From NCBI GenBank assembly GCA_032718475.1, contig JAUCBJ010007816.1, forward strand, positions 14,143 to 78,142: DNA of 64,000 nucleotides. Reading direction: 5' to 3'. This document shows positions 1 to 64,000 of this stretch, one piece after another. This DNA is from Nemertoderma westbladi. Its lineage: Eukaryota > Animalia > Xenacoelomorpha. Both the position numbers and the translations under genes were made by a program. The notes beneath the pieces are model-generated. The model was not told the origin of the DNA. It saw only the letters and a program-made list of their open reading frames with translations, and did no database searches. Each line of letters opens with the position of its first letter. Positions within the stretch are counted from its first letter, which is position 1.

Positions 1-39
1 GCTATAAAATGTTGTACAAATACCGGGGGGGGGGGTCAT

Positions 40-72
<33 letters not shown>

Positions 73-1294
73 TCTAAAATCTACAAATATTTACGAAAAC
101 GTCTGATTTTTTGTTTGTACGTAGGTATCACTTGTCTGGATCCGACCAAAAAAAAATTTTCGAAAAAATGTACTGGGGTGGTTATATTGCAGCACCAAAT
201 TTACAAGTAGTGCACAATTTTTCACAAAATTTGAAAGTTACATTTTCGGCTAATTATTTTTCAATACAGGTTTTCTGGGGTGCAAACTACATTGGAAAAT
301 ATTTAAAAATGATATGATTACTATAAATGGTTGTTTAGTCATCTCTGCGTAGGAAAAAAATAAAAAAAACAAGTAACCAGGACTTTTTAGTTAGAACACA
401 AAATTTTTAATTCACTTTTCGAGGGCGCTGATTCTAATGGAATACATTTCTAATATGCCAAATCATTGCTACTTGTATTTTTCGGCGTAATTTGACAAAT
501 TTTGGTGCTAGCACCAAATTTCGTACCCATCACCAAAAAGTAAAAGTTTGCGATGTCAGTGCTGTTTTTATTGATTCCATCGGATTCAGGACCCTCATAA
601 ACCCGTATAACGCAAGAAACAAGGTGATACTATCTACTTATCAATTTGCATATTTTCCAAAATTTGGTGCTGGCACAACAATTTTCACCCACCGGCGAAA
701 AATACAAGTTTGAGAACTTTTATGAAATTTTTACTGATTCCATTGATTTCAGAACCATCACAAACCCGTATAACGCAAGAAACAAGGTGACACAATCAAT
801 TGATATATTTGATGGTTTCAAAATTTGGTGCTAGCACCAATTTTGCACCCACATCCGAAAAATACAAGTTTGAGATGTCTAGTTCGATAATTATATTTTC
901 CATTGAATTCAGAACAGCCATAAACCTCTAAAACGCAAGAAATAAATTGTCACAAGCAATTTTATCTATTGAATGGATTTTCAAATTTCGTGCTAGCACC
1001 AAAATTTGCACACAGCACCGAAAAATGCAAGTTTGGTGCAACTCGTATATATTTCATCGAATCCAGAACCTCCAAAAAAACCCCAATTGCGTAAAAAACA
1101 AGTTTCAAACAATCAATTTACAAATTTGATTTATTTCAAAATTTGGTGCTGGCACTAAAATTTGGCACCCATCGAACAAAACAAGTTTGAAATTTCTAAA
1201 TCAATTTATATGAATTCCATCCAATTTCTAACACCAAAAAACCGGTGTAAATCAAAAGTAGAGAAGTTACAATTCATATTTAATGAAATGTAAT
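1..1294. mobile_element. Left part of a non-autonomous DNA transposon (piggyBac-like), target of LTR element A; continues at 34897-35128
   Basis: The G-run/TCATATTAA/C-run motif at ~25-72 recurs at ~35080-35113. AT-rich, non-coding. TSD GTAAT links both sides of A. Confidence 0.5.
497..1250. repeat. About five diverged ~160-bp tandem repeats
   Basis: Palindromic core AAATTTGGTGCTAGCACCAAATTT-like at ~498, 660, 821, 984 and 1139, each followed by related AAATACAAGTTTGAG / AACGCAAGAAA segments. Confidence 0.75.
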
Positions 1295-2685
1295 TGAAGC
1301 GAAGAGACGTACCTGATATCCTGCAATATCCTACTGTAAAGTTTGTGAATCAAAACATAATCCGACCTTCTCACCAAAACAGTAAACTCTAAGTAAGCGA
1401 ATCTATTGCAGTATCGGTCTCTTATAACCGGTGAGGCAGAAGACAGTCTACGAACGGACAAACTTCGATAAAACAAAATCCCGCGCAGCGAATCCTAAAA
1501 TCGGGCTGACTCACTGACGGACTAAGGGCGCTCGTATACTTTGCCGCGGTGTGATTTATATGTGGGTGAGAGATAGAGGCGCTAGCTAGATGTCTAACTA
1601 GCGGGCAAAGTGCAGTACGGACAAAATTTTTTTATATATTTTGAGGTGTAAATAATTCCTAACGCGCGTGTGTCTTGATTCTAACAGTCAAAATCAGTTT
1701 TAGATCCTTCATATATATAATTACTAGGTCCGGTGTGCATTTTACAAATATTCTAATTTTATAGCTTGTAGGTCCAATACTCACGAATGATAAGGCTCCT
1801 TCCCCTTTTGTGTATTTCCAGGACTCAAATTCAGGCATAAGGTTAATACTACGCCCGGAATTCGGCAATTTAATTTTCCAGGTCCCTAATACTAAGAAGA
1901 AATGTGTTAGTTTACTACAGTAGGCATACAGTTACAAAATAGCTAGCCTGGCGTTCTATCTAGAATTTTGGTTGCCTAGGTGGGCACGGCAACTCCCTAT
2001 CAGAATGTCGGCGGGGACACGGTAGATGTTAGTATCCCTAATAGCCTCAATTTATATGCGCCTAGCAGTAAACTGCCCTACCGTCTGAACGGTACAATCC
2101 CAATTCAGGTAAAAACACAGTAACCCTTCCTGGCCTACAAGTTCTAATGCAAATGGACACCGTTGTACTACAAACAGCCACCGACGCACCTATACCTGGC
2201 AAATGAGTTAGGCGTACAGCTTGCTGCACCCTACTAATGTGTATGCCTTGTACTGGTGTGCCTGTGTCCTATCTGTGTACTAGTATCTCTCTGCCTGATC
2301 TCTTCCTCCCCCATAGGAATATGAAGGTCTAATGCGGGTTTTTCTGAATTGAGACAGTACAGTCCCTAAATGTAATTTTAGCGCACAGCGTGTCAGTACC
2401 TCTACCTTCGATCTTAGGTCTTTCGCTTAGGTAGCAAGGCATCGAACGCTGTCTAACCTTTCAGGCGATGGGCGAATACCGATGTTCCCGTCTATTGCCG
2501 CTATCCGATGTCTAGCCTGCCATCTGTCTCTCAGTTGTGTTCACCGTGGTGAAACATAGTAAAAGCAGATGTAACAAATACTTTCTAACTTTATTACAAA
2601 CAAATGATAACTAATATACAATAAATGTAACAAGAAGATTAAGTAAGATAGAATAAGAAGAAGATAACTAATGAACAAAATCGCA

Positions 2686-2693
2686 CCTTTTAT
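2686..2693 (-). promoter_or_regulatory. Candidate TATA box of LTR A
   Basis: TATAAAAG in sense, an Inr-like TCATTAGTT ~20-25 nt downstream, AATAAA at 2590-2595. Confidence 0.4.
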
Positions 2694-2898
2694 AGCAAAT
2701 TTGTGCTGCTAACAATCTAGATAAATCTCGATTGTTCTATGAGTTCTACTAGGTTTTTAAAGATAATCATTGGTCCAGCAAACACGTATCTTGCACGACA
2801 TTGGTTGCTATCTAATAACTGCAATCGCATTGGTTAATCTACCTTAAGCAGATACAATTAATTTGTAGCGGTTAATTCAAATGAGTTGAAACTTAGCA

Positions 2899-2983
2899 CA
2901 AAAAATAATTCACACTTGCTAGGATTCGAACTCGATACCTACTACACGAATTTCTAACGCTTAACTGACTGAGCTACTGAACC
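2899..2983 (-). ncRNA. tRNA-like / Pol III cassette inside LTR A
   Basis: Sense strand: A-box TAGCTCAGTCAGTTAAGC (TAGCTCAGTTGGTTAAGC in the other LTR), B-box GAGTTCGAATCC, then TTTTTT. Cloverleaf incomplete. Confidence 0.5.
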
Positions 2984-4023
2984 ACTTGAATAATCGTTGT
3001 ACAAATAGATATAGTAAATACAAATGAGGACTTAATGTAATCTTTATAGCAAATTAATTCGAACAAAATAAAATTTTGAAAATCCACGGCTTTATGAGGA
3101 TATAATTCTATACCGCTCCATGAAAACAGGATATTATCGTGCATAAAATATACGGTTTTCACCAATACTAAATCAAATTATGGAGTACTTGGGGCGTACT
3201 TACATATTTACAAATTAAATCTCAACAATAATACCTTTACATAATAATTCAATACAAATAATTACAAATTCAAACTTTACGTATTTAAGGCTTTATTAAG
3301 TAAGTACAATATAAATCTAAATTAAATTCACCAATATAAATCTATTGCATCTCAAATATTGCATAAATTCAAACAATCACAAATACAAATGCTACCTTTA
3401 TATAAAATAAATTGCATAAGTTCGGAATAATTTCAAATGAAATCACAAGGAAGGCTCACAAGTCTTCCGTCTGCTCTTGCCTTTTATTTACTGCGAATAC
3501 AAATACTGCTTCTTTATAAAATATAAATTGCATAATATCCGAAACAATAAATTGCGTAAGTTTGGAATGACTACAAATATAACACTTTCTAAATATAAAT
3601 CTTTCTAAATTATAAATCTTTCAGAATATAAATCTTTCAAATATAAATTGCATAAGTTTGGAACAATACAAACTCGCATAAATTGAAACAATATAAACTT
3701 GCATAAGTTGAATAATCACAAATATAAATATACGCTTTCAAAATATAAATTCTTTCAGAATATAACGCTTTCTAAATACAAAACTTCTAAATACAAAATA
3801 TATAAATCAAATAAATCACAAGAAAGGCTCACGTGTCTTCCATCCACCCTTGCCTTCCAGTTTAGCGTTTTGTAGATTGAGCACGCCCGCGTCCTCGAAA
3901 ACTGCGTATAGGCGACTTGGCTCGTACTGCAGGGCTTATGGGGCGAGTCACTGGTTTACCTTGGACGTTGGGAGACGGTGCGACCATTTCCTCACAAGCT
4001 CGCCTTCTAGTAATTCCAAATCC

Positions 4024-5482
4024 TCATCCAACTCCTCGTGACCGATTAGTTGTATCCATCGTTGGCAAAACGTCTGGGAACGCGCGGGAAGCGGACGACG
4101 CAGACCCAAGAGAAACTTGTGCCCCCCTTTGATCAACTGGTATGTGTCCTAGTCCTCCTTGCGGTTCTCTGGGAAGTGATACCGTATCTCGAGTAACTCG
4201 AATAGTCGGTTCATATCCCCTTCGTTCTTCAACATTTATAGTTTTCTTTAGTTGTTGGCTCACTTTCTGAACCCTTATAATCCTATTCTGTCCGTCCTCC
4301 CGAGGGTGACGTGCAGACGGCGCAACCGGAGTAGCTGGTATGTTGGTCGCCTCTAGGATCTCCTCTTCCTTGAATACGCTCGCTCGTATACGTTTGTGAT
4401 AGAAGGCGGCTCGGTACGCCCATGCGATGGTTAACCAAGATCCCTTATATCGCTTTTCCGTTCGGAAACGATCAAATTCACCATATGTGATACGATTAAA
4501 CATTTTGGGCAAAGTTTATACTTTCGAAAATTTCCGGTGTCATCTCCTTAGCTGAAGTTTGATCGTGTGACGTCCAATGGTAAGGTAGGCTCGCGAGTCT
4601 TCCGCCCCATTCTTCCATCTCACCTTTCACGAAAGCCTTATAGGCTCTGTATAGGCTAAGAGCTTCTTTCTTTTCGCGGGTTGACTGAGTCACCTCTTCC
4701 AGCGTAAGTTCAAATGCATCGGGTTCAACAATCTTAGGTGGGCAAACGACAATTTCTCCCGCCTTTGGTCCACACATAGCAAATGAATGATACGGATTCG
4801 ATAAAGGATACCCTCCTTCCTGGTAGCGTAGTTGTTGATGGTTCGAACACCTTGCCAATATCGGTTCGGGATTTTCCTTATTCAAACGCATCGGAATCGC
4901 CTTTTGTTGTTCGCGCATACAAGCACCACATTGATAATAAAGTTTGTAAACTGAAAAGGCTTCCTTCGTTTCTCTATCATCTCCTCGAGTTCGTCTGTAA
5001 AGATGCATTCCATCGAATTCATCACGTACCGCAGGCATAGGTTCATGTGCCTTCAGGTATTGCATGGTATGATACAAACGACTAATTTCGGTATTGGGGT
5101 CTTCACTGATATCTCCCGTATCACATAAAGCATCGTACGGATAAAGTTCATTGAAGGTTTTGCGCAAACTTTCGATTCTTTGGTTTAGAGCGTTCTGCCT
5201 CCTCTTTAACACCGTCGAGTCATATTTAGTTTTAGCAAGTTTTGCTGTACTTTCTGATAAATCCTTTATTCCGAATATGGTATAATCCTTTGCACCAAAT
5301 CTTTCGAATGGCGCTGCTGCTTCCTCTTGGATATCATATCCCCATCTCGGCTCTCCATGTATCCCTTTCGCCATTATTGGAAGTATGGTTACATAATCAT
5401 TACTACTAGAGGGAATACAACAGAGTTTATTGTTAGTAATGAGGAGATGTGAGAGTTTTCGTCTGCCCTTTTGGCTCGACAA
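4024..5482 (-). pseudogene. Accessory ORF of A downstream of pol (two overlapping frames, 4496-5482 and 4024-4512); Cys/His motifs and a C-terminal block shared with the C accessory protein
   Basis: CGAC...HSFAMC motif. RITYGEF..RYKGSW..YRAAF aligns by eye with RITKGVF..RARGDW..YRNEF of ORF 61092-63926. Confidence 0.7.
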
Positions 5483-6038
5483 CGCTCTAACCTCCTACCC
5501 ATAGCCTAAGATCTAGGGTTTCTTTAATGACACGCTGTTTCTTATCTAAAATTTTTGCCGAAATAAAAACGAATTTGGGCTAAACTGGCTGTGAATCTAA
5601 AATTCTCACTTTTTGATCCCAAACTATTATCAGAAAATAAGCAATCGAGAGTTAGTAATAAATATAGGGAAGTCTATTTGTTGACGTAACTTTTGAAACA
5701 AGACCGTGTAAAATTTAATTAAAATTTAAGAAAGGCTCGCGAGTCTTCCATTCTCTTGTTTCTCTAATTTTAAGTCCCACCCGACTGTACCCTGAAATCT
5801 ATTCACTGGAGAAAATTTTTTTAAAAATTTTTCAAATCCAAATGGATTGTCTAAAATTTCGAAAATGTCTCAATATTGTGAGTTCCAAGTAGAATTCCAT
5901 TTCTTATACCTACAAATCCCGCTCCTATGTGACACATAAGGGTACTACCCTCAATGTTCACATATAAAGACAATGGAATTCTACCGCTGTCTTTACTACA
6001 GTGTACAGGTACGTGGAAATCTATTTGTAAACTCCTTA

Positions 6039-9000
6039 CTATTTACTAACATTAGTTGGAGACTTGTAATCTCCAGACTCGTTTCGAGTCTCTTCAAGAA
6101 GTACGAGACGTTGAGTCGGTCTGTCTACTGTACGACCGTCAATTGTCCGTACCGTCACAGTTCTTGTCACTCCATCCATAGATGGATGTGTGTCTAAAAT
6201 AACACCTGTTATCCAGAAGCGTCTTTTTAAATTCACTTCTGCCAACAGCACGTGATCTCCTGGCTTTAAAGCGCGAGTATTGTTGTACCAAGTAGTTCTG
6301 GCAGAAATAGAGGGCAAATAATGATTTTGCCATATTTCCCAGAATTGTTAGCCAGTAGTTGCGTGATTTTCCACGCTTTTCTACCATAGCTATCGCTTTC
6401 TATTGGAATAGAAATAGGCATTAATGAAGTCGGATTAGCAGGTGTGCCGGTGTTAAAGCAAACTGGGATTGTTTGTCATCGGGTACTAATACTATTGGTC
6501 TAGTATTTAGTATTGCCTCGATTTCAACAAACAATGTGGTCAGTTTGTCGTCTGTCAAGATGTGGTTTACTGGAATTACTTTTGCCATGCATGGCTGTTT
6601 TTATAGATCTAATCAATCTCTCCCAGACTCCGCCTCTCCATGGACTATCTGGAGGATTAAACTTCCAAACAATCTTGTAAGGACGTAGTTCATTTGAGAT
6701 TTGATCATGATCTAATTTCTTAAAGGCTCTAGCAATTTCATTTCGAGCACCAACAAAGTTTGTACCTTGGTCTGAGTACAAGCATTTTACTAGTCCGCGT
6801 CTAGCGATAAATCGCCGCAATGCTAGTATAAAAAAAGCGTTGGTGGAAAGATCCATCACTCGTTCAATATGAACTGCCCTACTGGACATGCATGTGAAAA
6901 TCAGTCCCCAGCGTTTTACTAGTATACGTCCACGTTTCGTATGTATGGGACCAAAGCAGTCAATTCCAGTCTCTGTGAAAGGTGGTCTGAATGCCTGTAG
7001 TCGTGCTTGTGGAAGTTCACTCATTTCTTGGGTACTTATTCTAGAATGTACCTTTTTACAAATAATACACATGCGCGTCACCGAACTTAGCGCTTTACTG
7101 GGTCTAATTAATACAAATCTTGTACGTAAGTAGGAAAGACAGTGGTGTCTTCCAGCGTGTTTCAGATGTAAATGTGCGTCCAGTATCATTGCACATTGTA
7201 ATTCGTGATGTTGCGGTATTATTATTGTGTACCTAAAATCAGTATTAAAGTCGATGTTTTGAAGCCGAGATTTATGACAAATTAAGCCATTATAAATTAT
7301 CGGACTCCAACTCAATATTGGTGACGACTTGATTGGTTGACCTTGACTTATGGATGTGAATTCGTGTGCGAAATATCGCAATTGGTAATGGCGAATTAAT
7401 TTAATTTCACATCTGTCAATCTCAGTCAATGTTAGTCGACGTGTAAAGTCGCGTTTGCCTTTAACGTATTGTACAAAACATATAATCCACGCTAATTTTC
7501 GGCACGCGTTTGTCCAAGAATCTGTCAGATTTACAATACGGTCGACGTAAGTATTTATGACGTCATCAGGTAAGTCAATGATGAATTTTGAAGGTTTTGT
7601 TTTACTAGATGGGCCCACGGGTCCGCCGGTAAGTATTCCCTTGTTGACTGTTGATCCGTCCGGGTCTACGAGTAATTTGTCCTTCTTCGTCTTCTTACCT
7701 TGATTATCAGTACTTTGTGAGTCGATTCCTAATGGTGGTTTTAACTCTATGGGGTCACTGGGTTTCGGTAAATTTATTTTTCTGCCGATATTTATCCCAG
7801 GTCTCACCGTAGGTTGTAAGGTTGGTATGTCTCCTGAGCGTAAAGTAACACCTGTATTTACATTTGCGTAGGTACTACCCACATCTGTAATACATGAGGT
7901 TTCACTGTACTTATGGTTACTCAAGAGTGTCAAATTTGGTATTTTGTCAATAGAAGGCCGCTCCAATAGGGAAACTGCGGCTTTACTATGTGTCACTACA
8001 TTACTAATGTCTGGTAGAACATCTTGTGAAATGTCTGGTAAAATGTTTCGCGGAACATCTGGCGAAACATCTAGTGACATGTCTGGCAAAATGTCTGGTT
8101 GAGCGTCTGGTAACGTGTCTGGTTTATCGTCTGGTAACATGTCTGGTTGACCGTCTGGCGATACGTCTGGTTGAGAAAGGCTCGCAAGTCTTCCTGTCTT
8201 AACTTTGTAAGTTATGTTTTTCCATTTCGCCTTTGGTTTCTTCTTAAGTTTCGCCGTTGTCTTTTTCTTTGCTTTACCTTTCTTTGGTTTTTTAATTTCG
8301 GCGTCCTTAGGAATAGTGTTAGACTTGTTATCGTATAGTGGCGGCCAATGTTGCGTTGCTCTTTGTAAGAATTGTGGTCCGTGTTGCCAAAATTCCTTGT
8401 TTTCCGGTTTACAGAATTCCTCGGGCATCATTCCTCGCGACGCAATATCAGCTGGGTTTTGTGGTCCGGGACAATGTCGCCAATCTTCTTTTATTGAACG
8501 GTCTAGAATTTCTGCACGACGGTTGGCTACAAATGTCTTAAATTCAAGTGTGTCGTTGTTTATATAAAATAAAACTAACGTCGCGTCAGTCCAATAAAAT
8601 ATCTGTAAACTTGACTGTAGTTCAGTCTGTATAAGGTTTACAATTGTCGTTGACAGAGTTGCGGCTTGTAGCTCAGCGCGTGGTGTCGTCATGTACTTAG
8701 TAGGCTTGGAAGTAATGAGCGAAACATCAAACTCATCTGAGTCTACTTGTCTGCGCAAATACGCTGTCACTCCAAAGCCGTTGTCACTGGCGTCGGAAAA
8801 ACAATGTAATTCTAAGTTGTCAGGAAATGTCGTCTGTAATGGAAAATATACCCGGGGTATGGAATAATCTTCTAGTGAAGACAATTGCGATTCCCAAGTT
8901 TTCCATAAGTCTACTTGTTCGAATGAGATCGGTTCGTCCCATGTCAGTCCATCTTTCCAAATACTGCGCATGTATATTCTTGCTTGCAGTATTATTGGGC

Positions 9001-9778
9001 TGATAAAACCTAATGGATCGAACAGTCTACTTAGTTTTGACAAGCAAGACCTCTTTGTCAGAGAATCTCCTTGAGCGTCCAGTCTTACCTTCACTCGAAA
9101 GTTGTCTGTGTTCGGATCCCAAAATAGTCCCAACACCTTGGTCGTTGGTAGTGGTTCGAATTCCAAGTCAATGTCACCACCCCCATGTTCAGTCGTTTCG
9201 AATGAATTTACTAATTCGGTACTGTTCGAAGCAAACTTGGTGAGGTTAAAACCTCCGCCTGCCAAACAGTCCCGTAATTGATGTGCTACTGTTATAGCAC
9301 GTTCTACTGTGTCGCAACTTTGTAATCCATCGTCAACGTAAAAGTGTCGTTCTACTACTTGGATTACCTCTGGGTCATACTTATGTTTCCAATCCCTAGC
9401 GGTCTGCTTTAGGGCGTACATAGTGCAATTTGGGCTGTCTCTGGCACCGAATACGCGAACTTGCATTTGGTAAGTCGCCGGTGGTTGACTTAAGTCCCCA
9501 TCCGGGTACCAGAGGAACCTCAAACTGTCTCTGTCTCGCTCTAACGCTCGCACCTGGTGAAACATGGCTTCGACGTCGCAAGTAAATGCTACTTGGCGTT
9601 GACGGAAGCGCATAATCACCCCCATGAGATAATTATTCATGTTTGGTCCATCCATCAACTCCGTATTGAGAGACATTCCCTCAAACAGAGCCACGCAGTC
9701 GTTTACTACACGTACCTTGTCTGGTTTGTCGGGGTGTCTCACGTAGTGATGTGGCAAATAGTATGTCTGGTCTGTCAC
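6039..9778 (-). pseudogene. pol: pol of A, 3' part: RT, RNase H (Pao type), integrase, frameshifted C-terminal domain
   Basis: YYLPHH..KVRVVND, FYVDD, HCFSDAS, PRAELQAA, YWTDA, NPADIASRG, GIDCFGP, SDQGTNF, GGVWERLIRS. Confidence 0.95.
8005..8170 (-). repeat. 24-bp tandem repeats (PD-rich) in the RNase H-integrase linker of A
   Basis: Repeated ATGTCTGG / PDxxPDxL units. Confidence 0.75.
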
Positions 9779-10958
9779 ACGCTTTCGTCCTTCTGGGCTC
9801 CTCCCCGAGGCGCACCCACAAGGCGGACGTGTTTCCACCACCCTGGGGGCCGGTGACAAACCAAACCAGGCCGCAGGGTGGCCCGATGCTTCCCGGGTTC
9901 TGTTTTCGGTCCCCCGATCACACCAGCACAGCTCGTCGAACGTGTAGCCAGATGGGCGGCTACTGTCAACTTACTGTGGCCTGACTGTACATTGAGCCAA
10001 CTCAAAGTATAACAAAGAGTCAACCCGCAGGTGGACCAGTCGATAGCGATCGAGCACCAAGGTCGCCCTTGGGCCTAACCGACGGTCTTGTCCCAAGCGG
10101 GCTTGCGCTACCCAACATGGAATTTTGACTCGTTTTCACCTGCCTCACCGGCAGTATTGAGGGGAAATAAGTTCCGCAAACAATACTGACTAGCTCGAAA
10201 GCTAGAAACAAGTAACCACTTACCAGTCACTGTACACGTGTACTCAACAGATGTTCACGAAATCAAGTACACAAACGGTAAGCACAAAATCGAACACATA
10301 CCATGCACACACAGAAGACATAATCGGGAAAGACAAAATCGGTGTCAAAATCGAGAAAGACAAAATCGGAGGGGACAAAATTGTATCAACTCATAAAGAG
10401 TCGAGAGTACCTTATTTTGCTGTCAGGGCAAAATAACTTTGTGTGCACAAAGTATGCTGGGGCGCAGTAAAGTATGGTCCTACTAATACCAGCGGCGTCT
10501 GGACCAACTGGCAAGGGTTCCCATACTCACTCGCAGTGGCCACACATACAATCACGTGTACTCACGTACCCACAGCAACAGAAAACTCAAGACCCGAACA
10601 AATCCCAAAGACCAATCAGCTGACATGGAGACAATAACATATAGTATCAAAAAAACGGAACAGCTGATGGCCAAAGGAACCCATCCAAGCCCCAAGCAAA
10701 CTGCCACTGATCGCCCACATACAAAACATAGTTCACGCCACATGAGCCACAAATCACGCCATTGCACCACCCCTACTGTGTACAGGACTGGCAGTACGGC
10801 AACAGGCCGACTAGACGGTACCACGGCACCATGGCAATTCATGGTTCGTTAGACACGAGGGCCTTCAGTGACTCCCTATCACTATATTACCAGATTTAAT
10901 GTGCCCCCAGACCCTCACGAGTCCGCCGCCGCCTGTTAGAGACACCCCTATAGAGACC
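9779..10958. mobile_element. 1180-bp unclassified insertion in RT of A, flanked by a 4-bp direct repeat TCAC
   Basis: Removing the insert and one TCAC restores in-frame PEIPKEVTDQTYYLPHH (B has EDPDLVTDQTYYLPHH). No TIR or TG..CA ends. Confidence 0.85.
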
Positions 10959-13900
10959 TCACCTCTTTCGGTATCTCTGGGTTTGTCATTCTGATAGCGT
11001 ACCCCTTCGTCAAATACGTTTCCATCTGTGTATTATACTGCAGATGGGCTTTCTCATCCTTTAGTAAACGTTGTCTTATTGAGTTTAAACGTCTTAAGGC
11101 TAGCGGATAATTATTTATAAGTTTAGGACGTTGGTTACGCCATAGCATCCCTTCCTCATAATGTCCGTCTTTCATCTGATGGATAGTATCTTCCATGATC
11201 TTTAAGGATTGTTTTTCTTGTTCCGACATACATGGTTCGTAACTACCAGGTTCGGCTGTGTCTTGTTCCAACCACTTGATAGTTTTCTCTGTTAATTCTT
11301 TGTCCAGTGCAGCTTGTTCCACTTGACAATTCCTTAATGTGTCGACATCGACAGGTGTTGATAAGGTTATTGGTTGAGGTAGACTCGCAAGCCTTCCGGC
11401 GTTATCATCTATCGTTGATGGATCATCTGCCTGATGCGTCTCCTTCTCAATCTCTGAACTTACCTTTTTGTAAAGTGGTTTCTGCTCCCTTTGACTTGTT
11501 GTACTTGCCACACATTTCGTACTTGTCACTTTGTTGTGTTTTGTCGAATTTCGGTGTGTAGTATAGTCAATGTCGTTTGAAAGAGAATGAGTCAAAGTTG
11601 TAGTTAATAAACTACATGTACTTTGCACATCATCTTCCTCATCACTTATATCTAGTGTGCGCACAGGCGCTCGAGTATACCATCCTATCGGCGATCTGCA
11701 GGCGTATGCATTTCCTGCTACGACTACCGATGGTCTGGTTTCCCACACTTGATGTAAGTTGAATTGGTCTGTCCCGATCAGCATTGTTACTGACCTATAA
11801 TTAACAGGACATTCAGGTACACCAAGGTGTCTAAAATACTTACGGTCCTCCAAGGATTGTTCTGGCACTGGACCCAGTAGGTTACTAAAGTCCTTTGTGG
11901 CTGCAAAGGTTAAATCCTTAAAGGGTAACAAAGACCTCTCCTTTTCGCTATGTTGCGATTTCGGAAGAAGAGTCTCTAAGTTCAACTTAACTCTTGTCAC
12001 TGGTATTGCACGTTGTCCATGCATACTACTTACGGTATAACTGACGTGCTTACCTTGTTGAAGGTCTGTGACGACGTCAGCTACCTTCTTGTCCACATAG
12101 CTGTGAGATGAGGCTGAATCCAAGATAGCGTAGATCCGTTTGCTCCCTTTTGTGCCTGTAATCTTAACAGGAATTACGCTAAATCCCTTTAGTTGATCAG
12201 GCGTCAGAAGCGCAATCGATGGTTGTTCGTCCCCAGTGTTGAAATATGCGTCGTCGTCTTCCGACTCTTCATCCGACGACCCGGATTGTTCTGGGAAACA
12301 ATCCCGTATATGCGTCACGAAAGTTGGTGTTGTTCTCGATTCTCGATTCTTGTATGCAGTATTGCATTTCGCTGCTGCTTCTGGGTGTTCCCTAGTGAAG
12401 CGTTTTGTCGGCGTATGACTATCCGTGTGGAGCAAACCGTCATGGTTGCGTCCACAGGAAGGACAGGTGTCTGTATTTGGGCAATCCTTGCGAACATGTC
12501 CGTGTTGCGTACACTGCCAACAAGAATCAAATGGCCGTATCTGTAGCCGTCGTTCTTCCGAGTTTAACTCACGAAATAGCCGACAACCTCTTAACTTGTG
12601 ACTAGTATGCCGCTTACCTAACTGCTCGCAGTATTGGCAACCGCTAAAGTCGGCACTCAGTTGCTGCCTGGTCTGTTTGATCCCAATAGGTGCAGACACT
12701 TTACTACCGTCGGAAAATTGTCGGGTTTCTGTCGGTGTGGCGTAGGTGGCCGTCCTTGTGGATGGCGTCGGTGGTTTTTGTCGGTTGGATGATGGTAAGG
12801 TGATTCCTTCTGCTACAATGTGTTGGTCTGTGTAGTTAGAACGAGTCTCCACCACTGCTTCCCTAGATATTAAAAGGTACACATCCTCCAATTTCAAAAA
12901 TCCACCCCTTTCTTCTCGCTGATATTCGATCTTCCTCCACTCCCTACGAAGTCGATGGTGTAATCTCCCTATTATTTTTAATAGGACTGTAGGAGTGTTT
13001 CCGTAATCAAGTTGTCCAATTGATCGTAATGTCGTTCTTGATTTCATCAGCTAATTTCAGTAAGTCGACGGGTTTCGTAATAGCCCCCCCTTTGCAGAGT
13101 TCCTCTATTACTGACTTGGCCATACTTACCGTACCTCCATAAATGGAAGTTAAGCGATCGTATGCTAATTCGAAGGCGTCTGGTACACCGACAAAAGTCT
13201 CTGCTAAACGTTTTGGTTCTCCCGTCAGCGTTTGAAGCAGGTAGTTAAACTTTTCCCTCGATGTAAAAGCGCATGCCGCAATTTGAGATTCGATGTAATC
13301 CACGAAGGTATGCCAATGTTTTGAGTTTCCGGAGAACTTTGGTGGTTGCTGCGCCGGTAATCCTTGTCTGGCTGCGAATTTAGCTATCTCTTCTGCAACA
13401 TTCAAAGTTTCGCGTCCCTGGGTAGCAATAGAGTTCGTTTTTCCCTGTCCAGGACATCTTTTCTTATACTCTACATTCCCTGAAAGTATATCCTTTTGCG
13501 GATGCTTCGGGTGTCTAGTATGTTCGAATTCCGTGTTTCTCGAACTATCAGTTTGAACTTCCTCTAAGCGTTCCTCGATCTGGGCCAACTTGTTAACAAC
13601 TGGTCGCATTATGTCGGCTAATTGTTGCGTACTAATTGCGTCCGTTGGTTGTAACGCTTTCTGTGTTGGTGTATTTTGTGGAGGATTATCTATAAAGGAA
13701 TTAGTTGAACGCTCGCGTTTGCATTCATCGGCCGCTCCTGTTCTAAACACCTCGCATTCCGGGTAATCCGATTCGCTCGAAGTACTACTATCACCTGGAT
13801 ACGGTGGCCGACGTGCTCGCGTCCGTTGGGTTGTCCGAATTCTAACATTCCGTTTAGAAACATCGTCTACTGGTTTCCGTTGTTCGGTAGGCTCGCAAGT

Positions 13901-15762
13901 CTCCCTCGAAGTCGTAGATTGCGATGTAAACTGGTAAAACGGTCGCGTGTCTACTGGTCTCCGTTGTTCGGTAGGCTCACAAGTCTTCCTCGAAGTCGTA
14001 GATTGCGATGTAAACTGAATCCGTGGTCGCGTAATGGCGTTTGAGTCTAACGGCCTTGAAGGCCTGAATACGATTGGGTTTGCGTAGTGTGTCACAGGTT
14101 TAGGTGTCGAAGGTTGACTCACCTGTTTAGTCGTCATTAATGTAGGTCCGACCAATAAACTACTACGATTGGTAATTGGCGGGTTACTTACCTGAACTTT
14201 CGGAATAGGCGATGACGTTGCTCTTGGCGGTATAAACTTATCCGGAATAATGAACCTGTGATCCGTCGCATCATGTATAGGAGATATATTACTACTACCC
14301 GCAATCGAAACAGGTTCTTTGGTCGTAATTGATGCAAACATATGAGTTACTTGAGGAAATCGTTGACATAATTCACCAACCAGCTCTCATCCTCGCTCAG
14401 GTGCTCCTACACTTCCTTCCTTTATTTGTTCCTGAATTTGGCGGTGCCTTACTTCTATCCGGTCTAGATCGTGTCCGTCTCGAGATCTCATCGATCGATC
14501 GCGGGCTTTAAGATCCAGATCTTCCTTGGCGTTAGCTAATTCTCTCGCCTTCCTTTCGAGTTCGAAATGAAGTTTAACCTCTTTCTCGCGTTGTTCCGTT
14601 TGTTGTTGTTGTGCCTCTAACTCTGCTAGTCGTATGGCTGATTGAGCCTTTATTTGCCGTTTTTTCATTTCGGCTCTCGCTTCTGAAACTAACCTTTGTC
14701 GCTCTAACTCAGCCGCTGCCGCTGCCGTTTGTCGCTCTAACTCGGCCGCTGCTGCTGCCGCTGCCGCTTGTTGTGCAATGTCCAACTCTAACCTTTCCAT
14801 CTCGGCTGCTTCCAACTCGGCTTGTTCTTGCAGATGAGAGATTCTCGCAACATTCGCAACGCGTAGTTTCTCTTCCTCTACTGCTGCTTGTACCATTAAC
14901 AGTTGAGTTTGTTCCTTCATCTCCTGTTGTTGTCTGTAGAACTGCTGCTGTTGTCGAGCAATTTCTGACGTTACAATACTCACCTCGCCAATTTCGCTGC
15001 GAATACTCACCAATGATTGATCCATTATTCCCGGTGCCAGTTCGATTTGTGCGTGTGAAGTTTCCCTCGTAGCCTCCGGCACGGTTTCCCAATCTCCGAC
15101 GTCTTCGCCGCACATACGTAAGTGATCCGTCAGATGTTTCAATTGTCCATCCAGCCTATACAATTCCTGTTCTTCCTCGGGCTGTAATAACTCGTCGGAA
15201 ACTGACTCACCTAGCAACTGGTCCGCTTGTTCCTGCTGTATCAGTCTAACGGTCGTCTTAAACTTAATCAGTTTCTAAGCTCCATCAGGATTCTAAGCTG
15301 AGTGTCTGAGTCCTGTCTTTGTCTAGCTAGATCTTGTAGACTGATTAGGTTATCTACGGACTTATGTACTTTACTTTGTACTCTAACCTGTAGGGTGTAA
15401 AACTCGAACCGAGACATCGGAGCGGTCAACTCGTCTAATATGCGTTGGCCTTCTCGAATACTCCTGGTAATATGCGCCATGTATCCTCCGACGCTTCTAA
15501 CTACGCTCTCTTGGCTTCCTACTGAACTTACCATGTCCGTTTCCCTGTGTCTAGGTTGCGGGACCGTTAGAAAATCCTCAGTCCTGCCGTCGCCTCATAC
15601 TACAGCATCCGGTACTCCCGTTGGATGTACTGGTGACGCACACGGTGTAGGTTCGGTAGGCTCGCGAGTCTTCCCCTGTGGTTCTTCCGCTACTGACTTA
15701 TCCGCGTCACATGAGTCATAGTCGGTAGGTGTATTCTTCGTATAGTCCTGTTTGTCACTCAT
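10959..15762 (-). pseudogene. gag: gag-protease-RT N-terminus of A (frameshifted into several ORFs)
   Basis: Start MSDKQD at 15762; coiled coil; PPKFSGN..W..F; EKFNYLLQ; BEL triple Cys/His (CQYC..H..C, CWQC..GH....C, CPSC...HDGLLH); protease ILDSAS. Confidence 0.92.
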
Positions 15763-16560
15763 TTCGGTAGTTGTAAGTCAAGTAAAGTGAGTGTCAAAGT
15801 ATCAAACTTACCGTATTTATATCTAAACGGTATTAATTACAGTCATATAAAATTAGCCTACCGGCCGATTTTATAGCAAATGGATAAAATTAGCCTAGCG
15901 GCCAATTTTACAACAAATAAATGTCACGGAGTAAGTATAATAAAATTAGCCTGGCGGCCAATTTTATAACAAATAAATCGGATAACGATATACGTTATCA
16001 AAAGGTAGATTAAATACAAATAATTAACGGACTAGTTCAGCAATAAACAAAGAAATCGTACGGAATGCATAAATGCTTGAGACAGTGGAACCCACAATAA
16101 TTTTAACTAATACGGTAATGCCTAACTGATTTATGCAACTTTTCGAACTCACCCCCTCCAATAATTCTCCAGAAAAACAGATTCCCAGATACAAACCGGA
16201 CGTGAACCTTTCCGTTTCCAGCGTTGTGGACGAAGTGCGATTTTCCCAACCAAAGTTGTTGAGTTATCTATCTCCCAAACTTGCGAAACACGGTCTTGCT
16301 CTCGTTACAGTCTAGAAATGAGCTCTGAATCCTGAAAAACAAAAGAGTTCGGTTTTACTTTTACGAAAAATTTTGTACCGGTACAATATGGTATTTAAAC
16401 CCTTTTAAACACCGGTATTCAATTCCAAATATTTTACACGCGGTTCAAATCAAAATTTTATTTCAAAAAATTAGCACTTAGCTAATCAAATACAAATTTT
16501 TACCTCAAAATACAAAATTTCAAATAATTTTTAGTCCTACTGAACCGTAGTTCAGTAAAA

Positions 16561-16571
16561 CATATTCCTAC
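16561..16571 (-). promoter_or_regulatory. Non-tRNA primer-binding-site position of A (GTAGGAATATG)
   Basis: Directly follows the 5' LTR CA. Complementary to LTR-internal CATATTCCTAT (plus coordinates 2313-2323 and 31882-31892). Confidence 0.75.
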
Positions 16572-16992
16572 TGAAGCGAAGAGACGTACCTGATATCCTG
16601 CAATATCCTACTGTAAAGTTTGTGAATCAAAACATAATCCGACCTTCTCACCAAAACAGTAAACTCTAAGTAAGCGAATCTATTGCAGTATCGGTCTCTT
16701 ATAACCGGTGAGGCAGAAGACAGTCTACGAACGGACAAACTTCGATAAAACAAAATCCCGCGCAGCGAATCCTAAAATCGGGCTGACTCACTGACGGACT
16801 AAGGGCGCTCGTATACTTTGCCGCGGTGTGATTTATATGTGGGTGAGAGATAGAGGCGCTAGCTAGATGTCTAACTAGCGGGCAAAGTGCAGTACGGACA
16901 AAATTATTTTATATATTTTGAGGTGTAAATAATTCCTAACTCGCGTGTGTCTTGATTCTAACAGCCAAAATCAGTTTTAGATCCTTCATATA
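16572..16992 (-). repeat. 5' LTR of A, segment 1
   Basis: Matches 1295-1715; ends at the B insertion. Confidence 0.95.
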
Positions 16993-19168
16993 TGTTACGG
17001 TATATGGCGCTGTATCCACATTATTAGTCGTTATACTGTATGCAGTATTAGTCCGTTATGCAGTATGCAATATTAGTCCGTTATACTGTACGTAATATTA
17101 GTCCGTTGTGCAGCATGATATTTTAGATAAGGCATAATAACGCAGTGGTATTTAGGTAGGGAAATCAAAACGCCCATATATTTGAAACCATCCATTTTGT
17201 ATAGTATGTAGCCCTACCTACGTAATTTTGTATTAGGATATATGTAGATAGTTCCAGGGTAGCGAGTTTATTCGGACCCTGGATTTTGTGCTTGCTGATA
17301 TTAGTTTGATAGGGCTAGCATAGGGACGCCGTCCTGGCCATTCAGTAGCCAGAGACGTGAACCATTACCATATATGGTAATAATTTGAGCAATAGGGCTA
17401 CAATCCGGCCTCCTTATTGGATTAACTGCTTCCAGGTTGGTCTAATGCTAGCATGGACTGGAGAGCCAATAGGAGAGCGATTGAGTCACCTTATTGCATC
17501 ATCCCATCCGGATCACCTATAAATTGGCGGTGTGCCGGTAAAGCCTCACATGACACATCGATTCTGTTCAACCTGTTTTACTGTTTTTCAATCTGTCACT
17601 GCTGTTGAGCTGTCTCTAATTTTGTATTAGGATATCGTATTTTCTGCAATTTGCTAATTTGATTAATTTCTTGAAATGATTTGCTAGTGCGATTACTTGC
17701 TTGTGTTTCTCAATAATTCCTTCGATTACTGCTAATTACAATTGAACTATGATTTCTACTCTTTGATTAATGGTTCTATGTGATTCCTTTCTGCGCAATA
17801 ATCCTAAGGGATTTCTGAGACTTTCAGACTTTGTGATTTGCATGCGCCGCTACGGTAGCTATTAGCATCATGGAGGGCTAAGGTGCCAGTGGGCGGTGGG
17901 CGCATCGGGGGTTGAGCGACTAGGAGAGAGCGGAGGATTCAAAGCGGGCAACGCTGGCCAGGGTCACCGTTGCGGGCGGGTATCTTGCACTGCGGCACGC
18001 AGACCAATCGCTGGTACAGTATCTAGGGGGCTGATGATCCAGGTTTTGTCTCTATTTAGTATTAGGGGGGCAGGAATTGGGTTAGTTAGGAATCCTAGAT
18101 GTACCCGGGAGAGGCCTGTGCGTATTACAACGTTGAGTGTGGAGTACGAGTAGTGAATTGCACAATTGTAAACTGTGATTTCTAACGCTGATTGGTGTGT
18201 TATTGAAGTGTGCCTAAGATTACGAATGCTTAGATAGGCGCTCTTTTCCCTTTGATTGATTTCTATTTCTTAGCTACAATAATTAGTTATTGATTAGGTC
18301 AAAGTAATACGGCAATTTAGGCTATTACTAGCGAAACCTGTTGCGTGATAAATTAGAATTACGTATTCTGGAACTCTTAGTAATTAGTACGCTGTTAAAT
18401 ATTTGTGACTGTAATTAATTAGTAAAAATTAAGAATTAGTACGCAGCATAGCGGAGAGTAGCTAAGGTAATAATTAGTGTACTGTAAACTATTCATGCTG
18501 AGCGGTTATTTGCATTAGCGGGCAATCAGCTAGAACGCACTATTCGGTACGCACGATACGCTAGTAGTTTTGCTGGCCTAAAGCCAGCCGCGGGCAGTTT
18601 TAGACTCGGGGTGGTATTATCCACGTAGAAACAGTTACTGTACCATTTTTGATATTTTAAATATTCTCACATTCACACATTACGTTAGGGAACCTCCAGT
18701 ATTCGCGATTAGAAAGACGTAGGTAATAGCGTGCTTTAATAGTGATAAAATTAGGCGTAAGAATACTCTGAGTGCAAGGCCTCTCGCACTCGTCTTAAGT
18801 AAGCTTAGGGAGCCGACTCGGGTTTATTGTTTTGGTTATTCCTGCGTGGCTCATAGATTCGAACAGTTAGCTCTCTATCGAGCGATCGGTAGAGAAAGGA
18901 ACAAGCGATTTTGCAGGAGTTGTGTAAATTTAGTAAAATATATTAGTGGACGGCAGATTAGCGCCATCCAACGGTAAGTAGCGGTTTTGTATTTAGCAAC
19001 CCTTACAATTTAGTAATAGCACGCTCCTGATCCCCTTTACTTAACAGTAGAGCAGTTTTTGTGTCTTATTGGATAGGCGAGAGCTTATTAGGTTGGCAGA
19101 AGGATATTAACGGGTATTGGTCTGTTCAACAGTTCTGCTGTTAGTATAGAGGTCGCGGTTGTTTATCA
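16993..19168 (+). repeat. 5' LTR of B (2176 bp, TG...CA)
   Basis: Direct repeat with 29103-31279; candidate TATA (CTATAAAT) at ~17517. Confidence 0.96.
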
Positions 19169-19179
19169 GTAATACGCGC
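19169..19179 (+). promoter_or_regulatory. Non-tRNA primer-binding-site position of B (GTAATACGCGC)
   Basis: Directly follows the LTR CA. Complementary to GTGCGTATTAC (18118-18128) and GCGCGTATTAC (30229-30239). Confidence 0.78.
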
Positions 19180-20448
19180 TTTGTTTGCTGTAGGCTGTAG
19201 CGTACAGTAAATAGAGTATTCTTAGGCTGTTACTTTAGATTACTGATACTTCGTATCAGTAATACGCGCTATTGGCTGTTGCTTGCAGCGGTCAATAGAG
19301 TATTCTTAGGCTGATAGTAATATCATAGTATTAGGCAATAAATTGGAGCACGTGATCGTCTGCTGTAGGCTATAGGCTGGCGTACGGTAGAACATTAAGT
19401 ATATTTATTCTATTAGGCTGTTAGTTTAGATTACTGTATTCACTGGCTGCGTACGATAGTACAGTAGTACATTAGGCTGATTGCTGTTACTGCGTACGGT
19501 AGAAAGGACATTTGTTTTGCCGTACCACACACAGTATCATTAGGCTGTTAGGTTGGTGTACTGTTTTACTTACTGTACTGCATACAGTGAATGTACGGTA
19601 GTGCGTTTTTGCTAATTGCGAATACAGCAGTTCCTTAGGCCTTAGGGCAAACTGTAATTAGTAAGTTTTTTGAAAATTTTAGCTAGGTTTGCGAGAATTC
19701 AGTTTTCGGTCAAAATTATTTTGTAAAATTCTAGAGTTTTGTACCGGTATGTTAGGTAACCGCTTAGTTATTTTATACCATCTGGAGATACATGGCAAGA
19801 CGGAACTTCTGAGTTTGGGGTTCGTGTGGGTCTGCGGGTTCGGTTTGCAATCAGCGAAGGGCCTGAATCTTGGGACGCGGACGTGGAATCTCACAGCAAA
19901 CAAGTTTAGTTGTTCTGTTGGCACCAGTGTGTTTGTGGAAGCAGTAAAAAATTATCGGTTGTTTAACTGCGAAGCTGAACTCAATTTATTAGTTAGGATA
20001 TTTAGGTTTAGCCGGCCATGGTTTTGAATCGCTCAAGTTAGAGAGAGAGTTAGAGAGAGTCGCAATCCGAAGATGTAGCCACGCGCTAGTGGATACATAT
20101 AATATTTGAAATTAAAATTACGTTGATTAGAGCTATATATATAAAATTAGAAATATTCGGGCGGCAAGTTTATTTGAATATTTTGTATTAGATTCAAAGT
20201 TATTTTGTGCTATACCGGTATTTAATACTATATAGTAGCTATATAATAATATTTTTGTTTAAATATTGTGCTAGTATTTGCTATAACTATATACCCCATT
20301 AAATTCACAATATTGCATTGCGAATTTATTTTGACATTTTGGACCAACTGATTATTTGACAAATAATTTGACCGTGTTTCGGTTAAATTATAATTATATC
20401 TCGAACCTTTGCGAGATATTTTGCCGGAAGGCAAACATTATTTAGACT

Positions 20449-23400
20449 ATGAGTGTCTCAGACAAAGAGGCACTAGAGGACAGCTATGAGACGGCGGCTG
20501 GACCGCCGACTGACGATAGCGTAAATATTACTGTTGATGACAATGCCGACTATGACGACGCAGCGAGCGACGCTGACGTAAGTGAACAGGAAGACGAGAC
20601 AGTGACTAGTGAGGAAGAACAGCAGCCTCAGGTAATAGTATTAGGATCCCCTACCGCTACTGATAGGAAGGACTGTACGGCAGCCCGGACAGAGGTGAGT
20701 GATAGGGAGAGTAGTGTAGCAGAAGCGAGAGCCCGGAGCCCGGTTTCCAGACCTGTGGGTATGGTAAGTGCCGTGGTCCCAACGGCTGTAAGGAGTACCC
20801 GTAGTTCCCGAAATAATCCTTCAAGTCCACCGAGTGTAAGTCAGGTAAGTGATAGAGAACTTGATATCGCGATAAAGAAGAAACTTCGCGCGCATGCCGG
20901 ACATATAACTCGGACGGCGGACAAGGTAAGAAAGATGTTAGCTGACTCAGCGAACATCGGGAGGGTAGAGTTAGTAGAGATTAGAAGAGGATATAACTCA
21001 GCGTTATTCAAGCAGACGGAGGAGCTTGCAGTCCTAGCGAAGAAGGCAGTAGAGTCTCAGTCGAGCGACGTGGCGACGAGGATTTACGACAGGGTTTTAG
21101 CAGCCTTGTTGGAGCACCGCGAGTTATCGGAGCGATTCCGACGAGTTAGGATGGAGAACTGGCTGCTATGGGCATCACAAGCGCAGGCGACTCAGGTGAG
21201 TGACGCAGAGTTAAGAGACTTAGTGGAGCGGGAAGAGATCCAAGATAAGGAAGAGCGCCTTTATCAGATGGAAGTTACTAGCTGGCTGATGCAGAATGGA
21301 GTGGTGGTACCAGGTCAGGTGCTACCGACGACGGAGAACATTCAACAGAGGACGTTAACTCCACCCGACGATGCATCCAGAGACAGCGGCGATTCCCAGG
21401 TTAGTCACGCGCGAGGGAAAGTTATATGTGCTAGATCCCTTGTTTCTCACAACTCGGCGGAGGAGAGAAGACGCCGACTAGACGAACAGCAGGCGGAAGT
21501 TTTGCGTGCATCGGAAGCACGGAAGGAAGCTGAGCGGGAACGGGAGCGCGCACGTAAGTTAGACGCAAAGTTGCGGGAGTTGGAAGACAAAGGTAAGCGT
21601 GAGCAAGCGGAACGCGAACGAAAAGAACGCGAACTCCAACTGAAACGCAAACAGAAAGAACGCGAACTCCAACTTGAACGCGAACGGGAAGCGAAGAAAC
21701 GCGAACTCCAACTCGAACGCGATCAGGAAGCGAAGAAACGCGAACTCCAACTCGAACGCGAACAGAAAGAACGCGAACTCGAACTTGAACGCGAACGCAA
21801 GGAACGCGAACTCGAGATCGAGAAGGAGCGACAGATGTTGTATGAAGAAAAGGCGCGACTGGAAGAAGAGAGCGTAGCGAGACGAGCGAGGGAAGAAGAA
21901 GAACGTAAACTGGCGCAGTTGGAAAGTGCGAGATTAAGTTTAGAGAGCGAAGAACGGACTAGGAAGGCGAACGAAATCGCCGAGAAGGGGATGCGAATGA
22001 TCGAAGAATGTGGGGCGAGTGTAGGGACAGAGTTGCGAGAACTGTTCGCACTGCAGAAGGCCGAACAGGAAGCGAGAACTCCGGCTATACGCGAGTCGAC
22101 GACGACCAGAATTCCTATACCCGGTCCAGCTATTACGAGTACACGGATCGTTAAACCATTCTCTACATATCGCACGCCAGTTGGTATTAGTGCTTCACCT
22201 ATCGCCCAGGATCTACGTCATCGGAACGCCGCACCACTGTATACCGAACGTGACAACGGAGAATTTAGAGAAGAAACTCCGACGGGCCGAGTATTTGGCG
22301 AACCGAACCCGAGGGTTTGGAATACACGGACGGAGCGCCGACCCAGTTCGACGGAGAACTTCCGGGTTAAACCGGAAGAGGGATCATATGAGAGACAGCG
22401 GATTACTCAGATAGAGCCGACTATACAACAGAACCCTAGCCAGGAATTTATTACGAGGGATGAGTTAAGTGCTAGTTTAGCGCAAGCTATATCGCCGCAC
22501 ATCCAACCTATAACGGACATGCTTAGCAACCTACGGTTAAAGGAAGCAGCCCAGGTAAGAAGTAACTCTAATCCCAGCAGGCCTGAGTTAGATAAAGTCC
22601 AGCCTAGTCAACGAGTACGTATATCGGAGGAAACTATACCACATAGACCTCAGGTAAGGACGCCTGTCCCGAATATCCATAATCCCAATTTCGAAAATTC
22701 GGCAGAGAAATTTATTGAGGATGCTTGGATCATGGCCTCGGCGCGCAAACCATCGCGAGCGCTAAGGACTGACACCGAGTCAAGCGATGAAGAGGAAGAA
22801 ATGAGACGTCAGAAGTCCCGAAACTATAAGGAAAGAAGGACGGACGCGGAGCAGGTAAGTTGGAACCACCGGGAAAGGACCAGACTTAACAACCCTGCGG
22901 AACTAAACCATTTGTTAACCCGGAACAACGCAACCCTTAGGGACATAGGTAAGTTTGCTGCTAGGCAAGGACTGCCGACGCAACAACCCCAGAAGTTTAT
23001 GGGCAACCACAAGCACTGGAGGACCTTTAAAACCTATGTCGACGAGCAGCTGACCAACAGCACCTTTACTCCCAACGAGAAGTTCAACTATTTGCTTCAA
23101 ATGCTCCATCGAGAACCTAGAGCCATTGCTGATAACTTCGTCGGCAACGAGAGAGCATTTGAGTTAGCGATGAAGACACTTAGTGACATCTACGGGAATA
23201 AAACCAAGATGGCGCAGTCGATAGTAGAAGACTTGGGTAAGGGCGGAAGGATTACAACTCCGTTAGAACTGTTGAACTTAGCGAACGCTATTTCGAACGC
23301 ATTGGACATCTTGAGGACGGTGAATCTACCTCATCATGGTGATCACGCCGAGGTTTTGAAAAGCGTAATAAGACGTCTAAACATGCGTTACCGACAGAAA

Positions 23401-25011
23401 TGGCGCAAATTAGAGAATAAGTTGGAGGGCCAAGGTAAAGTATTGACACTTCAACACATTCATGACATGATAACCACAGATGCGGTAGCAGAGATGAAAT
23501 CAAACTTCTCAGAGGAGAATATGAGGGAGTCTAAACCTGTTACCGGTAAGTCTATGGTAAGTTTTGACGACGACAGGACCACTGTGACATTTAACTCAGT
23601 AGACAGATATAATTCGAGTACCCCAGCCTTTAGATCAGACTCGCGAGTATGGTCAGGTGAGCGGTTAGATAGACCTAGGTTAAAGCAACAGGAGTTGCCG
23701 GATGGATTTGTAGGTTGCCAATACTGTTTACTAAAGGAGGTAAGATCTGACGACCATAAGTTAGATAGTTGCAGACGGTTCAAAGAATTAAATTCGGAAC
23801 AGAGAAGAGTTCAAGTGCGGACGTTGGACACCTGTTGGGCATGTCTTGCGCCAGGCCATGTACGGCGGCAGTGCCCGAACAGCAAGGACGGATGCATAGA
23901 ATGCGGCAGACTACACCACAAGTTGCTACATGCGGATTTCCATACCCCAACGGACCGTTACTTACAGCGAAATCCTCACAGGAAGGGGAGCAAAGAACCC
24001 ATATCGATAAGGAGGAATACGTACACTGGCATCCAGGACGATGGTTATCAACCAGGTTCGTCGGACGAGGATGGCGAGTCGAGCGCGAGAGAAGTGACCT
24101 GCCAAGGTTTCACTGCGGATAGTTCATCGACCAGCGCGCGGACGTATTTATCATCGGCCACGTCGGAAATATTTGGCGTGATTCCGGTGAAACTCACTGG
24201 AGATAAGGGATCTAAGCGAATATATGTGATGTTGGACACTGCGTCCACATTATCGTATATCGACAAGGAAGTGGCGAGAGCTGTTTCTAGCTTCCAGAAC
24301 GCTGAGGAGATCCAAATAGAGTTGAAGTCTATGCACGGGGTAGGAGACCTCAAGGGACACAGAATTTCGGTAGAACTAGATTCCCTACTTCCGAGAGACC
24401 AACACACTCGACAAGAACGGAAAGCTTTGCCATTGGACGGATTTAAGTGTCTAGCTATGAAGGGATTCGGCAGGCAGTTAGGTAAGGTGCCGCCGATGAG
24501 TCCCATAGCACAAGAGTATTTTGACAAGCTCAGGATACCCAGACATCAGGTAGGTTATAGGAATGTTTCTATGTTAATTGGTGCAGAACAGCTGATCGCA
24601 CACCAGATATGGGAAACGAGACCAGCTGAGCCGCATGTCAATGGACCACATGCCCATAGGACCATATTAGGTTGGTATACACGAGTACCCATGTCTTATG
24701 AGTTTACAGGTGGCGACAAGCCAATGAATAGATACGACGAATTACAGCCTATAACTCAACCACCGTTAGTAGAACCACCAGACATAGACGAGTTTAGGAG
24801 AACCTGTATTGACCACTATAGTGACTTTAGTGAGTCGGACGAGGAGTTGATTCCCGATAATGTTAGGTTGTCGGAACCACTTCATAACGACCGGACAGAT
24901 AGTGAACCCGAGGACTACTGTTATCAGACCCGTGGGTCTGGTTCAGCGGCCCACGCTACTTATCTGACTAACGTTTTGACTTATATCAAGTGGCTAAATA
25001 TCGAGACCTAG
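20449..25011 (+). CDS. gag: Gag-protease polyprotein of B (1520 aa)
   Basis: Coiled-coil RELQLER repeats; PQKFMGN..WRTF; triple Cys/His array CQYC/CWAC/CIEC..HHKLLH; protease MLDTAS. Confidence 0.93.
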   Translation: MSVSDKEALEDSYETAAGPPTDDSVNITVDDNADYDDAASDADVSEQEDETVTSEEEQQPQVIVLGSPTATDRKDCTAARTEVSDRESSVAEARARSPVSRPVGMVSAVVPTAVRSTRSSRNNPSSPPSVSQVSDRELDIAIKKKLRAHAGHITRTADKVRKMLADSANIGRVELVEIRRGYNSALFKQTEELAVLAKKAVESQSSDVATRIYDRVLAALLEHRELSERFRRVRMENWLLWASQAQATQVSDAELRDLVEREEIQDKEERLYQMEVTSWLMQNGVVVPGQVLPTTENIQQRTLTPPDDASRDSGDSQVSHARGKVICARSLVSHNSAEERRRRLDEQQAEVLRASEARKEAERERERARKLDAKLRELEDKGKREQAERERKERELQLKRKQKERELQLEREREAKKRELQLERDQEAKKRELQLEREQKERELELERERKERELEIEKERQMLYEEKARLEEESVARRAREEEERKLAQLESARLSLESEERTRKANEIAEKGMRMIEECGASVGTELRELFALQKAEQEARTPAIRESTTTRIPIPGPAITSTRIVKPFSTYRTPVGISASPIAQDLRHRNAAPLYTERDNGEFREETPTGRVFGEPNPRVWNTRTERRPSSTENFRVKPEEGSYERQRITQIEPTIQQNPSQEFITRDELSASLAQAISPHIQPITDMLSNLRLKEAAQVRSNSNPSRPELDKVQPSQRVRISEETIPHRPQVRTPVPNIHNPNFENSAEKFIEDAWIMASARKPSRALRTDTESSDEEEEMRRQKSRNYKERRTDAEQVSWNHRERTRLNNPAELNHLLTRNNATLRDIGKFAARQGLPTQQPQKFMGNHKHWRTFKTYVDEQLTNSTFTPNEKFNYLLQMLHREPRAIADNFVGNERAFELAMKTLSDIYGNKTKMAQSIVEDLGKGGRITTPLELLNLANAISNALDILRTVNLPHHGDHAEVLKSVIRRLNMRYRQKWRKLENKLEGQGKVLTLQHIHDMITTDAVAEMKSNFSEENMRESKPVTGKSMVSFDDDRTTVTFNSVDRYNSSTPAFRSDSRVWSGERLDRPRLKQQELPDGFVGCQYCLLKEVRSDDHKLDSCRRFKELNSEQRRVQVRTLDTCWACLAPGHVRRQCPNSKDGCIECGRLHHKLLHADFHTPTDRYLQRNPHRKGSKEPISIRRNTYTGIQDDGYQPGSSDEDGESSAREVTCQGFTADSSSTSARTYLSSATSEIFGVIPVKLTGDKGSKRIYVMLDTASTLSYIDKEVARAVSSFQNAEEIQIELKSMHGVGDLKGHRISVELDSLLPRDQHTRQERKALPLDGFKCLAMKGFGRQLGKVPPMSPIAQEYFDKLRIPRHQVGYRNVSMLIGAEQLIAHQIWETRPAEPHVNGPHAHRTILGWYTRVPMSYEFTGGDKPMNRYDELQPITQPPLVEPPDIDEFRRTCIDHYSDFSESDEELIPDNVRLSEPLHNDRTDSEPEDYCYQTRGSGSAAHATYLTNVLTYIKWLNIET

Positions 25012-28000
25012 ACATTTTCCAATACAGTGAGGAGGAATTGCAGAAGGAATTGATACGCCAGGACCTCGAGACAGGAGCCAGAACCGTCGAATGGCTGGAT
25101 AGGGACGCAATGGAACCCGGTGGATATGACCTAGCCATGTCTACTGATGAAAAACGGTCGTTGGAGATGATGGAAGACACCATACGTCTGCTACCGACTG
25201 GACATTTTGAAGTTGGAATGTTGTGGCGTCGACAACCTCCTAAGTTGGAGAACAACTACAACTTAGCCTTGAAAAGATTAAACGGAGTAAGGGCTCGGTT
25301 GTTGAAGAATCCGGACATTAGGGAGAAGTATTGCGCCCAGATCAACAACTATTTCGCCAAGGGATTTGCTGGGAAGGTAGAGGACCCTGACTTAGTAACA
25401 GACCAGACTTATTACCTTCCACACCACTATGTGACTCACCCTGACAAGCCAGACAAAGTCCGAGTAGTCAACGACTGCGCAGCAGTCTATAGAGGTATTT
25501 CCCTGAATTCAGAGTTGATGGATGGTCCCAACCTGAATAACTATTTGATTGGAATACTGTTGCGTTTTAGACAGCGGCGATTCGCATTTACTTGTGACAT
25601 CGAGGCGATGTTCCACCAGGTAAGAGCCTGTAAGGCAGACCAAGATAGCCTTCGCTTTCTCTGGTACGAGAATGAAGACTTATCCGGCCCAGTGGTTACA
25701 TACCAAATGTACGTTAGGATATTTGGCGCCCGCGATAGTCCAAATGGCACGCTGTTTGTTCTAAAGAAAACGGCAACAGCCCAGATTGGTAAGTATCCAG
25801 TAGAAGTAATCGAGTCCATCTTGAGAAACTTCTATATGGACGACGGATTGGTGTCCAAGGACACGGCGGAACAAGCCATAGAAGTGGCTCACGACCTGCA
25901 AGAGTGCTTGGCTACAGGGGGTTTTCCTCTGACCAAGTTCACTACGAACTCGGAGGCCCTATTAGAGTCGTTCCCGGTGAAAGATCGCGGGAGCGGAGAC
26001 ATTGAATTGGGGTTAGAACCAATTCCCATGGCGCGAGTACTGGGACTCGCTTGGAACCCGAACTCAGATAAGTTCCAGGTAAGAGTTAGATTTGAGCCCA
26101 GTAGCCCAGACAAAGTTTTGACTAAGAGGATTTGCTTATCGACATTGAGTAGACTATTTGACCCGATGAACTTTATCAGTCCGGTTATATTACAGGCACG
26201 AGCGTGCATGAGGAAAATTTGGTTGTCCGACGTAGAGTGGGACGAACCAATATCTCCTATACATGCAAAGCAGTGGAGAGAGTGGGAAGCCGAGTTGCAT
26301 CTATTGAAAAATATAGATGTACCCCGTTCCTACTTTCCGAATCAGTTGGTATTTCCAACTGATTTAGAGCTGCATCTGTTCAGTGACGCAAGTGACACCG
26401 GCTTTGGTATGGTAGCCTACCTTCGCCGAGAGGTAAGTCAGGACAAATTTGAGACGGCCTTTGTGACTTCTAGATCAAAGACAATGCCGGTCAAATACAT
26501 GACTGTCCCTCGTGCAGAGTTACAGGCGGCTGTAGTTTCAGTCGAGGTAAGTAAGCAAATAACTGAGGAATTAGACACGACATTGACCTTATTTTATTGG
26601 ACGGACGCATCCTTGGTGTTAGTATACATTGCGGCCGACAATATTGCACTAAAGACATTTGTGGCCAATAGACGCGCTCAGATCGTTGATTTTTCGACGA
26701 AGGAACAATGGAGACATTGTCCGGGAGTGTTGAACCCGGCCGACATAACTTCGAGAGGTGCAATGCCGGCGGAATTCTGTCAGGAAGAGTCGCAGGAGTT
26801 TTGGTTGCATGGACCTGATTTTCTAACGAGGACACAGGAACATTGGCCAGAGCGACTAAAGATAGTGACCAATCCGATGCCTGAAGATGCAGAAGTCAAA
26901 GTGGAGAAAGTCTCTAAGTCGAAGTCTAAAGCCAAACTTAAGTCATTGGAGCGGCTTGAAGAGTCATTGGAGCGGCCTGAAGAGTCATTGGAGCGGCTTG
27001 AAGAGTCATTGGAGCGGCCCGGAGACCTGTCAGACCAACAGACTTACGTGACTACTAGGTCAGGAAGGGTAAGTTACGACATAAAACCACCCTTACAGAC
27101 TAGACGACAGTCACAATTGGTAAGTGACGGACAGAAAATGACCGACACAATGGATCCTTTGGTTTCCAAACCTGCGGGTTTGGATTCGAAACTTCCATCA
27201 ATTAGCGGACAACCGTCGCTGGCATTAGAGTCATGCAGTATTTATGACAAATTACTAAATTCGTCTGCCTCTTGGCTGACAATTTGTAAAAGAACTGCGT
27301 GGTTAAGCTGATACGTTTCGTACCTTTGTTTAAAACATTCGAAACATTTGAGAGAACCATTGAGCACCAATAGTGAGCGAATTCGGAAATTGAAACAACC
27401 TCTGACAGAGGATGAGATTGATCAAGCGGAATTAAGGCATTTGAAACATTATCAAATGTGTGCCTTCCCTAAAGAATTCCATCTATTATCGGCTCAACGA
27501 CCAGTTCTCTATAAACCCCTGAGAAAATGGAGTCCATTAATCCATAAGGGTTTGATTTGTCATAGATCGAGGATCCAGACTGTCGACATAAACTCACAGT
27601 TTCGATTCCCAGTGATAATCCCTAGTTACCCGATAGAATTGCAAAGAGCGATTCTATGGGATATACACAAGAGGTTGCATCACGCGGGAAAGTTACACTG
27701 TTTGTCGGCAGCGAGACAGCGATTCATCCTATTGCAGCCAAGCAGGGCAGTAGGCACTATGTACGACGCCTGTCTGGTTTGCAAGAGAGTGAACGCCAGA
27801 GTATTGGAACAGGAGATGGCTGAACTCCCGGAAGCGAGAGTGCAGGCATATGACCCACCCTTTACGAACACAGGGGTGGATTGTTTTGGTCCGATTGAAG
27901 CAAAGAATGGACGGCTGACCCACAAGCGATGGGGTCTGCTACTGACATGTATGGCTAGTAGAGCCATACACATTGAGCGTGTGGCAGACATGTCGACCAA

Positions 28001-28499
28001 ATCTCTGCTCCTGGCCTTGAAGAGATTTATGGCCAGGAGAGGACTAGTAAAGGCGTTCTACTCCGATAAGGGTACAAACTTTGTCGGAGGGAATAGCGAG
28101 TTGAACGCGGCTCATAAAGCGGCACAGAATAAGGAAATTTCTGCAGCACTTTTGCCGCAACGAGTAGAATGGAGATTCAATACTCCTGAAAGTCCTTGGA
28201 GAGGAGGAAGTTGGGAGCGTTTAGTTCGCTCTGTAAAACAGGCCATTGCCAAAACATTGCCTGTGAACAAACAACTTACCGACGACGAACTGGTCACAGC
28301 TTTCATTGAAATCGAGCATACCCTAAACTCGAGGCCGATAGCTATGTTGCCAGACGGTGTTGCATTAACGCCGAATCATTTGCTAATGCAGAGTCCAGCA
28401 TTTCTTGTGCCGGCATCAGAACCCATTAGTGCCGACCTATATAGTCGTAAAACCTATATAGACGGACGCCGTCAACGGAGTCGACTGGAGGTAGATTAG
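24990..28499 (+). pseudogene. pol: pol of B (RT, RNase H, integrase); in-frame stop at 27309-27311, C-terminus deleted
   Basis: YYLPHH, FYMDD, HLFSDAS, NPADITSRG, GVDCFGP, SDKGTNF, GGSWERLVRS, LNSRPI. Confidence 0.95.
26941..27019 (+). repeat. Four 21-bp tandem repeats containing TTGGAGCGG
   Basis: (GAGTCATTGGAGCGGCYTGAA)x~4, encoding SLERLEE/SLERPEE. Confidence 0.9.
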
Positions 28500-29102
28500 T
28501 GTATCTGGGAAGGGGACAAAAGAGAGGAGCGAGCCCAAAGAACCCAGGAGCGGGTCAATAATACATTATGGCACAGGGCGACAGACTCTAGATATATACA
28601 TCATCGTCGCTCTGATGTATATTGTAGCATTTGAAAATTTTCGACTAGACTCGTATATACTAGTTGAGTTATTTGAATTTATATTATGAAAGAGGCGAAG
28701 GAAGTGATTGGGGAGACAAACCTGCGGGTTTGGCTTACTCCTTTCACTTGCCCTAGCAAAATTTTTATATTTGATTTTGTATGTAGTAATCATTATGTAG
28801 TAAGAATGAACGAGAAACAATATTTTGTAAATTTAATTTGTATGTAATAATCGTTAAACAATGAGAGAAACAATATTTTGTAAATTTAATTTGTATGTAA
28901 TAATCGTTAAACAATGAGAGAGATAATATTTTGTAAATTTAATTTGTATGTAATTCATTATGCAATATCTATGGCAATATTTGTAAATAGTAGAATTATT
29001 ATGTTATTTAGATTGGTTGGAAGAAATTTATTTGTTTTGTATACATCACCTTATACTCTTCTACAATTGGAGGGAAACATTATATGATTTCCCTTGGAGC
29101 GG

Positions 29103-31279
29103 TTTTACGGTATATGGCGCTGTATCCACATTATTAGTCGTTATACTGTATGCAGTATTAGTCCGTTATGCAGTATGCAATATTAGTCCGTTATACTGTA
29201 CGTAATATTAGTCCGTTGTGCAGCATGATATTTTAGATAAGGCATAATAACGCAGTGGTATTTAGGTAGGGAAATCAAAACGCCCATATATTTGAAACCA
29301 TCCATTTTGTATAGTATGTAGCCCTACCTACGTAATTTTGTATTAGGATATATGTAGATAGTTCCAGGGTAGCGAGTTTATTCGGACCCTGGATTTTGTG
29401 CTTGCTGATATTAGTTTGATAGGGCTAGCATAGGGACGCCGTCCTGGCCATTCAGTAGCCAGAGACGTGAACCATTACCATATATGGTAATAATTTGAGC
29501 AATAGGGCTACAATCCGGCCTCCTTATTGGATTAACTGCTTCCAGGTTGGTCTAATGCTAGCATGGACTGGAGAGCCAATAGGAGAGCGATTGAGTCACC
29601 TTATTGCATCATCCCATCCGGATCACCTATAAATTGGCGGTGTGCCGGTAAAGCCTCACATGACACATCGATTCTGTTCAACCTGTTTTACTGTTTTTCA
29701 ATCTGTCACTGCTGTTGAGCTGTCTCTAATTTTGTATTAGGATATCGTATTTTCTGCAATTTGCTAATTTGATTAATTTCTTGAAATGATTTGCTAGTGC
29801 GATTACTTGCTTGTGTTTCTCAATAATTCCTTCGATTACTGCTAATTACAATTGAACTATGATTTCTACTCTTTGATTAATGGTTCTATGTGATTCCTTT
29901 CTGCGCAATAATCCTAAGGGATTTCTGAGACTTTCAGACTTTGTGATTTGCATGCGCCGCTACGGTAGCTATTAGCATCATGGAGGGCTAAGGTGCCAGT
30001 GGGCGGTGGGCGCATCGGGGGGTTGAGCGACTAGGAGAGAGCGGAGGATTCAAAGCGGGCAACGCTGGCCAGGGTCACCGTTGCGGGCGGGTATCTTGCA
30101 CTGCGGCACGCAGACCAATCGCTGGTACAGTATCTAGGGGGCTGATGATCCAGGTTTTGTCTCTATTTAGTATTAGGGGGGCAGGAATTGGGTTAGTTAG
30201 GAATCCTAGATGTACCCGGGAGAGGCCTGCGCGTATTACAACGTTGAGTGTGGAGTACGAGTAGTGAATTGCACAATTGTAAACTGTGATTTCTAACGCT
30301 GATTGGTGTGTTATTGAAGTGTGCCTAAGATTACGAATGCTTAGATAGGCGCTCTTTTCCCTTTGATTGATTTCTATTTCTTAGCTACAATAATTAGTTA
30401 TTGATTAGGTCAAAGTAATACGGCAATTTAGGCTATTACTAGCGAAACCTGTTGCGTGATAAATTAGAATTACGTATTCTGGAACTCTTAGTAATTAGTA
30501 CGCTGTTAAATATTTGTGACTGTAATTAATTAGTAAAAATTAAGAATTAGTACGCAGCATAGCGGAGAGTAGCTAAGGTAATAATTAGTGTACTGTAAAC
30601 TATTCACGCTGAGCGGTTATTTGCATTAGCGGGCAATCAGCTAGAACGCACTATTCGGTACGCACGATACGCTAGTAGTTTTGCTGGCCTAAAGCCAGCC
30701 GCGGGCAGTTTTAGACTCGGGGTGGTATTATCCACGTAGAAACAGTTACTGTACCATTTTTGATATTTTAAATATTCTCGCATTCACACATTACGTTAGG
30801 GAACCTCCAGTATTCGCGATTAGAAAGACGTAGGTAATAGCGTGCTTTAATAGTGATAGAATTAGGCGTAGGAATACTCTGAGTGCAAGGCCTCTCGCAC
30901 TCGTCTTAAGTAAGCTTAGGGAGCCGACTCGGGTTTATTGTTTTGGTTATTCCTGCGTGGCTCATAGATTCGAACAGTTAGCTCTCTATCGAGCGATCGG
31001 TAGAGAAAGGAACAAGCGATTTTGCAGGAGTTGTGTAAATTTAGTAAAATATATTAGTGGACGGCAGATTAGCGCCATCCAACGGTAAGTAGCGGTTTTG
31101 TATTTAGCAACCCTTACAATTTAGTAATAGCACGCTCCTGATCCCCTTTACTTAACAGTAGAGCAGTTTTTGTGTCTTATTGGATAGGCGAGAGCTTATT
31201 AGGTTGGCAGAAGGATATTAACGGGTATTGGTCTGTTCAACAGTTCTGCTGTTAGTATAGAGGTCGCGGTTGTTTATCA
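29103..31279 (+). repeat. 3' LTR of B
   Basis: Starts TT (TG in the other copies); preceded by TTGGAGCGG. Confidence 0.96.
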
Positions 31280-32542
31280 ATATATATAATTACTAGGTCC
31301 GGTGTGCATTTTACAAATATTCTAATTTTATAGCTTGTAGGTCCAATACTCACGAATGATAAGGCTCCTTCCCCTTTTGTGTATTTCCAGGACTCAAATT
31401 CAGGCATAAGGTTAATACTACGCCCGGAATTCGGCAATTTAATTTACCAGGTCCCTAATACTAAGAAGAAATGTGTTAGTTTACTACAGTAGGCGTACAG
31501 TTACAAAATAGCTAGCCTGGCGTTCTATCTAGAATTTTGGTTGCCTAGCTGGGCACGGCAACTCCCTATCAGAATGTCGGCGGGGACACGGTAGATGTTA
31601 GTATCCCTAATAGCCTCAATTTATATGCGCCTAGCAGTAAACTGCCCTACCGCCTGAACGGTACAATCCCAATTCAGGTAAAAACACAGTAACCCTTCCT
31701 GGCCTACAAGTTCTAATGCAAATGAACACCGTTGTACTACAAACAGCCACCGACGCACCTATACCTGGCAAATGAGTTAGGCGTACAGCTTGCTGCACCC
31801 TACTAATGTGTATGCCTTGTACTGGTGTGCCTGTGTCCTATCTGTGTACTAGTATCTCTCTGCCTGATCTCTTCCTCCCCCATAGGAATATGAAGGTCTA
31901 CTGCGGGTTTTTCTGAATTAAGACAGTACAGTCCCTAAATGTAATTTTAGCGCACAGCATGTCAGTACCTCTACCTTCGATCTTAGGTCTTACGCTTAGG
32001 TAGCAAGGCATCGAACGCTGTCTAACCTTTCAGGCGATGGGCAAATAACTAAGAATGGGTATTGCGGGTTGTCTCCTTTCTACATTCCTCCGATATTCCC
32101 GTCTATTGCCGCGGTCCGATGTCTAGCCTGCCATCTGTCTCACAGTTGTGTTCACCATGGTGAAACTTAGTAAAAGCAGATGTAACAAATACTTTCTAAC
32201 TTTATTACAAACAAATGATAACTAATATACAATAAATGTAACAAGAAGATTAAGTAAGATAGAATAAGAAGAAGATAACTAATGAACAAAATCGCACCTT
32301 TTATAGCAAATTTGTGCTGCTAACAATCTAGATAAATCTCGATTGTTCTATGAGCTCTACTAGGTTTTTAAAGATAATCATTGGTCCAGCAAACACGTAT
32401 CTTGCACGACATTGATTGCTATCTAATAACTGCAATCGCATTGGTTAATCTACCTTAAGCAGATACAATTAATTCGTAGCGGTTAATTCAAATGAGTTGA
32501 AACTTAGCACAAAAAATAATTCACACTTGCTAGGATTCGAAC

Positions 32543-34696
32543 AATAAATTTATTATAATAATCTTAAATCAAAAATTAAAAAGATGTGCACCAAAAATAA
32601 CAAAATTAATTCCGCCACCACACAAATATCATCGGGCCTACCACCAAAGCACCGGAAAGATAAGTTGAAGCTCAGAGGCAAGGGATCAGTACCGATCAGG
32701 AAGGTCAGACCCCCGCAGACCGGCACCGTCCCCAAATCCGAGCGCCCTCCATGGCCGCCTACCACCACGCAGGCACAGGGAGCTCGAGCGCAGAAGCGCG
32801 AACTGTAAGCGCCTCCGCACTCCCCCTAACACACAAGCGAGGCCTCGCTCACGCATCCCCCGCTGCCGGGCCACGAGGGTCTCAGCGAGGTGGCGGATCA
32901 GAATATCGGCCTCCTTGCACCACACCCCGTCGGTGGTTCCGACTAGGGGGGTGAAGGAGATCCGACGATCTTCGCACACCCCGCTGTAGTGGACCATCTT
33001 GGAACGAACTCGCTGCTCGAGTACGGAGTCCAGGGACCGATTAAGGTATGAGGGGGCGTCGGCGTTAACAATCGCAATGTCGAAAGACGCCACCCTCTGT
33101 TCGGCCCAGACTCCCCTCGCCAGGAGATCCGCCCTAACTCCACCCACCTCGCGGCCCTGTCTGTCCAGGTAGCCGGACGCCAACGTAACCTCCCGCTGGA
33201 CGCATGAGCCCCCGAACGCGGACGCAATGAGGTCCCCGAACACCTCCCTCACCTCGTTGTGCCGCTTTATGATCAAGCCCCCCGACTTGCAATTAAGGGC
33301 GTGGGACGTCGAGAACGACTCCCCACACCCCTCGCACTTTGCCGGGAGGCCCGGCGGCGTCCGTCCATACCTCAAGGCGAGGTCGTCCCGGAACACCTCT
33401 GGGTCAAGGTCAGTGTGGTCGACCACAGAGGGCTGCGCCGTCAGCCATCCCCCAGTCTTATGGGACATCGTACGTTCGACGGTGCGTCGTCGTGTCGAGG
33501 GAATGGCTTGGAGTGCGTTCATCTGTATCACCTTGTAGACCGCATCCTGAGTGATCCGGCTCTCGGCGAGGGCGGAGGCGAGACAGGCTGCGTGGTCCGC
33601 GACATGGAGGGGGCGACCCGTAGTCATGGCGTCAACCACCCTGACCGTTCCAGCGAGAGACGCCTCACGGGCGGGGCCACGGCGCACCGTCGGATCACGG
33701 ATCCCAATGCCGCCATGTCGAACTGGGAGGAGGAGCAACTCCTCGTCGACAGACCCAGGCAAACCAAACAGAGCCGGGATAAACTGGCGCAACAGTGCCG
33801 AACGGATGGGCGCCACATCCTCCACCTCTGTGTCCACCACCCGCAACAGGTAATCCCACTCTGCCTGAACACAGCGGGTCAACCCAGTGTGGGCAGTCTG
33901 GGGGAACTCCTCGGCCACCTCAGCGAGACGACCAATACTCCAGACCCACCCAGAGACCTTCTCGGCGATAAACTCGCGCAAACCCAGTGAGTCGCCCACA
34001 TAACCCCCCAGGAATCGGTGCCCGGGAACAATCTGGACCCCCGAGCCCCCAAACATCTGCCGTGCTCGCTCCGCAACCTCGGGTTTGACCACCAAGTAGG
34101 ACTTGGTGGGCTCCGGGTTATAACCTATTCGGGGTCCGACACGAAGCAGCTCCTCCCACCAAGCCATCACCCCCTCGAGTGAACCTGCCGAGGAGGCATC
34201 ATCGGCATACCAACACTGCTTCTGTGAGAGAGTTGGGCTGCCAGGTTCAATCAACGGCGGGTCCATGGGTTGAGTCAATGGTGGATCAGTGGATGGAGTC
34301 GACGGCAAGGTGCCGGGTGGAGGCAAAGGCGGGTCTGCGGTTGCAGTCGATGGTGAGTCAGATGGTAGAGTCAACGGCGAGTCGGCGGGTCGAGTCGACA
34401 ACGGATCGGCTGGTAGAGTCGACGGCGGGTCAGTGGGTTGAGTCGATGGCGCGTCAGCTGGTTGAGTCGGCATTGGGTCAGACTCGGCGGGTTGAGTCGA
34501 TGGAGGGACAGCGGGTGGAGTCAACAGTGAGACGGACTCGGCGGGATGTGTTGACGGTGGGTCAGCGGGTGGAGTCGACAGTGGATCGGACTTGGCGGGT
34601 TGAGTCGATGGTGGGTCAGCGGGTGGAGTCGACAGTGAGTCGGTCTCGGTGGGTTGAGTCGACGGTGAGTCTGCGGGTGGAGCTGACGGTGGGTCA
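32543..34696 (-). mobile_element. CRE-like non-LTR retrotransposon (RLE endonuclease type), 5'-incomplete
   Basis: 14-bp TSD GCTAGGATTCGAAC (32529-32542, 34697-34710). ORF with WYADD, RFLGGYVG, CEGC..H...C, RHNEVR, RADL..FDI. Confidence 0.88.
32686..34524 (-). CDS. P/S/T tandem repeat fused to RT C-terminal half, zinc knuckle and restriction-like endonuclease
   Basis: 612-aa ORF; RT motifs upstream of YADD are absent. Confidence 0.8.
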   Translation of the reverse strand: MTPPAVPPSTQPAESDPMPTQPADAPSTQPTDPPSTLPADPLSTRPADSPLTLPSDSPSTATADPPLPPPGTLPSTPSTDPPLTQPMDPPLIEPGSPTLSQKQCWYADDASSAGSLEGVMAWWEELLRVGPRIGYNPEPTKSYLVVKPEVAERARQMFGGSGVQIVPGHRFLGGYVGDSLGLREFIAEKVSGWVWSIGRLAEVAEEFPQTAHTGLTRCVQAEWDYLLRVVDTEVEDVAPIRSALLRQFIPALFGLPGSVDEELLLLPVRHGGIGIRDPTVRRGPAREASLAGTVRVVDAMTTGRPLHVADHAACLASALAESRITQDAVYKVIQMNALQAIPSTRRRTVERTMSHKTGGWLTAQPSVVDHTDLDPEVFRDDLALRYGRTPPGLPAKCEGCGESFSTSHALNCKSGGLIIKRHNEVREVFGDLIASAFGGSCVQREVTLASGYLDRQGREVGGVRADLLARGVWAEQRVASFDIAIVNADAPSYLNRSLDSVLEQRVRSKMVHYSGVCEDRRISFTPLVGTTDGVWCKEADILIRHLAETLVARQRGMRERGLACVLGGVRRRLQFALLRSSSLCLRGGRRPWRALGFGDGAGLRGSDLPDRY

Positions 34697-34896
34697 GCTA
34701 GGATTCGAACTCGATACTTACTACACGAATTTCTAACGCTTAACCAACTGAGCTACTGAACTACTTGAATAATCGTTGTACAAATAGATATAGTAAATAC
34801 AAATGAGGACTTAATGTAATCTTTATAGCAAATTAATTCGAACAAAATAAAATTTTGAAAATCCACGGCTTTATGAGGATATAATTCTATAGTAAT

Positions 34897-35128
34897 TTTC
34901 AAAAAACGTCTCAAAAAAAGTGCCAAAAGTAGGGTTAAAAAATGGTGCTATAACTTGAAAAGTACCCAATATTTTTGAAAACGGTTTTCACTACTATGAA
35001 GACAATAGATTTTAAGGAAAAGTCATAAAATTTAAGATTCCCAACTTCGTTTGTTTCAGAATTATAATAAAAATACCATGGGGAGGGGGGTCATATTAAC
35101 CCCCCCCCCCCCCTCGGGTTTAATAGGG
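34897..35128. mobile_element. Right end of a piggyBac-like non-autonomous element
   Basis: Ends ...AATAGGG followed by TTAA (35129-35132). Confidence 0.55.
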
Positions 35129-35132
35129 TTAA

Positions 35133-36238
35133 GCTTTGCTATTCAGGGGAGTCTAGGTTCCTGAATACTGTGGCCTTGTTAGAGGCCAAGATGTCCTGAG
35201 AATTAGCCAGCTTTTGGTGCAGCTCCTCTAGAACCTTGGCGGCTTGTACAAATGTACAGATTCATTTAGTAATTCTTGGAGCTGACGATGTTGTGCAATC
35301 TGGGATTGTCGTTGTTGGCAGCTTCGTCATGCAACTGCTTTATGCTGCTGTAATTGTTGCCGTTGTTGTTATTGTTTTTCTAATGCTTGCCGTTGTTGCT
35401 GATTTTGTTCACTCACTATCTCCCTTTGATTACTTAGTCGATTTAATGCAAAATCGATATTATTTAATTGTTTCATTTTATTATTTACAGTCTCCTGCAT
35501 GGCTCGCAGGTTTAACGAAAACTCGTTTAATCTTTCACTATATACTGTAGAAGTTTTAAGTTGCAGATTTTAAGTCTGATTACTCCCTACAGTAGTTGTC
35601 GTAATACCAAGGGGTGTTATTTTGGATTGAGTTACATTAGCCGCTGATGTCATATTCGGCTTAGAAGGATTTATTAATATGCCAGTGCGTGGGGAATCAG
35701 GTTTGGCGCCGCTAAAGGCGTGTTAACAGGTTTGAAAAAGTCGGAGTCGGAGTCGGTTTTGGGTCCAAGGGGATTTTTAATGGGATTAGCGGGATGCTGA
35801 GGTGGCAGTTCAGGCAAAAAAAAAGGAAAGTAAATTTTCTTCGGCCGATAGGCCAGGGATTATGCACAAAGTCTGACGACTTAATTCCAGTGCGGTCCCA
35901 CCAGAACTTTACTCCCAAGAGGAAACTCCAGTACTCATTTAGCTACCACTTAAGGATGCAAGGCAGAGATGCGCCCTGGCTGGTCCCTTTAAAGCATTCA
36001 TGCCGAAACGAAAACTGCCCTGGCCCATGTGAGGATCGAACCCACAACCTATGGGAGATGTGAATTCAATGCAACCACTACACAAAGGCAGGCAGTGGCG
36101 TTCAGCTCGTTCCAAGCGTCTTCCGCTTCTGGAAGTCCGAGATTTATCCGATGATTTGTCAAACTCGTCGGAAGATGTATAGCACTCGAGCTGTTTGGTC
36201 CCCTTTTCCTTTAACTGAGTGTCCGATTGTTGTTTTTC
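35133..36238 (-). pseudogene. Degraded low-complexity gag-like coding remnant (continues at 57412-57992)
   Basis: Q-rich and E/R/K-rich frames with CGA>TGA type stops on both sides of element D. Confidence 0.35.
35814..36094 (-). mobile_element. tRNA-derived SINE with a Nin/Deu-like central domain
   Basis: A-box TGTGTAGTGG, B-box GGTTCGATCC, body TCTGCCTTGCATCCTT..GCTAAATGAGTAC, T-rich tail. Imperfect TSD GTGGC(A)GTTCAG at 35802-35813 and 36095-36105. Confidence 0.75.
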
Positions 36239-36816
36239 TGTTAGCGAATTCAATTCCGCCAACCACCCCATAAAGTTGGCCAAGCGGGGCCTTTAAGCAA
36301 TATTGGGAGTACGAGGTTGATTGCCAATCAACCTCGTATCACCCCAATAAACGGGGCGACAAACCCCAAAGGAACACAAACACAGCGGGGGTCAGAGATT
36401 ACACCTCCAGGAGGGAGAGAGTGACAGTAGCGGGGGGAAGCACTCCCAGAGAGATGGGAGGGCGAGAATTGGGTTATTAGCCAATGGGAGGCAGGCATCC
36501 ACTGAGTAATGTAATACGGCCAACCAGTGCAATATATTACCAGTTACTGTTCCTCATTTATTCACTTAGTTAGTCAGTTTAGTTAGGGCAGAATGGGAAC
36601 TCTTATTACCGTCTACTGCCGCCACCATCATTCAGCTATTTACCGGTACACTTACTTAACATTCAATAAACTGTGTTTATACTTTATGCAATTATATTAA
36701 ATCCTATATTCATACATACCGATCAATCAACAACCCCAGAACTCTTTTCACACACACACGGCGGGGACGCGTAGATAAGATAACCGGATAAATCGGGATT
36801 CTCGGATCCCGTCACA
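36239..36816 (+). repeat. 5' LTR of D
   Basis: TGTTAG start; CCAAT-like boxes, Inr TCAGTT ~36574, AATAAA 36665. Matches the 3' LTR up to 36784; the end at CA 36816 is inferred from the following GTAATAAGA. Confidence 0.8.
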
Positions 36817-38589
36817 GTAATAAGACTCCAGCAGTTGCCCTAAAAACGATAGAAACTAACTGACAGTCACTAGCCACTAAGTAAAGACAAAGATGAGTCG
36901 AGAAGGAGAGACGACACCGCCGCGTACCCCGGACGGCGTCCTAACGATCCGCGAGGCCGCGACGCGATGGTACCGACCCACGACACCGGATCCGTCGACC
37001 ATAGGCGATCCGGCAATCCAAACGGAGGGGGGCCGTCTACAGCGAGAGGATGAGTCGAGAGAGGAGAGAGACGAGTCGACACACGACGGCGGTCGACGTG
37101 CCGATGTCGCCGGCCAGCCACAGGCCGAGGGCGATGGACGGCCCACCGGAACGGCGACGGTGGGGCCGCCGGTACGACGCCGGACACGGAGGGATAGAGG
37201 AGACGTCGGCGACGAGGACGTCGGGGTCAGCGACTGGCTCCGACGAGCCTACAACACATCCGGAAGCAACTAAGAGAAGCCAAAGGAGGGGCCAAGATAG
37301 ACCAGGTGAAGCTAGAGAAGCGGCTAGGTGAGTCGAATAAACATTTTGATTACTTAGTGCGCTTTGGGCAGGAAGAACTAGCCAATGAGAGAGCGAGAGG
37401 GGTTGCCACCGAACTGTTTGAACTGTGGGAATGCAGGGGTATGGAGCCTGGTGTAGTGTAAATAGGGCCATACTTAGTCGATGCCCGGGGAATTAAATTG
37501 GTGGGTTGGAAGAGACCGCAGGAGGGCGAATCCGAGGTTAACCCCGAGGATTCAGTCTCGTCGGTCGGCGAAAATTCCGGAAGGCTGGGGAAAGTTAGTA
37601 GGACGGGAAGGTGGAGGGAGTCCGTCGCAACCGATAAGTCTGCTACATCCTCCGCAAAAGTAAGACGGGTGCTAGAAATAGATCTGGCGTGCCAACTCGA
37701 TCTGGCGGCGCTAGACCAGAGAGAATTAGAGAGACAGTTGGAAGAAGGGAGTGCGTTATTAGAGAAGGAGAAAGAACTGGCTAGAGAGAACAGAGAGAAC
37801 GCCGAAAAGGTCACGAGAAGTTTTAAGGAGTGTGAGGAAATAGGGAGGATAGAAAGGAAGGAGCTTGAAGAGCGTGAGGCGAGAGAGCAGAATAGACGTG
37901 AAGAGCGTGAGGCGAGAGAGCAGAGTGAGCGAAAAGAGCGCTAGGCGAGACGACTGGAGAGAGTTGTGAGAGAGGCGGAGTTAGCGGATCAGAGTTCACG
38001 AGAAGATAGAGAGAGAGAAATAACGGGAAAGCATGTGCGGGATGATATGCACGCCCGGTTGAGGGGGCTTATGCTATATCAAGCCAAACAGAAGCGCCGC
38101 CTAGAACTGGCGCAGATGGGGCTGTCAGAGAGCGAGGCTGGCTCGAGTAGTATTTACGAGGAGCCAGGAGTTAGGGAAACATTTATTAATACCCCACTTA
38201 CAGGGACCAGACGACAGACCCAAGACTGGTGTGACCGTACGGGCAGGGGGGAGTAATAATGATAATAATACAGTAGAGGACGTTAATATTAATAGTACCA
38301 TAGTGGATAACCCTAATCAAACTTTTGTTGCAGGAAATAACATTTTGTCCGATGGTAGTAATTTAAATCCGAGCCATTCTAATATAAACGTAGGAAATAA
38401 TTCAAATAATCTAAATCTGAATTTACAAAATAATTCAAATAATCTTATTTCGAACGAACAAAATAATCCCGTTTCTAATTTAGGCGTGCAAAATAATTTA
38501 ATTGATTTGGAGGATTTAATTGATTTAACAGATAATACTGGTAATGGTCCTATTAATATGAACGTGGCGGACGTGCATAGCCCGGGCAA

Positions 38590-38790
38590 ATGAGGGCCTG
38601 GTAGGCCACGCAGTCAGTAGGCAGGAGGTGGCGGGGGTGAGAAACCCCAATGAGGGCCTGGTAGGCCACGTAGTCAGTAGGCAGGAAGTGGCGGGGTTGA
38701 GTCAACCCGAGGGGGGCCTGGTAGGCCACGTAGTTAGTAGGCAGGAAGTGGCGGGGTTGAGTCAACCCGAGGGTGGCCTGGTAGGCCACA
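38590..38790 (+). repeat. 60-bp tandem repeats in gag of D
   Basis: GAGGGCCTGGTAGGCCAC... about 3.5 copies. Confidence 0.85.
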
Positions 38791-40008
38791 CAGTAGTAGA
38801 GAGAGAGGCGGGGGTGAACGGACCCAGCCGCAGTAGGGTTAGTGTGTCGACTAGAGAGGGGTGTAGAAGTGAAGTAAGAGGTAGTGGAGTGGTAGGCGGC
38901 GAGCGGGGGGGGGGGGGGGGGGGGGGGGGGCTACAGGAGCCCCACAACGAGAGATTAGCGGCGAGAGGAGGGGGGCAAAGAATGTCCCACAGGCGTCGGC
39001 AGATAATGCGCGGGGCGAATTAGGTGAACCGCAGCACCCGGCGATGGAGTATAGTAGGGGGGTTACGAGTATCCCCAGCGGCGTGCGATCGAGCAGAGAG
39101 AGACAGGTTGACGTCGCAAGAGGGCGGGCGACGAAACGTCGAGCCCGATCAGAAGAAGGAAGAAGAGCAGTGGAGTTTAACCGGGAGGTCGACGAGAGAT
39201 CTCACGAACGGGGATACTGCACTACAGAGAGAAGAAGGGAAGAGAGTAGAAGAAGTGTCGTCACGAACGACAGGAGAGCGAGGACGGATAGCGAGCCGTC
39301 GGTAGTGGAGATGGAGACGGAGAGTCAGTGGGGTCGAACTCCGGGAGATTGCCGTCGTCCCGGGGATACGCGACCTGACGAGGCGTACTACGCACAGAGA
39401 GAGGGGTACAGGATGTACCGGCACGAGGACGAGAGCAGTAGATGGGATCGAAGAGAAACTTCCCGACGGGATATACCTGCCGATCGAGAATACGGTAGCC
39501 GCGGGGAGGATTATTCGAGAAGGTTAAACTTTGATCCCGAGCGACACATACAGACTGCAGGACATACTGTAGGCCTTACTGCACATACCATAGGCCATGC
39601 TGGGAGAGACAACGTAGGCGATAGGATAGCGCGGACAACGGGATTAAACCCGGAAGTCGCGGAGTACATACCGGCAGGTAGGCCAGAAGTGGATAGGCCT
39701 ATACCGGTACCAGCACAGCATTATGACTAAGACATGCAGGGACATAACATATACCCAGGGGAGGGGAGAGTTATTGCGGATAGGTGCATGGGCCCCAATA
39801 TATTAACATCAACCCCAGTATCAAACCGTCACCTTCAAGGCAGAACCCCCTAAGTCGATTTTTGTAGTTCTGAGATAATCGATAAAAACTGTTTATTTTT
39901 TAGAGAGATGCCTCAGTTTACTTGTTATTGTGTTTTTTGATAACTAAATATATATAGAATTCATATAACTAAACTTTCAATTTGATTTAGAATTACCTTT
40001 GAAATATA

Positions 40009-40182
40009 TTGCGGTTTTTTTGTAAAAATTCTGACTTATGGTGTTTTGCCAAAACAAAGGGGAACACCATTTTCTGGTATTATCCCGTAACTATACGATA
40101 GTTGCGGGGTATTGCCTAGAAAACAAGGTATCCTCAATTTGGCAAAACACCATAAGTCCGAATTTTTACAAAAAACACGCAA
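40009..40182. repeat. Internal long inverted repeat
   Basis: TTTTTGTAAAAATTC.GACTTATGGTGTTTTGCCAAA versus TTTGGCAAAACACCATAAGTC.GAATTTTTACAAAAA. Confidence 0.85.
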
Positions 40183-40917
40183 AATATATCAAATAATAGC
40201 CAAGGCGTATCGTACGTCCTTAATAATTTAGTGCGTAGTGCGCACGTAATACATGTGCGCATTTGTTATTAGCTAATACGTGCTATCTAACATGTTAACT
40301 AGCACATGATCAGGTGTTAGTATTACCTGTAAACGCAATAATAACAAATAATCACATACAATATAGCTAACACACTTGCGCACATGTTGGAAATTTTTGA
40401 ATTCAAAATTCTAAAGGGCTCCATAAGTTTTTGATATTTTGGTATTAATTGCTTCTAAAATAAGTACGGGACTGTAGTTAGAATCATGTATCAATACAAA
40501 TTGAACAAAATGTAGCCAAATGCAGAACTATAAGAACAAAATTTAGATTCAAGAAAGCGGAACTCTAAGTACAAAATATAGCCATGGGTGGTACTCTACA
40601 GTAAGAACAAAGTCTAGCTACAGGGTTACAGCTACGTTAAAGTTAAAGTAAAGTTCACTTACAGTACGTCATGACGAATAATTAAAGACCTGTTTTTTCT
40701 ACAGTACGTGGCAACATTTTGAGCAACTCTATCAGCAACTTAGTGAGCATGTCAGGTTGCCGATCAAGTTGCTCTATGTAAACGCGAAGTTTGTTGCTGT
40801 AAAAGATGCCTCATATAACGGAGACTAAAAGTTAATGTTACTCAAATTAAGTTGCTAGTTGCTGACCAAATTGTCCAAAACGTCCGGCAACCTAGAGTAA
40901 CTTATAGCAACTTGGAC

Positions 40918-41810
40918 ACAAACATTAAATGAGGGACAGATATTTATCAGCGCCACAAACATTAATGTGGGACAAACATTAATCAGGGGGACAAACATTA
41001 ATGTGGGACATAAACATTGATGTAGGACACAAACATTAATGTGGGACATAAACATTGATATAGGAAACAAACATTAATGAGGGACACAAACATTAATGAG
41101 TAAAGTAAAGTTAAACTTTAATGAGGGACACAAATATTAATGAGGGACACAGACATTAATGAGGGACACAAACATTAATGAGGTATACAAACATTAATGA
41201 GGGACACAAACATTAATGAGGGACGCAAACATTAATGGGGTACACAAACATTAATGAGGGACACAAACATTAATGAGGTAAATAAACATTAATGAGGGAC
41301 ACAAACATTAATGAGGGACACAAACATTAATGAGGTATACAAACATTAATGAGGGACACAAACATTAATGAGGGACACAAACATTAATGAGATACACAAA
41401 CATTAATGAGGGACACAAACATTAATGAGGGACACAAACATTAATGAGATACACAAACATTAATGAGGGACACAAACATTAATGAGGGACGCAAAAATTA
41501 ATGGATTACACAAACATTAATGAGGGACACAAACATTAATGATGTACACAAACAATAATGAGGGACACAAACATTAATGAGGGACACAAACATTAATGAG
41601 GTACACAAACAATAATGAGGGACACAAACATTAATGAGGGACACAAACATTAATGAGGTATACAAACATTAATGAGGGACACAAACATTAATGAGGGACA
41701 CAAACATTAATGAGATACACAAACATTAATGAGGGACACAAACATTAATGAGGGACACAAACAATAAACGAGGGACAGATATCAATCAAGGGCACAAACA
41801 TTAATCATGG
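40918..41810 (+). repeat. ~20-bp minisatellite (CACAAACATTAATGAGGGA-type)
   Basis: More than 40 tandem units; inverted units at ~42386-42429 and ~45692. Confidence 0.95.
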
Positions 41811-42974
41811 GCACTATTGCCCTTCGCACTTAGTAAGATTCATGTTACCACCTATACACATACAATATATTACAGAATTACAATTCTCATTACTGTCAAG
41901 CAATAAAATAACAACAATAAATAATAACATATTAATCTGACCACACCAATAAACTATTTTATTGCCAATTGAAGGAAAGGATCAGGTTACAGAGATTTTT
42001 TTTCTAACCAAAACAATAAACGATGTTGTTTCTAAAAAGGGAAGGAGTAGGAGTAAAAAAATAATGAACATGAGGGGGAAACAGGAATGGGGGGGGGGTA
42101 ACATGAATGGTGGTGGTAGGAGGTAAATTGAAAATATGGGGGTATAACAGCCGGGGGGGGGGGGGGGGTAGTAGCAAAACAGGCAGCTGAACAACGTAAC
42201 CGAACGTCGCTTTCAATTAATTTCCATCTAATTAGGACGATGGAATGTATACAAAACGGCGGTACTTTGATTGAAGCTTACGTTCCCATGGTAGTATTTT
42301 TTCAAGTTAATCACTTAATATCTGATCGTCTGATGGCAAGCATCACCATCGCTCATATTAATATCCATTGGCTACCATGGACCCCTATTAATGTTTGCGT
42401 CCCACAATAATGTTTGTGTCCCTCATTAAGGGGGGGGGGGGGGGGGGTATACCCCCCCTCAGGTAAAATTTTCAAATTGTTGTTTCTTTATTTCACCTAG
42501 AGCAGAATTTAATGAGGATTACAAATCTGAAAACCGCTTAGTGAGACCTCTTTCAGTTCTCGAGTTATCACTGTTTTTCCGTATGACGGTCTGTCCATCA
42601 AATTGTAAGAAAGACAGAAGACCGACAGTCAGACAGATAAACTAGATTCCACCAAAAATTAAAACTGACATCGGAAATGAAATCAGCGACCCCGAAAACC
42701 CCCGTAATGAACATTTTAGCTCGTTGGTGTGCATCATTCGTGCCAGAAATAATTAACCAACCAGAACGCAGACAGCCAGTTTTGGCGGGACGGTTTAAAC
42801 TTTGAAGGGCATTTTCTCGGAATGACATTTTTCATTTTCAAATTACTACTCCTCCGTTATTTTTCAACCAATTTTCTTCATTTAAGGCTCATTCGAACGA
42901 GCTTTGGAAGTTCTTTAAAAGTTCTCTTATGGAATTTTGATAAATATTACCATTTTTTATAATTAATGTTTATT

Positions 42975-43580
42975 CAGTCCACCCCCATGCTGTCCCAGGT
43001 TACTCCCACAGTGTCCAGTCCCTTCACCGCATTGTCCCAGTCCATCCCCATGCTGTCCCAGGTTACTCCCACAGTATCCAGTCCCTTCCCCGCATTGTCC
43101 CAGTCCACCCCCATGCTGTCCCAGGTTACTCCCATATTAGCCAGTCCCTTCCCGGCATTGTCCCAGTCCATCTCCATGCTGACCAATGTTACTCCCACAG
43201 TATCCAGTCCCTTCCCCGCACTGTCCCAGTCCATCCCCATGCTGTCCCAGGTTACTCCCACATTGTCCAGTCCCTTCCCCGCACTGTCCCAGTCCATCCC
43301 CATGCTGTCCCAGGTTACTCCCACATGTCCAGTCCCTTCCCCGCACTGTCCCAGTCCATCCCAATGCTGCCCCAGGTTACTCCCACAGAATCCAGTTCCT
43401 TCCCCGCATTGTCCCAATCCATCCAAATGGTGTCCCAGGTTACCACCACATTGTCCAGCCCCTTCCCCTCAATGTCCCAGTCCATCCCCATGCTGTCCCC
43501 GGGTACTCCAACGGCGCTCCCACCCACTCCCATGGTGTCCCTGTCCAATCCCTTCCCCGCATTGTCCCAGTCCAGTCCCC
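42975..43580 (+). repeat. 63-bp tandem repeat at the 5' end of the LINE
   Basis: Unit encodes SSPFPALSQSIPMLSQVTPTV; about 9.5 copies. Confidence 0.92.
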
Positions 43581-45175
43581 AGGGGTCGCGAGTTGGTTCC
43601 ACAGTGCCCCACACCCAGGGATCTTCATCGACTCAGTGCTGGTACGCGGACGACGCCTCGGCGGCAGGGAGTCTGCGTGGAGTTGCACAGTGGTGGTCCG
43701 ACCTGCAGCTAAAAGGTCCCAAAATCGGCTACTTCCCCGAACCGACCAAAACTTACCTGGTAATAAAGCCAGGGCTGGAGGCAGAAGCCCGGGAAAGGTT
43801 CGATGGGAGTGGCGTCCAGATAGTCTCCGGACACCGGTTCCTGGGGGGATATATCGGCGATGCCGAGGGACGGAAGCAGTTTGTGTCGGACAAGGTTGCG
43901 GGGTGGGTGGGACATATAGACAAACTCTCGGAGGTTGCCATGGAGTACCCCCAGACTGCTCACACAGGGATGTCCAAGTGTGTGCAGGCTGAATGGGACT
44001 TTCTAATGCGGGTAGTCCCAACGGATGTTGAGGATTTCGCTCCTATCCGGACCGCGCTGCTGCGTCAGTATATCCCCTCCCTGTTTGGTATGCCATTGGG
44101 CCCCTCGGACGAGGACTTGGTCCTCCTGCCTGTTCGCCATGGTGGGATCGGGTTGCAGGACCCCCTAATGCGGTTTGGCCATGCCCGTGCCGCGTCCACC
44201 GAGGGGACTTCTGTTGTGGTTGAAGCAATCCAGTCTGGTCTGCCGCTTCACGTGGCCGACCACACTGTGCGGCTGCGTAAAGTCCTCACCGAGTCGCGGG
44301 CCGCCCAGGATACCGCGTATAAGGTGAAACTGGAGGCCGCACTAGGGGCGCTACCAGCCGAGCGTCGGCGAACCGCGGAGCGGACGACGCGGAACAAGAC
44401 CGGGGGGTGGTTATCGGCCCAGCCGTCTGTGCTGGACAACACAGACTTGGGGCCTGACGAGTTCCGGGACAACCTCGCCCTTCGTTATGGTCTCACCCCG
44501 CCGGGTCTACCAGTTAAGTGCGAGGGGTGCGGGGGCCCATTCAGCACCTCCCACGCACTGAGCTGCAAATCCGGGGGTCTAATCATCAAACGTCATGACG
44601 AGGTTGGCCAGGTGTTTGGCGACCTCTTGGCCTCGGCTTTCGGCCAGTCAAGTGTCGAGCGTGAGGTGACCCTCTCCCAAGGACACATCGACAGACAGGG
44701 GCGGGAGATCGGGGGGGTAAGGGCAGACCTGGTTGCCCGGGGGGTCTGGACCAACCAACGAGTGGCGTCGTTTGACATTGCGATAATCAACGCTGACGCC
44801 ACCTCGTACGTCCAGGCCAACCGGTCGACCGAGTCCCTCTTGGAGCAGCGGGCCCGGCTGAAACACGCCCATTACCGGACCGTCTGTGAAGACCGGAGGA
44901 TGTCCTTTACCCCACTGGTCGGTACAACCGACGGCGTATGGTGCAATGAGGCAGAGATTCTCATTCGCCATCTGGCCGAGACCCTTGTCATGAGACAAGC
45001 TGGGATGGCCGAGAGGGGCCTTGCCTGTGTGCAGGGTGGAGTTCGCCGGAGGATTCAATTCGCCCTCCTCCGATCGAATTCTCTCTGCCTCAGAGGTGGT
45101 CGACGGTCTTGGCGCGGGTCGGGCTTTGGGGATGGGGCAGGTCTGCGGGGGTTCGATCTGGCTACCCAATACTGA
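43325..45175 (+). CDS. Repeat fused to RT C-terminal half, zinc knuckle and RLE
   Basis: QCWYADD, RFLGGYIG, CEGC..H...C, RHDEV, RADL..FDI. Confidence 0.8.
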   Translation: MSSPFPALSQSIPMLPQVTPTESSSFPALSQSIQMVSQVTTTLSSPFPSMSQSIPMLSPGTPTALPPTPMVSLSNPFPALSQSSPQGSRVGSTVPHTQGSSSTQCWYADDASAAGSLRGVAQWWSDLQLKGPKIGYFPEPTKTYLVIKPGLEAEARERFDGSGVQIVSGHRFLGGYIGDAEGRKQFVSDKVAGWVGHIDKLSEVAMEYPQTAHTGMSKCVQAEWDFLMRVVPTDVEDFAPIRTALLRQYIPSLFGMPLGPSDEDLVLLPVRHGGIGLQDPLMRFGHARAASTEGTSVVVEAIQSGLPLHVADHTVRLRKVLTESRAAQDTAYKVKLEAALGALPAERRRTAERTTRNKTGGWLSAQPSVLDNTDLGPDEFRDNLALRYGLTPPGLPVKCEGCGGPFSTSHALSCKSGGLIIKRHDEVGQVFGDLLASAFGQSSVEREVTLSQGHIDRQGREIGGVRADLVARGVWTNQRVASFDIAIINADATSYVQANRSTESLLEQRARLKHAHYRTVCEDRRMSFTPLVGTTDGVWCNEAEILIRHLAETLVMRQAGMAERGLACVQGGVRRRIQFALLRSNSLCLRGGRRSWRGSGFGDGAGLRGFDLATQY

Positions 45176-47426
45176 TGAGTGGAATATGGGTGCAACATTA
45201 TTGTTAAATTTTCTAAACTTTAATTAAATTTAACTCTTTATACAGTATGTATTTTCATCATGTATAACCATTAATTATTGTATCCATATATTATATTATA
45301 CCATTATATATATATTTAGGCTTTTTTATAATTAGCCAATTTTAATTAAAAATATGATAATTAATTAATTAAATTAATTAATTAAAATAAAAATGGCTAA
45401 TTAAAAATTCTATAAGATAACTTTTGTAGAGTTGATCACGCTGAGTCCAAAAAAGTTGGTTTCAAGAAATTTGGATCAAAATTGAGGGACTAGTAGCAAT
45501 TTTAGTGAAATCTTTAATTCTGCCGCCAGCCGCTAGGGGGAGGCTACAAATTTTCAAATTTTACTATAAAAGCTATTTGGCCTTCCATACAGTTGTTGAC
45601 AATGACAAAATAGCAATATTATCATTTAACACTATTTGACAGCTATTTTAAAAAAAGGTTCATGGGGGGGTATACCCCCCCCCCCCCTTAATATTTGTGT
45701 CCTGGCCGCAATACAAACCAGTATATAAATGATAAATTACGGGGTTTTGCCAGGATATTGTTTCTGATTTAAGGGGTTTTACAGGTTGTTATTTCTGATT
45801 TATGGGGTTTTGCCAGGTGGACTGAATTTCATATACTTGAATTTACGGTGTTTTGCAAGCCAATTATTGACTTGTGGGGTTCTGCCTCGAAGTGGGCATA
45901 AGTTACGGGGAACTGTCTTTGGCTTATAACTCAAAAATGGCTGGTAGAAAAGCTTCGTGGTTCTGCCAGACGAAAAAGCCGATATCGAATTACCCAAAAA
46001 GTCAAAAACATGAAAATAAAAAAAAATCGACTTAGGGGGTTCTGCCTTGAAGGTGACGAAACATACCGGTGGGGGGGGGGGGGGGGACAGGGTGACATTC
46101 CCCCATCACAATATCAACAATACACCCCAATAGGAATAAGAACATCGAACCCCTTGGACGAGAATAGATCGTGCGACACCGAAATATAGAGGGAGCCGCT
46201 ACCCCCTATGATATATCCAAGTCAAAGGAAAGCGGCATACAGCATCCATCGAACCCATTGGAAGCACAAGCAATGGGAATGGCTACACTAATCGATGCAT
46301 TAAAAACTAGGATCGAGTTACCACCCGTAGAACCATTTAAATTCGATGGAAGTAGACCGGAAGAATACCTGCAGTTTCGGCGCATGTATAGTAATGAAAT
46401 ATTGACAAAAAACCTGACACAGGCGGAGTGCCTAAAATATCTGCAAGTGTATACGGGAGGCCCAGCATACGACATCGTGAGGCAATACCAGGGCATCGAG
46501 GGCAGCTTCACGACGGCATGGCGGGCATTAGACAGGGAGTATGGGCACCCGGCCAAGATCATCCGGCAGACCCTGAGGGGTATAACATCGGGTGGCCTAC
46601 AGGATAACCCCGTTAGCAGCTAGCATAAAGACATTTGCAAACAAAGTTGAGAAGGAGCTAATCGTGCTAAAGACGCTGGACGCACCATACGAACTCAACG
46701 CGTCTAACAACATCACCACGATAGCGCAGGCACTGCCGATGTGGCTGCGCAACAAGTGGAGGAAGATTGCTTTCTCCACTCGAGACAGGAAGGGTGCGGA
46801 ACCGGGTTTAGAAGAGATGTCGAGCTTCTTAAATTATGAAGCCGAACTAATAACGGACCCAGTCTATAGCGAGGATAGCCTGGGAAAGGGACCAAAGACC
46901 GAATACCACAGGCCGAAACCCAGAACATAACGCGGCGAACGCATTGCCAAAGCTCAGACAATCACTGCCGTATGCGGCGACGCAGGGGACTGCTAGTCCA
47001 CAAGTAGCCGGGGGTAAGACCACATCATGGAGCGGACAGGGGAAAAATAACAACACAAATAAACATAACCCCAGCACGCCCAGTAGGCCGAACCCAAGCA
47101 ATAAGAACAGTAGGGACTTTGGTACAAACGCAAGTGCGATACGCAGCGCACTGTATAAGGACGGCTACAACCCAAAGAACAAATGCCAATTACATACAAA
47201 TGCACTTCATCAGACCATGAACTGCAGGTATTGGCAAGCGCTACCCAGGGAAGATCAGGTAGAATACGCGAGGAGAAATGAAATTTGTTCAACCAATGCA
47301 AGGAAACGCCAATAGTAAAGGTCAGACGATGGCAATGAGCACCGTAGGGGCAAAGAAGAGAGGAATGGTACTACTTGGGGTAGTACCAGTGCGAGTGATT
47401 GGGGAAGGCCAAGTAGGCCAAGTAGA

Positions 47427-50400
47427 ATGGCGGTAACAACCATCTCCAGCAAAGATGAGGTCCTGGAGATGAGGACCGGACGGTGCGCGATAGCAGCGAT
47501 AGCACCGGGATGCGACTATGGGGCAACCATCGACCCCATCCAGGTGATAGAGTCGATAAATATCAATGCCAGGTGGACAACCAACATCGAGGTCGAACAA
47601 TACAAGTTCCTGGACAGTATCGACTTCTCAATCCCAGAGGTGGACGTTAGGAAGGTATCCATTATAGTAGGAATGGACTGTCCGACGGCCCACGAGAGAA
47701 TGCAAAAGGTCTTCGGCGAAGACAGGCAGTGTGTCCCGGTGGCGATTTTAACACCATTCGGGTGGACGCTGAGCGGCCCAATAAGGAGCAAAATACCGTT
47801 TAGGATGTCGGAGACATCAGGATGCATGTTCGCAGGAACTATGCGAGAAATGGGAGATGAGGGAGCGGAGGAGCAGCTCAGGAGACTGCTCAGGCAGGAT
47901 TTAGAGGGATTAAAAGAGACCGGGGTCGGAACCTCGGTAGAAGACAAGCAGGCTTTACAAAGTGTAAAGGAATCGATGACATGCGACGAGGGGCGGTATA
48001 CCATAGGGATGGTATGGAAGCTACCGAAGTTACCGCTACCCGACAATAAAGGAATGGTACTCACAAGGCTTCGTAAGTTGAAGCAGACACTAAAACGGAG
48101 CCCTGAGAAGAATGAGTACATTCACAAGACGATTAAGAAGTATGTCGAGAAAGGATGGGCCGTGGAGTTACCGGTCGACGAACCAAACACGGACAGGACC
48201 TATTACCTGCCACTCCACGTTGCTCTAGACCCGAAGAAAGGTAAACTGCGGATGGTAGTTGACGCATCGGCTAAAACCAGCGGCAAATGCCTAAACGATT
48301 ATCTGCTGGAGGGTCCCAACATCTACAACTCAGGGATCGAGGTCCTACTCAGATTCAGGAATGGGAAACACGCTTTCACCTGCGACATCGAAGGCATGTT
48401 CAACCAAGTCCGTGTAACGGAAGAGGATAGCGACAGTCAGCGCTTCCTATGGTACAACGGCGACGAGGAACCGTCAACCATACCGATGTATAAGATGGTA
48501 GTACAGAATATGGGAGCCAAGTCGTCTTCATTTACGACGACTGTGGCCGTAAGAGACACGGTAAAAGGGAAGGAAGATAAATATAGCGCCAAAGCCGTCG
48601 ATATGATTCGACGCGGCTTCTATGTAGACGACGGGATGGAATCTGGAAATATGGTTAAGGAACTACTGGATACCGGGCGCGAGGTTCGCGACATCCTAAA
48701 AGGATCCGGGTTTAACCAAACCAAGTTCCAATCCAGCTCGCAAGAGTTCATGAAAGCCATAGAGGACAGGAGGCCAGAGTCGACCATGGATAATCCCACG
48801 ACAGCCAAGGGACAGGACATGGTGAACAAGAGAGTAGAGTCCCAACAGAAGGCACTAGGGATCGTGTGGAACCGAGAGACAGACGAGTTGAAATACAAGT
48901 TGAGTCAGGAGGGCGCAGACATCCACACAAAGAGGGGCTATGTTTCGTACATAGCAAGGATATACGATCCCCTAGGCCTAGCATTCCCATTACCAGTCAC
49001 GGGGAAACAGATACTCAAGAAAGTATACAAACTGAAGGAGGGTTGGGACACAGAGGTCCCGGAAGAGATCAGCAAGCAATGGAGCAAGTGGACAGAGAGT
49101 TTAGAGCAGATGGGAACATACAGCATGCCACGCGTATATTTCCCGGTTGGGGACATGACGAATCTGGATCTGCACATGTTCTCCGATGCGTCATTAGAGG
49201 CATACGGAGCGGCACTCTACTTAGTACAACGAGAGGGGGCTCACAAGCCCAGACTCGCATTCAGCAAGGCGAAGTCGATGCCGGCAGATTCAGCATCAGT
49301 TCCAAAACTCGAGTTGACAGCTGCGAGGTTAGGAGTTAGGGCCACAGCCTACTTGATGGACGCAATTCCAAACATAGTGGAAACACACTACTGGACGGAC
49401 TCCATGGTAGTGCTTGGTTGGCAGAGTGACACAGAACCATTTGAAGTGTTATGGGGTGTCCTCCAAGGAGACACACTTGCACCATTCTTGTTCATTATTG
49501 TCGTTGACTATGTTCTACGCATGTCCTTAGATCATTATAATGATGATGGGGTGATGATAACTCCACCTACTGGCTCCAGAATTCGAGGAAATCCTGCCAA
49601 GTACCTAACTGATCTAGACTTTGCTGATGACTTAGGAGTACTCTCAGAATCATTAGAGGGAGCCCAACGGCTCCTCAGCTCATTAGAACATGCTGCTTCT
49701 AGTGTTGGTCTTTTTATTAACTCCAGAAAGACCAAAATTCTGACAGTTAACTTTGAAAGTCCTCAGCAAGTCTCTGATCGGATGAGCATAAGCTCAAAGG
49801 ATGGTATGCTTGAGCATGTGGACGACTTCTGTTACCTGGGATCATGGATCCGGAAGTCAGGTGAGGACCTTCGAATACGTAAGGGAAAGGCATGGGCAGC
49901 CTTGAATAGGCTTTCCAGGATTTGGAAGTCACTGAGAATTAATCAGAAACTTAAGGTCCGATTATTTAGAGCAGCAGTAGTTCCAGTACTCCTCTACGGG
50001 AGTCCATGCTGGGCTCTAACTGCTGAGGACACCAAATCTCTGGATGGCACATTCACAAGAATGCTACGCCGGGTTCATTGTGTCAAGTACAATGCACACA
50101 TCTTCAACCAGACACTATATAACATTGAAGGTGTCTCATTGGTTCCCCCAAGCTTGACACTAGAACAAAATCGCCTCCGCTTTGCAGGACATTGCTTTCG
50201 CCGCGAGGACCAGCCAGTGCATAATCTGGTACTTTGGCAGCCTCATGGAGTGAATAAGCATGGTGGACAGCCCATGACTTTCTTGAGACGCATCTTAAAG
50301 GACACTGGCCTTGAAGATGCGGATGATCTAGCAAATGTCATGGGTGATATGGAGTTGTGGCGGTGCAATTTTGTTGACAAGCCGGCACAGCATTCTTAAA

Positions 50401-52330
50401 AATGCAGCTGCAATGCAGCATGCCGATCCTAGTAGTAGTAGTAGTACACATATCCAACCAGACACTATATAACATTGGAGGTGTCTCATTGGTACCCCCA
50501 TGCTTGACACTAGAACAAAATCGCCTCCGCTTTGCAGGACATTGCTTTTGCCGTGAGGACCAGCCAGTGCATAATCTTGTACTTTGGCAGCCTCATGGAG
50601 TGAATAAGCATGGTGGACAGCCCATGACTTTCTTGAGACGCATCTTAAAGGACACTGGCTTTAAAGATGCGGATGATCTAGCAAATGTCATGGGTGATAG
50701 GGAGTTGTGGCGGTGCAATTTTGTTGACAAGCCGGCACAGCATTCTTAAAAATGCAGCTGCAATGCAGCATGCCGATCCTAGTAGTAGTAGTAGTAGTTG
50801 GTTGGCTACACAATGAGAGGACGAGATACCCTATATTTGTCGCAAATAGGGTGGACGAGATAAGAGCGACGACAGAATTGGAAAGGTGGCACTACTGCCC
50901 AACGGACGAGAACCCAGCGGACTTGTTATCGAGGGGCGTAGCACACCACACTTTCTTAAAAAAGGAAGTATTGTGGCAGCACGGGTCTCAATTTCTGAAC
51001 GATAGAACAGCCTGGCCGCCGATGAGGAAGGTGGACCCGGGCTCAGGGGAAGTAGCATTAGAGGAAGAGGGAGGAGATTCAGAAGATGAGGAGATATACA
51101 GCCAGATGGTGAGGGAGATAAGGGACGTGCAACCGAAACCGGAAGAACTGTGCGATAACCCGACGGACAAACTCCTTAGCTACAGCTCAAGTTGGTACAA
51201 GACCAAGAAGTTAGTGGCGTACTGGAGAGCCTTCGGGGACTTCCTTAAGGGAATCGGTAAAGACACAAAAGGTAAAACAACCCCGTCGATCTGGAGGGGG
51301 CGGCCAAGGCCGTCATCCGCTACGAACAAAGGAAGAATTACGGCGACGAGGTGGAGCGCGTCGGTAAACAACAGCATCTCCGACGGGACAGTGAGCTGAT
51401 CGTGCTGTCGCCACAACTCAATGATGATGGAATCTTAGTAATGAACTCTAGGGTGTTGAACAACAACAGTATCATCATTCTGCCAAAGCCCATCATCATC
51501 CCTAATGGATCGCAGATGGTCCACCAGATCATTAGGGACTCCCATAAGTCGATATTGCACGGGGGCACCAACCGAACCCTCACGGAGATACGAAGGACCT
51601 TTTGGGTCAAACAGTTAAGAAAGAAGGTAAAGGTGGTAGTGGGGCAGTGCCAGACCTGCCGACGAACGAAGAAGGAGCGAGCCATACAGGAGATGGCGCC
51701 ACTACCGGCCAGTAGGGTGAGACAGCACGACCCGCCATTCACGCACTGTGGTGTGGATATGTTCGGGCCAATAAAGATTAAGGTGATGCGGCACACGGAG
51801 AAGCGCTACGGCATTATCTTCGTATGTAACAACACGCGGGCGGTAGGGATAGAACTCACCCAAGATGCAACAGCATCGGCATTCATCAATGCCCTAGAGA
51901 GGTTCAGAGACCGCAAAGGTGGGACGATCACAGTAATATACTCCGACAACGGAACCAACTTTGTGGGGGCAGAGAACGAGCTGGCGGATGCCTTGGACAT
52001 CATGGAAGGGGAAGAAGTCAGGGCAGCCATGAGAAGACAAGAGGTGAAGTGGGAGAGGGGGACGCCGTATGCTCCGCATACTCTAGGATGCGTTGAGAGA
52101 CTTGTGGGTAGTTCCAAGCGTCTGATGACGAAGTTGATGAACACCCACATGGTAACCGAGGACATCCTAAGGACAGTACTAGCGAAGTCACGGACGATAC
52201 CATCATCAACAACCAATGGCGATTGGCGAGAGTTGTGGGCACTTACTCCGATGAGGACGGAAGAGTCCGATCGGTAGAAGTGCGGATAGGTGGTAAGATA
52301 GGAGCGAAAGATAGAAAGACCTACAGAAGG
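47427..52330 (+). pseudogene. pol: pol of D (partial PR, RT, RNase H, integrase), interrupted by an RTE-like LINE
   Basis: YYLPLH..KLRMVVDAS, FYVDD, HMFSDAS, PKLELTAA, YWTDS, NPADLLSRG, GVDMFGP, SDNGTNF. Confidence 0.93.
49423..50797 (+). mobile_element. 5'-truncated RTE-like LINE with duplicated 3' end and (GTA)n tails
   Basis: GVLQGDTLAPFLF, LDFADD, YLGS, LLYGS..W, RLRFAGHC. 9-bp TSD TTGGTTGGC (49414-49422, 50798-50806). Confidence 0.92.
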
Positions 52331-52477
52331 GCTGTAGGAAAGTGCTGCCTGCTAGAGGGCGCACCTTAGTCGAGTTGAGTTTAGTCGTCCAAGTATTGGA
52401 CTGAGGGTGGTGGGATTGAGGGCGAGACGCCCTTCCCACACATAAAAAAAAAAAAATAAATAAATAAAGAAAGAGTA

Positions 52478-53135
52478 AGTAGGCAGATAGTTAGATAGAT
52501 AGTTAAGTAGGCAGATAGTTAGATAGATAGTTAAGTAGTAAGAGGGTACGTAGTACCGCTAGTTAGATAGTTAGTTAGTAGTAAGAGGGTACGTAGTACC
52601 GTTAGTTAGATAGTTAGTTAGTAGTAAGAGGGTACGTAGTACTGTTAGTTGAGAGAGAGTTAGAGGTTAGTAAGAGGGTACGTAGTACCGGTTAGTAGGA
52701 GTTAGTTAGAGGTTAGTAAGAGGGTACGTAGTACCGGTTAGTAGGAGTTAGTTAGAGGTTAGTAAGAGGGTACGTAGTACCGGTTAGTAGGAGTTAGTTA
52801 GAGGTTAGTAAGAGGGTACGTAGTACCGGTTAGTAGGAGTTAGTTAGAAGTTAGTAAGAGGGTACGTAGTGCCGGTTAGTGAGAGTTAGTGGAGTTAGAA
52901 GTTAGTAAGAGGGTACGTAGTACCGGTTAGTATGAGTTAGTGGAGTTAGAAGTTAGTAAGAGGGTACGTAGTACCGGTTAGTAAGAGTTAGAAGTTAGTA
53001 AGAGGGTACGTAGTACCGGTTAGTAAGAGTTAGTGGAGTTAGAAGTTAGTAAGAGGGTACGTAGTACCGGTTAGTAAGAGTTGGTGGAGTTAGAAGTTAG
53101 TAAGAGGGTACGTGGTACCGGTTAGTAAGTGTTAG
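52478..53135 (+). repeat. Tandem array (~40-49 bp units) between pol and the accessory ORF of D
   Basis: Core GTTAGTAAGAGGGTACGTAGTACC repeated about 14 times. Confidence 0.92.
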
Positions 53136-53567
53136 TGGTGGAAGGGTATGTATAATATAAATATTAGTTAGTAGTGAGTAGTGAGAGGGGGGCACGTGAG
53201 TACAGCTGGATAAATCGTGTAGGCCACGCGACCCATACTGTTGTACTGCACAAGCCCACAGAGTAGGCCAGAACGTGGATTATAGAATAGAATAATCCAT
53301 TGGCGGAATAAGTAGTAGCACAGTAGTAGGATTGAATTAAATTAAAAATAGAATAAAAGGTAGAAATTAGACAAATTATGGTAACAGTAGGGAAAATTAT
53401 TCTGGAACATAATTAAAGTAACGGACAAAATTGCGAAATTTAGTACAATTCGGTAGTTTTAGAAAATTAGTTAGGAAAATTAGGCTATAACTTAGGTTTC
53501 TTGGAGAAGTAGGCCATTATCGAACTGAATAAACCATCCTAACGTTATCACTCATCTGTACAGCGCC

Positions 53568-56182
53568 TTGGCAAGGCACCACCTTACAGGTGAGCGGGTG
53601 AGAGAGTTCGAAATGGCGGAGAAACTGGTCAGAAAGAGAAAGGCGGAGTTAGGAGGAAAGGAGATACTGGTGGATTTCACCGAGAGGCATCCGGAAGAAA
53701 AGACGAGGGGATACTACGAGCGGTTAGAGAGAGGTCACAAAGCGCGAGCGCTACAGGACCATTTCAGGGAGGTGCACGAACAGCGGCTGGTTGGGACCTA
53801 CGGGATGCCGTCGCTGGACAACGCGATCTTCGAGCATTTCCACTACGTGGTGAAGGGAGACGAGGCGAAGTTCGGGATTCCGAAGTACGCGAAGGAACCA
53901 CCGAGAAAGGATTGGAAGAGGTTCGTAGAGTCCGTGAGCAGGGGAGGATACATGGTCCTAGACGATGAGGGGACCGTAGAAGGACGAGGAAGGTTCGAGA
54001 AGAGGATCGGCAGGGTCGGCCAGAACCATACTCCTACATTTGGCCGCGCCAAATGGGGACATTTTCCTATTCGACCTGGGAACGTATGGGAAGAAGAAGA
54101 GGCCGAAGTTGGACCGGTTGCCAAAGGCGGTGCAAACCCTAGTGAGAGAGAAGTCAACGACGAAGGTGGGATCGGCGATCCGCGACGATGCGGAGAGAAT
54201 CATCGGTCCGGACACCCCCAACCTCCTGGACATGCAGATGGTCTACATGGCTATGACAGCACCAGACGGGTTGGGACTAGTGGAGAACTCAGGCCATTGT
54301 GGAGCGGTGGCGATGGGCCAGCTAATGGGGCTCGTGTGTCACAAACCAATGGACTGGAGTAAGTTCAGAGAGGAGTACGGAGCAGGAGTTGGCGAACTCG
54401 CTGAAGTGGGGAGCGAGGCCAGGGAAACAAGAGGTGTATCAATTCCGGAGAGGAGCGATAAAGGTATATCAGAAGCGATATATCCTGCAGGAGGACTGGA
54501 TAATGATGGGTTTGCTTAACCTATTCATGACCGTGGTTATCGAGAGGGAACCAACGGCATTCCTGCTATCGGGATCACCCCTGAACTACAGAAGAGCCTT
54601 CAAGACGGCTTTCGAGGGTCTGGTAGACCACCCGGGGCTGAAGGGCGAGTCGGTGTACTATAACTGCCGACATCTGGTAGACGGGGAGGTGGATACGCCA
54701 TATCAGAGATGGGAGCAGCTAGAGGCGGATAGACGAGAAGCGAAGCGATTGGAAGAAATCGCTAGACAGGAAAGGAGAGAGGCAGAGGAAAGGGAGGAAG
54801 AAGCTAGAGCGCAGAGCTACGGCTTCGAGGAACAGGCGGCCTTAGACGAACTTCGTTGGACGTCATCAGGGAGTTCGGGGGAGTCTCTAGGGCGAGAATT
54901 AGGGTGGACGGTGGGATCACCGAAACAGTCGACATCGGGATTGCAGACGACGCCCATACCAGCGGGCGCCGAGGGCGATCACCCGCTAAGGAGGCTAGGG
55001 GAGCTGGAAGGATGGAAAGTCACGGGCGAGAGCCAAGGTGGGAAGGGACGCAGTGGGTCCACCGGGATACCGGGGTTGGAGCCACTCCCAGAGGAGGATG
55101 AGGATGACGACGAGTTCGGAGAGATGCCGCCCATCGGGAGAATCGGCCACTCGGACACGGACTGGGTTGGCGGGAGGGTGGTGATGGCCAGTGGGGCGAG
55201 GGCCTTCTGGGATAGACCCGGCAAGCGGGCCTGGGTGCATGAGGAGCCGGCGATGGATTTCGCGGGGAGCACCATCAGGTTGGGCGAGCAACCGGGAACG
55301 GCACCACGGGTAGTATTCGGGGAGACGATGCCCGGGAGGGGCGAGGAGATCGACGTGGACAGGGACGCTAACGTCCAGAAGTTCGCTTACCAGCGACTCC
55401 ACAGACCGCGGAGATCGCTTGGGACGAAAGACGACGTGGGGCGGGAGACATTGGTGCTCGGCTGTGATTACTGTGGGAGGCAAACCCACCAGGAAAGGAG
55501 CTGTCTGTACCGGTTCCAGAAAGGGACTAGTTGTCTCTACTGCCGCGAGTCGAGCCACAGGATGGGGGCGTGTCCACGGTTGCACAACCGGTGTTCGAAG
55601 TGCAACTTCCGGGGGCACTACGGACGCCAGTGCGACTGGATGGACGACGAAGAGAAGTTTAGGATCTTCGAGGAGTGGGCCGACGTCGGGGCCATGACTC
55701 GGCAACGTATGAAGGCCCAGGAGTTCCGGTGGGGCTTCTTTAATATCAACCAGGAGGCCCACTTGGAGATTATCAAACGGAGACTTCCGTTTACCTACCA
55801 GGAGGTAGCGACGGCGGCGTCGTATGCCGGGGTGATAAATACGCAGAGGTATTTGGACAGGTGGACGCCACAGAACAGAGGGGAGTTCAGAGATTTCTTG
55901 GCGGAGCATGTGCCGCGGGCGATGAAAGTGATCCTATGGGACGCCACCAGGGGGAGACAACAGGGCCACTCGGAGGGGCCACCCGCGAAGCGATACCGGG
56001 AGCTAATAACACCAGCGCCCAAGGAGTCGACGACCGGGATTAGTAGAGAGGTGACGGCGAGGGTCAGGAGTCTGAAGGGAGATAAGACCAAGGGAGCGGC
56101 AGCGGCCAGGAAACGACCAAGAGAAGAGGACGACAGAGGGAAGGACTTGAGATGGTTCCCAAAGTCAGGTGGAACGAACTAG
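53568..56182 (+). pseudogene. Accessory ORF of D: DnaQ-like 3'-5' exonuclease plus three CCHC zinc knuckles (two frameshifts)
   Basis: VLDDEG; AAPNGDIFLFDL; LPKAVQTLV..TKVGSAIRDD; LLDMQ; YILQE; CDYC..H....C, CLYC..H....C, CSKC..GH....C. Confidence 0.82.
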
Positions 56183-56865
56183 GACTTGGATGTGGGATGC
56201 CTGGAAGGCACCACGTGAGAAGTACGAACTCCTAACTGCAAAATTTAAATAATTAAAAGTGCAATTAGTATGTACGTATGTAGTAATCATTAGTCTAGTA
56301 AGCAAATATAATCAAAGTAAGTACTATAGCCATATAACCTTTTTCCAATTAGCTACTGGGACTGGGGACCAATTGACTATGGTACTGTGAATCACAAACA
56401 AGACATTGGACGAAATCACACTTCTTGAGTGCGACGGCACAGGAGGGGGGTGAGACTCGTCAGGAGTGAGCGGGTGAGATAGGGTTCGAAAAGAGTGCGG
56501 GTGCAATTCAAGTGTGGGGGGGGAGGGGGGGAGTAAGAGGCCAGAGTGAGGGACTAGGAGGTCCGAGAGTTAGAGCGGAAGTTAAGAGAAGTAGTGGAGA
56601 GTCAGGGTGAGAGTAGAGGTAGAGTTAGAGTGGCGAGAGTGTTGGGGAAACAAAAAATCATGTGAAGAGAAAGTCACGATCGGCCCGACACGGGACGCCA
56701 GAAAGACGGGGTAGCGATATCATACCCTTAGGGAGCGGCCTGGAAAGCCGGCTCCGAAGAAAATAATTCCACCCCACACCCGATAGTAGATCGGGATCCA
56801 GTGGAATTGTAGCGCACTAGAGGTGGATGCTATCTTCTCACCGGGAAGATAGCATGGGGGGGGAG

Positions 56866-57411
56866 TGTTAGCGAATTCAATTCCGCCAACCACCCCATAA
56901 AGTTGGCCAAGCGGGGCCTTTAAGCAATATTGGGAGTACGAGGTTGATTGCCAATCAACCTCGTATCACCCCAATAAACGGGGCGACAAACCCCAAAGGA
57001 ACACACACACAGCGGGGGTCAGAGGTTACACCTCCGGGAGGGAGAGAGTGACAGTAGCGGGGGGAAGCACTCCCAGAGAGATGGGAGGGCGAGAATTGGG
57101 TTATTAGCCAATGGGAGGCAGGCATCCACTGAGTAATGTACTACGGCCAACCAGTGCAATATATTACCAGTTACTGTTCCTCATTTATTCACTTACTTAG
57201 TCAGTTTAGTTAGGGCAGAACGGGAACTCTTATTACCGTCTACTGCTGCCACCATCATTCCGCTATTTACCGGTACACTTACTTAACATTCAATCAACTG
57301 TGTTTATACTTTATTCAATTATATTATATCCTATATTCATACATACCGATCAATCAACAACACCAGAACTCTTTTCACACACACAAGGTGGGGACGCGTA
57401 GATAAGATAAC
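56866..57411 (+). repeat. 3' LTR of D (3'-truncated)
   Basis: Direct repeat of 36239-36784. Confidence 0.92.
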
Positions 57412-58387
57412 TGATTTTTGCATTCCTCTCATTCCCGTTCTGCCTCGAGCTTTCGTTCCTCTCATTTCCGTTCCGCCTAGAGCTTTCATTCCTCTCGTTT
57501 CTTTTCCGCCTCTTCTGCTTCATGCTTTCATTCTTCTGCTCTGCGCTTTTGTTCTTCTGCTTCGCGCTTTCGTTCTTCTGCTTCGCTTTCATTCCTCCGC
57601 TTCGTACTTAAGTTCGTCTTCCACCTGATTGTCTAATTGTTTTAATCTATTATGTTTTTCCTCCTTGATCCGATCCATATTCGCCTTTTGTTGCTAAATC
57701 CATTTCTTGATTGATATCCTTTAGGATTTTCTTGGTGGTGGGACTAGTTGGGAGATGTATGTCCACGTAATCTCCTTATCAGCTCTTCTTCCCCCACTCC
57801 CTTTATGTATTCTCCCAAGTGATTGCGAATAGCTGTTTGATTTTCGGGTTCAGTTTGGGTGTACCCTTCAACGACACTAATTATGGACGGATGGTCGGAA
57901 TGTAACGGTATTGCAGTCACATAAAGAATAGGGGTTTGGTCACTAAGGGAACTGTCTGAAGCGCTCTTGTTGGCAATCGAACGATAAGACATTTTTACTA
58001 AATATTATTTCAACAAAAATTTATTTTTTATTAACCCTGTTTGTGATTGTTATGCCTTCCATTTATTGTCGACAATTTATTGTAACAACAATAATATATT
58101 ACAAATAATTATTACAATTGCACCCAAATAAATAACATGGTATTATTTCAACTCACAAATCGACAATCACTGGTAAATAATATGGGACCAGTAATTTATC
58201 TGTGTAGAATATGCCATGATAAATATTTTGTTTCACCGCTAGGTGGGGATAATTATCAGGTTTAACTCTTTACAAGCAGGAATATCACCAAGAGCAATGA
58301 ATTATCTCCTATTGGTTCAGAGATTAGTATAACTCAACAGTAATGAAGGTGAGGCTAGCTTAGGTAGTATACCGGTATTAGGAATGG

Positions 58388-61300
58388 TGATAAACAACCG
58401 CGACCTCTATACTAACAGCAGAACTGTTGAACAGACCAATACCCGTTAATATTCTTCTGCCAACCTAATGAGCTCTCGCCTAACCAATAAGACACAAAGA
58501 CTGCTCTACTGTTAAGTAAAGGGGATCAGGAGCGTGATATTACTAAATTGTAAGGGTTGCTAAATACAAAACCGCTACTTACCGTTGGATGGCGCTAATC
58601 TGCCGTCCGCTAATATATTTTACTAAATTTACACAACTCCTGCAAAATCGCTTGTTCCTTTCTCTACCGATTGCTCGATAGAGAGCTAACTGTTCGAATC
58701 TATGAGCCACGCGAGAATAACCAAAACAATAAACCCGAGTCGGCTCCCTAAGCTTACTTAAGACGAGTGCGAGAGGCCTTGCACTCAGAGTATTCCTACG
58801 CCTAATTCTATCACTTATTAAAGCACGCTATTACCTACGTCTTTTCTAATCGCGAATACTGGGGGTTCTCTAACGTAATGTGTGAATGCGAGAATATTTA
58901 AATATCAAAATGGTACAGTATTTGTCTCTCGTGGATAGTACCGCTCTGGGTCTAAACTTGCCTGCAGCTGGCTTTAGGCCAGCAAATTACTAGCGTTTCG
59001 TGCGTACCGAATAGTGCGATCTAGCTGATTGCCCGCTAATGCAAATAACCGCTCAGCGTGAATAGTTTACAGTACTCTAATTATTACCTTAGCTACTCTC
59101 CGCTATGCTGCGTACTAATTCTTAATTTTTACTAATCAATTACAGTCACAAATATTTAACAGCGTACTAATTACTAAGAGTTCCAGAATACGTAATTCTA
59201 ATTTATCACGCAACAGGTTTCGCTAGTAATAGCCTAAATTGCCGTATTACTTTGACCTAATCAGTAACTAATTGTTGTAACTAAGAAATAGAAATCAATC
59301 AAAGAGAAAAGAGCGCCTACCTAAACATTCACAATCATAGGCACACTTCAGTAACACACCAATCAGCGTCAGCAATCACAGTTCGCAATTATGCAGTTAA
59401 CTACTGTATAGCCCACAATTATGCGACTCACTATTCGTACTCCACACTCAACGTTGTGATACGTGCAGGCCTCTCCCGGGTACATATAGGACTCCTAACT
59501 AACCTGATTCCTGCCCCCCTAATACTAAATAGAGACGAAACCTGGATCATCAGCCCCCTAATTACTGTACCAGCGATTGGTCTGCATACCACAGCGTAAA
59601 CTTCCCGACCGCAACGGTGACCCCCCGCCAGCGTTGCTCGCTTTTGAATCCTCCGCTCTCCCTTCGTCGCTAACCCCCCGATGTGCCCACCGCCCACTGG
59701 CGCCTTAGCCCTCCATTATGCTAATAGCTACCGTAGCGGCGCATGCAAATCACAAAGTCTGACAGTCTCAGAAATCCCTTAGGATTATTGCGCAGAAAGG
59801 AATCACATAGAACCATTAATCAAAAGGTAGAAATCATAGTTCCAGTTGTAATTAGCAGTAATCGAAGGAATTAATTGAGAAACACAATCAAGAGTAATCG
59901 CACTAGCAAATCATTTCAAGAAACTAATCAAAATTGGCAGAAAATACACTAAAATATCCGTCAAAAATTGAATAGAGACAGCTCAGCAAGTACAAAGGTG
60001 ATAGCAGATCATGTGAGGTGTCATGTGAGGCTCTACCGGCACACCGCCAATTTATAGGTGATCCGGGTGGGGTGATGCAATAGGGTGACTCAATCGCTCT
60101 CCTATTGGCTCTCCAGTCCGTGCTAGCATTAGACCAACCTGGAAGCAGTTAGTCCAATAAGGAGGCCGGATTGTAGCCCTATTGCTTGCCCAAACCTCAA
60201 ATTATTACCATATATGGTAATGGTTCACGTCCCTGGCTGCTGAATGGCCAGGACAGCGTCCCTTATGCTAGCCCTATTGATGCTAATATCAGCAAGCACA
60301 AAATCCAGGGTCCGAATAAACTCGCTACCCTGGAACTATCTACATATATCCTAATACAAAATTACGTAGGTAGGGCTACATACTATACAAAATGGATGGA
60401 TTCAAATATATGGGTGTTTCGATTTCCCTATCTAAATACCACTGCGTTATTATGCCTTATCTAAAATATTATGCTGCACAACGGACTAATATTACGTACA
60501 GTATAACGGACTAATATTGCATACTGCATAACGACTAATATTGCATACTGCATAATGACTAATATATGTGGATACAGCGCCATATACCGTAACACCGCTC
60601 CAAGGGAAATCATATAATGTTTCCCTCCAATTGTAGAAGAGTATAAGGTGATGTATACAAAACAAAATAAATTTCTTCCAACTAATCTAAATACTTGATA
60701 CTATAAGTCCTACTATTTACAAAATATTGCTATAGATATTGCATAATGAATTGCATACAAATTAAATTTACAAATATTATCTCTCTCTCATTGTTAACGA
60801 TTATTACATACAAATTAAATTTACAAAATATTGTTTCTCGTTCGTTCTTACTACATAATGATTACTACATACAAAATCAAATATATAAAATTTTGCTAGG
60901 GCAAGTGAAAGGAGTAAGCCAAACCCGCAGGTTTGTCTCCCCAATCACTTCCTTCGCCTCTCTCATAATATAAATTCAAAATAACTCAACTAGTGTATAT
61001 GAGTCTAGTCGAAGATTTCCAAATGCTACAATATACATCAGAGCGACGATGATGTATATATCTAGAGTCTGTCGCCCTGTGCTATAATGTATTATCGACC
61101 CGCTCCTGGGTTCTTTGGGCTCGCTCCTCTCTTTCGCCCCCTTCCCAGATACACTAATCGTCCTCCAGTCGACTCCGTTGACGGCGTCCGTGAGGCGTCA
61201 CTCCCCGGAACCGGCGACGACGTTCCCTGAGCCCCGACAGATTCCCGGCTTGTACTTCTCCCTCGGCCTCGTCCCAATTGTCGCGCTCCCGTGGTCGCTT

Positions 61301-64000
61301 CCGCCAACTCTTCCTTATGCAGTTGCACACGCGCTTTTTCAGACGCTCCCTGCGCCTTGCGCTGCAACCTTTGCGCTTCTATAATAGAGTGGTAGTGGTC
61401 GTCCTTGACTTGACGCTTGTCTTGGACCCCTCCTCCTGGTTCCTTCCGCGAGCCTTGAGCTCCAGCGGTCGTCGCTGTGGTCGCTGCGATCCTTTGTTCC
61501 TGTATCCTCTCAGCGGTCAATGAACCCACTGGCACATGAGTCAACAAGAATTCGTTGCGGTATTGTATAGCCGCCATCCTCCAATCACCTCGCGCGCGTA
61601 CCACTTTTCTAGTCTCCGTAAATACACCCTTCGTGATGCGATCGCAAATAGCAACGAAGTTCCAGGTGTACTTATTGTCCATATTCAATTGTCTGAAGTA
61701 TTCTCGGACTACGATAACTCCAGTGTTCTGTGGAAGGTCTTGAGCAGTTAGGATGAGTTCCTGATATTGTGGTAGCGATTGTAGATATGGCTCGTACGCA
61801 ACATGCGATGGGTCTACCGCCCAAAACCCATATCCCGCTTTAAATGGTAACCAACGCATCTGCGCTTGAATATGGTAATCCGCCACACTCTCCCACTTAT
61901 CTAACATCTCCCGAAGTAGGTTAGCGCTATGGTTTTGAAAGGAATCATCTCGCAGCTGACATCTCGCGCTACGATGTCCCTTTACCCCACAATATCCACA
62001 TTGAGAAATGAAGACGGTGCACGTGTGAAACGAATGGTCGGTCTCATTACACCAACGACAGACCTTATGCGCCGCCTCTACTACCGCGTCGCACGACTTT
62101 AGATTGTGCCTTGTGCTGCCGCACAATTTGCACCTACGCGCTTGTGGAAACCAGGCCCTCTCGTATATGAGGTCTCCAATCGGTTTCGCACTTCCTTCCT
62201 TCCCAATGTCTAATACGATGTCGTCCTCTCCGGTCAACGGTTGTCGATCCGGAACAAAGTAAACATCCTCGCCCTTGTCCTCTATCTCCAATATTTCCTC
62301 CCGCGTTCGTTTCGGATATGTCTTCTCCACCGGAAGATCTACTCCGAACACCTCTACTAACGTCTCCGGCCAGCCCTCCTTAACAGGTCTATCAGCCTCC
62401 GAGTGGAAGGGAGTACCAAACCCGCGGGTTTGATTCCCGAACCACTTCTCCAAAGCTTCTGGCGTCGGATATTCCATCGACGGTCGGTCTCCCAAATCTC
62501 CGATGTTCTGTCGATATACTCCTTCGAATATCGCTAATCCTCTCCTCACCATCGACGTATTCTCTAACGATTGGTTGAAGAACGGGGTTAAGAAACGCTT
62601 CATCACGTCGGATTGGATTCCCCCTTTCGAGCGAACGTATTGATCTCCTCCGAATACCAATGGATGACGCTTCAAAACTCGCGCAACGATATCCGCTAAT
62701 AAACAAGTCACCGTGTTCGACTCAAGCACCAAATAATATTGTAGCGACGCACGGGGTGGCGCGCAAATGTTCCAATACACTAACGCTTGCCGCTTGAAGT
62801 GGGATTTGAACTCCGCTCCCGGTGGCGTGTTGTATTCGCCATACGCCTCCTCGTACTTCTTCTGCGTCTTTAACTTAAAGTCCCAATTATACAACAAGTG
62901 TGCTATAAAGCCCATACCAGTCTTGGCAGAGTTGGGATACTCCCTATAAATTCCAATATCCTGTGCCCATAGCAACAATAGCTTGGTGTCGACAAACGGT
63001 CTCGGCAATCTATCTTCCAGATCAGTCATGGCGTTGAAGTCGCTCTCCAAATCGCTCTGGACTCCCGATCCCACCTTGACGTAATCTTGGTTGAGAATAG
63101 CCTCTCTAACTTTCTTGGGTAACATCCTGGCGTCGATACGCTCCGCTCCGTGCATACCTCCTCGCCTGCATACCTCCAAAATCTGTTCCCTAGGATCCTT
63201 CCCCTTCCGATATTGTGTCGTTATGATGGGCTCCGGTCTCTCTCGATCCGCCCTCACACGCATAAACACATGAGTCACACCATCGGCCGCACGAATTTGA
63301 ATACACTTGCTAGTCAAACATTCCTGATGGGACCCTCCTTCATTGTCGTAGAACATCACCCTCCAATCCTGCAGTGATTCCTCCGTTTTCCTCCACTGAC
63401 GCTGAATCTCGTCTGATGGGGTCCACATGCGCTCGATAGCCTTGTGGTCATCATATCGGGTATAAGAACCCTTCCTCCTCAGCCACGTCTGGTCTACCTC
63501 CTCGTCGTCTGGGAATGTAGCCACCGCGACCCATACCTTGATGTACTTATCCAACCATCCGAATAGTTTGCTCTCCTTCCCCGGAGCTCCAATCTTATCC
63601 AATGTGTCGTAATCTGTGATCTGCATTGGGACATCACGCAAGAACTTCGCGCATAAAACTTCCCGTAGACAGTCAACGTTCCAATGGTCCGCCATTCTTA
63701 CCATCGGCAAGAATCGTATCGCTTCTCGCGACTCCGGATGATCTACTAATATCGCAGGTTCGGTGCCGTCGGAATAATACACCGGTCCGGGTTGAGATAC
63801 GACCTGTGGAACAAATCCGGTCACTCTCCTCGTCTCCTCTTGATGTCTATCCGCGGTCTTATTATACTCCGCTATCCTGTTCTCAAATAACTCTTTCGCC
63901 TTCGCCGCTCGCTCCTCCTGCCGCAACGCGTCTATGTCGTCCTGATGCTCAGGCGTGAGGCTTCTCGCTCGGTGAGGTGAAGTAAACGCAGTCCAGGGAC
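58388..64000 (-). mobile_element. LTR retrotransposon C, B-family relative (3' LTR, 3' UTR and accessory ORF; continues beyond the window)
   Basis: 58388-60594 is a diverged reverse complement of the B LTR. The 3' UTR matches 28500-29102. PPT TTGGAGCGG at 60595-60603. Confidence 0.93.
61092..63926 (-). CDS. Accessory protein of C: WRN/EXD/Mut-7-like 3'-5' exonuclease domain plus three CCHC knuckles (944 aa as called; true start uncertain)
   Basis: FYDNEG; CIQIRAADG; LPKKVREAILNQDYVKVGSGVQSD; FVDT; YLVLE; CKLC..H....C, CRWC..H....C, CGYC..GH....C. Confidence 0.88.
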   Translation of the reverse strand: MRQEERAAKAKELFENRIAEYNKTADRHQEETRRVTGFVPQVVSQPGPVYYSDGTEPAILVDHPESREAIRFLPMVRMADHWNVDCLREVLCAKFLRDVPMQITDYDTLDKIGAPGKESKLFGWLDKYIKVWVAVATFPDDEEVDQTWLRRKGSYTRYDDHKAIERMWTPSDEIQRQWRKTEESLQDWRVMFYDNEGGSHQECLTSKCIQIRAADGVTHVFMRVRADRERPEPIITTQYRKGKDPREQILEVCRRGGMHGAERIDARMLPKKVREAILNQDYVKVGSGVQSDLESDFNAMTDLEDRLPRPFVDTKLLLLWAQDIGIYREYPNSAKTGMGFIAHLLYNWDFKLKTQKKYEEAYGEYNTPPGAEFKSHFKRQALVYWNICAPPRASLQYYLVLESNTVTCLLADIVARVLKRHPLVFGGDQYVRSKGGIQSDVMKRFLTPFFNQSLENTSMVRRGLAIFEGVYRQNIGDLGDRPSMEYPTPEALEKWFGNQTRGFGTPFHSEADRPVKEGWPETLVEVFGVDLPVEKTYPKRTREEILEIEDKGEDVYFVPDRQPLTGEDDIVLDIGKEGSAKPIGDLIYERAWFPQARRCKLCGSTRHNLKSCDAVVEAAHKVCRWCNETDHSFHTCTVFISQCGYCGVKGHRSARCQLRDDSFQNHSANLLREMLDKWESVADYHIQAQMRWLPFKAGYGFWAVDPSHVAYEPYLQSLPQYQELILTAQDLPQNTGVIVVREYFRQLNMDNKYTWNFVAICDRITKGVFTETRKVVRARGDWRMAAIQYRNEFLLTHVPVGSLTAERIQEQRIAATTATTAGAQGSRKEPGGGVQDKRQVKDDHYHSIIEAQRLQRKAQGASEKARVQLHKEELAEATTGARQLGRGRGRSTSRESVGAQGTSSPVPGSDASRTPSTESTGGRLVYLGRGRKRGASPKNPGAGR

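Follow-up and report, generated by a model that had tools for sequence, protein, structure and literature searches.

The locus described here raises the question of how minus-strand DNA synthesis is primed in BEL/Pao retrotransposons whose 5' LTR is not followed by TGG. LTR retrotransposons fall into three main groups, of which BEL/Pao is one; its named clades include BEL, Pao, Tas, Suzu and Sinbad. The ICTV profile of the family describes BEL/Pao replication as poorly understood and tRNA-primed (PMC8742986). The window, that is, the whole stretch of DNA that was analysed, comprises 64,000 nt from Nemertoderma westbladi (GCA_032718475.1, contig JAUCBJ010007816.1, positions 14,143-78,142, forward strand). 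Elements A, B and D in this window are nested BEL/Pao (Belpaoviridae) retrotransposons. Peptidase_A17 was found in all three, DUF1759 in A and B, and integrase families in B and D; the best database homologs carry the same Pao-type domain families, with the closest matches at about 40% identity for B and 34% for D. A further 3' ORF that encodes three CCHC knuckles (E 5e-9) is common to C and D. A viral contig scan gave no matches. The layout is as follows.

1295-3112, minus strand: 3' LTR of A (1818 bp, TA...CA), purine tract before it, target duplication ATTAC after it
6527-15274, minus strand: gag/pol ORF pieces of A (DUF1759, Peptidase_A17)
16572-16992, minus strand: 3' piece of the A 5' LTR; it contains a PBS-like decoy some 40 nt ahead of its end, as well as a stretch that pairs with the bases immediately following the primer segment on the 3' side
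16993-19168, plus strand: 5' LTR of B (TG...CA), inserted in the A 5' LTR; target duplication ATATA
20446-28496, plus strand: gag/pol ORF pieces of B (DUF1759, Peptidase_A17, Integrase_H2C2)
29103-31279, plus strand: 3' LTR of B, sharing 99.7% identity with the 5' LTR; it has a TATA-like box (29628) and lacks AATAAA
31280-32542, minus strand: middle piece of the A 5' LTR
34697-34891, minus strand: first piece of the A 5' LTR
36239-36816, plus strand: 5' LTR of D (578 bp, putative end); it contains an AATAAA (36665) and a PBS-like decoy (36771-36780), and a short hairpin directly precedes the end
47319-52274, plus strand: pol pieces of D (Peptidase_A17, integrase)
56866-57411, plus strand: 3' LTR of D, stopping 32 nt short of the putative end; primer segment at 57228-57236
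58388-60594, minus strand: 3' LTR of C, sister of B and about 90% identical to it; the PBS of C lies outside the window

A and B have complete terminal repeats (1.8 and 2.2 kb), a purine tract and a 5-bp target duplication (ATTAC and ATATA, respectively), and their LTR ends are set by both LTR copies together with these duplications. The A LTR starts with TA and not TG. D has kept its purine tract and lost the 3' LTR end and the duplication. Because its 3' LTR stops at 57411, the LTR end of D is only inferred, as had been flagged from the start; a long LTR-leader helix around a 9-bp core, a PBS-like decoy 46 nt before the end (such a decoy is present in most families) and the CA-GT start support its position.

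The self-complementary PBS signature is confirmed in A, B and D. As the sequence-only reading had claimed, no TGG follows the LTR-end CA in any of them, the sites beginning with GT instead, and each site is complementary to a segment of its own LTR over 11 (A, with a terminal G-U found in both A LTRs), 11 (B) and 9 (D) pairs. The complementarity is anchored at the first base of the PBS, with which the 3' end of the segment pairs; this end lies 1018 nt (A), 1040 nt (B) and 207 nt (D) from the LTR end, in agreement with the 1.02-1.04 kb reported before for A and B.

16561-16571, minus strand: PBS of A, directly after the LTR-end CA, starting with GT
2313-2323, minus strand: predicted primer segment of A, 3' LTR copy (10 Watson-Crick pairs and a terminal G-U; 1018 nt from the LTR end)
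31882-31892, minus strand: predicted primer segment of A, 5' LTR copy
19169-19179, plus strand: PBS of B, directly after CA, starting with GT
19259-19269, plus strand: second copy of the CA and PBS of B, in a tandem duplication of the leader; skipped by contigs of other runs
18118-18128, plus strand: predicted primer segment of B, 5' LTR copy (one G-U)
30229-30239, plus strand: predicted primer segment of B, 3' LTR copy (11 Watson-Crick pairs; 1040 nt from the LTR end)
36817-36825, plus strand: PBS of D, starting with GT; the leader that follows pairs with LTR sequence lying upstream of the segment
36601-36609, plus strand: predicted primer segment of D (9 Watson-Crick pairs; 207 nt from the LTR end)

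Since A lies on the minus strand, its PBS (16571-16561) and segments (2323-2313, 31892-31882) match the letters first quoted for them only on that strand. The G-U variant of the B segment (18118-18128) stands in the window but is absent from the contigs of both runs that cover the site (X1 and X3), which at full depth have C at position 18119. Five readings behind the B-type LTR end, taken from two other runs, vary in their PBS letters while CA-GT is constant, a pattern that agrees better with a freely drifting primer than with an unvarying host RNA. A and B have in common a motif, ACCCG-N4-AGRCCT, that precedes the segment and marks their segments as positionally homologous. In C, the segment (59456-59466) differs from that of B at two positions and the 14 bases preceding it are identical. 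The C segment is compatible with one of the PBS variants as a partner; this was not counted because the B segment pairs with that variant too, through G-U.

The complementarity extends to related families. The covariation that the sequence-only reading had proposed to look for was found: 12 families, namely A, B, D and nine others, have 12 different PBS sequences, each of which has stayed complementary to its own LTR, and the first paired letters are GT in all but one family, which has AT. In 11 of 14 public loci, representing 8 families, an LTR intron of 67-97 nt has a predicted splice junction to which the PBS is complementary over 10-15 nt. One further locus, L037, shows a contiguous 10-nt match through its 5' LTR, arranged as in A, B and D. 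The remaining two, L030 and L051, have a TGG-type PBS and lack a match of this sort. Shuffled-PBS controls reproduced the junction matches in 0/40 trials at 8 loci and in 1/40 at 2 loci; at L053 the junction match exists through the 5' LTR only.

The 14 loci counted are those whose LTR end is fixed by both copies. L056 was left out as its repeat ends at the contig end, in apparent coding sequence, and L006 as a duplicate of L003. Offsets of 2-3 nt were permitted in the relatives only after offset 0 had given 2/14, and the shuffles were granted the same freedom. An unanchored scan of all 80 loci was noisy and was not used for counts. Outside the count of 14 stand 10 loci in which only the LTR start is known: L007, L010 and L047 have spliced matches of 10-13 nt, L035 a contiguous match of 10 nt, L011, L034, L066 and L075 no match, and L072 and L078 are ambiguous.

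The sites of A, B and D, which start with GT and not TGG, are unable to bind a mature tRNA at its 3' CCA end. The PBS pairs with the LTR segment, and we think it probable that this segment primes minus-strand DNA, in the manner of Tf1, after a predicted cut behind its final AC (AU in A). The segment would sit in R, within the transcript instead of at its 5' end, and would fold onto the PBS; the element's own RNase H, like that of Tf1, would probably make the cut on its 3' side. Transfer to the 3' R would then involve strong-stop DNA with a length of about 1.0 kb in A and B and about 0.2 kb in D, the segment itself being inherited from the 3' LTR copy. Plus-strand synthesis would copy the primer into a new PBS, so that the register would be kept and the letters left free to drift. 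A larger group would assemble its primer by splicing, and A, B and D would be a form of it that has no intron.

Several features of the LTRs count against such a self-primer. TATA-like boxes lie about 370 (A), 600 (B) and 70 nt (D) upstream of the segments, at a distance unlike that in Tf1; the segments are about 340, 570 and 40 nt, respectively, past the start expected from these boxes and do not seem to be the first bases of the RNA. A poly(A) site would be needed downstream of the segment. D has an AATAAA there, whereas the sole AATAAA of the A LTR is upstream and B has none; only variant hexamers are found downstream in A and B. Both also carry, downstream of the segment, an intron-like element that splicing of the packaged RNA would remove.

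1448-1514, minus strand: intron-like element of A (67 nt, GT-AG, at -220 relative to the LTR end), with no pairing between its junction and the PBS
31085-31158, plus strand: intron-like element of B (74 nt, GT-AG, at -195 relative to the LTR end), which is conserved in C; here too the junction and the PBS do not pair

The non-pairing of these two junctions was judged by eye. A search of A, B and D for splice junctions that would extend or replace the contiguous match gave none of at least 10 nt at offset 0.

Predicted folds speak partly for and partly against the self-primer. The helix between segment and PBS of D has a pair probability of 0.83 when folded from 36564 and of 0.13 when folded from 36595, while that of B is missing from both global folds (P 0.0). 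Within its last 120 nt the LTR has a PBS-like decoy that tracks the PBS of each family, the own LTR being best or joint best in 8/12 (permutation 0/100000). The segment thus has two alternative partners, and D is able to fold into either pairing. This would suit a genuine pairing with a structural role, acting as a switch in packaging, translation or the choice of poly(A) site, with another primer nearby; without a cut, moreover, the 1-kb distance and the poly(A) problem of A and B vanish. Yet a purely structural helix would not have to begin with GT or right behind the CA, nor to reproduce every letter of a splice junction, and no other primer site was seen behind the LTR end. We consider this alternative unlikely. 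General side helices of the Tf1 type were also tried as candidates and proved not to be family-specific across the 12 families (permutation 34410 and 43169 of 50000), one flanking helix of that type being present in A.

The element's own RNA could also prime in trans, as a short LTR transcript or a second genome copy ending at the segment, with no fold-back within a single molecule. Priming of this kind would avoid both the long-range fold that is not predicted for B and an R of 1 kb, and the LTR family is very abundant in other runs. What speaks against it is the 3' end: in A, B and D alike, the sequence immediately before the 3' end of the segment has neither a terminator nor a poly(A) signal, and no GT stands directly behind the segment, so that a spliceosomal half-reaction could not create the end. 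Priming in trans appears quite improbable.

A host RNA (a tRNA half, a tRNA fragment, a piRNA or another small RNA) might prime, the LTR match being secondary; half-tRNA priming does occur in Copia lineages, according to an excerpt of PMC6317226. However, the twelve families have twelve PBS sequences each of which fits its own LTR, and the letters differ even behind one LTR end. Eight families pair only across a predicted splice junction, and a host-RNA primer would not explain that pairing. No tRNA genes were found in the window or in the 43 loci scanned (of 80). A tRNA-like stretch in the A LTR was not called by ARAGORN or Rfam and has no match to the PBS. We give host-RNA priming very little weight.

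Chance matches in AT-rich LTRs, combined with a mis-set LTR end of D, can practically be dismissed, and for A, B and the relatives this idea has already been refuted. Of the CA positions in the window, 49/3787 are accompanied by an anchored 9-nt complement no farther than 2.2 kb away, and the D end is not fixed by both copies; yet three independent shuffle rates are low, the A and B ends are fixed, and 12/14 outside loci repeat the pattern. When each LTR was dinucleotide-shuffled, a match as long as the observed one arose in 10/5000 (A), 2/5000 (B) and 12/5000 (D) cases. When PBS and LTRs were compared in 15 combinations, 9-11 pairs were reached by cognate combinations only, bearing out the earlier claim that the sites differ between families and stay complementary; the non-cognate maximum was 6 at offset 0 and 7 at offset 1. 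With the wrong orientation, 9 was reached in 2/15. Since 9-letter matches occur elsewhere, at these CA sites and in these wrong-orientation combinations, D alone is the weakest case.

Trees partly support a single lineage for A, B and D, a grouping that holds in one of three. In one tree, A and B nest in a group supported at 99 together with self-type loci and without the two tRNA-type loci (L030, L051). When one long branch was left out, A, B and D formed a group supported at 96 beside the contiguous family L037. D is itself a long branch and was placed elsewhere in two of the three trees. Of the self-priming BEL/Pao lineage first proposed, the lack of fit to a mature tRNA 3' CCA end and the complementarity in 12 families have stood; the likeness to Tf1 is incomplete and the one lineage appears in a single tree.

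A broader scenario, to which we assign even chances, is that a large animal BEL/Pao branch swapped tRNA priming for an internal self-primer ending in AC, that most of its families need splicing of an LTR intron, and that A, B and D form a derived, intron-free sub-branch with the primer up to 1 kb from the LTR end and its use gated by the decoy. If true, self-priming would extend to a third superfamily, with a primer internal to the RNA, of fixed end dinucleotide and splice-built in relatives, representing a further origin of tRNA-independent priming; a splicing-dependent primer would tie replication to host splicing. Exact predictions would follow for the RNA end on strong-stop DNA, and annotation tools demanding a tRNA PBS would miss or mis-trim such elements.

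Our literature search found no paper on a self-primer signature in BEL/Pao, and the main text of PMC3118150 mentions neither PBS, tRNA nor priming. In the literature covered, Ty3/gypsy (Tf1) is the only group in which self-priming has been shown, and for some plant lineages it has been predicted; the comparisons below with plant elements, GalEa and Tf1 draw on excerpts. With the Belpaoviridae (Semotivirus) the elements share LTRs, a gag with DUF1759, a pol with Peptidase_A17 and integrase in BEL order, a purine tract before the 3' LTR and 5-bp target duplications. According to the ICTV profile, the PBS has 18 nt and is complementary to tRNA-Arg or tRNA-Gly, and the LTRs span 0.2-1.2 kb (PMC8742986), whereas the A and B LTRs measure 1.8 and 2.2 kb and A, B and D have no tRNA site; the outside loci L030 and L051, with their TGG-type PBS, resemble the Belpaoviridae in this respect. 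In plants, self-priming was predicted for the TAR/Houba/Osr-1 Copia elements and the Tcn1 chromovirus from a complement of at least 10 nt to the 5' LTR that begins 0-5 nt behind the end of the LTR (PMC6317226). Such a complement exists in B and in A (10 pairs from offset 1); that of D, with 9, falls short. Those elements belong to other superfamilies and hosts, and a splice-built primer is not described in the excerpt. The fungal GalEa Copia elements likewise lack a tRNA PBS and have a conserved hairpin site; their partner is conserved and lies 12-41 nt downstream in the leader (PMC5445492), while here it lies upstream, in the LTR, and varies between families.

The closest parallel is with Tf1/Tf2 of Schizosaccharomyces pombe, Tj1 and the Tf1/sushi group, which also have no tRNA site and carry, right after the LTR-end CA, a PBS complementary over about 11 nt to their own 5' LTR (PMC7175516, PMC4600332, bioRxiv 10.1101/2022.12.06.519325); in Tf1 the 11-base self-primer is cleaved by RNase H (PMC7175516). 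The Tf1/sushi elements are Ty3/gypsy chromoviruses, whereas the pol of A, B and D is of the Pao type, which places them outside that group. The Tf1 primer consists of the first 11 bases, while the segment here is apparently internal and up to 1 kb from the LTR end, and the three-duplex 'pretzel' of Tf1 is not general in these families. Unlike Tf1, the relatives described here would assemble their primer across a predicted intron, and the primer would end in AC or AU.

The window contains nested LTR elements. A Pao-type pol (Peptidase_A17) is present in three of them, A, B and D, with identities of 60% between A and B and 31% between D and B; the coding regions of all three are split into several ORF pieces. 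The features discussed are the following.

A, minus strand: LTRs of 1818 bp, target duplication ATTAC
B, plus strand: LTRs of ~2.18 kb, 99.7% identical to each other, duplication ATATA
C: 3' end of a sister of B
D, plus strand: 5' LTR of 578 bp, provided its inferred end is correct; 3' LTR cut at 57411
4499-5491: 331-aa ORF of A
32543-34696, minus strand: 5'-truncated non-LTR element
35200-36238 and 57412-58387, minus strand: coiled-coil-rich coding region of another element, into which D is inserted
39827-46058: 6.2-kb insertion in the gag of D, probably a DNA transposon
47319-50396: pol ORF of D
54326-56179, plus strand: extra ORF of D, 618 aa
61098-63998, minus strand: extra ORF of C, 967 aa

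The 5' LTR of A is interrupted twice, by B and by the truncated non-LTR element. The latter sits in a tRNA-like stretch of the LTR (A-box/B-box-like, ~2915-2985 in the 3' LTR), where its insertion left a 13-14 bp duplication. Read by eye, it contains the end of RT and a restriction-like endonuclease motif; it gave no Pfam match, and a relative, 68% identical, lies at 43811-45152. The LTR of A begins with TA, not TG, in both copies. A purine tract ending in GGAGCGG abuts the LTR in A, B and C (3089-3112, 29080-29102), and is common to A and B although their LTRs do not align. The insertion in D's gag has 37-bp inverted repeats at its ends and tandem repeats inside; in the pol ORF of D, matches to RVT_1 and DUF6451 follow the Peptidase_A17 region (residues 692-893), a stretch probably captured from a different retroelement. 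Since the flanks of D appear to abut, a small deletion is suggested to have taken its 3' LTR end and target duplication.

The sequence-only reading had described self-complementary primer-binding sites (PBSs) in A, B and D; its motif coordinates are all correct, and the pairing is a real feature of the three elements. From the first base after the LTR-end CA, the PBS pairs with a segment of the element's own LTR over 10 pairs plus a terminal G-U in A, 11 pairs in B (only 9 of them unbroken in the 5' LTR copy) and 9 pairs in D. Shuffled LTRs reached the observed length in 10/5000 (A), 2/5000 (B) and 12/5000 (D) cases, and when PBSs and LTRs were compared in a 3 x 5 table, non-cognate combinations gave 6-7 matches at most. 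Nine-letter matches are not rare as such (49/3787 CA sites), and the case of D therefore leans on additional features. Its leader has a long predicted helix with the LTR upstream of the segment (-26.6 kcal/mol), the segment-PBS helix has a pair probability of 0.83 when folded from 36564 and 0.13 from 36595, and a PBS-like stretch (decoy) is found at -46. An ACCCG-N4-AGRCCT motif just precedes the segment in A and B, the segments themselves being otherwise unrelated; those of C and B differ at 2/11 positions.

Contigs of four coded runs were placed on 16400-19700, the 5' LTR region of B. The B family is abundant in two runs, X1 and X3, in whose contigs the G-U variant at 18119 was not seen. Five readings of B-type copies skip the duplicated leader; none has TGG after the LTR end, and the letters following the GT behind CA differ. 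Thus, the PBS behind one B-type LTR end is not fixed, an observation on the PBS side of the pairing that is not counted as covariation.

Protein searches gave only distant relatives (up to ~44% for B, ~35% for D). A metagenome scan yielded 80 related loci, 16 of which had both LTR copies ending together; excluding one duplicate and one repeat ending at a contig end left 14. At offset 0, a match was present in only two. With offsets up to 6, the PBS matches a GT-AG intron junction in 10/14 loci, over 10-15 nt beginning 0-3 nt after CA, the predicted introns measuring 67-97 nt; shuffled PBSs with the same freedom matched a junction in 0/40 trials for eight loci and 1/40 for two. L053 matches via its 5' LTR, as does L037, contiguously. 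The sites of L030 and L051 are of the TGG type and gave no match. Because many contigs may stem from the same few hosts, families rather than loci were counted: eight spliced, one contiguous and two tRNA-type, splicing being predicted from sequence. Further 13-nt junction matches occur at L007:1535 and L010:473 (introns of 256 and 200 nt, LTR ends inferred).

Of the 12 families whose PBS pairs with their own LTR (self-type), 11 begin the pairing at GT and one at AT; the predicted primer would accordingly end in AC or AU. Within the final 120 nt of the LTR, a decoy tracks each family's PBS (mean score 7.2 vs 5.2; permutation 0/100000), the own LTR being best or joint best in 8/12 families; B has none in this interval. 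Decoys in A, D and L002-L052 lie 33-103 nt before the LTR end and covary with the PBS. As AATAAA falls between segment and decoy in D, L005 and L029, a segment-decoy pair could mask the 5' poly(A) signal there.

In the FastTree analysis, which used 72 of the 80 loci and 18 additional rows, D was separate from A and B. IQ-TREE (40 rows) joined A and B (100, starred) within a group (99, starred) that holds self-type loci and leaves out the tRNA-type ones, D joining another long branch. Removal of that row (26 rows) gave A, B and D as a group (96, starred) beside the contiguous family L037 (89), a provisional grouping. The extra ORFs of C and D, between pol and the 3' LTR, have three CCHC knuckles each, are weakly homologous (E 5e-9) and lack a Pfam match; this common ORF independently ties D to the B family. 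B is without the region, and the 331-aa ORF of A looks different. Change may have run from spliced to contiguous pairing.

Priming by the transcript's own segment is most likely, as in Tf1, where such a segment anneals, is cut and primes (PMC7175516). The segment would anneal to the PBS, be cut at its 3' side and then prime. Two considerations speak for this. The primer would be copied into the PBS every cycle, which would account for PBS letters that drift without losing their match, even where the partner is a spliced junction; in relatives, strong-stop DNA would end just behind the junction, and the intron would thus not be lost. The sequence-only reading of a self-priming BEL/Pao lineage is partly supported, by the feature and its cross-family covariation. 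The model meets problems in A and B: the 1-kb distance, no predicted fold-back of the segment in B, no AATAAA downstream of the segment in either, and an intron-like element (67 or 74 nt) downstream of it, which ought to be lost if spliced. The donor of this element might serve a subgenomic RNA for extra 3' ORFs. The side helices of Tf1 are not general across self-type families.

A C. elegans Cer element is said to encode its own tRNA-like primer. The ICTV profile gives priming by tRNA-Arg or tRNA-Gly (PMC8742986). Literature searches, which reached few subscription journals, Repbase entries or supplements and in part missed the slash spelling of the name, found no report of self-priming in BEL/Pao. 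The Tf1/sushi group is described as self-priming, and the mechanism has been predicted for Tcn1 and TAR (PMC6317226, PMC4600332, PMC3601003, PMC5445492; bioRxiv 10.1101/2022.12.06.519325). Supported by cross-family covariation, the signature would represent a variant of this known mechanism in a superfamily for which it has not been described.

Follow-up and report, generated by a model that had tools for sequence, protein, structure and literature searches.

A third gene of BEL/Pao retrotransposons in Nemertoderma westbladi encodes a predicted DEDDy-fold exonuclease with three CCHC knuckles

We found that two divergent BEL/Pao retrotransposon families in a 64,000-nucleotide stretch of Nemertoderma westbladi DNA (contig JAUCBJ010007816.1, here the window) carry a third gene, ORF3, in which a predicted DEDDy-fold 3'-5' exonuclease is followed by three CCHC knuckles. 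The reading we favour, tentatively and at slightly less than an even chance, is that the product of this conserved gene trims RNA 3' ends, probably as a counter-defence against RNA tailing or small-RNA silencing. A broader version, in which ORF3 represents an old family of RNA 3'-end enzymes that is widespread among transposons and whose active, non-canonical D-E-D-E exonuclease and three-knuckle reader erase host U-tails or nibble piRNAs, making it an enzymatic suppressor of both defences borne by a retrotransposon, is in our view doubtful.

The window consists of nested retroelements, among which four BEL/Pao elements (A, B, C and D) were told apart by self-comparison and Pfam. DUF1759 and Peptidase_A17 (E 1e-38 to 1e-40) were detected in A, B and D, with integrase downstream as the last domain of pol. 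Element C enters from the right edge of the window on the minus strand, and its ORF3 and 3' LTR alone lie inside. The elements and their parts are as follows.

about 17 kb, minus strand: element A, one LTR of which carries the inserted B
4024..5374, minus strand: ORF3 of A, in two frames, Cys/His-containing, without exonuclease or knuckles
16994..31280, plus strand: element B, a family-C copy with BEL/Pao gag-pol, 14.3 kb without ORF3
16994-19171 and 29104-31280, plus strand: LTRs of B
36239-57411, plus strand: whole element D, holding several later insertions
36239..36784, plus strand: 5' LTR of D, 14 mismatches in 540 nt against the 3' LTR (97.4%)
46168..52277, plus strand: D gag core and BEL/Pao pol (DUF1759, RT, Peptidase_A17, integrase), integrase at 51276-52277
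52476..53138, plus strand: tandem array of 46/51-nt units between D pol and D ORF3
56866..57411, plus strand: 3' LTR of D, a G-rich polypurine tract directly before it
58388..60594, minus strand: 3' LTR of C, about 90% identical to the B LTRs

The ORF3 of family C was open over 944 aa, and as the frame continues to the window edge its true start may lie outside. It comprises, in order, a charged N-terminal segment, the DEDDy-fold domain, an acidic linker, three knuckles with profile matches to Lin28, TbRND and nucleocapsid knuckles, a helical block with a GF aromatic motif (the GFF block) and a low-complexity basic tail. The D copy is frameshifted and runs through three frames, with breaks between about 53973-54028 and 54382-54428. 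Every Exo, knuckle and GFF motif that a preliminary description of this DNA had named was found in place in both genes, including the glutamate that replaces the last catalytic aspartate.

61092..63926, minus strand: C ORF3, 944 aa, ATG at 63926, upstream of the LTR at 58388-60594
62667..63359, minus strand: C exonuclease domain (aa ~190-420), with ExoI-III motifs and a fold match
63336-63350, minus strand: C ExoI (D194/E196)
63051-63077, minus strand: C ExoII (D292)
62718-62738, minus strand: C ExoIII (Y398/E402)
61959..62132, minus strand: C knuckles (aa 599-656), three CX2CX4HX4C with exact spacing
61758..61919, minus strand: conserved block after the C knuckles (GF aromatic motif, LP..Y.E), for which no family name was found
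53613..56182, plus strand: D ORF3, ATG at 53613, three frames in this copy, after the integrase and tandem array and before the polypurine tract and LTR
53958-53972, plus strand: D ExoI
54163-54189, plus strand: D ExoII
54479-54496, plus strand: D ExoIII
55463-55633, plus strand: D knuckles, three exact CX2CX4HX4C
55730-55804, plus strand: D GFF block

Over the knuckle and GFF region the two proteins were 24% identical across 237 aa, a score that none of 300 shuffles matched. Besides their six knuckles, all six frames of the window contained two further CX2CX4HX4C knuckles, both in gag. A profile built from outside homologues alone recovered C (E 8e-39), frame 3 of D (E 1e-28) and frame 2 of D (E 3e-8), with no other significant match among 1397 six-frame segments of the window. 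The ExoI and ExoIII pieces of D could be placed in the profile columns expected for them, though the alignments were weak (hhalign E 0.007 and 0.01, probability 4-6%). Two side observations concern the body of D. Its pol is interrupted by an in-frame LINE-type RT fragment (49400-50796), inside which lies a 350-nt tandem duplication (50096-50796), and its gag contains a 19-nt satellite (40914-41805).

Those outside homologues came from a phmmer search of 1.84 billion representatives, which returned 7 unnamed metagenomic proteins of 514-715 aa (E 1.5e-11 to 2.4e-4). In all seven the GFF block was present along with three motifs resembling knuckles, the spacing of which varied in some, and six had a recognisable exonuclease ahead of them. 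Nuclease-domain identity within the family was 18-29%. The ExoI D/E pair was kept in C and in 5/7 homologues (one lacked the N-terminus and one had K), the ExoII aspartate in 6/7 and the ExoIII acid in 6/7. One homologue, P0001, had lost the ExoI glutamate, the ExoII aspartate and ExoIII, while its triple-knuckle-GFF module was doubled (L001 124-2022); that a catalytically dead member kept and doubled the module suggests that selection can act on RNA binding even where catalysis is lost. Word-index searches added no relatives, and neither these nor phmmer found a close cellular match. The genomic context of the homologues gave no match in viral contigs, and in metagenomes only the protein's own 3.7-kb contig, with no pol on it.

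Pfam at its cut-off matched neither ORF3, and the homologue P0002 reached only E 0.2. HRDC had no Pfam match in C, D or the 7 homologues, but Pfam misses their nuclease domain too; HEAT and MUT7-C were likewise without a match in the ORF3s. A profile search with the C domain reached EXD2 only at E 0.6-0.7. Structure prediction, another check proposed at the outset, did support a DEDDy-type fold. ESM features of C scored 0.91 to a PF01612 cluster, and a model of C aa 100-450 (mean pLDDT 53, pTM 0.57) matched EXD2 (E 4e-4) and Rrp6 (E 8e-4) in Foldseek, among 4 matches at E <=0.001. In a VIA search of 48,161 chains the best match was the Nibbler EXO domain (Z 11.1, rmsd 3.8, 190 residues aligned), followed by diDNase (11.0), apPol (10.8), Exd1 (10.4), Rrp6 (10.2), RNase D (9.9), WRN (9.6) and TbRND (9.3). 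All of the best 50 rows were, by title, DnaQ/DEDD-type exonuclease domains. The N-terminal domain of C is thus predicted to adopt a DnaQ/DEDDy exonuclease fold. As nucleases of RNA and of DNA tie for the top Z scores, the fold names neither the substrate nor the donor family. Two candidates were set aside. Two VP4 chains in the PDB (phmmer of the C domain, E 0.009 and 0.24) were taken as chance matches, and Egalitarian, the top row only of an earlier model with pLDDT 42, a misaligned ExoI and no E below 0.001, was dropped from the donor ranking.

Residues D194, E196, D292 and Y398 of C lie in conserved columns, and the model places them at the end of a strand and on two helices. The strand-turn-strand that follows D194/E196 fits the usual DEDDy start. 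The fourth catalytic acid was glutamate in C, D, P0002 and P0007, aspartate in P0003-P0006 and absent in P0001 (n=9). A glutamate four residues after the ExoIII tyrosine makes this a DEDDy-fold variant, not canonical DEDD. The substitution could matter, as the ExoIII aspartate of TbRND binds metal A directly and its loss nearly abolishes cleavage, according to the consulted sections of PMC7797062; a literature search for data on a D-to-E change at ExoIII found none. That this position is acidic in 8/9 members at 18-29% identity suggests that metal binding has been kept. Judged from these residues, the odds that C ORF3 is catalytically active appear a little better than even.

The link between C and BEL/Pao gag-pol runs through B. 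Positions 28462-31279 of B were 90% identical to 61191-58388 of C, and the integrase frame of B joins the final ~100 nt of a C-type ORF3 at a deletion junction (28461/28462). From this identity and this junction we infer that B is a family-C copy from which a single deletion removed the final part of pol along with almost the whole of ORF3. Element C has its 5' half outside the window, and its ORF3 is on this sequence evidence assigned to a BEL/Pao gag-pol, while D carries Peptidase_A17 and DUF1759 itself, so that the BEL/Pao identity first proposed for both carriers holds, directly for D and via B for C. The pol of B was 52% identical to that of A and only 30-36% to that of D, which indicates that C and D are distant lineages with a common ORF3, in keeping with their initial description as divergent families.

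B also shows that ORF3 is dispensable in cis. Its 2.18-kb LTRs differ by 7 mismatches and it is flanked by a 5-bp target duplication (a target-site duplication was sought around D and none was found); recent insertion of a copy that lacks ORF3 and the last part of pol implies help in trans. The ORF3 of A had one 68-aa C-terminal block in common with that of C (0/300 shuffles reached the score) and did not match the ORF3 family profile; to judge by this block, it could be related to the C gene and have been remodelled. In size, Belpaoviridae are given LTRs of 0.2-1.2 kb and elements of 4-10 kb (PMC8742986), ranges exceeded here by LTRs of 2.18 kb (16994-19171, 29104-31280, 58388-60594) and by elements of 14-17 kb.

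Selection on ORF3 was assessed from contigs of two DNA runs, each from a different study; one of the runs may be the source sample. Matches to 821 nt of the C nuclease domain occurred in 963 and 407 contigs at 85-100% identity. Summed depth over the C and D ORF3s was 70-130x that of the stretch between elements, which is not a copy number. Between 62600 and 63420 in C, 21/21 variants at a share of at least 10% were synonymous, 20 of them at third positions, with no indel among the variants listed. Against 0.34 expected for transitions this gives p 2e-10, the null being the transition expectation alone. In D, 15/26 variants were synonymous (p 0.01; among 40 of 873 rows, with a damaged copy as reference). 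The C nuclease domain is under strong purifying selection, weaker in D in the rows listed, and the 21/21 synonymous variants argue that it is not neutral cargo. Neither an absent DnaQ fold nor neutral evolution in isolated copies, the two outcomes that would have spoken against the preliminary description, was observed.

In the mechanism we propose, ORF3 would be expressed from its own, probably spliced, message, by analogy with other ORF3s. The knuckles would grip single-stranded RNA and, in the manner of trypanosome RNase D, guide the choice of substrate, and D194, E196, D292 and E402 would carry out two-metal catalysis with Y398. The substrate could be U-tails that mark element RNA for decay, or else the host's small RNAs and precursors of these. 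Trimming of RNA 3' ends as a counter-defence is favoured on three precedents. The nuclease of TbRND is joined through a linker to four CCHC fingers, which raise U-rich RNA binding and cleavage (consulted sections of PMC7797062); hosts add U-tails to LINE-1 and RNA virus RNAs, and uridylation restricts both (consulted parts of the review PMC7988573); and Nibbler trims piRNA 3' ends (bioRxiv 2023.12.20.572533, as far as consulted). With TbRND as structural precedent, the original suggestion of an RNA-processing factor is, by analogy, a sound inference. The anti-piRNA role suggested with it would concern just one of several possible substrates.

A pseudo-nuclease that does not cut would account for part of the same evidence. 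It might bind element RNA so that this is exported, transported or shielded, or it might serve as a decoy to the host partners of EXD1 or Nibbler. The ExoIII glutamate in C, D, P0002 and P0007 and the dead P0001 fit such an adaptor, as does the place of Exd1 among the tied top folds. There are precedents in the sections consulted of two papers: the exonuclease-homology domain of Egalitarian binds I-factor RNA with its catalytic residues dispensable (PMC13186709), and CERV is an LTR element that encodes its own export factor (PMC10309623). However, the remaining catalytic residues are kept in proteins that are only 20-29% identical, with position four acidic in all but one member, whereas dead enzymes would usually drift, as P0001 has, and we consider an adaptor possible but unlikely. 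The tie of polymerase proofreading domains and WRN with RNases would equally suit a helper on the DNA side of the particle, proofreading or polishing cDNA 3' ends with the knuckles as a second nucleocapsid and so permitting very long elements; B, at 14.3 kb without ORF3, is indeed long against the 4-10 kb of the family (PMC8742986). But A reaches ~17 kb without the nuclease, B moved recently without the gene (trans supply is possible) and ORF3 is not fused to pol, which leaves this reading quite improbable.

The top, though tied, fold match to Nibbler could instead point to a self-limiting or host-serving factor that channels element RNA into small-RNA production in the manner of Mut-7 or Nibbler, a possibility raised for rotifer ORF3s in the consulted part of PMC5408684. 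The abundance of the families (by depth, not copy number) and selection across copies fit benefit to the element, and we give the self-limiting reading little credence. Least credible of all is that ORF3 is an env gene or a piece of host DNA carried along neutrally. The D copy is broken, the nuclease is absent from B and A, and the gene sits in the env position, but a gene whose common variants in the C nuclease domain are all synonymous and which is shared by elements with such divergent pol, with no close cellular match found, is hardly neutral. A hydropathy peak of 1.34 over 19 residues, with no transmembrane segment in ORF3, led us to reject an env-like membrane protein.

The favoured RNA 3'-trimming enzyme has partial counterparts among known systems. 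DEDDy ORF3s are described in the bdelloid rotifer LTR retrotransposons Juno and Vesta and in Athena/Terminon elements (consulted sections of PMC5408684 and PMC6431247). They too encode an RNase D-like DEDDy domain, sit between pol and 3' LTR, lack a membrane segment and are distributed patchily among related families; reviews give the same account of them. In those sections, however, the carriers are Gypsy-like (Juno/Vesta) or Penelope-like, not BEL/Pao; the motif is written DEED, against D-E-D-E or DEDD here (compared by description, not sequence); only a Cys-His-Cys motif in Vesta2/5 is described, not a triple-knuckle and GFF module; and no significant departure from neutrality is reported (PMC5408684), in contrast to the strong selection in C. 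TbRND (PDB 7c42-7c4c) has the same order of DEDDy nuclease, linker and tandem CCHC knuckles (knuckle profile E 7e-5), but it is, in the text consulted, a cellular enzyme located in the mitochondrion; its fingers number four and its linker spans 28 aa, whereas ORF3 has three knuckles, a linker of ~180-330 aa and the GFF block. The fold match is only 14% identical, so the architecture is probably convergent. Nibbler/Mut-7/EXD3, EXD1, EXD2, WRN-exo and Rrp6 (PF01612) share the fold and ExoI-III layout at 7-16% identity.

Only env-like third genes are listed for BEL/Pao in the ICTV profile (PMC8742986) and in the portion consulted of a BEL/Pao survey, where 'exonuclease' occurs 0 times (PMC3118150). 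A literature search outside Repbase, GyDB and subscription journals for an exonuclease in BEL/Pao found only the rotifer work. Within the sources consulted, some in part, BEL/Pao carriers, the three-knuckle ORF3 family and purifying selection on it were not found in print, while DEDDy ORF3s on LTR elements are already published (PMC5408684). The role of DEDDy nucleases on LTR retrotransposons has been open since 2017, the rotifer examples having given neither activity nor a sign of selection. C extends the question to a second superfamily: its gene is intact, under strong purifying selection and equipped with a predicted RNA-binding module of its own. Natural aspartate, glutamate and dead versions of the active site, together with natural loss in B and A, make the question testable in vitro. 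Few suppressors of animal RNA defence are known to be encoded by transposons; if the favoured reading is true, an enzymatic one would be new.

Other repeats were observed in the window. In A, a 12-nt coding repeat (8010-8190) separates RNase H from integrase, and B has a repeat-rich insert at the same place. Two non-LTR retroelement 3' ends, 68% related, were found at 32686-34752 (minus strand) and 42944-45175 (plus strand). Pfam was nearly silent on both; we take them to encode a C-terminal zinc finger and a restriction-like endonuclease motif. A tandem array precedes each.
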